NCBI RefSeq assembly: GCF_004010195.1 | Contig: NC_057755.1 | Coordinates: 759,581-823,580, forward strand | Origin: Chiloscyllium plagiosum | Taxonomy: Eukaryota | DNA length: 64,000 nucleotides | Direction of reading: 5' to 3' | Shown: piece by piece, positions 1-64,000 of the stretch | How positions within the stretch are numbered: position 1 is the stretch's first letter | Layout: every line of letters starts with the position of its first letter | Translations under genes and position numbers: made by a program | Notes under the pieces: model-generated | What the model was told of the DNA's origin: nothing | The model's input: only the letters and a program-made list of their open reading frames with translations | Databases searched by the model: none

Positions 1-3000
1 GAAAAATGTTTTCCGTTGGTACTTTTATATCTTTCTCCTCTCACCCGAAACTTATGTTTTCTCATCTATGGACTCCCCAACACCAGGGAAAATACTTTGT
101 CTATGTGCCCTATCCATGCCCCTCATAATTTTTTTCAACTCTATAATGTCACCCCTCAGCCTCCGATGCTCCAGGGAAAACAGCCCCAGCCTATTCAACC
201 TCTCAGTATAACTCAAACCCCCCATCCCTGGCAATATGCTTGCAAATACTTTCTTAAACCTTTCATGTTTCACATAATCCTTCCTTTTGGAGTGAGACCA
301 GAATATCACACAACTTTTCCAAAAGTGGCCTATACAATCTCCTGTACAGCTGGAACATGATCTCACAACTCTTATAACCAATGCTCTGACCAATAAAGGA
401 GCACATTCCAAACGCTTTCTTCGCTATCCTATCCACTGAATACTCCACGTCCAAGGATACGAGGAACTGCACTCCAAGGTCTCCTTGTTCAATAATACTC
501 CCCAGGAATTGACCATTGAGTACAGGTCCTGCCCGGATTTGCCATTCCAAAATGCAGCATCTCACATTTATCTCAATTAAACTCCATCTGCCACTCTTCA
601 GCCCATTGGCCCATCTGGTCAAGATTCCATTTTTCTCTGACATACCTTCTTTGCATCTGCAGCACTTCGAATGTTGGTGATATTTACAAAACGTACTAAC
701 CATTCCTGCCATATTCACTTCTAAATCATTTATATCAATGACGAAAATCAGTGGACCCAGTACCGACTCTTGTCGCACACCAATGGTCACAGGCCTCTAG
801 CCTGAAAAGCAACCCTCCACTATCACCCTCTGTCTTCCAGTTTCGAGCCAGTTCTGCATCAAAATAACTAGCTCCCCCTCTATTCTATGTGGTATGAACT
901 CACAAAGCAGACTATCATGAGGAAAATTGTCAATCACCTTACTGAAGTCCACATAGGTTTTGCCCACCACTCTCCACGCATCAATCCTCTCCGTTACTTC
1001 TTCAAAAAACTGAATCAAGTTAGTGAGACATGATTTCCTATTTGCAAATCCGTGTTGAAAATTCCTAATCACTCCTTCCTTATTCAAATACACGGTACAT
1101 ATGAATCCTGTCCCTCAGGATTCCCCCCAACAACTTACCGCCACTGATGTCAGACTCAACGGTTTATAGTTCCCTGGCTTTTCCTTACCATCTTTCTGAC
1201 ATCGTGACACTACATTAGACAAAATCCAGTCTTCCAGCACCTCACCTGTGACTATTAATTATCCATTTATCTCAACATGGGGCCAGAAATCACTTCCCTA
1301 GCCTCCCAAAGATTTACAGAGTACACCAGTTCAGGTCTTGGGGATTTACCCAACTTTATACGTTCTTTGACATCCAGCAAATCCTGCTCTGGAATATGGA
1401 CATTTTTCAAGATGTCACCATCTAATTCCACACATTCTATATCTTCTATGCCTTTCTCCACAGTAAATACTGATGCAAAATACTCGTTGAGTATCACCCC
1501 CATCTTCTGCATTTCTACACAAAGGCTGCCTTGCTCAACTTTGAGGGGGTCCTCTTCTCTCCTCATTTACACTTTTGTCCTTAATGTATTTAGAAAATCT
1601 CCTTAGATTCTCCTTACCTTTTTGCCAAAGCTATCTCATGTCCCCTTTCTGCCCTGCTGATTTCCCTCTTTAGTATGTTTACTGCATTTTACTCTTCAAA
1701 GGATTCACTCGATCTCTGATATCTATACCTGACGAATGTTCCTTCTTTTTCTTTATCAAAACTTATACCTACCAGCCTTTCCTGTCGCCCTAACTTGAAT
1801 ATACTCTTTCTGGACTCTCGTTGTCTCATTTTTGAAAGCTTCCCATTTTTAACTCTCCCTTTTTCGGAGAACAATTACCTCCAATACACCTTTGGAAGTT
1901 CTTGGCTAATGGCCTTACTCCAATTTAGAACTTTAACTTTTAGATTCGGTCTATCCTTTCCCGTCCCTATTTTAAATTTACAGAGCAGTCTCTGCTCCTC
2001 GGTGCTTCCTTAACCAAACTTCAGTCACTTGCCCTGTCATATATCCCAAAAGGTGGCCAGGTTTTGCACATTCTCTAGTAGGTATATCGCATACTGAATC
2101 AGAAAAGTTTGATGCAGAACTGAATAAATTGCTCTCCATTCAGTACTCTTAATAATGTGTCAGTCCCAGTCTATGTTTGGTCTGTTATAATCCCCTACCA
2201 TTACCACAATATTCTTCTTGCAAATAACTGCGATCCCCATTCAAATTTGTTTCTCAAATTCCCACTGACTATTGAGGAATCTGTAATATAATCCCAATAA
2301 GGTAATCAACCCTTTGTTAATTCTCAGTTCCACCCAAGTAGCTGCCTTGAATGTATTCTCAGGATTATCCTTCTGAACTACAGCATAACGTAATCATGTA
2401 TCAAAAATGTAAGTCCCCCTCTTCTCTTTCCCCCTTTCTTTCCTTCCTGCAGCATTTCGATCATGCAACTTCACGCTGCCAGTCCAGTCCATCCCTGAAA
2501 CACATCTCTGTAATTGCTATGATATTCCAGTCGAATGGTCCGAACCATGCCCTCAGTTCATCTGCCTTCCCGGTTAAGTATCTTATACGGAAATAAATGC
2601 AATTTAATCTGTCAGTCCCACATCCTTCTCTGCTTTGTTCCTGCCTGCCCTGGCTATTGGACTTGCTCCTTTTCCGAACTGTAACAGTCATAGAATGAAC
2701 TCTTTCCTCAATATCACCATGGCCACACCACCCACCCCCAACAACGCCCCTCCCTTCCGTACCCTCACACACCTCAACTCATCCTTACTATTTTAAATAT
2801 TTCTGAGCAGCTGTCGCAAATCTCCAGGACAGTAAATTATTTCTCTTCCAATTCAGGTGAAGTCTGTCTGCCTTATACTTCTACACAGACAATATTCCAA
2901 CGACACAAAAATGTGAGCCCATCTGCCCTGCACCAGCTGCTCAGCTACACTATAATCTGCTCTGTCCTCCTATTCCCATACTCACCAGCTTGTGGTACTG

Positions 3001-3009
3001 AGAGCAATC
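1..3009 (-). mobile_element. CR1-clade LINE (copy A), 3' part: decayed ORF2 (APE endonuclease + RT) and end of ORF1; runs off the window start
   Basis: Minus-strand ORF fragments give CR1 ORF2 motifs: CIYF..LTGKADELRAW..DWNIIAITE (APE), FQHGFANRKSCLTNLIQFFEEVT, QESVLGPLIFVIDINDL, LGLFSLEHRRLRGD. 2790-3009 resembles the ORF1 SGNH-esterase C-terminus. Many frameshifts and stops. Confidence 0.93.
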
Positions 3010-5212
3010 AAACATAACATAGAACATAGAAGAATACAATGTGGAACAGGCCCTTCGGCCCTCGATGTTGCGCCTACCTGTGAACTATTCTCAGCTCGTC
3101 CCCTACACTATCCCAAAATCATCCATTTGCTTATCTAAAATTGCTTAAATCTCCCGATTGTGGCTGAATTGACTACATTAGCCTCTATTCCTGATAAAGG
3201 GCCTTTTCAGTCGATTTTCCTGCTCCTCGGATGCTGCCTGACCTGCTGTGATTTTCAAACACCCCTTTAATCTACAATAGCAGGTAGGGCATTCCACGCC
3301 CTTACCACTTTCTGCGTAAAGAACCTGCCTCTGACATCTGTCTTAAATCTATCACCCCTGAATTTGTAGTTATGTCCTTTCGTATAAGCTGATGTCATCA
3401 TCCTAGGAAAAGGTCTTTCACGGTCTACCCTATGTAATCCTCTGATCATCTTGTATATCGCTATCAAATCCCCCCTTATCCTTCTTCTTTCCAATGAGAA
3501 CAGATCCAAGTCTCTCAGCCTTTCCTCGTAAGACCTTCCCTCCAGACCAGGCAACATGCTGGAAAATCTCCTCTGCACCTTTCCCAATGCTTCCACATCC
3601 TTCCTGTAATGAGGCGACCAGAACTGTACCCAATATTCCAAGCGTGGCCGCACCAGCGGTTTGGATAGCTGCAGCATGAGATTGCGGTTCAGGAACTCAA
3701 TCCCTCTACTGTTGAAACCTAATACACCGTATGCCTTCTTAACAGCACTATCCACCTGTGTGGCAACTTTCAGAGATCTATGCACATGGACACCAATATC
3801 CCTCTGCACATCCACACTACCAAGAAACCTTCCATTGACCCAGTACTCTGCCTTCCTGTTGTTCTTCCCAAAGTGCATCACCTCACATTTATCTACTTTG
3901 AACTCCATTTGCCACCTCTTAGCCCAATTCTGCAGTTTATCCAAGTCCCCATGCAACCTGTAACATTCTTCCAAACTTCCACTACTCCACTAACTTTTGT
4001 GTCGTCTGCAAATTTACTAATCCATCCACCTGTGCCTGCGTTTAAGTCATTTATAAAAATGACGAACAGCAGTGGTCCCAAAACAGATCTTTATGGCAAA
4101 CCAATAGTAATATTTTCCATCAACCACCACTCACTGCCTTCTTTCAGAAAGCCAGTTTCTAATCCAAACTGCTAAATCACCCCCAATTCCATGCCTCTGC
4201 TTTTTCTCCATCAGCCTACAATGTGGAACCTTATCAAAGGCTTTACTGAAGTTCATGTATACCACGTCAACTGTCCTACCCTCATCTACATGCTTGGTCA
4301 TCTTCTCATAAAAAACAGTGAGGTTTGTGAGACACGACTTGCCCTTGACAAAACCATTTTGACTATCTGAATTCAAATTGTTGCTTGCTGGATGATTAAA
4401 AATATTATCTCTTATAATCCTTTCCAAAACCTTTCCTACAACAGAAATAAGTCTCACTCGTCTATAATTACCTGGGTCATCTCTGCTGCCCTTCTTAAAC
4501 AAGGGCACAACATTTGCAATCCTCCAATCCTCAGGTACTAAACCTGTAGACAATGTCGACTCAAATATCAAAGCCAAATGCTCTGCTATCTGCTCACTAG
4601 CTTCCCAGATAATCATCGAGTAAATCCCATCGGACCAAGTGGACTTGTCCACTTTCACTCCTTCTAGAATTGATATCACCTGTGCGTAAATAACCTCAAT
4701 ACATTCTAGTCTAATATCTCATACATTGGTCTGCTCATCTACAATACTCTCCTTTTCCTGAGTGAACATCGATGAGAAATTTTCATTTAGCATCTCTACA
4801 GGGTCCACACTCAACTTCCCACTTGTCGTTGACTGGCCCTATTCCCACCCCAATCATACCTTTATTGGTCACATACCTGTGGAAAGCTTTAGGGTTCTCT
4901 TTTATTCCATTTGCTGAAGATTGCTCGTGTCCTCTCTTTGCTCTTCTTAACTCTCTCTTTAAATCCTTCCTAGCTGATCTGTAACTCTCCCTCGCCTCAT
5001 CTGTACTATCTTGCCTCATTAACACATCAGCGTTCATCTTCTTCTTAACAAGCGATGCAATTTCTGTAGTAAACCACGGTTCCCTAACCTTACCACTTCC
5101 TCCCTGCCTGACAGAGACGTACCTATCAAGGACACGCAATATATGTTCCTTAAACCAGCTCCACATTTCGATTGTATGCACCCCCTGCATTTTGCTAACC
5201 CATTCTATGTTT
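3010..5212 (-). mobile_element. 5'-truncated CR1 LINE (copy B) nested in ORF1 of copy A
   Basis: The 3' tail (ttctatg)n appears as aacatagaacatagaa at ~3011-3030. RT motifs include VPEDWRIANVVPLFKKG, GPLLFVIFINDL, SKFADDTK and RPRLEYWVQFWSP. The copy A esterase sequence resumes at ~5213. Confidence 0.92.
3183..3271 (+). mobile_element. Short Penelope-derived insertion (one arm of the palindromic family, decayed hammerhead motif) inside CR1 copy B
   Basis: Matches the right arm of the 14266 element (ctgctcctcggatgctgcctgacctgctg). It is flanked by a 10-bp duplication, ctacattagc (3173-3182) / ctacaatagc (3272-3281). Confidence 0.8.
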
Positions 5213-6528
5213 TCTACCCTCAAGGACCTGCTTTTAAATTCCTGCCTAACCTCTTATATTCGTCCTTCAGAACTTAATCTTTTTCCTTCCTATGTCGTTA
5301 GTTCCAATGAGCACAATGACGTCCTGCTGGTCCCACTCCCTTTGAGAATATTCTGCATCCTCTCTGAGATATCCTTGATCCTGTCACCAGTGAGGCAACA
5401 GGCACTCTTGGACACAGAAACATCGCTTGAGCCTCTGACGACAGAGTCCCCAATCACAATCGATCACTTGGAAACTGACGTACCGCTCGGTATATTAGAG
5501 CCAGACTTGGCACCAGAAACTTGGCTGTTCGTGCAAAATTCCCCTCAGAGTCCATCACCCTCTCCATTTTCCAAAATATCATGCATGGTTTAGATGGAGC
5601 AAGCCACAGGAGGACCCTGCACTACCCACCTCACTATCCTATCTTACCTGTAAGTAACCCATCTACCTGACTCTATTTGTGTTTTTCTCCCTTCCTGTAG
5701 CTGCCATCCATCACACTGCCTAACACCTAGAATTTCCTCATTGCCTCCAACTGCTGATCCAACTGTTCCATGTGATCTGATAGGATTCACAAACAAACTC
5801 ATTTAATATAGCCATAATCATCGGTAACATGGAAGCTTTCCCTAATATTCCACATCCGACAGGAATAGTACATCACACTGCTAAAAACCATCTTTGCACC
5901 TTAATAATCTGCAGACCCAGAAAATACCACAGACTTACTGCTCTAAAAGACACAGCTCCAGGCTAAAGTAGTAACTATTCTGTACATTTTTACATTTTAA
6001 TCAAGTGAAAGATCTTAATAAAGCCTACAATCAAAAATAAATGACTCTACTCACTGTTGGAGATTTACGAAAAGAATGTCAGCAAGATTACAATTAAAAA
6101 CCATGCATTTGTCTGGTCCTGTGCTGTGAACTCTCCCACACAGGTTCCTCCAAGTTCAGTTGTGATTTCTCACTGTTAATTTTTCTTAAATGCACTCTAA
6201 TGCTCAGAAATACATGAACTCAAAAGGCAAATGCAGCAGCTGTGCAGCTTCACTGGTGTGTCAGAAAGCAGTGTAGTTTGCTTTACTCCCCCCAACCTCT
6301 CTCTGTGTCTCTCAATGACCAGTGGTCTCTAACTTTGCCTTTGTTCCTCCTTTTTAAAATTGTGTTGCTTTGAACTTTCTTTTCCCCAAGTTTCCAAAAC
6401 AATGCAACAGCTTTCAAACAATAATAACACCTCCAGGATTTTGTGGATGTCACCTCTGACACCTAAAATACTGCAAGAAAAGAGCAGCTCTTCCAGCCAC
6501 AATCTTTTCAGGTCCTCCAATTCGGATT
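5213..6528 (-). mobile_element. CR1 copy A, 5' part: ORF1 (zinc-finger/coiled-coil/esterase) and 5'UTR
   Basis: Its reverse complement is similar to ORF1 and the 5'UTR of the + strand CR1 at 48180-49700. For example, aatccgaattggaggacc at the 5' end corresponds to aatccaagatggaggacg. Confidence 0.85.
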
Positions 6529-6689
6529 GCCTGGAAGTTCGCCGACTCCCCATGTGAAATTCGATTTAATTCTCCACAGTGTTCCAATGGTGGATACAGG
6601 CAAAATAGACCCAGGCCATTTAACGCACCAAGTGCATTCACTTTAACACTCTTCAGTCTTTCTACACTCCCATTACAAATACACTAACG

Positions 6690-7010
6690 TTATGGCACAT
6701 AAAGGGGCCATTCATGTCACTATCACCTAAATAAACTTGCTACCTGTACTAGTCACACTTTCCAGCACATGGTCTACAGTGTTGAAGATTCCTACACTTC
6801 AGGTGCAGATCCAAGTTCCATTTAAATGAGTTCAGGTTGGTTGCATCAAGCCACCATCAAAATGGAGCAGCGACTTCCAGTCGCACCATCATCATCCTCA
6901 ATATATCTCCCATCAACACCTAACACCATTCTAGTAAATCTCTTCTGTACCCTCCTCAGTGCAATTCTGTCCTCACTGCTTGGTGATGACCAGAACTGTG
7001 CAAAAAACCA
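6690..7010 (-). mobile_element. Old CR1 3'-end fragments
   Basis: aatctcttctgtaccctc...tgaccagaactgtgca is typical of the CR1 RT C-terminus in antisense. Confidence 0.55.
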
Positions 7011-8892
7011 CATCCACGCAGTGCCTCATGTTGTTCCAGTATTACAGATCTGACGGGGCTGAGGGAATTTGTTTTGCATTGGTTGTGGTGCAGAGTGAAA
7101 CCGCGGTATGGATGTCTGATCAGGGTCTGAAGCATATAATTAATCTGCACGGATATGGTTGGGACACAATCTATTTGAAATGTTGGGTTAGTTTATCAGT
7201 TTCTCAGGAGTTAGTCTTAGTGTTTAGTAACTTCATTTCTGTTCTAACGACAGCTGATTAATTGCAGAACAACGAATATCGTGGACAGAAATCCACCTTG
7301 ATGGATCATAATCTTACTTGTTTTGATTTAACAAAGCGATCTCTTGGTGAATCGTAAACACACAATGCTGCAAATATTGCTTCCACACAAAACAGAAGTT
7401 TATTGCAAAACAAATGATGGCAAAATAGAATAAACCAAACTATGCACGTACAACACAGATTCAAAGGCAATGAGCATGCAGTAAGTGTATAATTCTCATT
7501 CATCTAAACACAATGCCTAAATGAAACATAAGGATGTGAATTTTATGTTTTCTATAAGACACAACTCCCAGTAGTGTTCCAAAGAAAATAACACTCATAT
7601 AATATTCATATCAGATTCCCTGTAATAATCATTTGTTTAAATGAGTTGCGACTGCCATTTCTGCACTGGAACGGCAATCAATTTCGTCCTCGAATCACCG
7701 CATACCTAAGTATCAATGTACTCAATGTAAACAATCTCTCAAGAGGTTTTCCTTGTCCCAGCACTTGTGTCTTGGGCCAACACAACATATTCATTCCAAG
7801 GCAATTGATTTTTTCTAAAACTCTCATTCCCTTCGCATGAGCACTGATCTATTCATCCACTCGGTTCAAGTGTCTTGCAGAAACTAAAAGAAAAGAAAGA
7901 AGTGATTGAAGTGAAAATAATGCTTTCTCACTTAAGGGTTTCTTTCTTAAACACAAATTCCAGAAGTCTTCAACAAATTTTTCAAGTTCCATTAATACCA
8001 TCCTGGGTTGCAAGCATCAAAATTAAATAATGGTTCACTCGTGCACAAAGCCATCAGCCTGCAGCCAAAACTCCATCGCTATTTTTAAAACAAATTGCTG
8101 TGATAATAGAAATAACTTCAAGTTCTCCATTATCTTCCGATGTACAGAGAAGCCCACTGCTTATTCACTCAAAAATTCAGAACCAAACGCAAACTAAATG
8201 ATTTTGCGCTGCTTACATAAAAATATTCACCACTTATATTTTTCCAAAGTGATTCCTCTTCTTAATTCCACCGAAATTCCCTGAAGTGTCCAAGTGAAAT
8301 GGAGATTTCTGGACCATTCCCAGAAGAGATGAATAATTTCGCAGGCAGATCCTGCAGAATCTGCAACGATCGGAATTCCATGGGGGTGACTGTAATCTGA
8401 GACGAAATAACTGATCGTCTGTCACTGTATGACATTTGGGCACAACATGCCCATGTGTCATTGTCAGTGGCAGAGTGAACCGCAGTGAATCCTCACACAG
8501 ATTCACACAAATTCAATGGTGCAAGGCACTTAGCAGGAATTGTTACAAATGGAAGGGTCGTTTCAAATATTTTCCGCATATGATGAAATGCAAACGTCAT
8601 TTTCTGCCTGAATCTCTTTGAGCGGACAATCTCTCTGTACTCAATACCGAGGTGATACAATCTCAAAGCCTTTCAGTTTTCCCTCCTGGCATCACCTGGA
8701 GGACTGTTACATTACAATGTTGTTCAATCCATTTATTTACGAATTTGAACAAGCAGGTGACAGCAGTGAGTTAACTCCATGTTCTCATAGAGTATTTTTA
8801 GAACTGAGGTTTATTGAATGATGCAAATCTCAATCGGTCAATAGCAAACACATGAAAATGTATGTGGAAGAAAATTATGAAATGCTTATAAT

Positions 8893-8988
8893 GTGGAAGC
8901 AGGTCAATGGGCCCATCGAGTCCACACCGACCCCGCAAAGGTCATCACACCTAGACAGCAACAGGGTGCTGAGCCACTGTGCCACCCT
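8893..8988 (-). mobile_element. Internally deleted HE1-type SINE
   Basis: The HE1 3' part (gagtccacaccgacc) is joined directly to the HE1 5' head (agccactgtgccaccc). Confidence 0.6.
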
Positions 8989-10152
8989 GTATACCAGCAT
9001 TGACACCCCAATACCATCTATCAAACACTGGAATCTTATTTTATTTCAGTGTCGTACTTCCCTTGCCTTTGACCATTTGGGAATTAAATTACAGTTGTTG
9101 AGTGAGTCTGAGAAACGTTCTCCTCAATACTGGGATGTGGATTCCCTGGTTTTCAGCGGCTGCTCTGTGAAGGAATTGTAGTTGGTGAACGGAGGTGACA
9201 CATTGTAAGTTGTAATAATTCAAACGTTGCAATGCAATTCCTCAACTTGCACGCATACAGCTTCTGAATCAAATATAACATCTCCAATTCAGGCAAGAAT
9301 TGAAACAACTAAAACTAGACTCTGACAAATGCCCATAAAGGTGATATAAGTTCCATTCAATACAGATCCTCATACTAGGATACGAGTGTCCTAGACATGT
9401 TTCGGACCTGCTCTGAGACACACACGATCTGTGCAGCAGCACATGGGGATGAGGTATTCTCTGTTCCCTGCAGTGCGTTGCACATGCACAGAGAAGAAGC
9501 CTAAAACATCTGACTCATAATATGATGGAACATTTTTAAGTGAGACGGTGGATTGAGGCCAGAGAGGGATTTGCACACACAAGGATGCAGAAATGTCAAA
9601 TTCTGGAAATATTTAAGTAGGTGTCACTGTTGTGATGAGACCTGTAGTGATGGAGAAATTGGACTTGGTGTGAGGACTGATGAAGGACAGAAAACAGAGA
9701 GCAGGAATAAATGCGTCATCGTCACGTTGTCAGGTTGGTATTAGTGATTGCCACAAGGATCATTTATCCAGACACAGCCATTGATAATCTCTATCAATGA
9801 ATGAGATAAGGGATCATGTATGACGTTTGTTGACAACACAATGTTGGGTGGAACAGTAAAAGACAAGGAGGAGATTGAAACTCTGAGAAGTGCAAGAACA
9901 GGTTTAGTGAGTGAATGAACACGAAACATTCTGTGCAATATAATGTAGAGATATGTGAGGCATTTTTCATTCATTTCTGTCTTGGAAAGATTTCAGATCA
10001 CTGATAAACTTACAGATGCTTATCCTCGTCCTAAATCAAGAGGCAACAAGAAGTCTTGCGGTCCATTCAATGCCAGTAGTTCCCATTATTTTCTTGAAAA
10101 CTTTACTCATCTCAGACCCTTCTAAATTTGAGGAATTCAACCCTGGATTTGT

Positions 10153-11610
10153 GTCATTTCAGTACCTCATCATTGAATCCTTGCTTTCCAGCGATCATTC
10201 TGGTCAATCGATGCTGCACTCGCATTGACGTGGACTTCCAAAGCACCGGTTTTGTTTTTGTTTTTCCCTATTTATAAAGTCAATTCGCTGCTGTGTTAAC
10301 ATCAATTGGCAGCAGTGGACAAAGCAAAAATGATGCACTGACTCTTTCAGAACCATCAATCCTCACTTGACAGGGTCCAGTATGGTATATTGTCTCAACA
10401 GTGCCTCGGGTTGAGTAAATCACAGAAAAAAACTTCAGCACAATAATTTGTGTGGGTGGACTGTAGGTTGGACAGGGGTGGGAGCGGGCAAGTGTGGAAA
10501 GTGAAGAGCCCGAAGTCCTTGTCCACAGTGGCACCAACTCTGTTTGGTGGCGAAAAAACCCTGAGTCTGGCATTCTGTCATTACAAGTTCAGAGCCTTTG
10601 ACAGAAATCTGTCACTGAGTCAGGATTTCACCATCTCAATATACCTGACATTCGCTCTTTAGAATCAGCTGTCTCCCTGATTGTCCCAGATTAACAGCCC
10701 CAGTCAGGGATTTCATATCCAGTAATTTCCAGCTGGCTGACCTCATAACTATCATTACCAGGAGAAAAACCAATGAGTTTCTGAAAGTAGAGGTCAGCAA
10801 ATCAGGCAAAAATTGAAAAGATGATCCGTAGGTAACTCCGATTGCTTATGAGGCCGAATAACGTGTGGCTGGGTCATTTCAGTACATCATCATTGAATCC
10901 TTGCTGTCCAGCGATCATTCTGGTCAATCGATGCTGCACTCGCATTGACGTGGACTCCCAAAGCCCCGGTTTTGTTTTTGTTTTTCCCTATTTATAAAGT
11001 CAATTCGCTGCTGTTTTAAACTTCAATTGGCAGCAGTGGACAAAGCGAAAATGATGCACTGACTCTTTCAGAACCATCAATCCTGACTTGACAGGGTCCA
11101 TTATGGTATATTTTCTCAACAGTGCCTCGGGTTGAGTAAATCACAGAAAAAAAAACTTCAGCACAATAATTTGTGTGGGTGGACTGTAGGTTGGACAGGA
11201 GTGGGAGCGGGCAAGCGTGGAAAGTGAAGAGCCCGAAGTCCTTGTCCACAGTGGCAGCAACTCTGTTTGGTGGCGAAAAAACCCTGAGTCTGGCATTCTA
11301 TCATTGATAACCACTTATTTACAAATTCAGAGCCTTTGACAGAAGTCTGTCACTGAGTCAAGATTTCACCATCTCAATATACCTGACATTCGCTCTTTAG
11401 AATCAGCTGTCTACCTGATTGTCCCAGATTAACAGCCCCAGTCAGGGATTTCATATCCAGTAATTTCCAGCTGGCTGACCTCATAACTATCATTACCAGG
11501 AGAAAAACCAATGAGTTTCTGAAAGTAGAGGTCAGCAAATCAGGCAAAAATTGAAAAGATGATCCGTAGGTAACTCCGATTGCTTATGAGGCCGAATAAC
11601 GTGTGGCTGG
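10153..11610. repeat. Recent head-to-tail tandem duplication (10153-10872, 720 bp; 10873-11610, 738 bp)
   Basis: Both copies start gtcatttcagtac and end acgtgtggctgg. They are nearly identical; copy 2 carries an extra ~15-bp segment near 11306. Confidence 0.97.
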
Positions 11611-12479
11611 AAACACAGTTTCTAGCAGGAAGGACTTTGGAGGTCTCAATCATTGGAAATGTTTCTCAGCCTGGGGCGATATGTATAACTTTTGATTTCT
11701 TTTTGTTTCAGTTGGTTGGGGTTTGGTAGCCAGCTGGGGAAACATGCTCCATTTGCTGAGGAACATTCAATCAGATCTCACAGAGGTTTGGGAATCTGGA
11801 ATCAATCTCAGTTCGGAAGGAAATGAAGTTGGCCATCGGAAGTAGACAATATTTGATTGAAAGAGAAAGGCAACATAATCACATCCTGGATCTCTTAAGA
11901 TGCTGTGCTTTTGAACCCTAGTCTTCAGGATTGAACTCTTCCGTCCCGTGCCTCACAGATTTAGGGACAGATTTCTTACCAGCGAGGTGCTAGTTGATTT
12001 TCAGGAGATCCTCAGTAACATATACGTTAAGTGATGCAGTTACTGTCAAAACCTAACTTCTTTTTTCATTTTGTCTATATGACGATGTGCGAGGTATTTG
12101 TTCAGAAACTGACTGAAGGAATATATCAATGAGTTTAACTCGTCGCAAGCGCCCAAGAATCTAAAGCCATAATGCACATTGAATGGACTATTTTATTATA
12201 TCTCACAGCAATTAATTGACACAACAGCACAGATGTAAGCAGGAAGTAATTTCTTAAACTGTCTCCAAAAATTACGGACAAAATGAGACAGCTCTGTGTA
12301 ATAATATTATTGCATTTGGGAAGATTGATCATAAAATGTTTACATTGTTTATTTAGATGGAGAATGAAGAAATTGAATTTGAAACTCAGAGCCCTCAATG
12401 CAAATAGAGAGAACAGTAAGGAATTGAAACATAAATTGGTAAAAATGGATTGAGTTCTCAGTGGATCGGCAATGGCTAA

Positions 12480-13320
12480 TGAATCGCAACAATTATTCAG
12501 TCACCTCTAGGAAACTAATCAGACAGGAAAGCTGGTAATGGGCAGTGCTGCCTGATTCCAGGACGGTTCGGGAAGCTTTCTGATTCCCTCCCATTTACTG
12601 AGAATGCACAAATGCTGTTGGTGCAAACCAGGCCAATCCAATTGCAGCTCTCGTCCCCAAAGCCAATTTTGGAGATTATACACATGTGTTGGTGTGCTAT
12701 TTCCTGTCAAAGGCCTTTTCCTCGTCCAGGCTGATAAGGCTGGTTTCCAACCTCACTACCCCTCACATAGACACTTATATCATTGAGGAGTGCGAAACTC
12801 TCAGAGACCATCCTTTCCAGTACAGCACGGGTTTGTTCGGGATGAATCACTGATCCCACAGCAGACCTGAGCTAATTGGTGATTGTCTCAAATAGGATTC
12901 TGGAAACCACATTCAGTAGTGGAACCGTTCGTCAGTCCTTCATGTCCTCCTTGGAATTGTAGATGCGAGGGATGATAACTTTCCCGTTGTATTCACACAG
13001 GCTACGGGTTCGAAGCATACTGTTGTACACTTCCAGCAGGTCCAAGCCAATCAAGTGCCACAGAGGTGAAAACAATTCAGGTGGCAAACCATCACTTCTG
13101 GAAATTGTACTTTTTCTAAGGACTTGAGGGCCTTGGGTTGTTCCTCCAGATGTCACTGCTGGCATAGACTCCCCCGTCTGTTGTCGTCCAGAACTTCTTG
13201 ATAGATGACAGGAACAACTGGGAGGCCACACCGTCAGTGGGCTTCCTGTCATATAGACTGAGATCAAAGGATGTGCTGATCCTCAGTACGTTCTTCCCGG
13301 TGGTCACTCTCTCAGCAACA
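12480..13320 (-). mobile_element. L1-Tx1 clade RT fragment
   Basis: KSTISRSDGLPPELFSPLWHLIGLDLLEVYNSML..KVIIPRIY matches the Tx1 KSPGxDGLPxEFY region. Confidence 0.8.
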
Positions 13321-13659
13321 ACTCTTTTAATCGAGACTCATCCGAGAATTAACCCCAAGGCCTAGCGTCACTAGCAAACAAAGATTGTTTGGTCTGTTCC
13401 TTTTACCACAAGTTGTCTCAAAGGTCAGAATTTACTCTCAGCAAACAGTTCTCAGTTCACGGCTAGAAACGTCTTTTATTAAAATAATACACGTAAGAAA
13501 AAGCCAGTGAAGGTTCTATCATCTCTGGTCCCCATCATTTCTGGTGTATTGTTCACCTTCTCCTTTGGGAAGTCTCTATGGGGATATAAATAAGAAGGTT
13601 TTAGAGGGATGTGGGCCAAATGGGAAAATTTAGGCTATCTGATCGGCATGGCTGAGTTT

Positions 13660-13935
13660 AATTTGATTCGTTTTGATTGATTTAATGTCACATGCAGAGA
13701 ATTACAGTGAAACACTTTGTTTATGAGCAGTACGGGCAGACCATTCTAAGCAACGATGTACAGAAGAGAATATTTCGACAGAGGCATACAGGTTACATTG
13801 CACAGTGCGTACAAGATAGATCAGTGTTAAGAATGTCAGCATTACTTGAGTCAAGGGAGTCAATTCAGTAATCTAATAAGAGCTGGGCAGAAGCTGTTCC
13901 TGAACCTGCCGGTTTGTGTGTTCAGACTTCTGTGC
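13660..13935 (-). mobile_element. Rex-Babar LINE 3' end with (aatca)n-like tail
   Basis: gaagctgttcctgaacctg (antisense of RFRNSF). The paralogous copy lies at 53330-53750 on +. Confidence 0.65.
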
Positions 13936-14265
13936 TGCAGCCTCTTTGGTTTGCGCTGGGATTGCAAATTCATCCCAAAGTGCTGGACGAGCTCAGCAGC
14001 GGACCCATATGGTCAGACACCGTATTGTTGGTTGGAAGAAGAAAAGCACAATTTTAACAAGAACTAATACAATATTGATGTTTAAACAGAAATTGCAACA
14101 AAACACAACAGGATCTACATACAAACATGAACATTTCTAATATACAACACAATTTAGATAAAAGTATCTTCAATACTAACAATATTTAAGTTCCAATGCA
14201 CAATATTATTACATGTAAACACAATCATCTCAAAGATTCAACTAAATTTGTACTGACACAAACAG

Positions 14266-14484
14266 AGCTGAAAAATGTGTTGCTGGAAAAGTGCAGCAGG
14301 TCAGGCAGCATCCAAGGCGCAGGAGAATCGACGTTTCAGGCATAAGCCCTTCTGCCCTGAAGAAGGGCTTATGCCCGAAATGTCCATGCTCCTGCTCCTC
14401 GGATGCTGCCTGACCTGCTGCGCTTTTCCAGCAACACATTTTTCAGCTCTGATCTCCAACATCTGCAGTCCTCACTTTCTCCCA
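14266..14484 (+). mobile_element. Palindromic Penelope-derived element with a hammerhead-like core
   Basis: ~90-bp inverted arms (14263-14352 / 14362-14451) plus a 3' tail. The core ctgaaga-a-gggc-ttat-gccc-gaaa-tgtc lies at 14357-14384. An 11-bp TSD, gacacaaacag, is at 14255-14265 and 14485-14495. Confidence 0.88.
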
Positions 14485-14649
14485 GACACAAACAGCTCCA
14501 ACGTACCGCAATACATTATGTATATTATACACGTAAAACATGATATAACGTGTATATGAAGGACTTGCTGGAAGGAATGAATGCACTTTTGCCAACTTAG
14601 CAGATTAAACAAAAATATTTGGGAAGGCAAGGTGACAGATTACATGCGC

Positions 14650-15435
14650 TTTCTTAAGCATGCAGTTAGTGGTTGTAATATTGAAGGAGATGGGGTCGTC
14701 AATTTGTTGGAGGGAGGGGCTGAAGATGTCAGTGAATGCCTCCGCCAATTGGCCCATACTGGAACAAAGTGCATGGCCCGGGATTCCATTCAGGCCTGTC
14801 ACTTTCCTTGGTTTGACTCTCAGCAGTACTGTGCTGGCGTGTGCGGTGGTGAACGAGGGAAAAGGTGTGACAGGGGCTGTTGGGGCAGTTGTCACTGCGC
14901 CACTGGCTTTCTGCTCAAACCGAGCAGAGAAAAGATTGAGTGCTTCAGAGAGGGATGTGTCTATGCCTGCTATCTTGCTCGCTTCAATTGCCACCCCCCA
15001 ATGTTTTTTAGGCACTGCCATAGATAGCGATAGTCTGTTTGGTAAGTATAGGCCTCTAATGTGATCTGGTACTTCATCTAGGCATCCTTGATGACGGGAC
15101 GGAGGTCAGATCTGGATTCCCTGGAAAGGTCTGGCTTTTCCAACTTGAATGTTGCCCGTCTGGTCTTACTCGGGAATGGATCTCCTGGTTTACCCAAGAT
15201 CTACCTTTGAGGAAAAATCGGATTGACGTCTTCAATACGCAGTCCACCATGCATTTGAAAATGATGCCTGTGATGGTGGTGGCTACTCATCCAGGTTTTC
15301 TTCTGAGTACTTGAACATGGTCCAGTCCGCCAATTCCAAGCAGTCCCAGGGACTGTCGCTCACAGCCTCAGACCAGCATTGTACTTCGTTTTGTGAACAG
15401 TTCTCCCATTTCAGCTTCTGCTTGGAAGCTGTTTC
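14650..15435 (-). mobile_element. Rex-Babar LINE ORF fragment (linker and RT N-terminus)
   Basis: ORF 14605..15021 gives RVKPRKVTGLNGIPGHALCSSMGQLAEAFTDIFSPSL. Confidence 0.8.
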
Positions 15436-15589
15436 CACATGTAGGAGATACCAGGATATGAGGACACAGCCTCAGATGGGAAGGGACAACCTTCGTAACT
15501 GAGATGAGGATGAATTTCATCAGTGCAAGGATGATTAATCTGTGGAACTCATTGCCGCAGAGGGCTGTGGAGACCAGGACATTGAGTAT

Positions 15590-16080
15590 GTGTGATGATG
15601 CTGCTTCTTTACTAAGGCTGTGCTGTTCTTAGTTTTGTTTTCTTCGAGTATTTGTGAATGCAACAGTTCTGTGGTGTCTAGTTTGGATGGGATTTAGGGC
15701 CAATTTTATGATGGCTAACAGACACTGACTCAGGCAAACATCTTTAAAGTGTAAAAAACAACAATGATAGAGGAGTGGGCAATTCTCCATGCTCAGATTT
15801 TGTCAGGTCTGGTTTCGTTTGTTTCGCTGTTAACAAGCAATCAGTTTTTTAGACTGCTGGTAAAAGGAACGTCCACATGGAAGAAGTTGTTCCATGCCGA
15901 ATCTCTCTCTGTTATCTCTCCTGTAAGACGCTGTGTTTCCTTTTACCCGTTTTGACATGGGATGTTTATGAGGATTTTTGCAGTAATTTGGAACAATTAT
16001 TAAATTGAGATAGTCCGTTGGGATTTCGGATATGTTGTTAGTCTGTATTCTACAGTTGCTGAATCTGATCCTAAACATCG
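15590..16080 (+). mobile_element. Probable partial or solo LTR
   Basis: Begins tgtgatgatg directly after a CR1 3' fragment and has LTR-like composition. No partner or internal region was seen. Confidence 0.3.
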
Positions 16081-16089
16081 GCCACCAAT

Positions 16090-17900
16090 CCTGTCCGTCC
16101 TTGCCCTCTCGAGTTCCCTGTTCAGTGCATTTCTACACCCACTCAGCTGTGTTTTAAGCAATATCTACGATATCTCTGTGTCATACTTCCATCCATGCCC
16201 TGAGTTCATCTGTCTTACCTTACTCTTGCATTGTAAGAAATGTAGTTTAATTCATCAGAAGTCTGCTGTTACCTTGACTGCTTTGTCTATTTAAACTGGT
16301 CTCTTGCACTTCTGCACGAGCCTTAACCTTCTTTATTATCTCACGATTGTTTAGGGTGTGATGCCCATTCGAGACGAGATTAAATCCTCTCAATATCACT
16401 GGCAATTCTCGCCGTCGGACATTGTTTCCCACCATCGCCAGTTCTGATGACTTCACCACTCCGTCAAACTGTTCCTCGACCTTCAGTAATCTAAAGACTT
16501 GTCCACCGAGAATTCTGTTCTTCAGTACACTTAACGGACCTGTCATTCATTATCTATGCCCCCCGCTTATTGGACGTCCCGAAAGGCATTTCCTCACACT
16601 CATCAGAAGCAAATATCATTGTTATTACTCGGTGCAAATGGATATCAGCCTCTCCGCCTCACTATGGATAACATCCCCAATGTTTGTGTCATCTGCAATC
16701 TTAATAACCTTCTGCTTTCACGTCCAAGTCATTAATGTACATAATAAAAAGCAACGATCCCTGCACAAGTCACTGTGGGACACCACTGGTCAAATTCTTT
16801 CAATCACAATAACACCCTTCATCAACTTTCAGTCAACTTACCAACATGCCTTGGATCGAATGGGCTGGTACTTTTTGGAACGGCCTTCCATGTGGGATCT
16901 TGTACAAACCCTTACTGAATCCCATGGAAACTCCATCATCTGCACTGCTCTCATCTGCATTCTAGACATAATTTCAAGCAAACGGAAATGAATTCATCAG
17001 TCAGAATGTCCCTCTACCAAATCAGTGCTGACTGTTCCGAATCGGAATCTGCCTTTCCAACGGTTGAGTTATCCTCTTCCTGATAACAGTGATGTCATTT
17101 ACAGTCGAGGCTGGGTTAAGATACACAGATGGGAAGGTTTCAATAATTTCCACAATATTTATGTCAGACTAACTGGTCTGTAATGATATGATCTATCTCT
17201 GCTTTTTTCTTCAACAAATGAACTGCATCAGCTAACCTCTAGGTAATCTACACTTCACCTGTCGACAGCACAGCATTACATATAACCGACAGGGCCCCAG
17301 CAATCTTTCCCCTTGACTCACATAGCAGGCTGGGAGAAAGTTCATTGGGCACTGAGGATTTATCGACCTTTACGATTGTATAAATATGTAGCAACTCCTT
17401 GTGTTGATCTTAACATTCTCGAACTTTACTATGACAACTGAAACCCCTGGCTCCCTTATCTGTCTCCTTTGTGGATACAGATGGCAAATAATGAATTAAG
17501 AGGTTTAATGCTGCCTCTAGCTTCACGCACATATTGTCCCTTCAATTTCTAACAGACCACACTCCGTCCTCGCTAAACTCTTACTCTAACTATGCCTATA
17601 GTTAACCTTGCAGCTTTTGCTATATTGTATCTCCAACAGATTTCTCATACTCATTGTTTGCTGTTTATTTTAAGGACCCCCTTGCACTCTCTATACTGAT
17701 GAAGAACTTCAACTATTTTAATTACACTGTATGTTCTTTACCAAACTGACGATACCACTTGACATCTAGTATTCACTGGACTTATGGATTTTTCCATGAA
17801 ATCTTCGCAGAATACATAATCCCTCAATTCTGGCTCTTTCATTTCAAAATACCCATACTTTCAGAGTGTAATCTCAACTGCAAATAGTTCCTTGCAGGCT
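16090..17900 (-). mobile_element. Old degenerate CR1 fragments (ORF1 esterase and ORF2)
   Basis: Antisense remnants such as tttgtgtcatctgcaat (FADDT) and gtgggacaccactggt, plus an esterase-like stretch (LAMVGNNVRR) at 16250-16500. Confidence 0.65.
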
Positions 17901-18199
17901 ATGTTTGCAAGAAAAAAAAGTCCAGAATTATTTGGAAAAACCTCATCAAATGCGGCGGTAGATGTGGAGAGAAATCAGGGTAACTGTTTCGGATTGACCA
18001 ACCCTTTCTCAGAGCTATATTTACCAGATCCACTCTAATGAAAGTGGTAATGTTTAGTGACAGTGATAATCCAATATTAAATGGCGTCCCAATGTTTAGA
18101 CATTTTATGTCTGCAAAATCCTAATCTCATTCCATAACGAACTTTAAAACTTGGTGTTATCATCACTCTCGTGAAGGAATCTGCATAATTTCTTATGTA

Positions 18200-18870
18200 T
18201 ATCAACTTGTACAGTACTTTCAGGCCAACCCGAGTGCACCATCTCCCAGTCCTTATCAACCTCCCCAACTGTGCAACGTATCCCAGCCTCCACACCACAT
18301 GGCATCACTGTAATCTTCTACAGTCAAGAAAACACTCCTCTGCCGTGTCCTACAGCACATCACTACCTATCACCTTCTATCATCCCCACCTACCTCCCTA
18401 TCTGTATGAAATCCTCCAGTCCCTACAGCCTTTCCTCTCAACCCTGCCTTTGTGAAACCTTTCTGGAAGCACTTGCAAGTTTCGATGTCTGTAACTTTGC
18501 CCAATGTCTGCAATATTCTCTATCTCTGTGACCTCCTCCCATCAATACAATGCGCCCTCTCTCTAATTCCTCCAGTCACAACTAGTCTTTCTAAACTCCT
18601 GCAGCCACTGAAATCGTCCACGTCACTGTAACATCGTTTTAATAGTTCTAGCCATCTACAGTCTGTCAAACCCCACTGTTTGTATACTCTGCCAATCCGA
18701 AAACCGTTGCCAAGTCTGTAATCTCTGAGTATTGATAAATTGATCCACATTTTCATCTGTCCTATCTCTTTAATTGTCTGGAACCTCCACAGCTCTCCCT
18801 ATTGCTGAAACTCCTCTTATGTATGCATCCTACGTAAGCTTCTCCAGTTCTTGCTCCACACTCTGTTTTC
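18200..18870 (+). repeat. Degenerate pyrimidine-rich minisatellite-like array (tctctgtaacctcctccagc variants), left part
   Basis: Motif variants recur at ~18400, 18520, 18560, 18590, 18775 and 18835. Confidence 0.55.
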
Positions 18871-18929
18871 ACCTTCAGTTCATATAACTCATATGAAATT
18901 TATGACTTTATCGAATCTCTGCAATCGAA

Positions 18930-20075
18930 GAGTGTGGTGCTAAAAAACCAGTCAGGCAGCATCCGAGGTTCGGAGAGTCGACGTTTCGAACACAAGCACT
19001 TCATCAGGAATGAGGGGTGGCCCAAGGGGGCTGAGAGATAAATGAGAGGGGATGTGGCTGTGGGCTAAGGCCGCTGGGAATGCAATAGGTAGATGAATGG
19101 GGGAGGTGATGGTGATAGGTCGGAGAGGAGGGTGGAGCAGATAATTGGGAATGAAGACGGACAAGAAGGACAGTTCTACAGGGAAGTGCCGAGTTGGAAG
19201 ACAAGGTGGGGGGAGGGCAGACGGGGAAACGGTGAAATTACCTTGATCCTGTGTGTTTGGAGGGTTCTATGGCGTAAGATCAAGCATTCGTTCTCCAGGC
19301 ATCGAGTGGTCATTGTTTGGCGGCAGAGCAGGTCGAGGACTTGAATGTCCTTGGCAGAGTAGAAGGGGGCATTAAAGTGTTCAGTCACAAGGTGTGTTTG
19401 GAGCGGGTGTCCCGAAGATGTTATCTGAAACGTTCTGCAAGTTGGCATCCATTCTCCCCAATGTAGAGGAGAGCACATTAACAACAATGGAAACAGTAGA
19501 TGACGTGTGTGAAGGTGCAGATACATTTCTGACGGATGTGGAAGGTTCCTTTGGGGCCTTAGATGGAGGTGACGGGGTGAGATGTAGACACGCTTCACAG
19601 TTCCTGCGGCTGCAGGGGAAGCTGCTGGGAAAGGAGAGTGGGTTGGTGGGGGGCTTGGGCCTAACAAGGGACTCGCGAAGGGAATGTTTTCTCTGGAGCA
19701 CAAATCGGGGTGAGGATGGAAAATACAGCACCGGTGGTGGCGTTTATTTGTAGGTGAAGGAAATGTTGGAAGACGATACAATGTATCCGAAGGTTAGTGG
19801 TGTGGAATTTGAGGACCAGGAGGATTCTGTCCGTGTAGTGATTGGAGAGCTGGGGTTAAACGACAGAAGTACGGGAAGCGCTGGGGAGCATCGTCAACCA
19901 CTTGGGAGTGGAAATTATGTTGTGTGCAGAATGAGGCCATCTGGGATATTCTATGGTGGAATTGGTCCACCTGTAACAGATGTCACCAAGGCGGAGGAAC
20001 TGGGAATAAGGGATAGCATTTTTACAGGAGGCAATTTGGGACGAGGTGTAGTCCAGGTAGCTGTGGGAGTCCTCA
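18930..20075 (-). mobile_element. Penelope-like element (Neptune type): RT thumb, Cys linker, GIY-YIG endonuclease and pseudo-LTR
   Basis: HSYLDYTSS..SCKNAIPYSQFLRL; FPCSRRNCEAC; HLVTEHFN..DIQVLDLL..RCLENECLILRHRTLQ. A terminal hammerhead-like motif ctgatga...gaaacgtc lies on the - strand at ~18979-19007. Confidence 0.88.
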
Positions 20076-20369
20076 ATTACCTTGTTCTTTGTTATCTTGT
20101 CAAATTCCTCAGAGCTCTGTAGCAGCAAACTTTAACTAGGTTATTTTCACTGAAAACAATCTCTCCCCTTCTCCATCTGATATGGGAGACATCTTTTTCA
20201 AACTGAGTCTCACTATTTGTCTCTCTCCCATAAGGCGAATGAAGCATACTTTCAGTATCCACCCGTTCATTTCCCCCGAGGAATGAGACATTTTAAAATG
20301 TTCAGTTGCCTTCAGCAGCACATGACCAAAGGTGATATCCCTCGACCTTTCTGCAAGCACTCCCTGTTG

Positions 20370-21530
20370 CTCTGTACCTCCTGAATTCTAAAGCTTCTAC
20401 CAGTTTGTCTAGTATCCCGAAACAACAATTGCTGGCAATACTACAAACTGCTGATCTCTGTGAACCCATGGCACTCCCACCATCCTCCTCATCCGTGTGA
20501 ACCACTCCAGCTTCGACAATGCTCCAAATGTCGGCAGCTCCAACAACCCGCAACCTCTCCGTATCTTCCGGTCACTATATTTCTTCCTAACTCTGTCAAT
20601 TGCTCCAGCGCATTCGAACACCATCACTATTCCAATGTCCTGAAGCTCCAAAAACCATCTCCATCTGTGAAACATCCACTGGACACTACAGCTCTTCCTA
20701 TCTCTGAAAACTCCTCCAGCCCTCTGTAACCACCTTCAGTTCCGACAACCCTACTTACATGTAACACATCATCACGTCTCTGCAGCCCTCCCAGTCTATG
20801 GAACCTCCTCCAATCTTACAACTCTCTTGTTATCTCTGACTTCCTCAGTGATTTCAAGCCTCCCTATTCTGTAACATCTTTCGGGTTCCATGCCGTCGTC
20901 TATTGCAGTGAGCTGCTCCAGTCTCTAAAACCTTTCCTACCTGTGTGCCCTATCCAGGTGACCCAACCTTCATTTCTGAAGTGTCCTGCAGCCCATACAA
21001 TCCTCGCCATCTCTGTAAATCTTGCCTGTTACTCGTACTCTCTTTATCTGTATTAATGCCTCCCATCACTACAGCCACCTTTTGTGCATAGCCCCTACAG
21101 ACCTTGCAGCCATTGCTATCTGGATAACCACCTCTCACCAAGTCAACCTCACGAATTTCTTAACATTCTTCAGGCTCGGTAATGATAATTAACTGTGTAA
21201 ACTCCTCCAGTCCTTGCAACAGGCCTGATCTTTGTAACTTCTTCAAACTGCGACAGTCCTCCCAGTCGATGTTAACTCCTTCCGTTGCTCTCTGCCACCG
21301 TAATGATGTCACTGTTTTGACGTCATATGGTCCTGACGTCTGCAAACAGTTCTTCTCCCTGCAGGCCACCCAGCACTCTTAGTGACCGGAGTCACCACAA
21401 TTGTACATATGTCTCCAATATCTCCAGTCTCAGCAGGCTTACCTATCCCAATCACATCCTTCAGCTTGCACAGCGCTCACTGTCTCTGAAACATCTTACA
21501 GCATATAAAATCATCTCAATCTCTCACATC
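20370..21530 (+). repeat. Degenerate pyrimidine-rich minisatellite-like array, right part
   Basis: Variants of tctctgtaacctcctccagc recur, e.g. tctctgaaaactcctccagccctctgtaaccaccttcagt at 20701, with others at ~20795 and ~21195. Confidence 0.55.
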
Positions 21531-21884
21531 CACTTGGGCCAGATAAGCTAAATGTCAAACGAATTCAAGCATGTTGTGAAGAGAGGGTATCGTCAGCGCA
21601 ATACTGAGATATAAACAGATTAACGCTGGAGATCAAAATTTAAAGTCTTTTTGGGCGCAAGTGAGAAACAGCAAAGCGCAGCAATTGGTAGCAGGAATTG
21701 TTTTATAGGCCCAGCAGTGATGATATCGTAAATAGAGTGAAAACCAGGAATATGAATGAACTTATACCTAGTGCAATGCAGCAGCTCTGTGTAACTGTAG
21801 TCGCCATCTCGACTGGATAGCTATTGAGATTCAGTGTTGCACGGGATACAATCATGGATTGTAAACGAATTGGCTTTCCTGGCG

Positions 21885-23800
21885 TTACTCATTTGTGTGT
21901 ACTGGGCATCACTGACTGGGGCAGCATTTATTGCCCATCTCTAGTTGCCATTCAGAAGGTTGTGATGAGCTGCCTCCTTGAACTGCAACAACCCACCAGC
22001 TGTTGGTTCACTCACAATGCCATTAGTGAGGGGATTCACCGATTTTGATCCTGTGACAGTCAAGGAAGGACAATAGAGTTCCAAGTCAGAATGATAAGTG
22101 CCTTGGCGCGGAACTTGAAGATGGTTGTGTTCCGAAATATCTCCTGCCCTTGTCTTTGAAGGAGCTGTTTGGACATCTTTGGTGATTTTCTGCAGTATAT
22201 CTCATAGACAGTACACACTGCTGCTAATGAGCGTTGGGGGAGGAGAGAGTGGATGTTTCTGGATATAATGCCAATCAAGTGGGCTGCTTTGCCCTGAACG
22301 ATGACACGCTTGTCGAGTATTATTGGAGCTGCACTCAGCCATGCAAGAGGAGAGTATTCTGTCATTCTCCTGACTTGTTCCTTGTTGATGGCAGGCAGGC
22401 TTTGGGTAGACAGGAGGCTAGTTTTTTTTACTGCAGTATTCCTGTCTCGTGTCGTCATTACGTTTATGTGGTGAGTCCATTTGAGATTCTGCTCAATGAT
22501 AACGGCCAGGACGTTAAAAGTGGGATATTCAGTGATGAGCATATCATGGAATGTTAAGGGGGCAGTGTTGAGATTGTCTCTTATTGGTGATGCTAACAGC
22601 TTGGCTATTTCTCTTCCGTTTTATGGGCATGACGTGGCTGGCGATTTTCCAAATTGTCGTGTTGATGCCAGCATTGTAACTGTCCTGTAACAGTTTGGCT
22701 ACTGAAATGCAAGTGATCAATATTATTGCCAGAATGTTGACAGAATCCGTAGCATTTGCAGAGTGTAGTTTCTTGATACCACTTTAGTTATCAAATTAAC
22801 TGGAGACTGTTATCTGTAATGCTGCAGACCCCTGGAGGAGGCCAACATTCATCATGCACTTGGTGTGTCTCGCTGAAGACTGCTGCGAATATTTCAACCA
22901 TAACTTTTCACTGATCTACTGAGCTCTTCCAGCGTTGAGGATGGGGATATTTGTAGAGCTTCCTCCTCCAGTGAGCTATTTAATCATTCATCATTCGAGA
23001 CTGTAATCGGCAGGACTGCAGAGCTTAGATCTGGTTAGTTGGTTGTGGGATTGGTTAGCTCTGTCTATCAATTGCGACTTGAGCTTTTGGACATGAACAT
23101 AGTCCTGTTTGGTGACTTCACCAAATTGATTCCTCATCTTCAATTGTGTCAAGAGGTGTTCTGGCATGCCCTACTATGCACTCTGTTGAACCAGGGTTGA
23201 CTCCCTGGCTGGATTGTAATACTTGAGTGCGGGTTATTCGGGCTATGATGTTATAAATTGAGATTGAATACAATTCTCCTGCTGCTGTTGGCGCACAGTG
23301 ACTCATGGATACCCAGTATTGAGTTGCTCGATCTGTTCGAAGTCTGTCCCATTTAGAACGGTTATGGTACAGCACAACGTGAAGGGAACTATTCTCAATG
23401 CGAAGGCGGGACTTGGTCTCTACAGGAACTGAGTTGTGGTCTTTCTGAACAATGCTGCCATGGACAGATGCATCTGCAGCTGGCAGATTTTTAAGGATGA
23501 TGACAGGTTTGTTATTTCCTTCTTGTTGGTTTCCTCAACAACTGTTGCAAACGTAGTCGAGCAGCTCGACACGATCCAGCTCCATCAATAGTACGACTGC
23601 TGAGGCATGTTGGTGGTCGACATTGAAATCTCCCTCACAGAGGACATCTTTTTGTCCTAACCGTCCTGAGTGTTTCCTCAAGGGGTTATTCAACATACCG
23701 GATTACTGATTCACCAGCGGATGGATCGTGGTACGTGATTTTCAGCAGAAGGTTTCCTTGCCTATGTTTAACTTGTAGCAACGCGACTTCACAGAGTCCA
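21885..23800 (-). mobile_element. Decayed non-LTR LINE of the CR1/L2 superclade (APE to RT C-terminus, internally deleted)
   Basis: LAVIIEQNLKWTHHIN..EYSPLAWLSAAP..QGKAAHLIG; HNRSKWDRLRTD; APE-like GDFNV in antisense (gacattgaaatctcc) at ~23620. The 3' end shares sequence with the Deu-type SINE tails in this window. Confidence 0.75.
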
Positions 23801-23974
23801 GGGTTAATATTCTATAGTAGCATCTCAATGAGCCATCAGGGGAATGGCCTATTCTCGATCAAATATTGTGTCAAGCGAAAATTCTAATATTCATATTTTA
23901 AAGGAGATTTGTGCACATGAAATCATAATGCAGCTGCATCTTTTACTGAGTTTGAAACTGATTTGGTTAAGGCC

Positions 23975-24565
23975 GTGAAACATAGAAGCGGAATTAGGCC
24001 ATCGAGAACGCTCTGACTTCAATGAGACTATGGCTGATCTGATTAACTCCAACTCTCATTTCCTCTGCAACCTTCCTCCTACGATTAATTATAATCTAAT
24101 CTTCTCTGTTGTAACTATACTTAATGACACAACTTCAGCACACCTCTGCAGTAATGAATTTCCCAATACGCTGTGTGAAGAAAGTAAATCTCAGCTCTGT
24201 CTTGAATTCATGAAACCCCGCTGGGATTTTATCCCCCGAGATTGAAGATACTCGCACAAGGGAATCTTAAAGAAGTGACAAACAAGGGTTTTGAACGTAA
24301 ACAATGGATTTTGACTGCATTAACTTGACTAAGGCACTTCACAAGGTTCCTCCTGGTAGATTAATGCAGAAGATCAAATCTCAATCCTTTTGACTCTGCT
24401 GATTGACAAATTGGATGCAAAACTGATTTAGTTGTAGAAGACAGAGAATAGATATAGATTGATGCATTTCTATGTGGAACTCTGTGAACAGTAGTTTTTT
24501 TGCAAGGGTGCTTGCTGCAAATCCTGTCTGTAATTTGTATAAGTGATTTTGATGAAATTATCAGT
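23975..24565. mobile_element. CR1 fragments (3' end on -, RT fragment on +)
   Basis: A CR1 tail, aaacatagaagcggaattaggccat, followed by aaggcacttcacaaggttcctcctggtagatta (a KAFDKVP.GRL-like stretch). Confidence 0.6.
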
Positions 24566-24569
24566 TGTG

Positions 24570-25190
24570 GTCAGTTGCTGTCAGAACCAAGATTAATTAC
24601 ACGAGGAAACCTCCAGCTGTGTGTCCAGCAGGAACCATTGTTTGTCTTCTATTCTGTGTGAAAAGAAAATCCCTCCATATTTCGTAGAGCAAACTTTGGT
24701 TATAAACAACAATGTGCGAGGCTCTGTTAATGAAAACCAACATGCGATACTGAAACTGGATGGCTGGCATTTGTTGACGTGACAGGGTCTTGACACCATT
24801 GCTTCCATTCTCTTTAATTCTGTTGCCCAAATCGCTGACAGTCAGGCACATTCTAGTCGCCAGTGGTGTCCGAGCAGAGGGGTCAGAGTGCAAGAGAGAG
24901 TCCGAGGGATCCAGAAATGGAGAACAGAAGGAAGTTCATGATTTTACTCTTTAACGTTTTTCATAGTTTTTTGGTTGGTTTGTGCTATCAAATGCATATA
25001 ATAAATCCCTGGGAGTGCAATGATTCTGAACAAGCATTTAAGAAAGTTGAATGGAAGTCGAGGAATTTAATTTGCTGCACAAATACATTTAGTTCTGGAG
25101 TGACTCAATCCACGTTGAGTGCAGGTTCTGTGTACATTGAAACATCCAGCAACAACAAATATTCAACTAATGAATAAAGAATGTACGTAG
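24570..25190 (+). pseudogene. GPR139/GPR142-like class A GPCR pseudogene fragment (ICL2 to C-terminus)
   Basis: With frameshifts it reads SCCQ..VCLLFCVK..IPPYF..TETGWLAF..DRVLTPLLPFSLILLPKSLTVRHILVAS..RGQSARESPRDPEMENRRKFMILLF..NLICCTNTFSSGVTQS..LKHPATTNIQLMNKE. It is collinear with the 34601 pseudogene; the 5' half is replaced by CR1 DNA. Confidence 0.85.
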
Positions 25191-25199
25191 AGACGTCGA

Positions 25200-27065
25200 G
25201 GAGTACGCCATACAATGTGACAGCTCTGCCAGGTATCAGGCAGTCTCCTCAGGCAATCATATCGCTCCATCCAATGACTATCTGTCACGTCAAATACAAA
25301 AAAGGAACCTTTCCACCCAATTTGATGCCTGTTCTCAACCAATCAGGGAGTTACATGTATTTGTCCCCTCACACTAGACCCCCCCCCCCCAAACCGGGGA
25401 AACGTCTTCCCTGTAACTCATCTATCTAAAACCTGTTAGAATTTCATACATTTTCATCAAATCTCTTCTCATTTCCTGAAATCTCATAATCACAGACGAA
25501 GTCGAACCAAACTCTCTTCATGCTATAGTATTGTCACCTGAGTGTCAACGTAGTGAAGTTTTTCTGAGCTTCATCTGAGTCCCTGTCATTTCTTAGAGAG
25601 AGACACCAAAACTACTCACAGTCGTGTGGTATCACCAAAGCTTCAGATCACTACTTTGAGACATCCATATTTCTCAACTCAAAACGTCTTGCAAAATTTG
25701 TCATTTTAATTGATTGCCATGCCCATCTGTAAAGTGTGTCGCTGGAAAAATCACATCAGGTCAGATCGCATGCGACGACCAAAAGAGTCGATTTTTCAGA
25801 CATAACCCTTCGTCAGGTCTCGATGAAGGGCAATGCCCAAAATATCGACTATGTTCTTCCTTGATGATTCCTCACCTGCTGTGGCCTTCCCCGCGCCACA
25901 CCCTCCAGAATTTGCAGCTGTCACTGTCCCCAGTCACTCAGTCTGTCTGTCTACTCTCATTGACACAAGCAAAATGTCATCTACTCGTGCACAATAAGCC
26001 TACTGATTTTTGTGTCGCTGGCCAGCTTGGACATGTTGTCTTTGCTTCTGTCGTTTATGTTGTTAATAAATATCACGGAGATATGGGGCACAAGGTATTA
26101 CGTTAGTCAGTGCCTGACATCGAGAGAAACGACCCATTTGTTCCCATTGTCTGTGTCTAGTATGACAACTAATTCTCAGTCTACGTCAATATTTTGCTCC
26201 ACAATCCATGCACTTATATTTGTCTATGTGGTTCTTGTGTGGATTTTCATCAAACGCCTACATTATTGGAAGCTCACCTAATCCACAGCTTCATCCCTCT
26301 CTATTCCTTTGGTTGTAGTCTTAAAAGCCTCCATACTGACTTTACCTATTTCTTTTAAACTTAGCTAAATGTGCATTTCCCCTTTTGTTAATCACAGATT
26401 CGAACAATTTCTCACGACTGTTAGGCTAACTGTTCTATCATTCTCGTTTTTTTTCTCACAGTTTTTTTTTAAATAGTGTGGTTACTCTTAGCACCCTCCA
26501 ATCGATTCGAAGTTCTCAACAGTCTGCTGAATTTTGGAAGATGATTACGAAAATCCAATATTACCAAGGACACAATCTTCAGCACACTCCAGGGGGGAAT
26601 TATCACGGCCTGGTGATTTGTTAAAGCATTTAATCCCTTTAATTTTCCAATTGTAATTATTTTTTTTTAATTTACGGATTTTCTTGAATTTCACGCTTTA
26701 CCTAAAGCCTTGTCAATATTACATTTCTGAGACGTTATTTGTGAAGCAAAATCTATATATATATATGTTTAATTCTTCGAACATTTTCTTTCTCCACTCC
26801 TGACAAAATTTCCACGAATTCTGACTTTAAGGGATTCACATTTGACATCACACTTTTTTAAAATTTCATATATCCTCGAAAACATTTTCACTCATTTTCT
26901 TATGTTCCCTGTACATTTTTTCGCACGTAGGATTGTTCCAGTCTGGACAAATCTATTCGTCTTCTCTTTCTGAATTCCGAAATGCTCAAGCTCAGGCTTG
27001 TCTCTTTTCTGGACATTTTAGCCATTTCCTCCTTGGATTCAATAGTATTCATAATGTCTTTTGCA
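25200..27065 (-). mobile_element. Degenerate CR1 ORF2 fragments
   Basis: Antisense remnants of RT and 3' region, e.g. acaccaaaactactcacag and gttactcttagcaccctccaatc (WRVANV). Confidence 0.65.
25730..25935 (+). mobile_element. Older copy of the palindromic Penelope-derived element
   Basis: Same arms as the 14266 element, with centre cataacccttcgtcaggtctcgatgaagggcaatgcccaaaatatcg (two decayed opposed hammerhead cores). Confidence 0.75.
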
Positions 27066-27266
27066 AGCTTTCCCTTCTTAAGTTCAAAAATATACTTTAT
27101 TCACAAAAAAAACTTCATACGCATACGTAGGTGCTAAAAGAGTATAGTTCTTAACAACAGCATATGAAGAAACAAACAAACGTTTGAGTTTGACTCTATC
27201 CAGCCTACAAACTGAAGGCAATTCTTACTTGCCCAACATTACATGTATATACAATTGTACCATCAG

Positions 27267-27363
27267 GAGAGAGAGAGAGAGATCGAGACAGAGATCGAGA
27301 CACACAGAGCGAGAGAGAGCGGGAGAGAGAGTGAGAGAGGGAGAGAGAGAGACAGACAGAGAC

Positions 27364-27399
<36 letters not shown>
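27267..27399. repeat. (GA)n / (GACA)n microsatellite at the tail of the Rex fragment
   Basis: Directly visible. Confidence 0.97.
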
Positions 27400-27402
<3 letters not shown>

Positions 27403-27782
27403 TTTTTATTTGTCATTTCTACCGCATACAATTGGTACAGTTCCTCCAGGAGCAAGGGTGCTACATGGACAGTACAAACTACACAATCGTACACGGCGTG
27501 AAGTGCACAAGAAGTGCAAGTTATAATGAAATAGAAGAATGATAAATAATAGACATTCTTCGAGCAGCAATTTGAAGTCGTGCAAAACATTTCTCATGGA
27601 ATAGAGTCCGATCATACTGTGTTAAGGAGTCTGACGGCTTGGAGGAAGAAACGCTTGCACAGTCTGGTCGTGAGAGACTGAATGCTTCGATATGTTTGAA
27701 TGAAGGGTGTGTGGGATCGTCTACAATGCTCTTCGCCTTTCAGATTCCGCATGCTGTGTAAATGTCTGTAATGGAGGGAAGA
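27400..27782 (-). mobile_element. Rex-Babar 3' fragment
   Basis: Closely similar to 32220-32640. It is absent from the paralogous 47556 site (catcaggagggtc). Confidence 0.8.
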
Positions 27783-29039
27783 GGGTCCGAGAAATGAACG
27801 GTCCCCCCATTGAACTTCAACACAAGACTTTAGACGTTAGTCTTGCCCTAATTCCGCTTTGTCTGCAAATATCTGAGCTTCACTGCACTCCTGAGAGCAT
27901 TGTCCCGACATTTGTGCCATATTGGGTCGAGTTCAACTCCTTGCTCTGGAAAACCGATCAAGTTCTGCCAAAGAGCGTCTTTCACTGAGCTGTTCGTCCT
28001 TCAGGCATTATTGATATTTTCTTGGCCTGCTTCAGGGGGAACAACGCGATGAACAGAGAATCGTGCATCATGGAACTTCTCGGAATGAAAATTGCAAGAA
28101 ATAAATTGTGGCTTTCTCCAGAATTCTTTTACAAAGTTACTTTCTAGTACTACATATATGACAGTCTCGATGCTCATGCAACCACTTCGAGGGCAGCGTG
28201 AGGCGGTGCGAAGAGTCCAGATGTACATCAAGGAACTCACAACTTGTGCCCTTCCCAACAACATCCAAGTGATATCTTAGTTCTTGCTGCAAACTCCTAG
28301 AGATGAGGCATTCTGCCAAATTACTTTGAAACTTTCTTGATTATTGCTACTAGACAGAAATGATTAATTATTTTACTTCATGTGCACGTTTATTGCATAT
28401 TAGCCATTGCCTATCCTCTGCCAATTCTTTTATAAAGATTCCCCAATCCATCGTTGCCAACTTACTCACAATTTAATCCTTGTTCTCTTCATTCAGATTC
28501 AAGAATCGCAGTTTTAGATTTAATTTCTTCACTCTCCTTCTGAATAAACAATTCTACCATTTTATGGTCACTAATTCCAATGGACCCCAAACAATAAGAT
28601 TGTAAATTAATATCATATAATTGCATATACCAATCCACGACATCTTCTTCTCACGGTTCTTGCTCAACATGTTGACCTAAAATAACATCACATGAAGAAT
28701 TCAGGAAATTGTCCTATTAATAGTTTCGTTTGTCAAACCAGTAAGGTTATAACAGTTAATTATGGCTGCAGTTGAACAGTGCATGCATCGTGTTAAATTC
28801 CTTCCTGCATGTCTCCAGTACTATTTGGAACCGACAGACAAATTCTACCAGTATTTACTGTAGCTTGGTGATTCCTCCCGCCAACCATAACATTTCTAGG
28901 AGTTCTACGTATGTTAACATAGAGCTGGAGGAGCCAAGGAATCTGCTGCACTTATTTCGTGGAGGAGAGACAGGACGTGATTGCAGTATCAGCTTAGATG
29001 GAGGTAAAGTAATTTATGTTTCGTTTTAATGGGACCAGC

Positions 29040-30250
29040 CTTTGGAATTCAGAAGCAGAAGTGCCTTCGGAGTTGCATTTCAGAATCTCCTTAAGTTTAA
29101 CGTGCACAGTTCAGCTGGAAGGCAGATGAAATGTTCACATATATTACAAGAGGGCAAGAACACAGGAGCAGGGATGTACTGTTGAAACTGTATTAGGGTC
29201 TGGTCTGATTGCATTTGGAATATTCTGAACAGTTGTGGAGTCCGTATCTATGAAAGCAGGTGCTGGCTTCCAGGTGGTCCAGAGAATGTTAACAAGACGG
29301 AGTCCAAGGAAGAAGGGTTTGTGGCATCAGGAGCAGGTGAGGAATCTGTGTCTGCATTCAATGGAGATCACAAGGATTGGGGAGGGAAATCCCATTGAAA
29401 CTTACAGAATACTGTGAGACCTGTATAGACTCGACATAGTGAAGATGATTCCATTGGTCGGAAAGAGTGTGATACAAAGGGAAAACCTCAGAGTGCAGTT
29501 ATGTCTCTTTATAATTCCAATGAGTAGGAATTTTCTTAATCAGTTGGTGGGGAATCTGTGGAACTGAATGCCGCAGAAGGCTTTTACGTCCAAGCTCCTG
29601 ACTGCAAATATGACAGAGATAGATCGGTAAAAGCTGACAGCACCTGTTACCATTTCGGAACAAGCAATACTTCCTGAGGATGGTTCTCAAGAAGAGAGAA
29701 ACAGATTGTGGATTGGCAACGGAATGGAGGCTGATAGGGAGAAGGCAGAAGAATCTGGCAATCAAACACGTTACTTCTTAATTTTCACCTTATTTGAGAA
29801 TGGACATTCTCTAGAGTGGGTGGTTTATGAGGAGAGATTGAGTCGATTGCGATTATACATTGAAATTTAGAAGAATGAAGAAGGGATCTTATGGAAACAT
29901 TTAAATATATGATGATAATAGATAAGATAGAAACAGGAAGATTATTTCCACTGGCAGGGGAAACTAGATCTCGGGGTCATAGCCTCAAAGCAAGTAGATC
30001 TGATGAGGATATTAGTTGAGGAGAAACTTCTTCACAAACGGGTTGTGAATCTATGGTATTCAGTGACCAGTGAAGTTGTTGACACTATCTGGTTGTACTC
30101 AAAGATAGATTTTTGAACTTTAAAGAAATTAATGGTTATGGTGAGCGGGACAGTAAGTGGAGCTGGGTACATGAGAAGATCAGCCATGATCTTATTTAAT
30201 ACAAGAACCGGCTTGATGAACCAGATAGACTGCTCCTATTTCTACTGTCC
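29040..30250 (+). mobile_element. Two old CR1 3'-end fragments
   Basis: catttggaatattctgaacagttgtgg (HLEYCxQ.W), gaatctgtggaac, and gaaacttcttcacaaacgggttgtgaatctatgg (FFTQRVVNLW-like). Confidence 0.7.
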
Positions 30251-30564
30251 TTCTGATGGAGTGCTGGGACAGAGTTGATGGAGAGAATGTTCTACTTCTG
30301 CTCCGAAATCCAATGGGTAGAAAATGGAAAACAAGCAGAAGAGAGAGGGAGGCTGCAAGGATAGAGAAAATAGAGTTTGAGTGAGGGCAGAATGGACGAA
30401 GGAGCAAAGACTGGAGAATGGTCCAGAGGTGTGTAATGGAAATCAGGAGCCAGGGTCACTGGAAATCAGCGAGGAAAGTAAGTCCTTGAAATTTTCTTTG
30501 TAAGGTAGCATTTGGTCCAGTGGTACAATATGAGTCTTGCCAGGGATCCTTTTTTTGTTCGATA

Positions 30565-30860
30565 GGGGTGGCACGGTGGCAAAGTGGTGAGCACTGCTGC
30601 CTCACATCACCAGAGACCCGGGTTCAATTCCCGCCTCGGGCAACTCTAGGTGTGGAGTTTGCACATTCTCCCCGTGTCTGCGTGGGTTTCCTCCGGGTGC
30701 TCGGGTTGCCTTCCACAGGCCAAAGATGTGCAGGTTAGGTGAATTGGCCATGCTAAAGTGCTATGTGAAGGGGTAAATGTAGGCGAATGGGTCTTTGGAG
30801 AGTCGGTGTGGAGTTATTGGGCCGAAGGGCCTGTTTCCACACTGTAAGTAAGTACTCTAA
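30565..30860 (+). mobile_element. HE1-type V-SINE, full length
   Basis: tRNA-derived head (tggcacggtggc...gggttcaattccc), V-domain (gtggagtttgcacattctccccgtgtctgcgtgggtttcctccgggtgctc) and CR1-derived tail (gggccgaagggcctgtttcc). Confidence 0.93.
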
Positions 30861-32219
30861 TGAACGCTTGATCAATTGTTCCAAATAAGATTGAACGTGA
30901 GACCCGAGATGACATAACAAGTGCCCAACTAACTCGTTGAAAACTTCCAGCTTTTTGAATGTCCATCGGAAATGCATCCACTGTGATCATATACAAAACA
31001 TGTTTCCGATTATGCATTTCTTTGTGCAGAAGTGTGCCTGTGGGTTTTGGAGAAAGAATAATAAATTTATGCATGCTGTCATCTGCACTCTTATATCGAC
31101 ATTGGTTTTCTACTGCATGTTTTGGCTCCACGTTCTTGATCCTGAGTAGGTGAAGACATTGATGTATTATTCCAATCCGTGTCTGTCCAAATCTCGATTG
31201 GGAATACAGCGTCTTCACTTTCCACAGTCAACCGTTCTGGTCCCTGCTCCAAACCCGCTTTTCACCACCTGATCCACCCCACTCCCATCTCCAAATGTCC
31301 TAAATGCTGAAGCGGTTAAGTGAAATCCGTGAACCTGGCACGTTTGAAGTAATGCACCATTCTGGATGCAGTCAAACCAGGACATATTATTCAGACGGAC
31401 TCATTTAGGCATTTTAGGTTTGTCCATTGCTGTTGTTTGATGATAGCACAACAAAACATTGAAGTTTCATAAGCAGGGGAAAAAACATGTAGACCTGGCT
31501 GTCCATGCTCACTTGAGTACAGCACAGTTTCATCGGAATAACAGCTGAACTGTAATGTTTCAATATTGACGAAGTGAAATGACTCAAACCCAGGGTTGTA
31601 CATCTGAAATTTGTAAGAATCTGAGAGGGGTAAAGTTACCAGGAGGATAATGAAACATGCTGAAATGAATGGACAAAAAGACCTCTTGCTTTTTTTTCAA
31701 TCGGAATAGGATCAGCATCTCTAAATGTAACAATGGTCTGAAATTATTTCAAGACTAAATGGAAGGAAAATTGCCTCCTATTTTTCTGCATTATGTTCCA
31801 CAATTTCTTCTGTACTCACTCACTCACTGAAAACAAGCACTATGTTATCCATAAACCTTGCACTTGATCCATCATCTCAGTCATTAACTAGCATTACAAA
31901 GAGCTGCATCTCGAGTAACAATTTCTGTGGCACCGACTACAACCATTCTGATAACCCAAAAATTACAAGTTCATTCCCAATCTCCGTTTTTCTCCTTTAT
32001 CAGCCTTCACAGCAAGTCATATTTCCCCATCACTGCCTGGGCTCACTGGCAACACTAAACGTCTCCCCTGTAAACTGTGAAGACAGTTGACAATTCTGAC
32101 TCCTTCAAACTGTAAAACTTTCCTGACCTTAATCCCTCAATGTTCCTACAAGCTGTTCAATCCAATTATCAGTCAGTTGTGTTGGGTTTAATCACTGGAC
32201 ATGTCCAGTACAGAGGAGC

Positions 32220-32960
32220 AGAGAGTAGCTTCGATTTGTCATTTTCACCATATACAAGTGATACAGTAAAAACGAGGCAGCGCTCCTCCAGGACCAAGGG
32301 TGCTACGTGGCCAGCACAAACTACACAACCACATACAGCATGAAGTGCATAAGCACTGCAAAACACGCAAGCTACAGTGTAATAGAAGAATGATAAATGA
32401 TAGACATTATTCTCGAAGCAATGTGAAGTCATGTAAAGGACTTCAGATGGGAAAGAGTCCGATCATAATGTGTTAGGGAGCCTGATGGCTTGGGGGAAGA
32501 ATCTGTTGCACAGTCTCACCATGAGAAAATGATGGCTGGAGAGGGAAGAGTTTGAATGAGTGGTGCGTGACGTCTTTCACAATGCTTTTAGGCTTTCGGA
32601 TACAACTTACGGTGTAAATGTCTGTAATGGAGGGAAGAGAGACCCTGATGATCTTCTCAGTTGTCCTCACTATCTGCTGCAGGGTCATACGATGTGAGTC
32701 ATTACAATTCCCGAATCAGGCAGTGATGCAGGAACTCAGGCAACTCTCAACGAACCCTCTGTAGGTTGTGGTGAGTATGGGGTAAGGAGGTGCGCTTTCC
32801 TCAGCCTGCAGAAAGTAGGGACGCTGCTGTGCTTTCTTGGATATGGAGCTGCTGTTGAAGGTCAGGTTGAGATTCTCCGCCAGGTGTATGCCAAGAAATG
32901 TGGTGTTCTTCAAAATTTCCACGGGTGGGCATTCGCCTTGCAGTGAAGAGTGATCGCTCC
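32220..32960 (-). mobile_element. Rex-Babar LINE RT C-terminus and 3' end
   Basis: TFLGIHLAENL..SISKKAQQRPYFL..PILTTTYRGFVESCLSSCITA; LQQIVRTTEKIIRVSLPSITDIY. Confidence 0.88.
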
Positions 32961-33904
32961 AGATAATTAAGAATTATTCACTCCAATCTTCTTCTGTGCA
33001 TGTCATGTGTCTCTCAATACTAACCTCTGTACATGTCCAGTGCACAATGAGTAACAGAGAATGTTTCACTCCTTCTCCTGCTGTACATGTATATCACAGA
33101 GTCAGCTGTGCACACTGTCCAGTTTATGGAGTAATCCACTAGCACGGCCGGCACAGCTCTCCATCTTAGCCGTTTCCTTACCCCAATTTATGGTGTTTGG
33201 GATGGTTCTGTGAGGCACCCAAAACTAGCCGTGCACGTCCATTAAATGGCCTCGAACTTGGCCTGACAATCTCTACTGGGAAATAAATCCATATTAACTC
33301 TTTCCCAAATGATTCCTCCCTCACTTTGGACGTCAACCAACTGGAAATAACATATTCATTCCGCCCTTGCAAAACCTATAATATCGCTACTACATAAGAC
33401 AGTAGGTAGATTAGAACTGCAATGTTATGACAGTTCTGCTCCCCATGGAACATGAAGAACAGAATTGCACTGGGATGAGCACAGAGTCGACTTACAACCA
33501 AATTACCAGTTCTTCAAAATTATAGCAGCATTGATGGAAGACAGGATAGGGCTAGGCTTGTTTTCTGGAGATCAGAGGAGAATGTGAGGTGATGCAATTA
33601 AGGTGTACAAACCCAGGAGAGTTTTGATACAGACCTGCTACCATAACACACAGTGAGGCTGATTGCTTGGAGGATGATATGATTCATGAGGGCTAACCCT
33701 TCCATCAGGACCTTGGTGGTGTGTCTGGACTTCATCCCAGTTTGGTGGCAATTCTCAACTCATTTAAATGCAACCAGGAACTTGAACAGAAAAGAAATAA
33801 CTGTCAAGACTGCGGTCCAGGTTTTGGAAGTTGGAATGAGAACAGGGACCTAGTTCCATTTCCTTTGAAAAAGGAGCACCTGTCCTTTGTTTGCAATGAT
33901 AAGT

Positions 33905-34105
33905 TCTTGTCTGCAGAAAAACAGAATTAAATGTTTAAGTCCAGTAACCGATCCTCAGAAGATTTTATTTTCCTATGAAGTTGTATTCCAGACACGAAAC
34001 ATTAAGTCTATTGCTCTCTTCACCGATGCTGTCTTACTGTTGAATTCCTCAAGCTAATTTTGTTTCTGTTCCACGTTTTCAACATCAACAGATGTTTGAT
34101 TTCTG
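33905..34105 (+). mobile_element. Degraded palindromic Penelope-derived element, a different family (related pieces at ~17915-18015, 53255-53310 and 63200-63255)
   Basis: Remnant of a ctgangaa...gaaacatt core followed by ctctcttcaccgatgctg..ctgttgaattc. Heavily decayed. Confidence 0.45.
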
Positions 34106-34600
34106 AATACAAAGTTTAAAATCCCAACAAGCCTCTCCGAATCAATTCCTGGAAACATAGAAGCCTTATTATATCAATGCTCCACTGAAGCTGCACTCGG
34201 CCCAGTTTCCATAACTGGGCTCATCGCCTGGAATATTATTACACTGCGACTCCTCATCCAAGTAGTCCTAAATGGTTGTGAGGTTCGTTGCCTCAGCTAC
34301 CATCCCAAGCAGTGCATCCCAGAGCCCCACCACTCTCTGGGTGAAAGCCTTTTCTTCAAATCCCCTCTGCCTTTCCTTTTAAAAACTATGCTCCATTACT
34401 TTTCCGCATGAATTAATTAAAACACAAGAGCGCACAGCTAAGAAATGACTTAGGCTTACAGATGTCGTTTTAAGATTTGTTATCTGAACGCGCCCAACTG
34501 ATGTATTTAGGTGCTAACTACATCTATAGCTCCCTGGGCAGACTCAGAAAATGTTTGATCTGAAATTTCCAATTCCCGTTTTATCATCTGTCTCTTATAG

Positions 34601-35518
34601 TTAATTTCCTGGTGGTTTTGATTCTAGCACAAGGAAAATGTAGACTCTCTAAGTGCACAACGCGCTGCCTGTTGGCTATGGCAATGTCAGATCTACTGTT
34701 CATTGTCATAAACATCACACTAAGGCGATTCAATATGTATTTCTACCAAAGGTCTCTGCTGGACCTCACCCTTGTGTGCAATGTTGACTTTGCCCTGACT
34801 CGGTGCAACCACAGACTGTTCCGTGTGGTTCACTGTCCTTTTCTCCTTTGATCGCTTTGTGGTCATTTCCTGCCAGAAGCTGAAGAGTAAATATTGGATA
34901 TAGAAAACCTTCGCTGTGGCGTTTGCGACAACTGGCATTCTGCTCTGTTCAAAATGTATTCGTTTTTATTTTGTGTTTAAACCTCGGAAGATAATTAGTA
35001 ATATTCCATGGTTCTGCTGAATAAAAACAACCTATTTTATTGATACCAGGTGGCTGGGATTTAAGTAGTTTGATAACATTTTAACCCCTTTTATTCCATT
35101 CGTGTTAGTTCTTTTGATGAACGCTCTGACAGTAAAGCAGGTATTTGTGACCAAGCGACTCCGCAAGACCCTGAGGGGTTTTAGCAAGAGAGAGAATCAG
35201 AAAGATGCAGAGGCAGAGAGCCGAAGGAAGTCGGTGATATCCCTCTTCACTATATCCATCAGCTTTATACTTCTGTGGTGAGTGTATGGTATAACATTCT
35301 TATCCCAAGGCTTTAACGGAACAAAAGACAATCTTGGGGAGACAAATATTTTACCGTATGTGGGGGACGTGCTCAAGGATTTCAGCTGCAATACCAGCAC
35401 ATTATTTTACGCAGTGACTGTGCCCAAGTTCAGAGAGAAGTTGAGGAATGCGGTACAACAATTGGTCAAGTCGAATCTTCACTTCAGGATGCCAGCAATG
35501 CCACTGGGAGGTCCATAG
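34601..35518 (+). pseudogene. GPR139/GPR142-like class A GPCR pseudogene, main coding exon (TM1 to C-terminus)
   Basis: A pyrimidine-rich acceptor, tgtctcttatag, ends at 34600. Translation: (V)NFLVVLILAQGKCRLSKCTTRCLLAMAMSDLL..VC..[frameshift ~34804]ATTDCSVWFTVLFSFDRFVVISCQKLKSKY..NIPWFC..LTPFIPFVLVLLMNALTV..RRKSVISLFTISISFILLW..FSCNTSTLFYAVTVPKFREKL. In-frame stops at 34901, 35018, 35066 and 35279. Confidence 0.92.
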
Positions 35519-35573
35519 ATGGCCGCAGTATTCCAATTTCACGAATTGCGTATGTCTAGTCAGGATCCCATCA

Positions 35574-35780
35574 GTACAAAGTGAGGACTGCAGATGCTGG
35601 AGATCGGAATCGACCATGTGTTGCAGGAAAAGCACAGCAGGTCAGGCAGCATCCGAGGAGCAGAAGGGTCGACGAAACGGACATAAGTCCATCATCAGGA
35701 ATGGAGCGCTGATGCCCAAAACGTCTGTTCTCCTGTTCCTCGGATGCTGCCTGACCTGCTGTGCTCTTCCAGCACCACAC
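35574..35780 (-). mobile_element. Palindromic Penelope-derived element (same family as 14266, opposite orientation)
   Basis: Inverted arms gcacagcaggtcaggcagcatccgagga / tcctcggatgctgcctgacctgctgtgc. A degenerate 14-bp TSD is seen as tcaggatcccatca (35560-35573) / tcaggattcaatca (35781-35794). Confidence 0.85.
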
Positions 35781-36489
35781 TCAGGATTCAATCAACACAA
35801 TCACATGGATCTGAGTATAACACCCTGCTGTGGGAGCGGGGAACACGATGGGGCACCATTCACCACACACAGGAACACGCTGCTATCCCTGAATAACTGA
35901 TAGATTGACACACAGACAATTAGCAGCAGTAGGTCATTCAGCCAAAACGCCTGGTCCACCCACCATTTCAGAAGATCAAGACGCAACCAATTGTAGCATC
36001 ATATCTGCGTTCACATCTGCCCCTGATAACCACAACACCCCATCACACCTCTTCCCCCCAACAAAGCTTAACAAGTATCAATCCTTCTGCGCCTTTAATT
36101 ATTTAAGGGCATAACAAGGGATAGCAGTGAAGTGGAAAGTAGGTTACTGTGCGGGTGGGAGTGGAAGGGTGTGGTGGCGGTCGTGGAATGGACTTCAGCA
36201 GGATTTGACATGATGGACTCGCTGTGAGGGATGGGTTCAGCTGGAAACCCGGGTCTCCACGACCTGCCTTGTGGACAAGTGTTCAAGACCAGCAAGAGGA
36301 TTTCTCCTGCAGGCGAGGAGAGGTGGAGACAGAAAGATTCCCACTTGAACATTGATGATTGTCAGATTCGCTATGTTCAACTTGCAATGAACACTTTAAT
36401 ACAGTGAAAGGTTCTCTGTGCTTGTGGATCATCTCGCCTGAGATGCTGATTATTTCGTGCACTTTTGTTTAATTTTTAACGTGTTTCTT

Positions 36490-38750
36490 GAGCCCATCTT
36501 TCTTCTCTTCCCATCAAAGGGATGTTGCCTCCTTTCTTTCTGTGCATCTTTCTGTTTGTCTTGGTAACTGGTCCTTTCTTCCTCTCTCACTTACTTTCCA
36601 CCTCCATCTAGGACTTTCTCTCTCTCTCAGTTTCTCGCTGTTAGTCTTTCTCTCTCTCAGTTTTACTCAGCCTCTCTCTCTGTGTCTCAATCTCTCTGCC
36701 ACTCTCTGTTGTTACCTCGGAAATTCTTAGACCATATGGAAGTTAAAAGTAAACACTTTATTGCATTTAAGCCGGAGAGAGATCAATAGTTAATAATACC
36801 GGGTATCAATGACAGATATCCCTGAATATGATAATAATAGGTCTCTTATTCTTAGTAGAGGTAACATAATGTATACCCTTTACACGCTTAATAACCTCGT
36901 TTTTCTCCAATTCCCACCATATAATGTTTCTTGTTTTAATTCGGTTCTCAGTAGATAATTAATGCATTAAATGTTGTTCACATAGGTTAAATAAAGCCAT
37001 TAACGTGATGATTTTTACGCCACTGCAGATAATATCTCGGTTACAATCAACATTTTCGTCATTACATTGTAGCAACTGTCTGAGAAAGAGACTGCTGCTA
37101 GTTTAAACCAAGTGTATGCATTCCCTATTCTTCACTTCTTTAAAAGTCAAGGTATCATTACAAAATGGCGACTTGCAAAATGGAGTATTTTCCTCTGATT
37201 TCTGCATTTCTTTCTCACTGTCTCTGTCTCCATCTCTCCCTTTCTTCTCGTTTTCTTGCTCTGTATCTTTCCCTATCTTCTCATTTTCTCGCTCTCCATC
37301 TCTCTCTCTCTGTTTTTCTCTCTCGATTTGTTTCCTCAGTCTCACTCCGTCTATCTCTTTCTCTCTCGTTCCTTCTCTTTTTGAGTCTCTATCTTCCTCC
37401 ACTTATCTATCCCTTTCTCTATTATTTTATCTCCTATTCTGTCTGTCTGTCTCCCTCTGTTTGCCTCTCTGTCGATATAATTCCCTCTCTCACACACACA
37501 CAAACACTTATCATCTCGCTGTCGAATTCTCTGCCTCTCCCTCCCTTTCTCTTTCTCTTACACTCTCTAAGTCAGACACTCGTTGACTGAGATCAGCATA
37601 TGCTGATGTGCATTGACACATTTCCCTTCCTCATCTCTTCATTCACTGATTCTCCTGCAAGAAGTGATTTTGCAAAAGAAAACAAACTGCACAGACACTG
37701 CCAGCAATACCTTGACACAATATTTACAGTTCTGTAAATGCATTCTCTGTCCAGCTGCGAAACATTGTTTGCCTCCCCGTTTCTATTCCTGTGGCTGTGG
37801 AGGAATGTGTGTATTTCTCTTTCAGTGTGTGAGTTTCTCTGTGTCTGCGTATGTTTGTGATGCATTGCCTTTGTGTGGATGTTCCTGCATGTTGAAGTCT
37901 TCTCTGTTTTTTATCTTTTCATACGCCCTTGTGACAAAGTATGAGCATTTTTCTGCATTTGTGCGTGAGTTTGTTTTTTGATGCGTTTTGGTTACGACAT
38001 ACTGTGGTCTTTATGTATTTGGATATATTATTCAGTCTGCACGAGTGTTTCTTTGACAGACAGTGTTTTGCGTGGATATCTGTTAATGTGCCTGTGCAAT
38101 TGGTGCCTGTGTGTGTTTTGGAGATGTGTGTTTGTACTCTTTTTGTCGATGTGCTGTCTTTATGTCTGTGTTGTTCCACATTTATGGTTTTGTATGTGTC
38201 TGTGTCTATCTGTGTCTGCATGTGTGTACATGTGCATGTGTCACTGTCAATATGTCATGATATTTCTATAACCTTGTGTGTGTGTGTGCCGGGTGTATTG
38301 CTGTAGTGCAGGGTGTTTCATTGCCTGGCTGTGTTCCTGATCAAGTAGATGAGTGTATGGCTAAGACTGTGGTTAGCTGTCTGTCTGTGTGTTCAGATCT
38401 TTCTGTGTCCAAGCAGGATCTCTCCGTGCCTCTGTATGTGTGTGTTTGGATTTGTTTATAACTGTCGCTCTATGACAGTATCTACTTTTGTGTATAGTTC
38501 TGTAACTGTATTTGGGTGTGGCCATGTGAGTGTATCACAATATTTCTGTAAGTCCTTGCACATTGGTGTCTAATGTCTCTTAATGTGATTTCATTTCCAG
38601 ACATTAGGATGCCTGAATGATTCATTGTCTCTGTATAGATGGTTTCCTCTATCAAAGAATGACTGTACTTCTATGTGTGCGAATGTATATGCGTTCCCGT
38701 TGTGTGCATAAGTTCATTTCTGTAACTCCCATTATGAATTGCTTTCTGTC
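36490..38750. repeat. Low-complexity tracts: CT-rich (36490-36720, 37190-37590) and TG-rich (37790-38750)
   Basis: Degenerate (CT)n and (TG)n composition is directly visible. Confidence 0.85.
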
Positions 38751-38754
38751 TGCA

Positions 38755-39484
38755 TGTATGAAGTTGTAGGTCTACTGTGTCTATAAGGGATCTGAAAGGC
38801 TGACAAGGACTTAGTGAAGACTTTTCCAGTGTACTGGAAAATGGAAAATGTAACACTGTGTCAAACAGCTGGCTGTTGCTATGATACAAAAACAAATTGA
38901 AATTCGAATTCAGTTTAAGTTATGCCTCAAAATAACAAATTCCAATCAAGTTTGAATGCAGTATTTTGATAATGTTCAAACCAATTAAATGATTCAATGT
39001 TTCACGGTTTAAGTATCAGACAGTTTGAACGGTTAGTCAGAGTGGCAAAAGGCAGCAAGCCACCAACTAGCACAGATTGCCAAAAGAACTGCTCTCCAAA
39101 GGGTAACTTCATCTATCAAAGTCCCGTGTAGCACAATCCCTAAGAAGCAGAAAAGAAGACAAAAATAATCTACTGAGGAAACTCAGCAAAGCTGATTGGT
39201 TTTGAAATGTGATTTTGTTTTAAATCGAAAGCGGGACATTTTTTTTTTATCAGACCAGTATTGTAGACAGTGTGGTAAATGATAGGTTAAAGAGAAAGGT
39301 GTTGTAAATTGTTGTCAGTTAATATTTTCTGTTCGATTTAAAGAATAAAATTGTTATTTTTTACATCAAATACTGACTTTCGGGATAGTAATTTGTCTTT
39401 CAAATTTTAACAGATTACAGCACGGGGTGAATCTTTTCTGTGTTGCTAGTTTAAATCAGCAGAAGTGTTTACCCGATTTCACAT
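38755..39484 (+). repeat. 5' LTR
   Basis: Aligns along its length with 45568-46253, sharing e.g. caatcaagtttgaat, gaagcagaaaagaa and gctgattggttttgaaa. Confidence 0.85.
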
Positions 39485-39489
39485 CGGTT

Positions 39490-39507
39490 TGGGCACTCGT
39501 CCGGGAT
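39490..39507 (+). promoter_or_regulatory. Primer-binding site complementary to the tRNA-Pro 3' end
   Basis: tgggcactcgtccgggat matches the canonical PBS-Pro tgggggctcgtccgggat at 16/18 positions, just 3' of the LTR. Confidence 0.88.
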
Positions 39508-41356
39508 TTGAGTAGTTAGGGTCTCGGATTAGTGGTCCGAACAGGTTTAGATAGATCAAGTCTGAGGTTTGGACAGATTTGTGGTTTGGACAGATGTGTA
39601 TTTTCGCAGAGTACAGCACGTGGTAGAACATTTCTGTGTTTTTAGTTTAAAGTAGCGGAGGTTTGCCCCTTTTGGGGAATTTCGTCCGAGATTTGAACAA
39701 TGTTAGACAGATTTGATTAGATTTGGGGTACGAAAAAGCCGAGGAGATTTCAAAACTTGCAGATTAGTGCCCTAGATCTTTAAATAAAATGTAGGTGAGG
39801 CAATTTTTTTAACTTCGATGATTTGTGGTTGATTAAATTACAAGTGAAAGAAATCGCTCTGAAAATTGCTAAAGAGCTTCTGTGATTTGAAGGTCTTCCT
39901 CAAAGTTGCCAAGAAAGTTTAAAAGGAAAGGAGATGGCCATAACTTCAGAATTAGCAAGAAGTTGGAGTTGGGTTTAAACAAGGAAAAAAGAAAAGCTGT
40001 AATTGTAAATGAATTATTCAAACATGGAGAAACAGACAGTGCAGTGGAAAAACGTAAATAAGAATTGAGGAAAATGGATTTAGAAGATACACGAAGGGTA
40101 GAGAAAGTGAAAGAGAGAGACGAGAGAAAAGAGACAGAGAGGAAAGAGAGAGAGAGGAAAGAGAGAGAGAGAAGATATTTAGCTAAGCAAAGAGAGATTG
40201 AAGAAAAAGAGAAACAAAGAGAGAGAATTTGAACTTGAGAAGTTGTGCCTTGGTCAGCAAAATCAAGTTAACAGGATTGGGATGAAAAGAGAAGTAAGTG
40301 ATACATACAAATATGTTAAATCTCTGCAGCATTTTGATGAGAAAGATGTTGAAGCCTTGTTTATGTAGTTTTTAAAAATGGCTAGTGAGGTAGAGTGGTC
40401 TGAAGATTTCTGGGTAATACTAGTTCGGACTAAAATGGTAGGCAGAGCTAGTGAGGCAATTGCAACGCTCTCAGATGAAGGGTCAAGATATTATGAAGAC
40501 GTCAAACAGTTTACTTTAGGTACATAGGAATTGGTTCCAGATACATATAGACAGCGGTTGATAAACATAAAGAAGGAACCAGGTCAGACCTATGTTGAGT
40601 TCAAAAGAATTAAACATCATCAGTTTGATAGATGGGAGCGTGCTTTAAAGAATGACAGAACTTTTGGGGCTCGAAGAGAGATTATACTCCTGCTCGAAGG
40701 AGGAGTTTAAAACCTCACTACCAGAGTTGGTAAGAATTCACGTTGGGGAAACAGAACGTTCAGGAAGTAAGAAGGGCAGAAGGATTAGCAGATGAATACA
40801 GTTTGGTGCATAAGTCAAGCTTTCGGCCAGACTTTAATCCTGTGAGTGATAGAAGTTGGGGAAAAAAGAGGTGACCCTACGGTACGAAACAATGAGGAAA
40901 GAACACTGGTAACAGTTTAACAACAGATTAAATAAAAGAAGTCCACGAGGTTGGAAAGCGGGTGAAAGGCCTCAGGTCTTTCCACTGAGGTAAAGTGAGT
41001 TACTAATGCTTACAGTGCCGGTAATTATAGAAAGGCACAGTGGGGTAAGATGTGGTAAAAGAAGTTAAGCCAGTGTCATTAATGAAGGTAGTAAAGTAAA
41101 CCCCAAGAAGAGTCATTGAGTGGCAGGAACGTGCACTGCTGAGGCACTGTCTGGGTATGAAGTTAGTACCTGATCTCTACAAAGAAATCGGACCTGTGGG
41201 TAAAGTTCATTCAGAAAATAAACAGAGGGAGAATGACTAGAATTTACACTTTTTAGAGATACAGGCTCTAACCAGTAGCTGATAAAAAAAAAATGAGCGA
41301 ATTTGCACTCTTTCTAATCTGTTACCCGAGAGTGTTGTAATTGGTGGAATAGATTA

Positions 41357-41705
41357 AAATCGAACCTGTATCCCTGGTGCTGTGAGGCAACGGTGCTAAC
41401 CACTGAGGCACCGTGCCACCCCAAATTTCCGGGCTTCAGGGATAGGGTAGGTCGCACTTTGGAGGGACATTGCAGTCTGCTTGCACACTAGAAACCCTAC
41501 ATTGTGCACAATCAATCAGCACTTTCCCACGAATAAGCTCTATAGGCAAATTAGAACAGCCAATTTATCTAACCTGCAATCTGGGAGGAAACCCACGAAG
41601 ACACTGGGAGAATGTGCAAATGGCACACAACCAATGGCCTGAAGTCGGAATCGAACCGCGGTTTGTGGCACTGCGAGGCAGTAGACCTAACCACTGTGCC
41701 ACCGA
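41357..41705 (-). mobile_element. HE1-type SINE pieces nested in the Gypsy protease region
   Basis: Two antisense heads (ctaaccactgaggcaccgtgccaccc at ~41396; ctaaccactgtgccacc at ~41687) and V-domain (gggaggaaacccacgaagacactgggagaatgtgcaaa). Confidence 0.8.
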
Positions 41706-43039
41706 TGTAATATCGCACATACAAGATCTGGTTGAGTCCCAATTCAAGACTGGGGAATATCAGTGGGAGGGATTGAGAGAGTGTCAATCCGTTTGTTCTT
41801 GGGAACGATTTAACAGGGTCCAAGGTGGGAATAACACTCCTTGTTGTGGAGAAGCCCAAAGTAGACCAAGAAAATGAGGAATTAAAACAGAAATAACAGG
41901 TATTTTTCCAGACTGTGTGGTAATCAGATCCCACTTTCATAAGTCACAGCATGAAGCAAAATCTAAAGAGAAAGATGAAATCTTTGAGGTTCAGTTACAG
42001 GACACCCTGCTTGACGTAGTGGTGCGGGAAAGACCTGAACAGGTGGATGGTCAGACAGAAATGTTTCGTCCTGGTACGTTAAGGGACATACATCAAAAAT
42101 TCAAGATATTAACAGATATATATGTGGATGCGTACACCAAACAGGAGGCAGAGAGTATTCCTGAAGTTTATTATGTGAAAGGTAGAACCCTCAGACGGAA
42201 ATGGAGACCACGGCAATTTCGTGCAGAGGAGAAATGGGCCGAAGTGCACCAGATTGTTTTGCCGGTAACATACAGACAGGACGTGTTACGTGTAGCACAA
42301 TAACTCCATGTAGGAGGTCACGTAGGCGTACAAAAGTCTCCGGCTAAGATACCAAAACATGTTTATTGGCATGGAATGAACAAGGGAGTTTTTAACGTTT
42401 GCCATATGTATCATATAAGCCAAATTGTAGGTTAGGGAGAGGGTGAAATAAAACCAGCTAATTCCCATATTTGAAGAAAGTTTCATGCGGGTTACAATTA
42501 ATTGCGTCAGTCCTCACGCAAGAACTAAGAGTGGGAACCAGTACTTTTTACACGTAATGGCTGTTTCTGCCTGATTTCCGGAGCCAATTCCGTTACGGAG
42601 TAGCAAGGCAAAAAAGGTAGTAGAGAAGTTGGTAGCTTTCTTCACAAGGTATGGGCTACCCAGAGAGATTTAGTTGGACCAAGGCTCAAATTTTATTGCT
42701 AGGCTGTTTAATGATGTTATGGATATCTTAAGTCTACAGCATTTTAAATGCAGTGTGTATCGTCCTGAATCCCAGGGTGTTTAAGAAATATTGCATCGGA
42801 CCCTGAGACCATATTGAGAGCATACTGTCCAGACTAGCTGAATGGTTGGCATAAAGGTATCACATTCATACTGTTTGCCATTTGAGATGCCCAATCAAAT
42901 CTACTCAGTTCAGTACCTCCGATTTAACATTCGGACTGAAGTGAAATGTCCGAAAAAATTAATTAGAGATAAAATGACAGGAATTTAGAAAATGACACCA
43001 AGTTTGACTTCGGGCATAGTTACGGTTATGTGCCATGTA

Positions 43040-44417
43040 TTATAGACAAGTGAGCCTTACTTCTGTTGTAGGAAAGGTTCTGCAAAGGATTATAAGAGAT
43101 AATGTTTATAATCATCTAGCAAACAGCAATTTGATTTCAGATAGTCAACATGGTTTCTTCAGAGTAGGTCGAGTCTCACAAACATCATTGAGTTTTTTTG
43201 AGAAGGTGACCAAGCATGTAGATGAGGGTAGAGCAGTTGACGTGGTATACATGGACTTCAGTAAAACGTTTGAAAAGGTTCCACATTGTAGGCTGTTGGT
43301 GAAAATGCACAGTCATGGAATTGAAAGTGATTTAGCAGTTTGGATTAGAAACTAGCTTTCTAAAAGAAGGCAGCGAGTGGTGGATTGATAGACAATATTC
43401 AGCCTGGAGTCCCGTTACTAGTGGTGTGCCACAAGGATCTGTTTTGGGACCAGTGCTGCTTTTTTCATTTTTATAAGTGACTTAGACGTAGGGATAGGTG
43501 GATGAATTAGAAAATTTGCAGACGACACTAACGTTGGTGGAGTAGTGGACAGTGTGGAAGAGAGTTACAGGTTGCAGGGGTACTTGGACAAACTGTAGAA
43601 TTGGACTGAGATGTAGCAAATGGAGTTCAATGCAGCTAAATGTGAGGTGATGCACTTTGGGAAGAATAACAGAAGGCAGAGTACTGGGTCAGTGGAAAGA
43701 TTCTTGGTAGTGTGAATGCACAGCGGGATCTTGAAGTCGCTGTACATAAATCCCTAAAAGTTGCCACCTAATGGATAGTGCTGTTATGAAGGCATACAGT
43801 GTGTTAGGTTTCAATGGTAGAGGGATTGAGTTCCTGAGCCGCAATATCATGCTGCAACTATCCAAAACGCTGGTGCGGCCATACTTGGAATATTGTGTAC
43901 AGTTCTGGTCTCAATATTTCGGGAAGGATGTGGAAGTATTGGAAAAGGTGCAGAGGAGATTTACCAGATGCTGCCTGGTCTAGAGGGAAGGTCTTATCAG
44001 GAAAGGTTGAGAGACTTGAACCTCTTCTCATTGGCAAGAAGAAGGCTATGAGGGGATTTGATAGAGACATACAAGATGATCAGGGGACTGGATAGAGGAG
44101 TCAGTGAAAGTCTTTTTCCTTGGATTACTACTGCAGCGTGAACGAGAGGGCCTAACTGCAAATTGCGGGGTGATAGATTAAAGACAGATGTCAGAGGCAG
44201 GTTCTTTACGCAGAGAGTGCCAAGGGCGTGGAATGAACGACCTGCTCATATAGTCAACTAAGCCACATGAGGGAGATTTAAACAATCCTTCGATAAGCAC
44301 ATGGATGACTTTGGGATAGTGTCGGGGGACGACCTGAGAATAGTTCAGAGGTTAGCGTAACATCGAGGGCCGAAGGGCCTGTTCTGCGTTGTATTGTTCT
44401 ATGTTCTATGTTCTATG
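43040..44417 (+). mobile_element. 5'-truncated CR1 (same family as copy B) nested in the Gypsy RT
   Basis: YRQVSLTSVVGK..SQHGF..VDVVYMDFSK..RPYLEYCVQFWS. It ends in ttctatgttctatgttctatg, and the 3'UTR matches 3011-3170 reverse-complemented. Confidence 0.93.
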
Positions 44418-45408
44418 TACCTTTATCAGAGGTGGTGAAAGAAATTTCTGCGTTTGTCACCTGAAGTGGGTATATCAACTCAAAGTGATGCACTTCGGAA
44501 AGAATAACACACCCGCCGGATCCTAAGGACTCCTGAAACAAGTTGTGGCGGGGTTAACAAACTGTACAGTGTATTTGGATGATGTAATGATCTTTAATAA
44601 GTTCGAGAACGATCACATGCTTCAGTTGGCAGAGCTTTTCGAACGACTACGAGAAATAAAGCTGGTAACAAACTTAAACAAATCCCAAGTGCAAAAGCAC
44701 AGGTGAAGTTCTTGGGTCCTAACATCGATATGGAAGGTTGACCCCACGGAACGCAACGATGAAGTCCATCGATGAATTTCCACGAGCAATCTCGGAGAAA
44801 GATGTGCTTCAGTTCTTCGGTCTCAGCGGATTCTATCAGAAGTTTGTTCCCTGTTTTTACAGTGTAATTTTACTGTTAACCAATTTCGTGACGAAGAACA
44901 CAAAGTTTCGGGAGTCAAAACAACGCCAGTAGGCATTCGACCATTTGAAAGTAGTATTGATAACCAACCAGTTTTAGCTACAGCAAACATTTCGAATCTT
45001 ATTAACATTGTCGTCAATGCTGGTGACATAGGCGTTGGAGCTGTATTGCTGCAGGATGTTGATGATGGGTTTGAACTGTCAGTTGGTTACTTTTCAAAGA
45101 AACTCAACATCCACCCGAGGAAATACGTCAAAATCCGGAAAGAAGTATTGAGTTTGGTGCACGCATAACAACATTTTAATGTGTATGTCATGAACAATGT
45201 GTCGGAAATGATTATGTACATACATCAAAATCCATTTGCTTTCTTATAACGCTTTAATGAGAATAATATGAGACTATGTCATTGGAGTCGTATTTGCAGA
45301 CATTTAGTTTAAGATGTATACATGCTGCGGGTCTGAAGAATGTCATTGAAGATTCATTATCGCAGATTTAACGGATAAAATTTAGATTAGATTTGCATTT
45401 ATACAATG

Positions 45409-45412
<4 letters not shown>

Positions 45413-45455
<43 letters not shown>
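45413..45455. repeat. (TA)n microsatellite
   Basis: Directly visible. Confidence 0.97.
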
Positions 45456-45456
<1 letters not shown>

Positions 45457-45567
45457 CAGTTAAAATGAACTTTGATTTCAGTTATCTGTATGTTACGTTC
45501 ATGTGTTTAAAGCATCGAAAATAGAAGGCATCTTTTGTTTATGATGGACTTTTTTCTAAAGGGGAGG

Positions 45568-46253
45568 TGTTTTGACGTTGTGGATACATTATACCTTCAA
45601 TAGAGTTGAGGTTGGCAAGGACTTATCAAGCACACAGAGTGCTGTAAGATTTAAAATGTACCCTTTGGTCGAACAGCTGGCAGTGGATGTGTTGCTGAGA
45701 CAGAAACAAATTCCAATTATGCCCAGCATAGCAAACTCAATCAAGTTTGAATTTAGTATTTTGACAATATTAAAATCAATTAAATGATGCGATGTTTCGG
45801 GGTATACATATCAGATAGTTTGCACAGTTAGCCAGAGTGTCAAAGAGCAGCAAGCCACCAACTAGTACAGACCGCCAGCGGAACTGCTTTCTAAAAGGTA
45901 CCTTTGTCTAGCAAACTCCTGCGAAGCAGAATCCCTGAGAAGCAGAAAAGAAAACAGAAAAATCTACAGAGGAAACTCGGTAAGGCTGATTGGTTTTGAA
46001 ACTTTTTTTTTCAAAATTGTAATCGGACTTTTTAATCAGATCAACATTGTAGAAGCGGAGATAAAACATAGGCTTAAGAGGAAGGAATAGTAAATAGTTA
46101 TTAGTTAATATTCTCTGTTAGATATAAAGAATAACGTTGTTAATTTTTACTTAATGTAGTGACTTTTGGGATAATTCTCTGCCTACCAAATTTTAAAGTA
46201 TTTTAGCACGAGGTGAATCTTTCGATGTTGCTGGTTTACCTCGTGTCATAACA
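45568..46253 (+). repeat. 3' LTR preceded by a polypurine tract (aaaggggagg, 45558-45567)
   Basis: TG...CA ends with a short imperfect terminal inverted repeat, tgttttgac / gtcataaca. Confidence 0.9.
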
Positions 46254-46400
46254 GTGTGTGAGTGTGCGCCCATACTTCACTGCGTGTGAGGGAGATGACG
46301 GTGGTCGTGTGAATTTGATATATTTCTGTTTCTGTTTCCGTCTCATTCTTTTCATGCTTGCTTATTGGGTTGTCTTCTGTCTTTGATCACTGACTCTGGC

Positions 46401-46694
46401 ATTAGCTTACTTACAGTGTGGAAACAGGCCCTTCGGCCCAACACGTCCACACTGAACCGCCGAAGCGCAACCCACCCATACCCCTGCATTTACCCCTTAC
46501 CTAACACTACGGGCAATTTACCTGACCTGCACATCTTTGGACTGTGGGAGGAAACCGAAGCACCCGGAGGAAACCCACGCCGACACGGGGAGAAGGTGCA
46601 AACTCCACACAGTCAGTCGCCTGAGGCGGGAATTGAACCCGGGTCTCTGGCGCTGTGAGGCAGCAGTGCTAACCACTGTGCCACTGTGCCGCCC
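46401..46694 (-). mobile_element. HE1-type V-SINE, full length
   Basis: Reverse complement of head, V-domain and tail as in the 30565 copy. Confidence 0.93.
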
Positions 46695-46696
46695 AC

Positions 46697-48180
46697 TCCT
46701 GTTCAGCTAACTGCTTTGTCATTCTCTATTTAGCTCTCTCACTCCCTTTTTTTTTAAAATAGGGCAGTTACTCTTACTATCCTCCAAGTCATCAGAATTG
46801 TTCCAGATTCCACAGAATTTTGCAAGATGATTATCAGAATCCAAAATTTCCCAGGGCACTATCTTTAGCACTATGGGGTAGGAAAGTATTACGCCCTAGT
46901 GATTTGTCAGCATTTAGACCCATTAATTTCTCCAATTTTTTTTTCATAATGGATTTCCTTGAATTCCACCCTTTAACTAAAGCCTTGGCTAGGGAATATT
47001 TCTGAGAGGTCATTTGTGAAGAAAGAACCGCAATACATGGTCAATTTTTCTACGATTACTTTTGTCCCTTCCTTTTACAATTTCACATATATATGATTTT
47101 CATTGATTCACATTTGACATCACAAATCATTTTTATTTTCTTCACATATCTTCACAAATCTTTACAGTCACTTTTTAAATTTTCCTTGCAATTTTATTCT
47201 CACGTTAGATTTTTCCAGTCTTGACCAATCTTTTCGTCTTTTCCTTCTGAACTCTTAACTTTTCCCAGAACCCAGGCTTGACAATTTGTTTCTAACCACT
47301 TTATCCATCTCCTCCTTGAATCCAATAGTATTCCTAATTTCTGCTGCAAACCATAGATGAGACATTGTTCCTTTCTTTAACTTCAAAAATATAGGTTATT
47401 CCAAAAGAACTTCATATGTAGATGCTGAAGCACTTCGTATGTTTTTTACAGTAACATGTAAAGTAACAAAAAAACGATATTGACTCAATCCAGGAAACAA
47501 ACCAAAGGCATATAATTACTTACACAAGATGACATGCACACTCAATTGAGGCATCAGGAGGGTCGGATAACTAAACAGACGCCAATTTAACTCCAGCATA
47601 ATGGATCGGAAATTCGTACTTCCCTATTCTGCTTTGGCTGAAACAGCCCGAGCTTTGCTGCATCCCTGAGCACGTGGTCCTGAACTTTGTGACAGTCTGC
47701 CACATTTGTTCAAGGTCAACTCCTTGCTCTGGTAGCCCAATCAATTATAAGCAGAGCAATGTGCGTCTTTCACCGAGCTGTTAGTCCTCAAGGCATTAGT
47801 GATGGTTTCTTGACCTGTCTCGAAGGTCAGAGACCGAACAACACAGAATCGTGCGCCACGGAGATGCTCCAAACGCACTTCAAACAAAAGAAAGAATGGT
47901 AGATTATTCGAGAATTCCTTTGCAAAAGCACATTGCAGCAGGCAATGTGTGACAGTCTCTGTGCTCATGCAGCCACTTCGACGACAGAGTGAGCTGGTGG
48001 GAAGAGTGCAGGTGGACATGAAGGACCTCACAAGTAATCCCCTTCTCACCACCAGACAAGTCATGTCTTGGTGCTTGTTGGAAAGTTCTGAAGATGAATG
48101 TTTCTGCCAAATGACTTTGACATTTGCCTGTTGTATTGCTGCGTCAATACTTATTGCATTTCATATCCACGTTTCTTAAG
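46697..48180 (+). repeat. Direct segmental duplication, copy 2 (CR1 remnant plus Tx1 3' end at 47370-48140 on -)
   Basis: Collinear with 26400-28400. The Tx1 motif reads LVVRRGLLVRSFM..CRRSGC..ETVTHCLLQCAFAKEF. Confidence 0.85.
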
Positions 48181-51100
48181 TAATCCAAGATGGAGGACGG
48201 AAAACACGTCTGGCTGTTACAGGCTTTTCATTTTTTGAGATATTTCAGGTGTTGGAGCTGATTTCCTCAAATTCCAGGACCAGCAATAACTGTTTTGCAT
48301 GTTGTTGCATTGTTGTTGAACTTTGGGATAAAAAAATGTCAAAACAACTTTAAAATAGAGAGGAACAGGCAAAGGAAACACTTGGTGAGGTCAGTGTGGG
48401 AGAGAGACAGAGAAAGAAACCCACATTGCTAACTGCACAGCAGTGAAACTGCACAGTTACTGCCTTCGTTGTTTGAATTCATGTATCGCTGGTCATAGGA
48501 GTATATCTAGGAAAATTAACACACAGTGAAGTTCACAACTAATTGTGGAGGAACCTGTTTTGGAGAGGTCATACCACAGAGACATAAAAGTGAGGAGTTT
48601 TAAGTGTGGCCTTGGGGAGTCTGCAGTACTGACTACAGTGGATTCATTCTTCATTATATGTTTTATTAAGGTACACCTCTTGATTAAACTTAAAAACATA
48701 AGACGTAAGTATGAAGTTAGCCTGGAGGAGTTTTTTTTTAATCAAACAAGATTGAAGAAACAAAACTGGCCCTTAGTAGAGCTGTATGCTCCTCTTGTCT
48801 GATGTGCGAGTTCAGAGAGAGTTTTACGTGTTACTGGAGATTATATCTGCAATACATGCCTTTGGTTGCGAATCCTATCAGATCAAATGGAACAGTTGGA
48901 GTCACAGTTAGAGGCAATGAGAAACTCACAAGGGCAAGGGTGTGTGATGGATTGCAGTTATAGGAAGGGAGAAGAGTCACAGATACAGTCACATAGATGG
49001 ATTAACTCTAGGAAAGGTAAGAGAGATAGGAAGGCAGTGCAGGAGGCTTCTGTGGCTATCCCCGTTTCCAACAAGTATGCGCTCTTGGAAAATATAGGTA
49101 GTGATGATTTCTCAGGGGAAAGTAGCACAAACAACCAAGATTCTGGTATTGAGACCGGGTGCATCAGGTTCCAAGAAGTGTGTTAGGGGACTCTGTAGTC
49201 AGAGGCACAGGCAGGCGTTACTGTGGCTAGCAGCGAAAAATCAGAACGTTGTGTTGCTTCCCTGGTGCCAGGATCAAGGATGTCTCAAAGAGGATGCAGC
49301 ATGTTCTCAATGGGGAGACGGTCCAGCAGGATATCATTGTGCACATTGGAACCAATGACATTGGAAGGGAAAATGCTGAGATTCTGAAGGGATAATACAG
49401 AGATTTAGGCAGGAATTTAAAAAGGAAGTCGTCGTAATATTTAGCTTACTCCCAATACTCCGAGCTAGCGAGAGTAGAAATAGGAGAATAGAACAGATGA
49501 ATGCACGGCTGAGCAGTTGGTGTATGGGAGAAGGATTCACATTTTTGGATTATTGGAATTCCTTTTGGGGTAGAACTGACCTGTTCACGAAGGGCGGATT
49601 GCATCTAAACTGGAAGGGGACTAATATACTGGCAGGGAGATTTTCAAGAGCTGCTCAGGAGGAAATAAACTATTCAGGTCTGGGTGGGGTAGGACCCAGA
49701 GAGATAGTGAGGAAAGAGGTCAATCTGAGACTGGCACAGTTGAGAAAAGAAGCGATCCAAGCACTCAGAGCAGGCAGGGACAAAGCAGAGAAGAAGGTAG
49801 GACTAATATAATAAACTCCATTTATTTCAATGTAAGGAGACCAACAGGGAAGGCAGACGAAGTTAGGGCATGGTTAGGAACATGGGACTGGGATATGGTA
49901 GCAATTACAGAAACATGGCTTAGGGATGGTCACGACTGACAGCTAAGTTTCCATGGCACAAATGCTACAGGAAGGACAGACGGGAGGCAAGAGAGGAGGA
50001 AGAGTGGCGTTGGAATAAGGGCTAGCATTGCAGCTGTACTGAGCGTGGATATTCCCGAAAATACATCCAGGGAAGTTATTTGGGAGGAACTGAGAAATTA
50101 GAAAGGGATGATCACCTTATTGGGATTGTATTGAAGAACCCTAATAGTCAGAGGTAAATTAAGAAACATATTTTTAAGGAGATCTCAATTATCTCAAAGA
50201 ATAACGGAGTGGTTGTGGTCGGGGACTTTAACTTTCCAAACATAGACTGAGACTGCCATTGTGTTAAGGGTTTAAATGGAAAGGAACTTGTTAAGCATGT
50301 GCAAGAAAAGTTTCTGATTCAGTCTGTGGATATACCTACTCGAGATGGTGCAAAGCTTGACCTACGCTTGGGAAATAAGGCAGGGCAGGTGACTGAGGTG
50401 TCAGTGGAGGAGTACTTTGTGGCCAGCGATCAGAATTCTCTTAGTTTTAAAATAGTGATGGAAAAAGATAGGCCAGATCTAAAAGTTGACGTTCTAAATT
50501 GGAGGAAAGCTAATTTTGACGGTATTCGGCAAGAACTTTCAAAGACTGATTGTGGGCAGATGTTTGCAGATAAAACGACGGCTGGAAAATGGGAAGCCTT
50601 CAGAAATCAGATCACGGGAGTCCAGCGAAAGTATATTTTTGTTAGGGTGAAAGGAAAGTCTGGTAGTTACAGGTAATACTGGATGACTAAACAAATTGAG
50701 GGTTTTGGTTAAGAAAAATACGAAGCATATGCCTAGTAGAGTCAACACAAATCGAGCGACCCCTCAGAAAAGTATAAATGCAGTAAGTGTACATTTCAGA
50801 GAGAAATCAGGAGGGAAAAAAGGGGACATGAGACTGCTTTGGGAAATAGATTTACGGAGAATCCAAGGTGTTTTTACAAATACATTGACGACAAAAGGGC
50901 AACTAGGGAGGAAATAGTGCACCTCAGCGTCAGTAAGGCGGCCATTCTGTAGAGCCGCAGGAGATGGGGAGATACTAAACAATGCTTGCTGTGAAAAAGG
51001 ACGTGGAAGGTATCAGATGTGGGGAAATAGATGGTGACATCTTGAAGAATGTCCATATTGCATGGGAGGAAGTGCTGGACGTCTTAAACGCATAAACGTG

Positions 51101-52273
51101 GATAAATCCCCCGAGCCTGGTCAGGTGTACCCTAGAACTCTATGAGATGCTAGGGAAGTGATTGCTGGGGCTCTTGCTGAGATATTTACATCATCACTAG
51201 TCATAGGTGAGGTGCCAGAAGACTGGAGGCGGGCTGACGTGATGACATGGTTTAAGGACGTTGGTAAGGACATTACAGGGAACTATAGCTCAGTGAGCCT
51301 TGCGTCAGTGGTGGGCAACTTGTTGGAGGGAATCCTAAGGGGCAGGATTCACTTGTTTTTGGAAATGCAAGGACTGATTAGGGATCGCTAACATGGAGTT
51401 GTGCGTGGGAAAACGTCTCAAAATTGATTGATTTTTTTGAAGAAGTGTCAAAGTGTAAATGAGGGCAGAGCAGTGTACGTGAACTATATGCACGTCAGTA
51501 AGGCATTTGACAAGGTTCCCCATGGGAGACTGGTAAGCAAGGTTAGATCTCATGAAATACAAGAAGAACTAGCCATTTGGATACAGAATTGGCTCAAAGG
51601 TAGAAAACAGAGGGTGGTGGTTCAATAACCTCATTGTGAGGATTGGAAATAAGGAATATTTGGTGAGGTTGTTTTTCAGATGGCAATCCTATGAAGTTCC
51701 ACAAATATCGCTGCTGGGTCCACTACTTTTCGTCATTAATATAAATGATTTGGATGCGAACTTACGAGGTATACTTAGGACGTTTGCAGATGATAAAAAA
51801 ATTGAATGTGCAGTGGTCAATGAAGAAGGCCACCTCAAATCACAACAAGATCTTGATGAGATGAGCCAATGGACTGAGGAGAGGCAGATGACATTTAATT
51901 TAATAATACTTATAGAGGTTTATAAAATCATGAGGTCGTTGGATAGTGTAAATAGACAAGATCTTTTCTCTGAGGTGGGGGAGTTCAGAACTAGAGGGCA
52001 TAGATTTAGGGTGAGAGAGGAAAGATATAAAAGAGACCTTCAGGACAACTTTGTCACTCAAACAGTGGTGCGTGTATGGAATGGGCTGCCAGGTGAAGTG
52101 GTGGAGACTAGTACAAGTGTAACATTTAAACAGCATCTGGGTGGGTATATGAATAGGAAAGGTTTGGAGGGATCTGTGCGGGGTGATGGCAAGTAGGAAT
52201 AGATTGGTTTGGGGTATCTGGTCGGCTTGAACGAGTTGGACGAGTTTCCATGCTGTACATCTCTATGACTCTA
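48180..52273 (+). mobile_element. Near-full-length decayed CR1 LINE (same family as copy A)
   Basis: 5'UTR; ORF1 with LRILSDQMEQLESQLEAMRN, GDSVVRG, HIGTND and GLHLNWKGTNILAGRF; APE with VAITETWL and VVGDFNFP; RT with VPEDWR, SKAFDKVPHGRL, LGPLLFVININDL and FADDK; a deletion near 51900; tail ctctatgactcta. Confidence 0.94.
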
Positions 52274-52314
52274 ATAGCGATTATTTCCAGCCTTAGTCAG
52301 TGTTGAGCAAGGAG

Positions 52315-52478
52315 TTCAAAATCACACAACATCAGGTTATATTCCAACAGATAACCACTTGATGAAGGAGCGGCCCTCCGAATGCTAGTGCTTCCAATTA
52401 AACCTGCTGGACTTTAATCTAGTGTTGTATGTTTTTCATCTTTGTACACCCTAGTCCAACAATGTCATCTCCAAATCT
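52315..52478 (+). mobile_element. Short Penelope-derived element with inverted arms around a hammerhead-like motif (distinct family; related remnant at ~61045-61090)
   Basis: Arms cacacaacatcaggttatattccaacag / ctgctggactttaatctagtgttgtatg. The core cac-ttgatga-a-ggag-cggcc-ctcc-gaatgcta-gtg is at 52356-52390. Confidence 0.72.
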
Positions 52479-52894
52479 TGAGCAAGGAGCCTTGCCTTCA
52501 GATGAGCTACCAACAAATGGCCTCATCCCTTCAAATTCCCAGAAGTCAACATTGAGTCTTTCTCTCACTCTGTTCATTGACACAATTATTTGCCTCCCTG
52601 TTGTATTGCCTTCCAGTATCACTTCTCTCCACCTCACCAAATATTCCTTAATCTCAATCCTTACTGTGAGGTCATTGAACCTAACACAAATTCCCAATCC
52701 TCATACTTTCCCTTTCCCATTTGCCTCGGATTTTACAACTGCAATAGTGTGGACTGACATAATGCCCATCTACTTTTGTTGTCCTCACATGAGAGGGGAT
52801 GAATGGACATCTGTTGTTCCCATCTGCCATCTCAAAATGAGTTAAATTGTCTCCTCAAATTCCTCTGTTACAGTTTCAAGAGGGTCTTTGTTTT

Positions 52895-53205
52895 TCTTCA
52901 TTCAGCGTCTGAGGGCGTCGCTGGCTAGCACCATCATTTATAGCCCATCCCTAATTGCCTAGGGGGCAGGTAAGTGTAAAGCACATTGTTGTGGGTCTGG
53001 AGTCGGATGTAGTACTGACCGGGTAAGTATGGCTGTTTCCCTCTCTGAAGGGTATGAGTGAACCAACAATCGGTCATCATTAGCCTCTTTAATTCTAGAC
53101 TTTTATTGAGTTCAAATACCGCCATCTGCTGTGTCCGAGTCCCCATAAAATTATTTGAGTCTCTGGTTTGACAGTCCAGTGATAATTTAACCAGGCCATC
53201 GTCTC
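52895..53205 (-). mobile_element. Deu-domain (SacSINE1/AmnSINE-like) SINE; further copies at ~61545-61685 (+) and ~63320-63525 (+)
   Basis: Shared blocks gtgactcc(a/g)gacccaca(g/a)caa.gtg, ggaaac.g(c/t)c.t.cttacc.ggt and tail gggc.ataaatg. The head has a tRNA-like gttcaaa box. Confidence 0.65.
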
Positions 53206-53469
53206 AAGCTCCTGAGTGGCCTCCTTCGGTCTAATAGGCTGGAGGATGGGCTAAACAAAACCAAAATAACTGCGGACACTGTAAATCTGAAACAAAAAGA
53301 GAAATTGCTATTCATACCCGCAATTTATTATCTGCATAATATGCTCCCTCATCCCAGTTTGTCATCCTGACGACCCAGGCCATTGCATGAGCCAAACCTC
53401 TCACTATGGACTACATCGGACTGCTCCCACACCGGTAATGATCCCCTTCAACTTCTTCCGTCAGAGAGA

Positions 53470-56400
53470 AGGTGCAGAAGTCTGACACGCACACACCAGC
53501 AGGTTCAAAAACAGCTTCCGCCGAGCTGTTATTAGACGACTGGATGTGCTCGCTTGACTCAACTAATGCTGATCTTTCTAACACTGATCGATCTTGTACA
53601 CCCTGTGAAATGTGATCTGCATGCCTCTGTTTAAATCATTTGTTCTGCACCTCCTTATTTCGTGTGATCTGCCTGTTCTGCTCATAAACAACACTTTTCA
53701 CAGTATTTCTGCACATGTGACAGTAAATCAATTAAATCGAATCAAATCAAACTCATTCATGCCGATCAGATATCATACATTCTCCCATTTGTCTCATATC
53801 TCTCGAAACTCTTCTAATTCTTATACCCTCAGAGACTTCACAAAGAGAACGTGAACAATACACCAGAAATGATGGGAAGCAGAGGAGATAGAACTTTAAC
53901 TGACTTTTCGTTGTTTGTATTCTTTTATTAAAATGTGGTTTGAGATGTGGTTTGTGAACTGTTTGCTGAGAATAACTCTCAGCCTTTGAGATAACTTGTG
54001 GTAAAAGGACCAGACCATACAATCTTTGTTTGTTTGTGAAGCCAGGCCATGGGGCTAATTGTCAGATGAGTCTTACTTAAAAGGGTTTCTACTGATATAG
54101 CGACCACCGGGAAGAACATCCTGAGCATCAGCAAATCGCTTTATGCCAGTCTATATGGCATGAATGGCACAGACAGCGCAGCTTCCCAGTTGTTTTTGTC
54201 CTCTACTACGGAGGTCTTAGACGACAGCAGACGGGAGAGTCTGCACCAGCAGTTACCTCTGGAGGAGCTGCCCAACGCCGTCAAGTCCTTAGAAAAGAGT
54301 GCAATTTCCAGAACTGCTTGCCTACCACCTCAGTTGTTTTTACTTTGTGGCACTTAATTAACCTGGACCTGCTGGAAGTGGACAACAGTGTGCTTCAAAC
54401 AAGTAGCATTTGTTACTCCAACAAGAAAGTTACCATCCCGCTCATCTACAGTTAGAAGGAGGACAGGGAGGCGTGACAACCAATTTCACTGCTAAATGCA
54501 GTTTACAGAATCCTGCCTGAGATCATCGCCAACTAGGTCAGATCTGCTGAGGGATCAGTGATTCACCCCGAGAAGAGCTGTGTTCTACTGTGCAAGATGA
54601 TCTCTGAAAGCCGAGCGCACCTCAGCAATAAAATTGCCTACGTGTGGGATAGTGAGTTTGGAAACATGCCTTATCAGCCTGGACCAGGAGAAGGCCTTTG
54701 ACAGGAAATTGCAAGCCAACAATTGTGATGTACTCTTCAAAACTGGCTTTGCGATGAGAGCTGCAAGTGGATTCGACTACACTGCACCAACAGCATTGCC
54801 TATCCACTGAGAACTTAATCCATTTTTGCCCTTTTATGCATCAGTTCCTTGTTGTTCTCTTTACTTAGATTCAGGGGTCTGAGTTTCAAATTCAATTTCT
54901 TCATTCGCCATCTTAATAAACAATTTGAGCATTATGTGGTCTTTCTTACCAAATACAATAAAATTGTTACATAATGCTGTCTCATTTTGTCCGTATTTTT
55001 TTTTTTGCAAAAATACATATGAAATTGCTGCATGCTTATACCTGTGCTCTTCTGTCAATCTAATGCGGCGATATGGAAAACATTAGCCCTCTCAATGTGC
55101 ATTGTGGCTTTAGGTTCTTGGGCGGTTGTGAACAGTTCAAAATATTGATGTATTCCTTCAGTCTGCTTCTGAACAAATACCTCATACATCATCATAAATA
55201 CAAAGTAGAAAACAACTAGGTTTCGACAATAAAAGTATCAATTAACCCAAATGCCACTGAGGATCTTCGAAAATAAAGAAGTGGCGGACTGGTAAGAACT
55301 CTGTCCTTAAATCTTTGAAGCACGGGAGGGAAGTATTTGATCTTGAAGACTAGGATTCAGAAGCACAACATCTTAAGAGATCCAGAATGTGATTCTGCTG
55401 CTTGTCTACTTCCCATTTCCAGCTTCATTTCCATCAAAACTGAGTTTACTCCCAAATTCCCAACTATCTGACAGGTCTGATTAAATATTACCCGACAACT
55501 GTCGCATGTCTCCCCATCTGGGTGTTCCACAATTCAATTAAAACAAACGAAACGCAATGTATTCAGATCGCTCCATCCTGAGAAACATTTCCAAACATCG
55601 AGACGTCGAAAGCCCTTCCTCCTGGACCCAAAGTTTCCAGCCACACGTTCTTCAGGCTAATGGGCACTCAGAGTCACCCAAGGACAAGCTTTTCAGTTTC
55701 TTGCCGGATTTGTTAATTTCTACTTTAAGAAATGTATTGTTTTATTTCTCCTGGTAATTATTGTCATGAGGTCAGGTAGCTGGACCGTATTGGAAGTGAA
55801 ATCCCTGATTGGGGCGGTTACTCAGTATCAATCAGGGATACCTGGCTGATTCTAAAGGGTGAATGTCAGGGATATTGAGATGCTGAATACCTGACTCAGT
55901 TAGATGTTACTGTCACAGGCTATGTATTTGTAAATAAGTTCTGATTAATGACATGATGCAAGACTCTGAACGTTTAATGCCCCATCAAACATAATTGGTG
56001 CCAATATAGACCAGGACCTCGCGCTCTTCACTTTTGACAGTCTCCCGGTCCCACTCCTGTACCAACTACAGTCCCGCCTTCCTCCAAAAAAGTGCTAACT
56101 TTGTTATGAAACGTGCTTAAGACTGATCAATGTTGAGGCAATATATCATTCTCAACTGTGTCATGTCAGGACAGATGCTTCTGAAGGAGTCACTCAGTAA
56201 TTTTACGTTTATCCACTGTGTCACTTGATGTTAAAACAGCATTCGCTTCGATGTATAGAAACGAAAAACGAAACAACAAAAAAGTGGGGATGGGTTGTCC
56301 ATGTGCATTTGAATGCAGCACCAATTGACCAGAATAATCGCTAGCGAACGAGGATTCAATGATGAACAATAAAAACGAGGATTCAATGATGAAAGGATCT

Positions 56401-57100
56401 GAGAGGAGTAAATGTTTCACAGAATAATGGCACGCGCTGATATTTAATGGATAGAAAAATGCCTTGTTACCTCTTAATTTAGGACAACAGAAAGCATCAA
56501 GAAATTTATTGAGGCCTGAAGTCTTTCCAAGGCTGAAGTGAAGGTAGCATGCCTCACATGTCTGTGCAATATGTTGCTCAGGCTATGACTTGATCACTCA
56601 CAGTGAACCTGCCCTTCCTCTTTCCAAAATTCCTATGACTTCCTTGTCTTACTGTCTCACCTGGCATTGTATTATTAGCAAGTCTAACACACGGTCTCAT
56701 CATGTCAGTCACTGGTAGAAATTATGAATACTGTGCCCCAAATAGTGATCCGCAAATACAAGCCTGAGAACATGAAAATGAAACTATGTTCCCATTCTCT
56801 GTTTTCTCTCCTTTCCCAGTCCTCAGAGAAGACACATGCCCCCATCACTACTGGAATTAGTGAAAATATTGACGACCACGCAAACATTTCAGGAAGTTAA
56901 CACTTCTGCACCTTTATGTGTTCATATCCTTCGTTGGTCTCACCGCTGCATCTCCCTTCCAACTATTCTATCACTTCATCGGTCAGCTATCTTCGGTTTC
57001 TTCAGTGCACATGTGAGTACACTGCAGGGAACAGAGAATGACCCTCATGTCTGCTACAGTGGAACTCCTGCCTGCCTCAGAGACAGCTCTGAAATGTTTC
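53470..57100 (-). repeat. Segmental duplication unit, copy 2 (inverted; includes a Rex 3' end and a Tx1 RT fragment at 54100-54810)
   Basis: Reverse-complement collinearity with 9390-13935. It contains only one copy of the 720-bp block. Confidence 0.9.
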
Positions 57101-57433
57101 CAGGACTTTCTCATTCCGCTAGGCAGATCTGTATTGATTGGAGCTTACATCAGCATCGACAATCAAACTCAGTTAGGACGAAAGTGAAGCTGGAAATATA
57201 AAATTTGTGAGGAACGACAAAGCAACAAAAGCCATTGCTGCCTCCATGAAATTGTTGTGCTTCAGAATCCTGGCCTTTAGTATCAATCACTTCCCTCACA
57301 TGTCCCACGGATTCAGGGGCAGAGTTCTTTCGGGAGAACTGCATTTTAATTTTGAGGAAAGCCACGATAAGGCATGCGTTTAGTGACACAGTTACTGTGG
57401 AACTCTCACCTTCATTATTTATTATTTGTGATG

Positions 57434-58234
57434 TTGTGGTTCTGTTCGCCGAGCTGGAAGTTTTTGTTGCAAACGTTTCGTTCCCTGATTTGGCGACATC
57501 ATCAGAGCTTGGGAGCCTCCTGCGAAGCGCTTCTTTGATGTTTCCTCCGGTGTTTATAGTGGTCTGTCCCTGCCGCTTCCGGTTGTCAGTTTCAGCTGTC
57601 CGCTGTAGTGGTTGGTATATTGGGTCCAGGTCGATGTGTTTGTTGATGGAGTTTGTGGATGAATGCCATGACTCTAGGAATTCCCTGGCTGTTCTCTGCC
57701 TGGCTTGCCCTATGATAGTAGTGTTGTCCCAGTCGAATTCATGTTGCTTGTTGTCTGCGTGTGTGGCTACTAAGGATAGCTGGTCGTGTCGTTTCGTGGC
57801 TAGTTGATGCAGACAAGCAACATGAATTCGACTGGGACAAAATTACTATCATAGGGCAAGCCAGACAGAACAGCCAGGGAATTCCTAGAGGCATGGCATT
57901 CATCCACAAACTCCATCAACAAACACATCGACCGGGACCCAATATACCAACCACTACAGCGGACAGCTGAAACTGACAACCGGAAATGGCAGGGACAGAC
58001 CACTATAAACACCGGAGGAAACAACAAAGAAGCGCTTCGAGCCTCCTGCGAAGCGGCAGGGACAGACCACTATAAACACCGGAGGAAACATCAAAGAAGC
58101 GCTTCGCAGGAGGCTCCCAAGCACTGATGATGTCTCCTAGCCAGGGGACGAAACGTTTGCAACAAAAACTTCCCGCTCGGCGAACAGAACCACAACAACG
58201 AGCACCCGAGCTACAAATCTTCGCACAAACTTTG
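57434..58234 (+). mobile_element. Penelope (Poseidon-like) 3' fragment with inverted 5' arm, GIY-YIG C-terminus and hammerhead motif
   Basis: HQLATKRHDQLSLVATHADNKQHEFDWD..IIGQARQRTAREFLEAWHSSTNSINKHIDLDPIYQPL on the - arm, repeated on the + arm. The arms are near-identical. A 13-bp TSD, attatttgtgatg, is at 57421-57433 and 58235-58247. Confidence 0.92.
58121..58160 (+). ncRNA. Minimal type I hammerhead ribozyme motif (Penelope-associated)
   Basis: gca-CTGATGA-t-GTCTCCT-agcc-AGGGGAC-GAAA-CG-TT-tgc: intact catalytic core, 7-bp stem II, stem I gca/tgc and palindromic ACGT stem III. Activity is not shown by sequence alone. Confidence 0.8.
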
Positions 58235-58408
58235 ATTATTTGTGATGATGTGTGAGGTATTTGGGCATACATACCACATTGAAGCGGTTATCTTATCATA
58301 TCTCACAGCATTGAGTTGACACAACAGCACAGATGTGAGCATGTAGCAATTTAATATACATTCTCCAAAAACTACTGAAACAATGCATTAGCATAATTTA
58401 ACAATATA

Positions 58409-58510
58409 CAGAAGAACTTCCATTATCCAGTATTCGATTATCCAAATTCTGACTAACTGGCAAGATATCAAGGTTCCAATGCTTAAGTAAACTATGTGAT
58501 ACAACATCTG
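58409..58510 (+). mobile_element. Possible Tc1/mariner-Tigger MITE end at a TA site
   Basis: ta|cagaagaacttccattatccagtattcgattatccaaa resembles Tigger-type termini. It lies between two copies of ~40 bp of host sequence (58368-58408, 58521-58562). Confidence 0.4.
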
Positions 58511-58739
58511 ACTTTCTCTGAAAAACTACGGACACAATGCAATAGCAAGATTTAACAATATATTTGTGTTGGGGAAGAGTGATCAAAAATGATCAAACTG
58601 TTTAATAAGATGGAGAATGAAGAAGTTTAGTCTGAAAATCGGGTTCTGTATCTGTGGAACATGTGAGGGATGTGATTGAAATATAATTGTGCAATGATGG
58701 ATTGAGGGACTTCACTAATGAGATGCTCAGTGAATAGAC

Positions 58740-60480
58740 AATGGCTAAAGAGGCTGAAACGTCTGAATTAATTACAACAATTATTCAGATTCCTCCAGGT
58801 CACCAATAGAACAGGAAAGGTGAGAATAGGCAGCCCAGCCTGTCTCCAGATTTGGTCGGGAATCTTTCTGATTTCCAACCTTTGATTGTGGCTGCAATAA
58901 AGACGTTGGTATAGAGCGGTCGGATGCATTAGAGTATATTCCCTCTCCAAAGCACATTTTAGAGAGGACATCCTGCATATAGGTTAGTGATATCCTATCA
59001 AAGGCATCCTCCTAATTGAGGCTGGTGAGACAGGCTTTCGGCTCCCGTTGTCCTGCATGTAGGCAATAGTATCCCTCTGGAGTGTGAAATTCTCACGGTC
59101 ATCCTGACTGGTACAGATTAGGGTTTAATCAGGGTAAATCGGTTTCTTTCAAGTAGACATGATCTCGCTGGCAAAGACTGTCGACAAATTTTTAAAATCT
59201 ATTCTCTGCAATGAAATTGGCCACCAGATATCCCTCTCCTCTTTCTGATTGGAGATGAGGGAGATGATGTCTTTCCTCATGGAATCACACAGGTTACCTG
59301 TTTGAAGCAGACTGTCGTACACCAGCATAAGATGGAGAATGAAGAAGTTTAGTCTGAAAATCGGGTTCTGTATCTGTGGAACATGTGAGGGATGTGATTG
59401 AAATATAATTGTGCAATGATGGATTGAGGGACTTCACTAATGAGATGCTCAGTGAATAGACAATGGCTAAAGAGGCTGAAACGTCTGAATTAATTACAAC
59501 AATTATTCAGATTCCTCCAGGTCACCAATAGAACAGGAAAGGTCATAGCCAATCAAGTCCCAAAGAGTGAATCGAACTCGGTCAGTAAGCCATCACTTCC
59601 GGGAAATGTACTCTTGTCTAAGGACTCGAGGAATTTTGTCATCTTATTCACTGATAACAGCTGGTCCAGCTTTTCCATGGTGCCGTCACCTGTGACCTCA
59701 TTGAGTGAGGACTGGAATGACTGAGGGGCCGCACTGACTGTGGACTTCATGTCATGCAGTCTGATACCAAAGGATTTGCTGATCCTCAGGATCTCAGACT
59801 ATGGTGACATTACGGAGCCTACTTCTTTCTTCAGACTGCTGAGCACATTGCTATCCCAGTGCACCTCCTTGAAGGAGAAACGTGAGCACATCTCACTCTT
59901 CTCCACATTGTGGACCCTGGACTGGAAGATTATCGTGGAGGCTTCTGAAGTAAACAATGAAGTTTTCTGCTTCTTGACCTCCTGGAGATAATCCCATCAA
60001 CCCCAACCGTCTGTAACAGGAGTAGATTCTGCACCCGTTTCTCGAGTATTGCTGCCTATGTCTGTCACCTTTAGAATTCCTTTGAGAATAAAAATTCTCT
60101 TGATCTTCCCCCTGAAAGATTACAACCCGTCTGATGGATTTCTCCACATTTCTCCAAACCGTGGAACCCCTTTTGATTTCATCCATATCTTCTAGGATCA
60201 GCCGTTGCACGTTCAGATTCCACGTTCCTTTGCTGGCCAGCAGGAGGCAGGGTTAGAGAAGAACACTGATTTGACTTTGATGGATTGACAGAAACCAAAT
60301 CCAGCCTCTCTCTTCTTAATTCACTGGTGAAACAATCAGGTCCTTGTCAATCTCCCTTGCCCTCATCGTTGTGAAGATTCTTTTTCAGACAGCGGTGGTG
60401 ACAGGGCAGACAGCGTTTAGGATCCTGAGCTCATTTGCTTCTGATCACCAGGCCGGTCACAACTTCTTTCTTCTTTTCAC
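58740..60480 (-). mobile_element. L1-Tx1 ORF2 fragments
   Basis: KFLESLDKSTFPGSDGLLTEFDSL, with further decayed linker and APE-like sequence to ~60480. Confidence 0.7.
59327..59543 (+). repeat. 217-bp copy of 58605-58821 inserted in the Tx1 RT
   Basis: Identical by eye from ataagatggag to aggaaaggt. Confidence 0.93.
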
Positions 60481-61689
60481 TTACGTCTTGATCTTCTCTT
60501 CCTTGTGGAGGTGACGATGCAGTAATACGCCATCAGTGGTGTCTACAGCAGCAGCGTTGTGAACCTGAAACTGGGATCCTGGTGTCGTTTGTTGTGTCAG
60601 TATGATTGTCCCCGGTTCACAATCCCATTATCCTGATTGATTACATTGAACAGGTGTTAATGAGACAGTGCAACTGATGTATTAAACCAGGAAGCTTGCT
60701 GAATTTACTGCCAATCTCAGTCAAGCCAGGCAGATATAAAAACAATCACCTTGATTGAACATTGAAAGGGTTGTTGATGAGATATTGCCACAATATTTGG
60801 GTTGGAGCAAGATCTGAGTTTCAGGAGAACTGTTTTTGAGACAGGTCCATTAAAAAGGGTAACTATGAATATCAAATACTGTCTTAGGCAACATGCCTCC
60901 TGTGACAGAAACTGAATTAAAGTTATGCTAATTACGTTGTTACGTTATAATACTGCTAAACCACTGCAATTGAAATGCCCTGAATAAATATCTAAAAGAA
61001 GATCAGAAATCGCACTAAAACTTGTGGTTTCAAAAAAATTAGATGATAACCTGGTGTCCTGTGACTTCTGACCATGTCCACTCACGTTCAAACCAACATC
61101 TCCACGTCATCGCTAAAAGAAGCCACTCAAATCAACGGTAACCCACACACTCTTCAGAGAATATCAGCACAATGAAGCAGCAACCTTGAGAGTAGGAAGA
61201 ACAACCAAAACTCCTTTTCAACGAGCTTTAATCGAGGATTTTAAACTAGTTTGTGGGCATCGATATTTCAGAACTGGAAGATTACTCCCGATATTAGATA
61301 GAAAGACTGGTTTTGTACATTTGTATATTTATCTACCTTGAATTCCAAAGACAATGAACCGTGTTTCACTACTAATGTTAAACGAGGTCCAATAAGTAAG
61401 CACATTGATCAGAACTTACGGAAATGAAGCTTACAGGGGATAATATCAATGCCTACAGGGAAATTGTCATCATGCTGATTAATCATTTTATCTCAGTGTT
61501 TTCCAGGAGGAAAACACAATCAACAAGTAACGTTTCACTACTGTCCTATCGGAAAGGAAACTGTCGTCCTTACCTGGTGTAAGGTTTATGTGACTCCGGA
61601 CCCACAGCAACGTGGTTTAATATTAACTGCTCTGTGGAATAGGCATTAAATGCTTCCCTAGACAGTGAAGCTCTCATCCCATGTATGGC

Positions 61690-62240
61690 CGCATAAGTCT
61701 TGCTGCAGTTATAGAAAACACATTTGAGATCTCACTTGACGCACTGTGGGCAGAGCCAGCCACCACCACTTTAGGAAAGATGTATTGACCTTGGAGCGAT
61801 TACAGCGTAGATTTGATAGAATGATACCTGGATTTAGGGATTTAGTTTATAAGGTGGGACTGTACAAATCGGGCCTTGTTTCTCAAGAAATTAGGAGACA
61901 GAGTAAATAAAAACAAATTATTTCCACTGTTTGGGGATTCTTGAACAAAGGGACATAGTCTGAGATTTGGAGCCAGTGTGTTCAGGAGAGATATGAGGAA
62001 ACACTCCCCCACTGTGAAGCTGGTGGATGTTTGTAACTCTCTTGCACAAACGGCATGGATGCTGGATCGGTTGCTCATTTTAAATCTGAGACAGATTTTT
62101 TTTTGTTGGGCGTAGGTATAAGGGGATAAGTCACAACTGCAGGATAATGAACGTACAGATCATCCATTGACTGCTGGAACAGGCTGGGGGTGGAGGGGGG
62201 CTGAATGGTCTGTTATTATGTCCCTATGACTATTAATCTC
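61690..62240 (+). mobile_element. Old CR1 3' fragment
   Basis: LLQL..HL..CGQ..tttaggaaagatg, and acaaagggacatagtctgag (TRGHS.). Confidence 0.65.
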
Positions 62241-62911
62241 CTCCCAGAGCTTATCAAAGGCATTGACATCCTTCCTAAAATGTGGTATCCAGCAATGGGC
62301 AGAGCTCAGTTTAAACCCATTACAAAGCATCCGTTTTTCAAGAGTTCAGATCAGCTCGCTTTTCCCAACTGTGGCTGAAACAGTGAGTAATAAAGGTTTA
62401 GCAACATTTCCCTTACCTTTGTGCTCCAAGAGGAATTTGTACGGTTTTTTGCAAGTCTACCAAACCTTCGTAGCCACTTTCTAAAATAAAAGCATAACTC
62501 CAAGTCTTGATGTTAATATGGTCTCTCCAGAATTCTGTGACTATATTTATATTATCGCTCCTTACCAACCAGATTAAAGTTTTCTCACTTCCTGCATTAT
62601 CTACCATTTGCCTGCCCCTTTCACTGGTTAACAGTATAAAATGCTGACAGAAATATCTCACTAACTGGCAGTGAGTAGCTGCAACATTTGGAATACTGCA
62701 AGCAGCCCTTATTTAAAAATACTGTTCAACAGGAGAACAAATAGACAGAGATGTGATAACTTCAGTGACAGAATTTGTTTTTAATTCAGTGGACAAAGCA
62801 TTGCTTAGTTTTTAATGATTGAATGAGTATGCTGTTGGCATAGACATACCCAGCAACACTGGAATTGGAGGAGGCCATTCAGCCCCTTCTCCAGTTGCTT
62901 CCAACGGGACA

Positions 62912-63193
62912 GGAGGTCACGGTGGCACAGTGGTTAGCCACACTGCGCCAGAGACCCGGGTTCAATTCCCGCCTCAGGCGTTCTCCCCGTGTCTGCGTGG
63001 GTTTCCTCCGGGTACTCCGGTTTCCTCCCACAGTCTAAAGATGTGCAGGCCAGGTGAATTGGTCATGCTAAATTGCCCGTAGTTCTAGGTAAGGGGTAAA
63101 TGTAGAGGTATGGTTGGGTTGCATTTCGGCGGGTCGGTGTGGACTTGTTGGGCTGAAGGGCCTGTTTCCACGCTGTAATGTAATCTAATCTAA
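62912..63193 (+). mobile_element. HE1-type V-SINE with a small internal deletion
   Basis: Head cacggtggcacagtggttag, V-domain, and tail ending taatctaatcta. Confidence 0.92.
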
Positions 63194-63526
63194 AATTCCG
63201 CTGCAACTTCTCTGCACAGCTGCTGCCAGACTTGCTGAATTTTCCCAGCAATCATCTGCAATTCATTTTCTTTCATTGAGTCCATTCTCCAGTCTGTAAA
63301 ACAAGAAGAGACCGCTCAGCAGAGGGAGGCAATGGCCTACTGGATTTATCGCTGGACTGTTAATGAAGGCATCTGAGGGGCCTGTTTCAAACCCCATGCG
63401 GTGGATGGTGGCATTTGAAGTCAATTGAAGTCTGGAAATGAAACGTCCCAGGAAGACCGCAAATCCAATGCTGATCATTGGTTCACTTGTGTCCTTGAGA
63501 GAGGGCTACTACTGTCTTTAGCTAGT

Positions 63527-64000
63527 GTTATGGACTAGACCAGATGACTGAGAACATTCTGAAGCAGCCCTGACCATAAGTTTGTAAGTTGTTTCGGTAA
63601 GTGGACAGTGAAAGTTATCTAGGTTGCCTGCCAGGCTTAAAAACAGACAAAGAAAGTCAATTCACAAAATTACACAATGCAACACAAAGAACAGAATAAA
63701 AAACGCTACAGAACTCAATCTATCCAAACGAGACTTAATTATGCTGTTCCGAAGATAGACAGCAGTCAGCGAAAATGTCTCTGCCCTTTGAACTTCAACC
63801 TTTGACCCCATTAGGCAAACACCCTTAAGAAACAGTAAAAATGCAACAGATGCAGATAGGTAGAAGTTAGAAAGGCAGAAAGAGTTTTACATCCTGTTTC
63901 CACACAGCTGAACTCTAAACAAGTTCTGGGCTAAACTGCTCAGCTCAAACTGACCACTCCTTTTTCATTATACAGGTCACTTCTAAAACATGACCACTTT
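63527..64000 (-). mobile_element. Probable LTR, running off the window end, interrupting a Deu-type SINE
   Basis: Begins tgttatgg abruptly after the SINE sequence, with LTR-like composition. Confidence 0.35.

Follow-up and report, generated by a model that had tools for sequence, protein, structure and literature searches.

The short hammerhead-centred palindromes of the shark Chiloscyllium plagiosum, analysed here in a window of 64,000 nucleotides (contig NC_057755.1, positions 759,581 to 823,580) and in raw reads, are real, very common and largely ordinary stumps of Penelope-like elements (PLEs). In all probability, they are dead insertions of autonomous PLEs with an extreme 5' truncation, each built anew on landing. 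Each palindrome consists of a PLE 3' end (the hammerhead plus ca. 65–95 bp) in two head-to-head copies, one of which carries a tail; the TSD, where visible, is of 10–14 bp, and the junction between both copies, a filler or a microhomology, varies from copy to copy. An earlier note, made from the sequence alone, had proposed either recurrent extreme truncation of PLEs with inversion or a self-propagating ribozyme element; the 3' ends, the one-sided tails and the copy-specific junctions bear out the first of these origins.

Structure of the insertions in the window

The sites are as follows (positions in the window; family A comprises 14266, 25730, 35574, 3183 and 18930).

14255..14265, plus strand: left TSD of the 14266 insertion, 11 bp, exact match to 14485–14495
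14266..14353, minus strand: inverted arm of 14266, without tail; it begins at +5 of the hammerhead core, and CTGA is therefore missing
14354..14355, no strand: 2-nt filler at the inversion junction of 14266
14356..14451, plus strand: sense arm of 14266; core at 14357–14384, with the palindromic C changed to T at 14381 and the 5' strand of stem I reduced to 1 nt
14452..14484, plus strand: PLE tail of 14266, 33 bp, on a single arm; sharp family-wide 3' end near 14482
14485..14495, plus strand: right TSD of 14266, paired with 14255–14265
25727..25932, no strand: 25730, an old palindrome of family A, in which 4 nt of filler separate the inverted arm (to 25817) from the sense arm (from 25822); arms 65% alike, decayed tail to ca. 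25931, no TSD found
35560..35794, no strand: 35574, family-A palindrome (35574–35780) whose left arm, on the minus strand, bears the tail; the two arms overlap by 3 nt of microhomology at 35701–35703; 14-bp TSD with 2 mismatches (35560–35573 and 35781–35794)
3173..3281, plus strand: 3183, single-arm family-A copy (3183–3271) that begins at -8 of the core; weak 10-bp TSD with 1 mismatch
18924..20072, minus strand: 18930, broken, 5'-truncated PLE, apparently Neptune-type; RT C-terminal part, CX4CxxC linker and GIY-YIG region (ca. 19131–20071), then a 3' non-coding part with a core at 18980–19007, its stem II damaged, and the family-A terminus without tail
52303..52489, plus strand: 52315, family-B insertion (52315–52477); a hammerhead-free inverted arm of 36 bp is followed by the sense arm, which starts at 52351 and has a mutated core at 52359; tail of ca. 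40 bp, exact 12-bp TSD
57421..58247, no strand: 57434, probable Poseidon-type insertion (57434–58234); two arms of ca. 375–390 bp with the endonuclease C-terminus, a minus-strand core at 57505 and a strictly intact plus-strand core at 58124, tail of 35 bp at 58200–58234, 13-bp TSD
33905..34100, plus strand: very decayed PLE-end-like sequence, faint family-A relative; inversion and TSD non-significant
17900..18000, minus strand: 17915, very decayed single PLE-end-like arm; no inversion and no TSD

The repeats that the earlier note had gathered into one set of TSD-flanked palindromes are thus real but less uniform than described, with inverted arms and TSDs at five of the nine sites each and a strictly intact hammerhead in a single arm. 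Inverted arms were significant at 14266, 35574, 57434, 25730 (E = 1.9e-6) and 52315 (0 of 500 shuffles), but not at 33905 (118 of 500 shuffles); no downstream inverted partner was found at 17915 (200 of 500 shuffles) and no inversion at 18930. TSDs were evaluated at the insertion boundaries against a null of 3000 random site pairs, and the null fractions were 0.0003 for the exact 11 bp at 14266, and 0 both for the exact 12 bp at 52315 and for the 13-bp exact core at 57434. The fraction was 0.004 for 35574 (14 bp with 2 mismatches) and 0.014 for the weak TSD at 3183 (10 bp with 1 mismatch), and this boundary-anchored search retrieved none at 25730, 18930, 33905 and 17915.

A single TSD encloses both arms at 14266, 35574, 52315 and 57434. 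The centres of the three family-A palindromes are all different, with a 2-nt filler, a 4-nt filler and a 3-nt microhomology at, respectively, 14266, 25730 and 35574. In this sample of five insertions, seven of the eight family-A arms start within -8 to +5 nt of the hammerhead core, and 52315 at -8, while 18930 and 57434 are cut far upstream of it.

All five palindromic sites carry a tail of 33–40 bp on one arm only, a feature absent from the earlier note.

Families and parent elements

The family-A sequences match each other with E values from 1e-50 to 1e-6, and a profile built from their eight arms recovered, in the window, those eight plus one weak match at 63219–63251 (E = 0.003), the best match in the reversed window having an E value of 2.6; 14266, 25730, 35574, 3183 and the terminus of 18930 are therefore one family, as first proposed. 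Likewise, 52315 and 57434 are real insertions of other families. By contrast, 33905 and 17915 are not supported as a palindromic family, with non-significant arms and TSD and only a weak mutual likeness (15 of 500 shuffles). The former shows a faint kinship with family A (4 of 500 shuffles), and the arm at 17915 shows weak likeness to 33905 and to 63205–63273.

Judged by these comparisons, the PLE ends in the window appear to belong to at least three unrelated families, and very probably derive from a Neptune-type element (family A), a Penelope/Poseidon-type element (57434) and a third family (52315). The coding fragment at 18930 ends in a family-A arm and the arms at 57434 include the endonuclease C-terminus, identifying both as pLTRs, the 3' end of an element with RT and GIY-YIG; this demonstration covers family A and 57434. 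Within one window, sizes form a continuum from ca. 90 bp (3183) through 800 bp (57434) to 1.15 kb (18930). Pfam gave no match in the six PLE fragments of the window that were scanned, and their identity was taken from homologues; long RT/GIY-YIG relatives are present in carpet sharks.

The 1.15-kb fragment at 18930, proposed as the Neptune-type partner that mobilises the short copies, is 5'-truncated and interrupted by stops and frameshifts, and as read it cannot encode an active protein. Its frame at 19381–19743 contains CSRRNCEAC, also found in P0002 and P0007, which fits the CX2-5CxxC linker described before GIY-YIG as a mark of Neptune/Nematis (PMC8557442). Family A thus appears to be Neptune-type, an assignment from fragments and from a linker that marks Neptune and Nematis alike. 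The relatives of 57434 have RT followed by GIY-YIG without the CX2-5CxxC motif. Both arms of this insertion contain GIY-YIG coding sequence (tblastn E = 6e-56), and at ca. 800 bp it departs from the description of the short copies as lacking an ORF.

State and folding of the hammerhead cores

A strict descriptor (CTGANGA, a stem II of at least 3 bp and GAAA-N-N'-T-H) matched once in the window, at 58124 (null mean 0.025), and in none of the eight individual family-A arms; the core at 52315 has two substitutions. The majority letters of family A in the reads, however, restore a complete minimal core, with a stem I of only 2–3 bp by sequence reading. In every family-A palindrome CTGANGA is largely or entirely missing from one arm, and the second arm is mutated; the proposed core motif on both strands holds only at 57434. 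The looser pattern CTGANGA..GAAA is weak evidence, with 15 matches in the window against 6.4 expected. An Rfam search, which is uninformative for minimal cores, returned four unrelated matches at E<=5 and no hammerhead. At 3183 the stem II region is locally inverted, and another small secondary inversion lies near 58040.

The fold-back transcript had been expected to expose the ribozyme core at the loop of a hairpin. In the predicted hairpin, instead, the core is buried in the stem with GAAA fully paired, and freeing the core and stem II would cost 25.7 kcal/mol. At the catalytic G12, 13.2% of reads carry a mutation, as against 11.9% at a non-core CpG; this position decays like a neutral CpG.

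Junctions in raw reads

Reads from four of 24 listed runs were aligned to one 181-base family-A stretch, that of the 14266 copy, and the genomic reads gave a density of ca. 66–68 arms per Mb of genome. They contained 659 types of joints together with a fixed 3' end. The best-supported inversion joint had 251 reads against an arm depth of ca. 130,000 (0.5% of local and 0.2% of peak depth), and depth across the centre of 14266 was 0.24–0.27% of peak arm depth. Because no inversion joint exceeds that share and the 14266 centre stays below 0.3% of depth, the reads do not contain an independently amplifying palindrome. The shared centre expected of an independent family is thus missing both from the three family-A palindromes, with their three centres, and from the hundreds of junction types in the reads, none above 0.5% of local depth.

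Genome-wide, tail depth is 0.38–0.39 of peak arm depth. The 3' end is sharp, with 14482 gathering 23,679 loose ends (agreement 0.34), and the 36,006 loose ends at the 5' limit of the arm share a coherent upstream consensus (agreement 0.56) that ends in CCTCATT, as does the coding copy at 18930. Among the 15 of 659 joints listed, 10 of the 13 inversion joints have one side at 14356, which is also the edge of homology in the reference, junctions far upstream of it being poorly seen; the go-back joints in that same list are all tail duplications of 33–34 bp. Joints and loose ends at 14389/14390 were not counted as breakpoints; they were put down to read clipping where the reference copy has mismatches of its own. 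In one single-cell polyA sample, RNA reads were 46-fold rarer than DNA reads and showed the same identity spectrum; no pile-up of read begins or ends was seen in this run, which is blind to small, circular and cleaved RNA.

Origin of the palindromes

Under the truncated-insertion reading, the RT–GIY-YIG protein would nick both target strands in a staggered fashion, as inferred from in vitro work with Anolis Poseidon, and cDNA would be primed from each nick, starting within the element RNA at two sites, one with the tail and one without it. Both cDNAs would stop early and repair would join their ends; alternatively, fold-back self-priming of one cDNA could give a similar product. Nicking of two strands and two RT starts are described in PMC11167929, a model for a Poseidon element that is applied here to a Neptune-type one. 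The template would be uncleaved, because the copies retain what lies 5' of the cut site. The hammerhead would be a passenger in the first-copied part of the pLTR, and copies would decay neutrally after insertion. Against this reading stand the uneven spread of junctions (seven of eight family-A arms, and 52315 at -8) and the lack of a TSD at four of nine sites; nor did the material covered show an intact source element.

That unevenness raises the possibility, which we regard as tentative, that the template is a short single arm: RT would start at the 5'-most pLTR of a PLE mRNA, or copy a short, non-autonomous transcript of the pLTR, and would run off or stall at the 5' edge of the hammerhead, with the inversion still made at each insertion. 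This would refine the truncated-insertion reading, and it agrees with the Anolis element, in which RT starts 111–118 nt into an ORF that begins at hammerhead stem II (PMC11167929). Additionally, only some 40–50% of core-passing reads seem to match the main upstream sequence for 30 nt, a crude estimate, confounded by subfamilies, that was read from the loose-end agreement of 0.56 against 0.34 for random flanks. Against this refinement, a large share of copies does continue upstream, the reference is censored at 14356, the copies at 18930 and 57434 are cut far upstream, and the window sample is of five insertions. A true hotspot for the end of PLE cDNA synthesis at this edge is a doubtful prospect; its cause would be either an mRNA, or a short non-autonomous pLTR transcript, with its start at this point, or arrest and fold-back of RT there. 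If it were true, PLE insertions primed on two strands would be preserved in shark genomes as a natural record of six-figure size, the ribozyme fold would shape insertion structure without cleaving, and whether two primings or self-priming gave rise to the inverted pLTR and tail could be read directly from the copies.

A palindromic, retrozyme-like ribozyme element that is non-autonomous but amplifies independently, with its whole hairpin RNA mobilised in trans, could account for the very high density of arms and for the complete minimal core in the majority letters; moreover, PLE pLTRs have reportedly given rise to tandem non-LTR retrozymes, including in the one chondrichthyan sampled (bioRxiv 10.64898/2026.07.22.740005). 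This reading is nevertheless largely refuted by junction heterogeneity, since copies share no centre in the window or in the reads, and we find it very improbable: no head-to-tail hammerhead pair occurs in the window, the core is paired in the predicted hairpin, none of the eight family-A arms is intact, the catalytic position decays neutrally, and the proposed mobiliser at 18930 is broken. Equally improbable is a post-insertional origin, by local inverted duplication or by insertion of a second PLE end into a first, or a MITE-like DNA element. PLEs are said in a review to insert beside existing copies (PMC6765202), and the secondary inversions at 3183 and near 58040 would fit such events; however, one TSD surrounds both arms at four sites and the tail asymmetry, of the same 33–40 bp, recurs at each. 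The MITE reading was rejected on account of TSDs of 10–14 bp and variable sequence together with the homology to a coding PLE end.

Consistent with an origin in truncated, inverted PLE insertions, the shark palindromes should be annotated as such and not as MITEs or retrozymes. Our literature search found no paper on these elements in sharks; Repbase/Dfam, most subscription journals and the supplements of the retrozyme preprint, which lay outside it, may list them. The mechanism of PLE inverted ends is termed still undefined in PMC8557442, and the junctions, tails and TSDs available at ca. 67 arms per Mb constitute a data set on which the making of these ends can be tested. A true pile-up of junctions at this 5' hammerhead edge would link the insertion mechanism to the ribozyme fold or to where the transcript starts.

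Comparison with known systems

Animal non-LTR retrozymes, as described in PMC7229834 and bioRxiv 10.64898/2026.07.22.740005, resemble the shark units in being non-coding, with a type I hammerhead, related to PLE pLTRs and flanked by long TSDs. Unlike the shark units, which are head-to-head, with variable centres and cores buried in a predicted hairpin, they are tandem repeats in head-to-tail order that carry two or more hammerheads on the same strand and give circular RNA. The window contains no head-to-tail tandem with at least two same-strand hammerheads, nor is there a fixed monomer amplified as a unit, centres being variable and the top joint at most 0.5% of depth.

The cores share CUGANGA, the bulged base, stem II and GAAA with the minimal type I metazoan PLE hammerheads (Cervera and de la Pena 2014, PMC4209133), as well as a palindromic 15.2-16.2 pair and the absence of stem III. 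They differ in a stem I of 2–3 bp and in that the window copies are mostly mutated, and are best termed predicted ribozymes; cleavage of hammerheads as dimers was reported by Lunse et al. (cited through PMC6765202). The motifs in PMC4209133 are mostly single ones from truncated PLEs, with pairs 100–700 bp apart on opposite strands, and 57434 resembles the latter.

Insertions of EN+ PLEs show an inverted pLTR, a tail and a TSD (Adineta Pen2a, PMC3846280; general scheme in PMC8557442). The shark units depart from them in that most have lost their ORF entirely, in their size of ca. 100–220 bp, in their density of ca. 67 arms per Mb and in TSDs of 10–14 bp, compared with enclosing TSDs of ca. 9–10 bp. 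They share with them a tail on one end, of 31–40 bp, and, as in Adineta Pen2a and the general scheme, a head-to-head inverted 5'-truncated copy, a shorter inverted arm and palindromes at the junction.

Insertions and their anatomy

Similarity searches in the window uphold family A (14266, 25730, 35574, 3183 and 18930) as a real repeat family: a profile built from its eight arms, each one copy of the 3′ end of a Penelope-like element (PLE), recovered the same eight plus one weak extra match, and gave no match below E 2.6 in the reversed-window control. No sequence kinship was found among the termini of family A, family B (52315) and the third family at 57434, whose scores were reached by 36, 474 and 315 of 500 shuffles. 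The picture of palindromic, TSD-flanked copies in the earlier note holds only in part: of its nine named sites, palindromes are significant at five (14266, 25730, 35574, 52315 and 57434) and the TSD passes a boundary-anchored test at five. Only one arm is present at 3183, 18930 and 17915, and an inversion at 33905 lacks significance, with 118 of 500 shuffles reaching its score. All palindromes are head-to-head, with element 3′ ends pointing outward, and one arm of each is longer by a tail of 33–40 bp. This feature, overlooked in the earlier note, is given as diagnostic of PLEs in PMC3846280 and PMC8557442. The centres differ among the three family-A palindromes.

Arm starts and centres of family-A insertions (C3 of CUGANGA is +1)
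14266: arms begin at -1 and +5; 2-nt filler
25730: arms begin at -1 and +3; 4-nt filler
35574: arms begin at -5 and +4; 3-nt microhomology
3183: single arm, begins at -8

Several insertions carry small rearrangements. The arms of 35574 disagree at two positions (35610-35620 versus 35770-35780) at which subfamilies also vary in the reads (14434 and 14439), hinting faintly that one insertion used two templates. The hammerhead contains micro-inversions at 3183 (3191-3211), where the 5′ half of stem II, reverse-complemented, stands in place of its 3′ half and of GAAA, and at 35574 (35670-35680), with TTT in place of AAA between CG arms. The sense arm at 57434 bears a template-switch scar, a 52-bp duplication split by an inverted piece of about 15 bp (57988-58106). 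Inverted arms of 51 bp (86%), 961 bp apart (51619-52681), enclose both the insertion at 52315 and part of a LINE. Very decayed PLE-end-like pieces lie at 63205-63273 (weak kinship to family A and the 33905/17915 grouping, E 0.003-0.05) and 61018-61092 (weakly like family B, E 0.2).

Source elements and other repeats

The family-A arm forms the 3′ terminus of a coding fragment (18924-20072). This fragment resembles shark proteins (E 9e-39) across the C-terminal part of RT, the linker and GIY-YIG, and has a CX4CxxC linker, a type that marks Neptune/Nematis according to PMC8557442. Proposed earlier as the mobilising partner, this fragment is 5′-truncated, with stops and frameshifts, and cannot be an active one. 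The 57434 insertion represents a separate Poseidon-type family, with the endonuclease C-terminus on both arms (E 6e-56). The closest named protein relatives of the PLE fragments in the window are from Chiloscyllium punctatum, Hemiscyllium ocellatum and Rhincodon typus (62-91% identity over aligned parts), which points to a carpet shark as the host. Two protein matches, P0015 and P0017, are predicted isoforms of Chiloscyllium host genes (MAP3K7 and a 5′-nucleotidase domain protein) with a 90%-identical piece of Poseidon-type endonuclease end, either exonised PLE ends or annotation artefacts.

The window also contains two tandem duplications of about 720 bp (10150-11610 and 58605-59543; 96-100% identical), either real or an assembly artefact, which adjoin or sit inside copies of a repeat of about 2.6 kb (11286-13921, inverted 53487-55966 and partial 58275-58910). 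Further retroelement remnants lie at 44776-45168, 47741-48160, 49380-49811 and 3267-3989: pieces of an LTR-type RNase H and of zf-RVT, part of a GDSL-esterase-like ORF1 and a weak match to RT. Related repeats occupy 38943-39436 and 45738-46222.

Junctions in genome-wide reads

Four of the 24 listed sequencing runs (two of raw DNA, one of raw RNA and a set of contigs) were aligned at 80% likeness to the sense arm of 14266. The two DNA runs peaked at depths of 131,552 and 126,860 per 1,934 Mb of sequence, equivalent to 66-68 family-A arms per Mb. Tail depth was 0.38-0.39 of peak arm depth, probably too low a figure, with other subfamilies clipped just ahead of the tail. The 3′ end of the tail is sharp (23,679 loose ends at 14482, with random flanks). 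The reads contained 659 joint types; among the 15 listed in detail, the best inversion joint, into which every junction lying shortly upstream of the reference arm is pooled, had 251 reads in sequencing run X11, and the remaining 12 inversion joints 44-204 each. Depth over the 14266 copy's own centre was 0.24-0.27% of peak, and 36,006 reads continue beyond the core into a coherent upstream sequence (agreement 0.56), whose end resembles what lies upstream in 18930; by a crude estimate, about 40-50% of reads passing the core follow the main upstream sequence. Fixed 3′ ends with variable centres thus indicate repeated truncation with inversion, not an amplified palindrome. Recurrent extreme truncation, one of two alternatives offered previously, is supported, and the other, a self-propagating palindrome, is contradicted by the finding of no shared centre in the window or among the listed joints.

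In a small fraction of copies the tail is tandemly doubled (14449-14482). The go-back joints span 33-34 bp, are backed by 80 and 66 X11 reads and in some cases include 1-5 additional letters, which suggests that priming was repeated between the two start sites of RT.

The hammerhead core

A strict minimal-hammerhead descriptor was satisfied once in the window, at 58124, against an average of 0.025 in 200 simulated windows, and an Rfam search of the window gave no hammerhead match. At 57505 and 19007 the core letters are kept and stems II are damaged. Core letters on both strands, previously ascribed to several copies, occur at 57434 but at no other site. Majority letters in reads (14381 C, 80%; 14385 G, 85%; 14388 T, 97%) rebuild a full minimal core with palindromic ACGT, so the source element carried a minimal hammerhead. 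Its decay after insertion appears neutral, since 13.2% of reads no longer have the catalytic G12, similar to the 11.9% at a non-core CpG.

The hairpin with the core at its loop, as envisaged in the earlier note, is not what folding predicts: GAAA is wholly paired in the 14266 read-through transcript, where forcing stem II and an open core changes the predicted energy from -157.1 to -131.4 kcal/mol, and both cores of 57434 are entirely paired. Sequence 5′ of the cut site is retained in all copies, indicating that the template RNA was uncleaved; insertion in vitro does not need cleavage, according to PMC11167929.

RNA reads from one polyA single-cell sample were outnumbered 46-fold per Mb by DNA reads, had the same identity spectrum and came from both strands, the hammerhead strand being somewhat in excess. 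Their ends showed no pile-up in this sample, which is uninformative about small or circular RNA. The pattern fits read-through of random copies.

Proposed mechanism

The insertions are of PLE origin and have two fixed 3′ ends, variable centres and a single TSD round both arms. The PLE protein would nick both target strands and prime twice, using two internal RT start sites that would define the tail; both steps are reported for an Anolis Poseidon element (PMC11167929). The two short cDNAs would then be joined via filler or microhomology. Alternatively, the second arm could be made by self-priming, as proposed in PMC3846280.

Counting against this reading, the centres are non-random along the element: seven of the eight family-A arms begin within -8 to +5 of the core, as does the 52315 sense arm, and 14356 is one side of 10 of the 13 listed inversion joints. 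However, 14356 is also where the match between reference and family breaks off, so a hotspot there cannot be established from these reads. Arms may begin at the hammerhead because the template was short or because RT arrested there.

Comparison with known systems

Our literature search found no shark-specific account of these elements; minimal hammerheads on opposite strands, 100-700 bp apart, were already on record in 2014 (PMC4209133). Tandem same-strand hammerheads and a fixed monomer, which characterise non-LTR retrozymes as defined in PMC7229834 and bioRxiv 10.64898/2026.07.22.740005, are both lacking in the window elements. In contrast, the features of truncated EN+ PLE insertions that were tested are shared by these elements, which also work like such insertions; they are additional members of this already known class.
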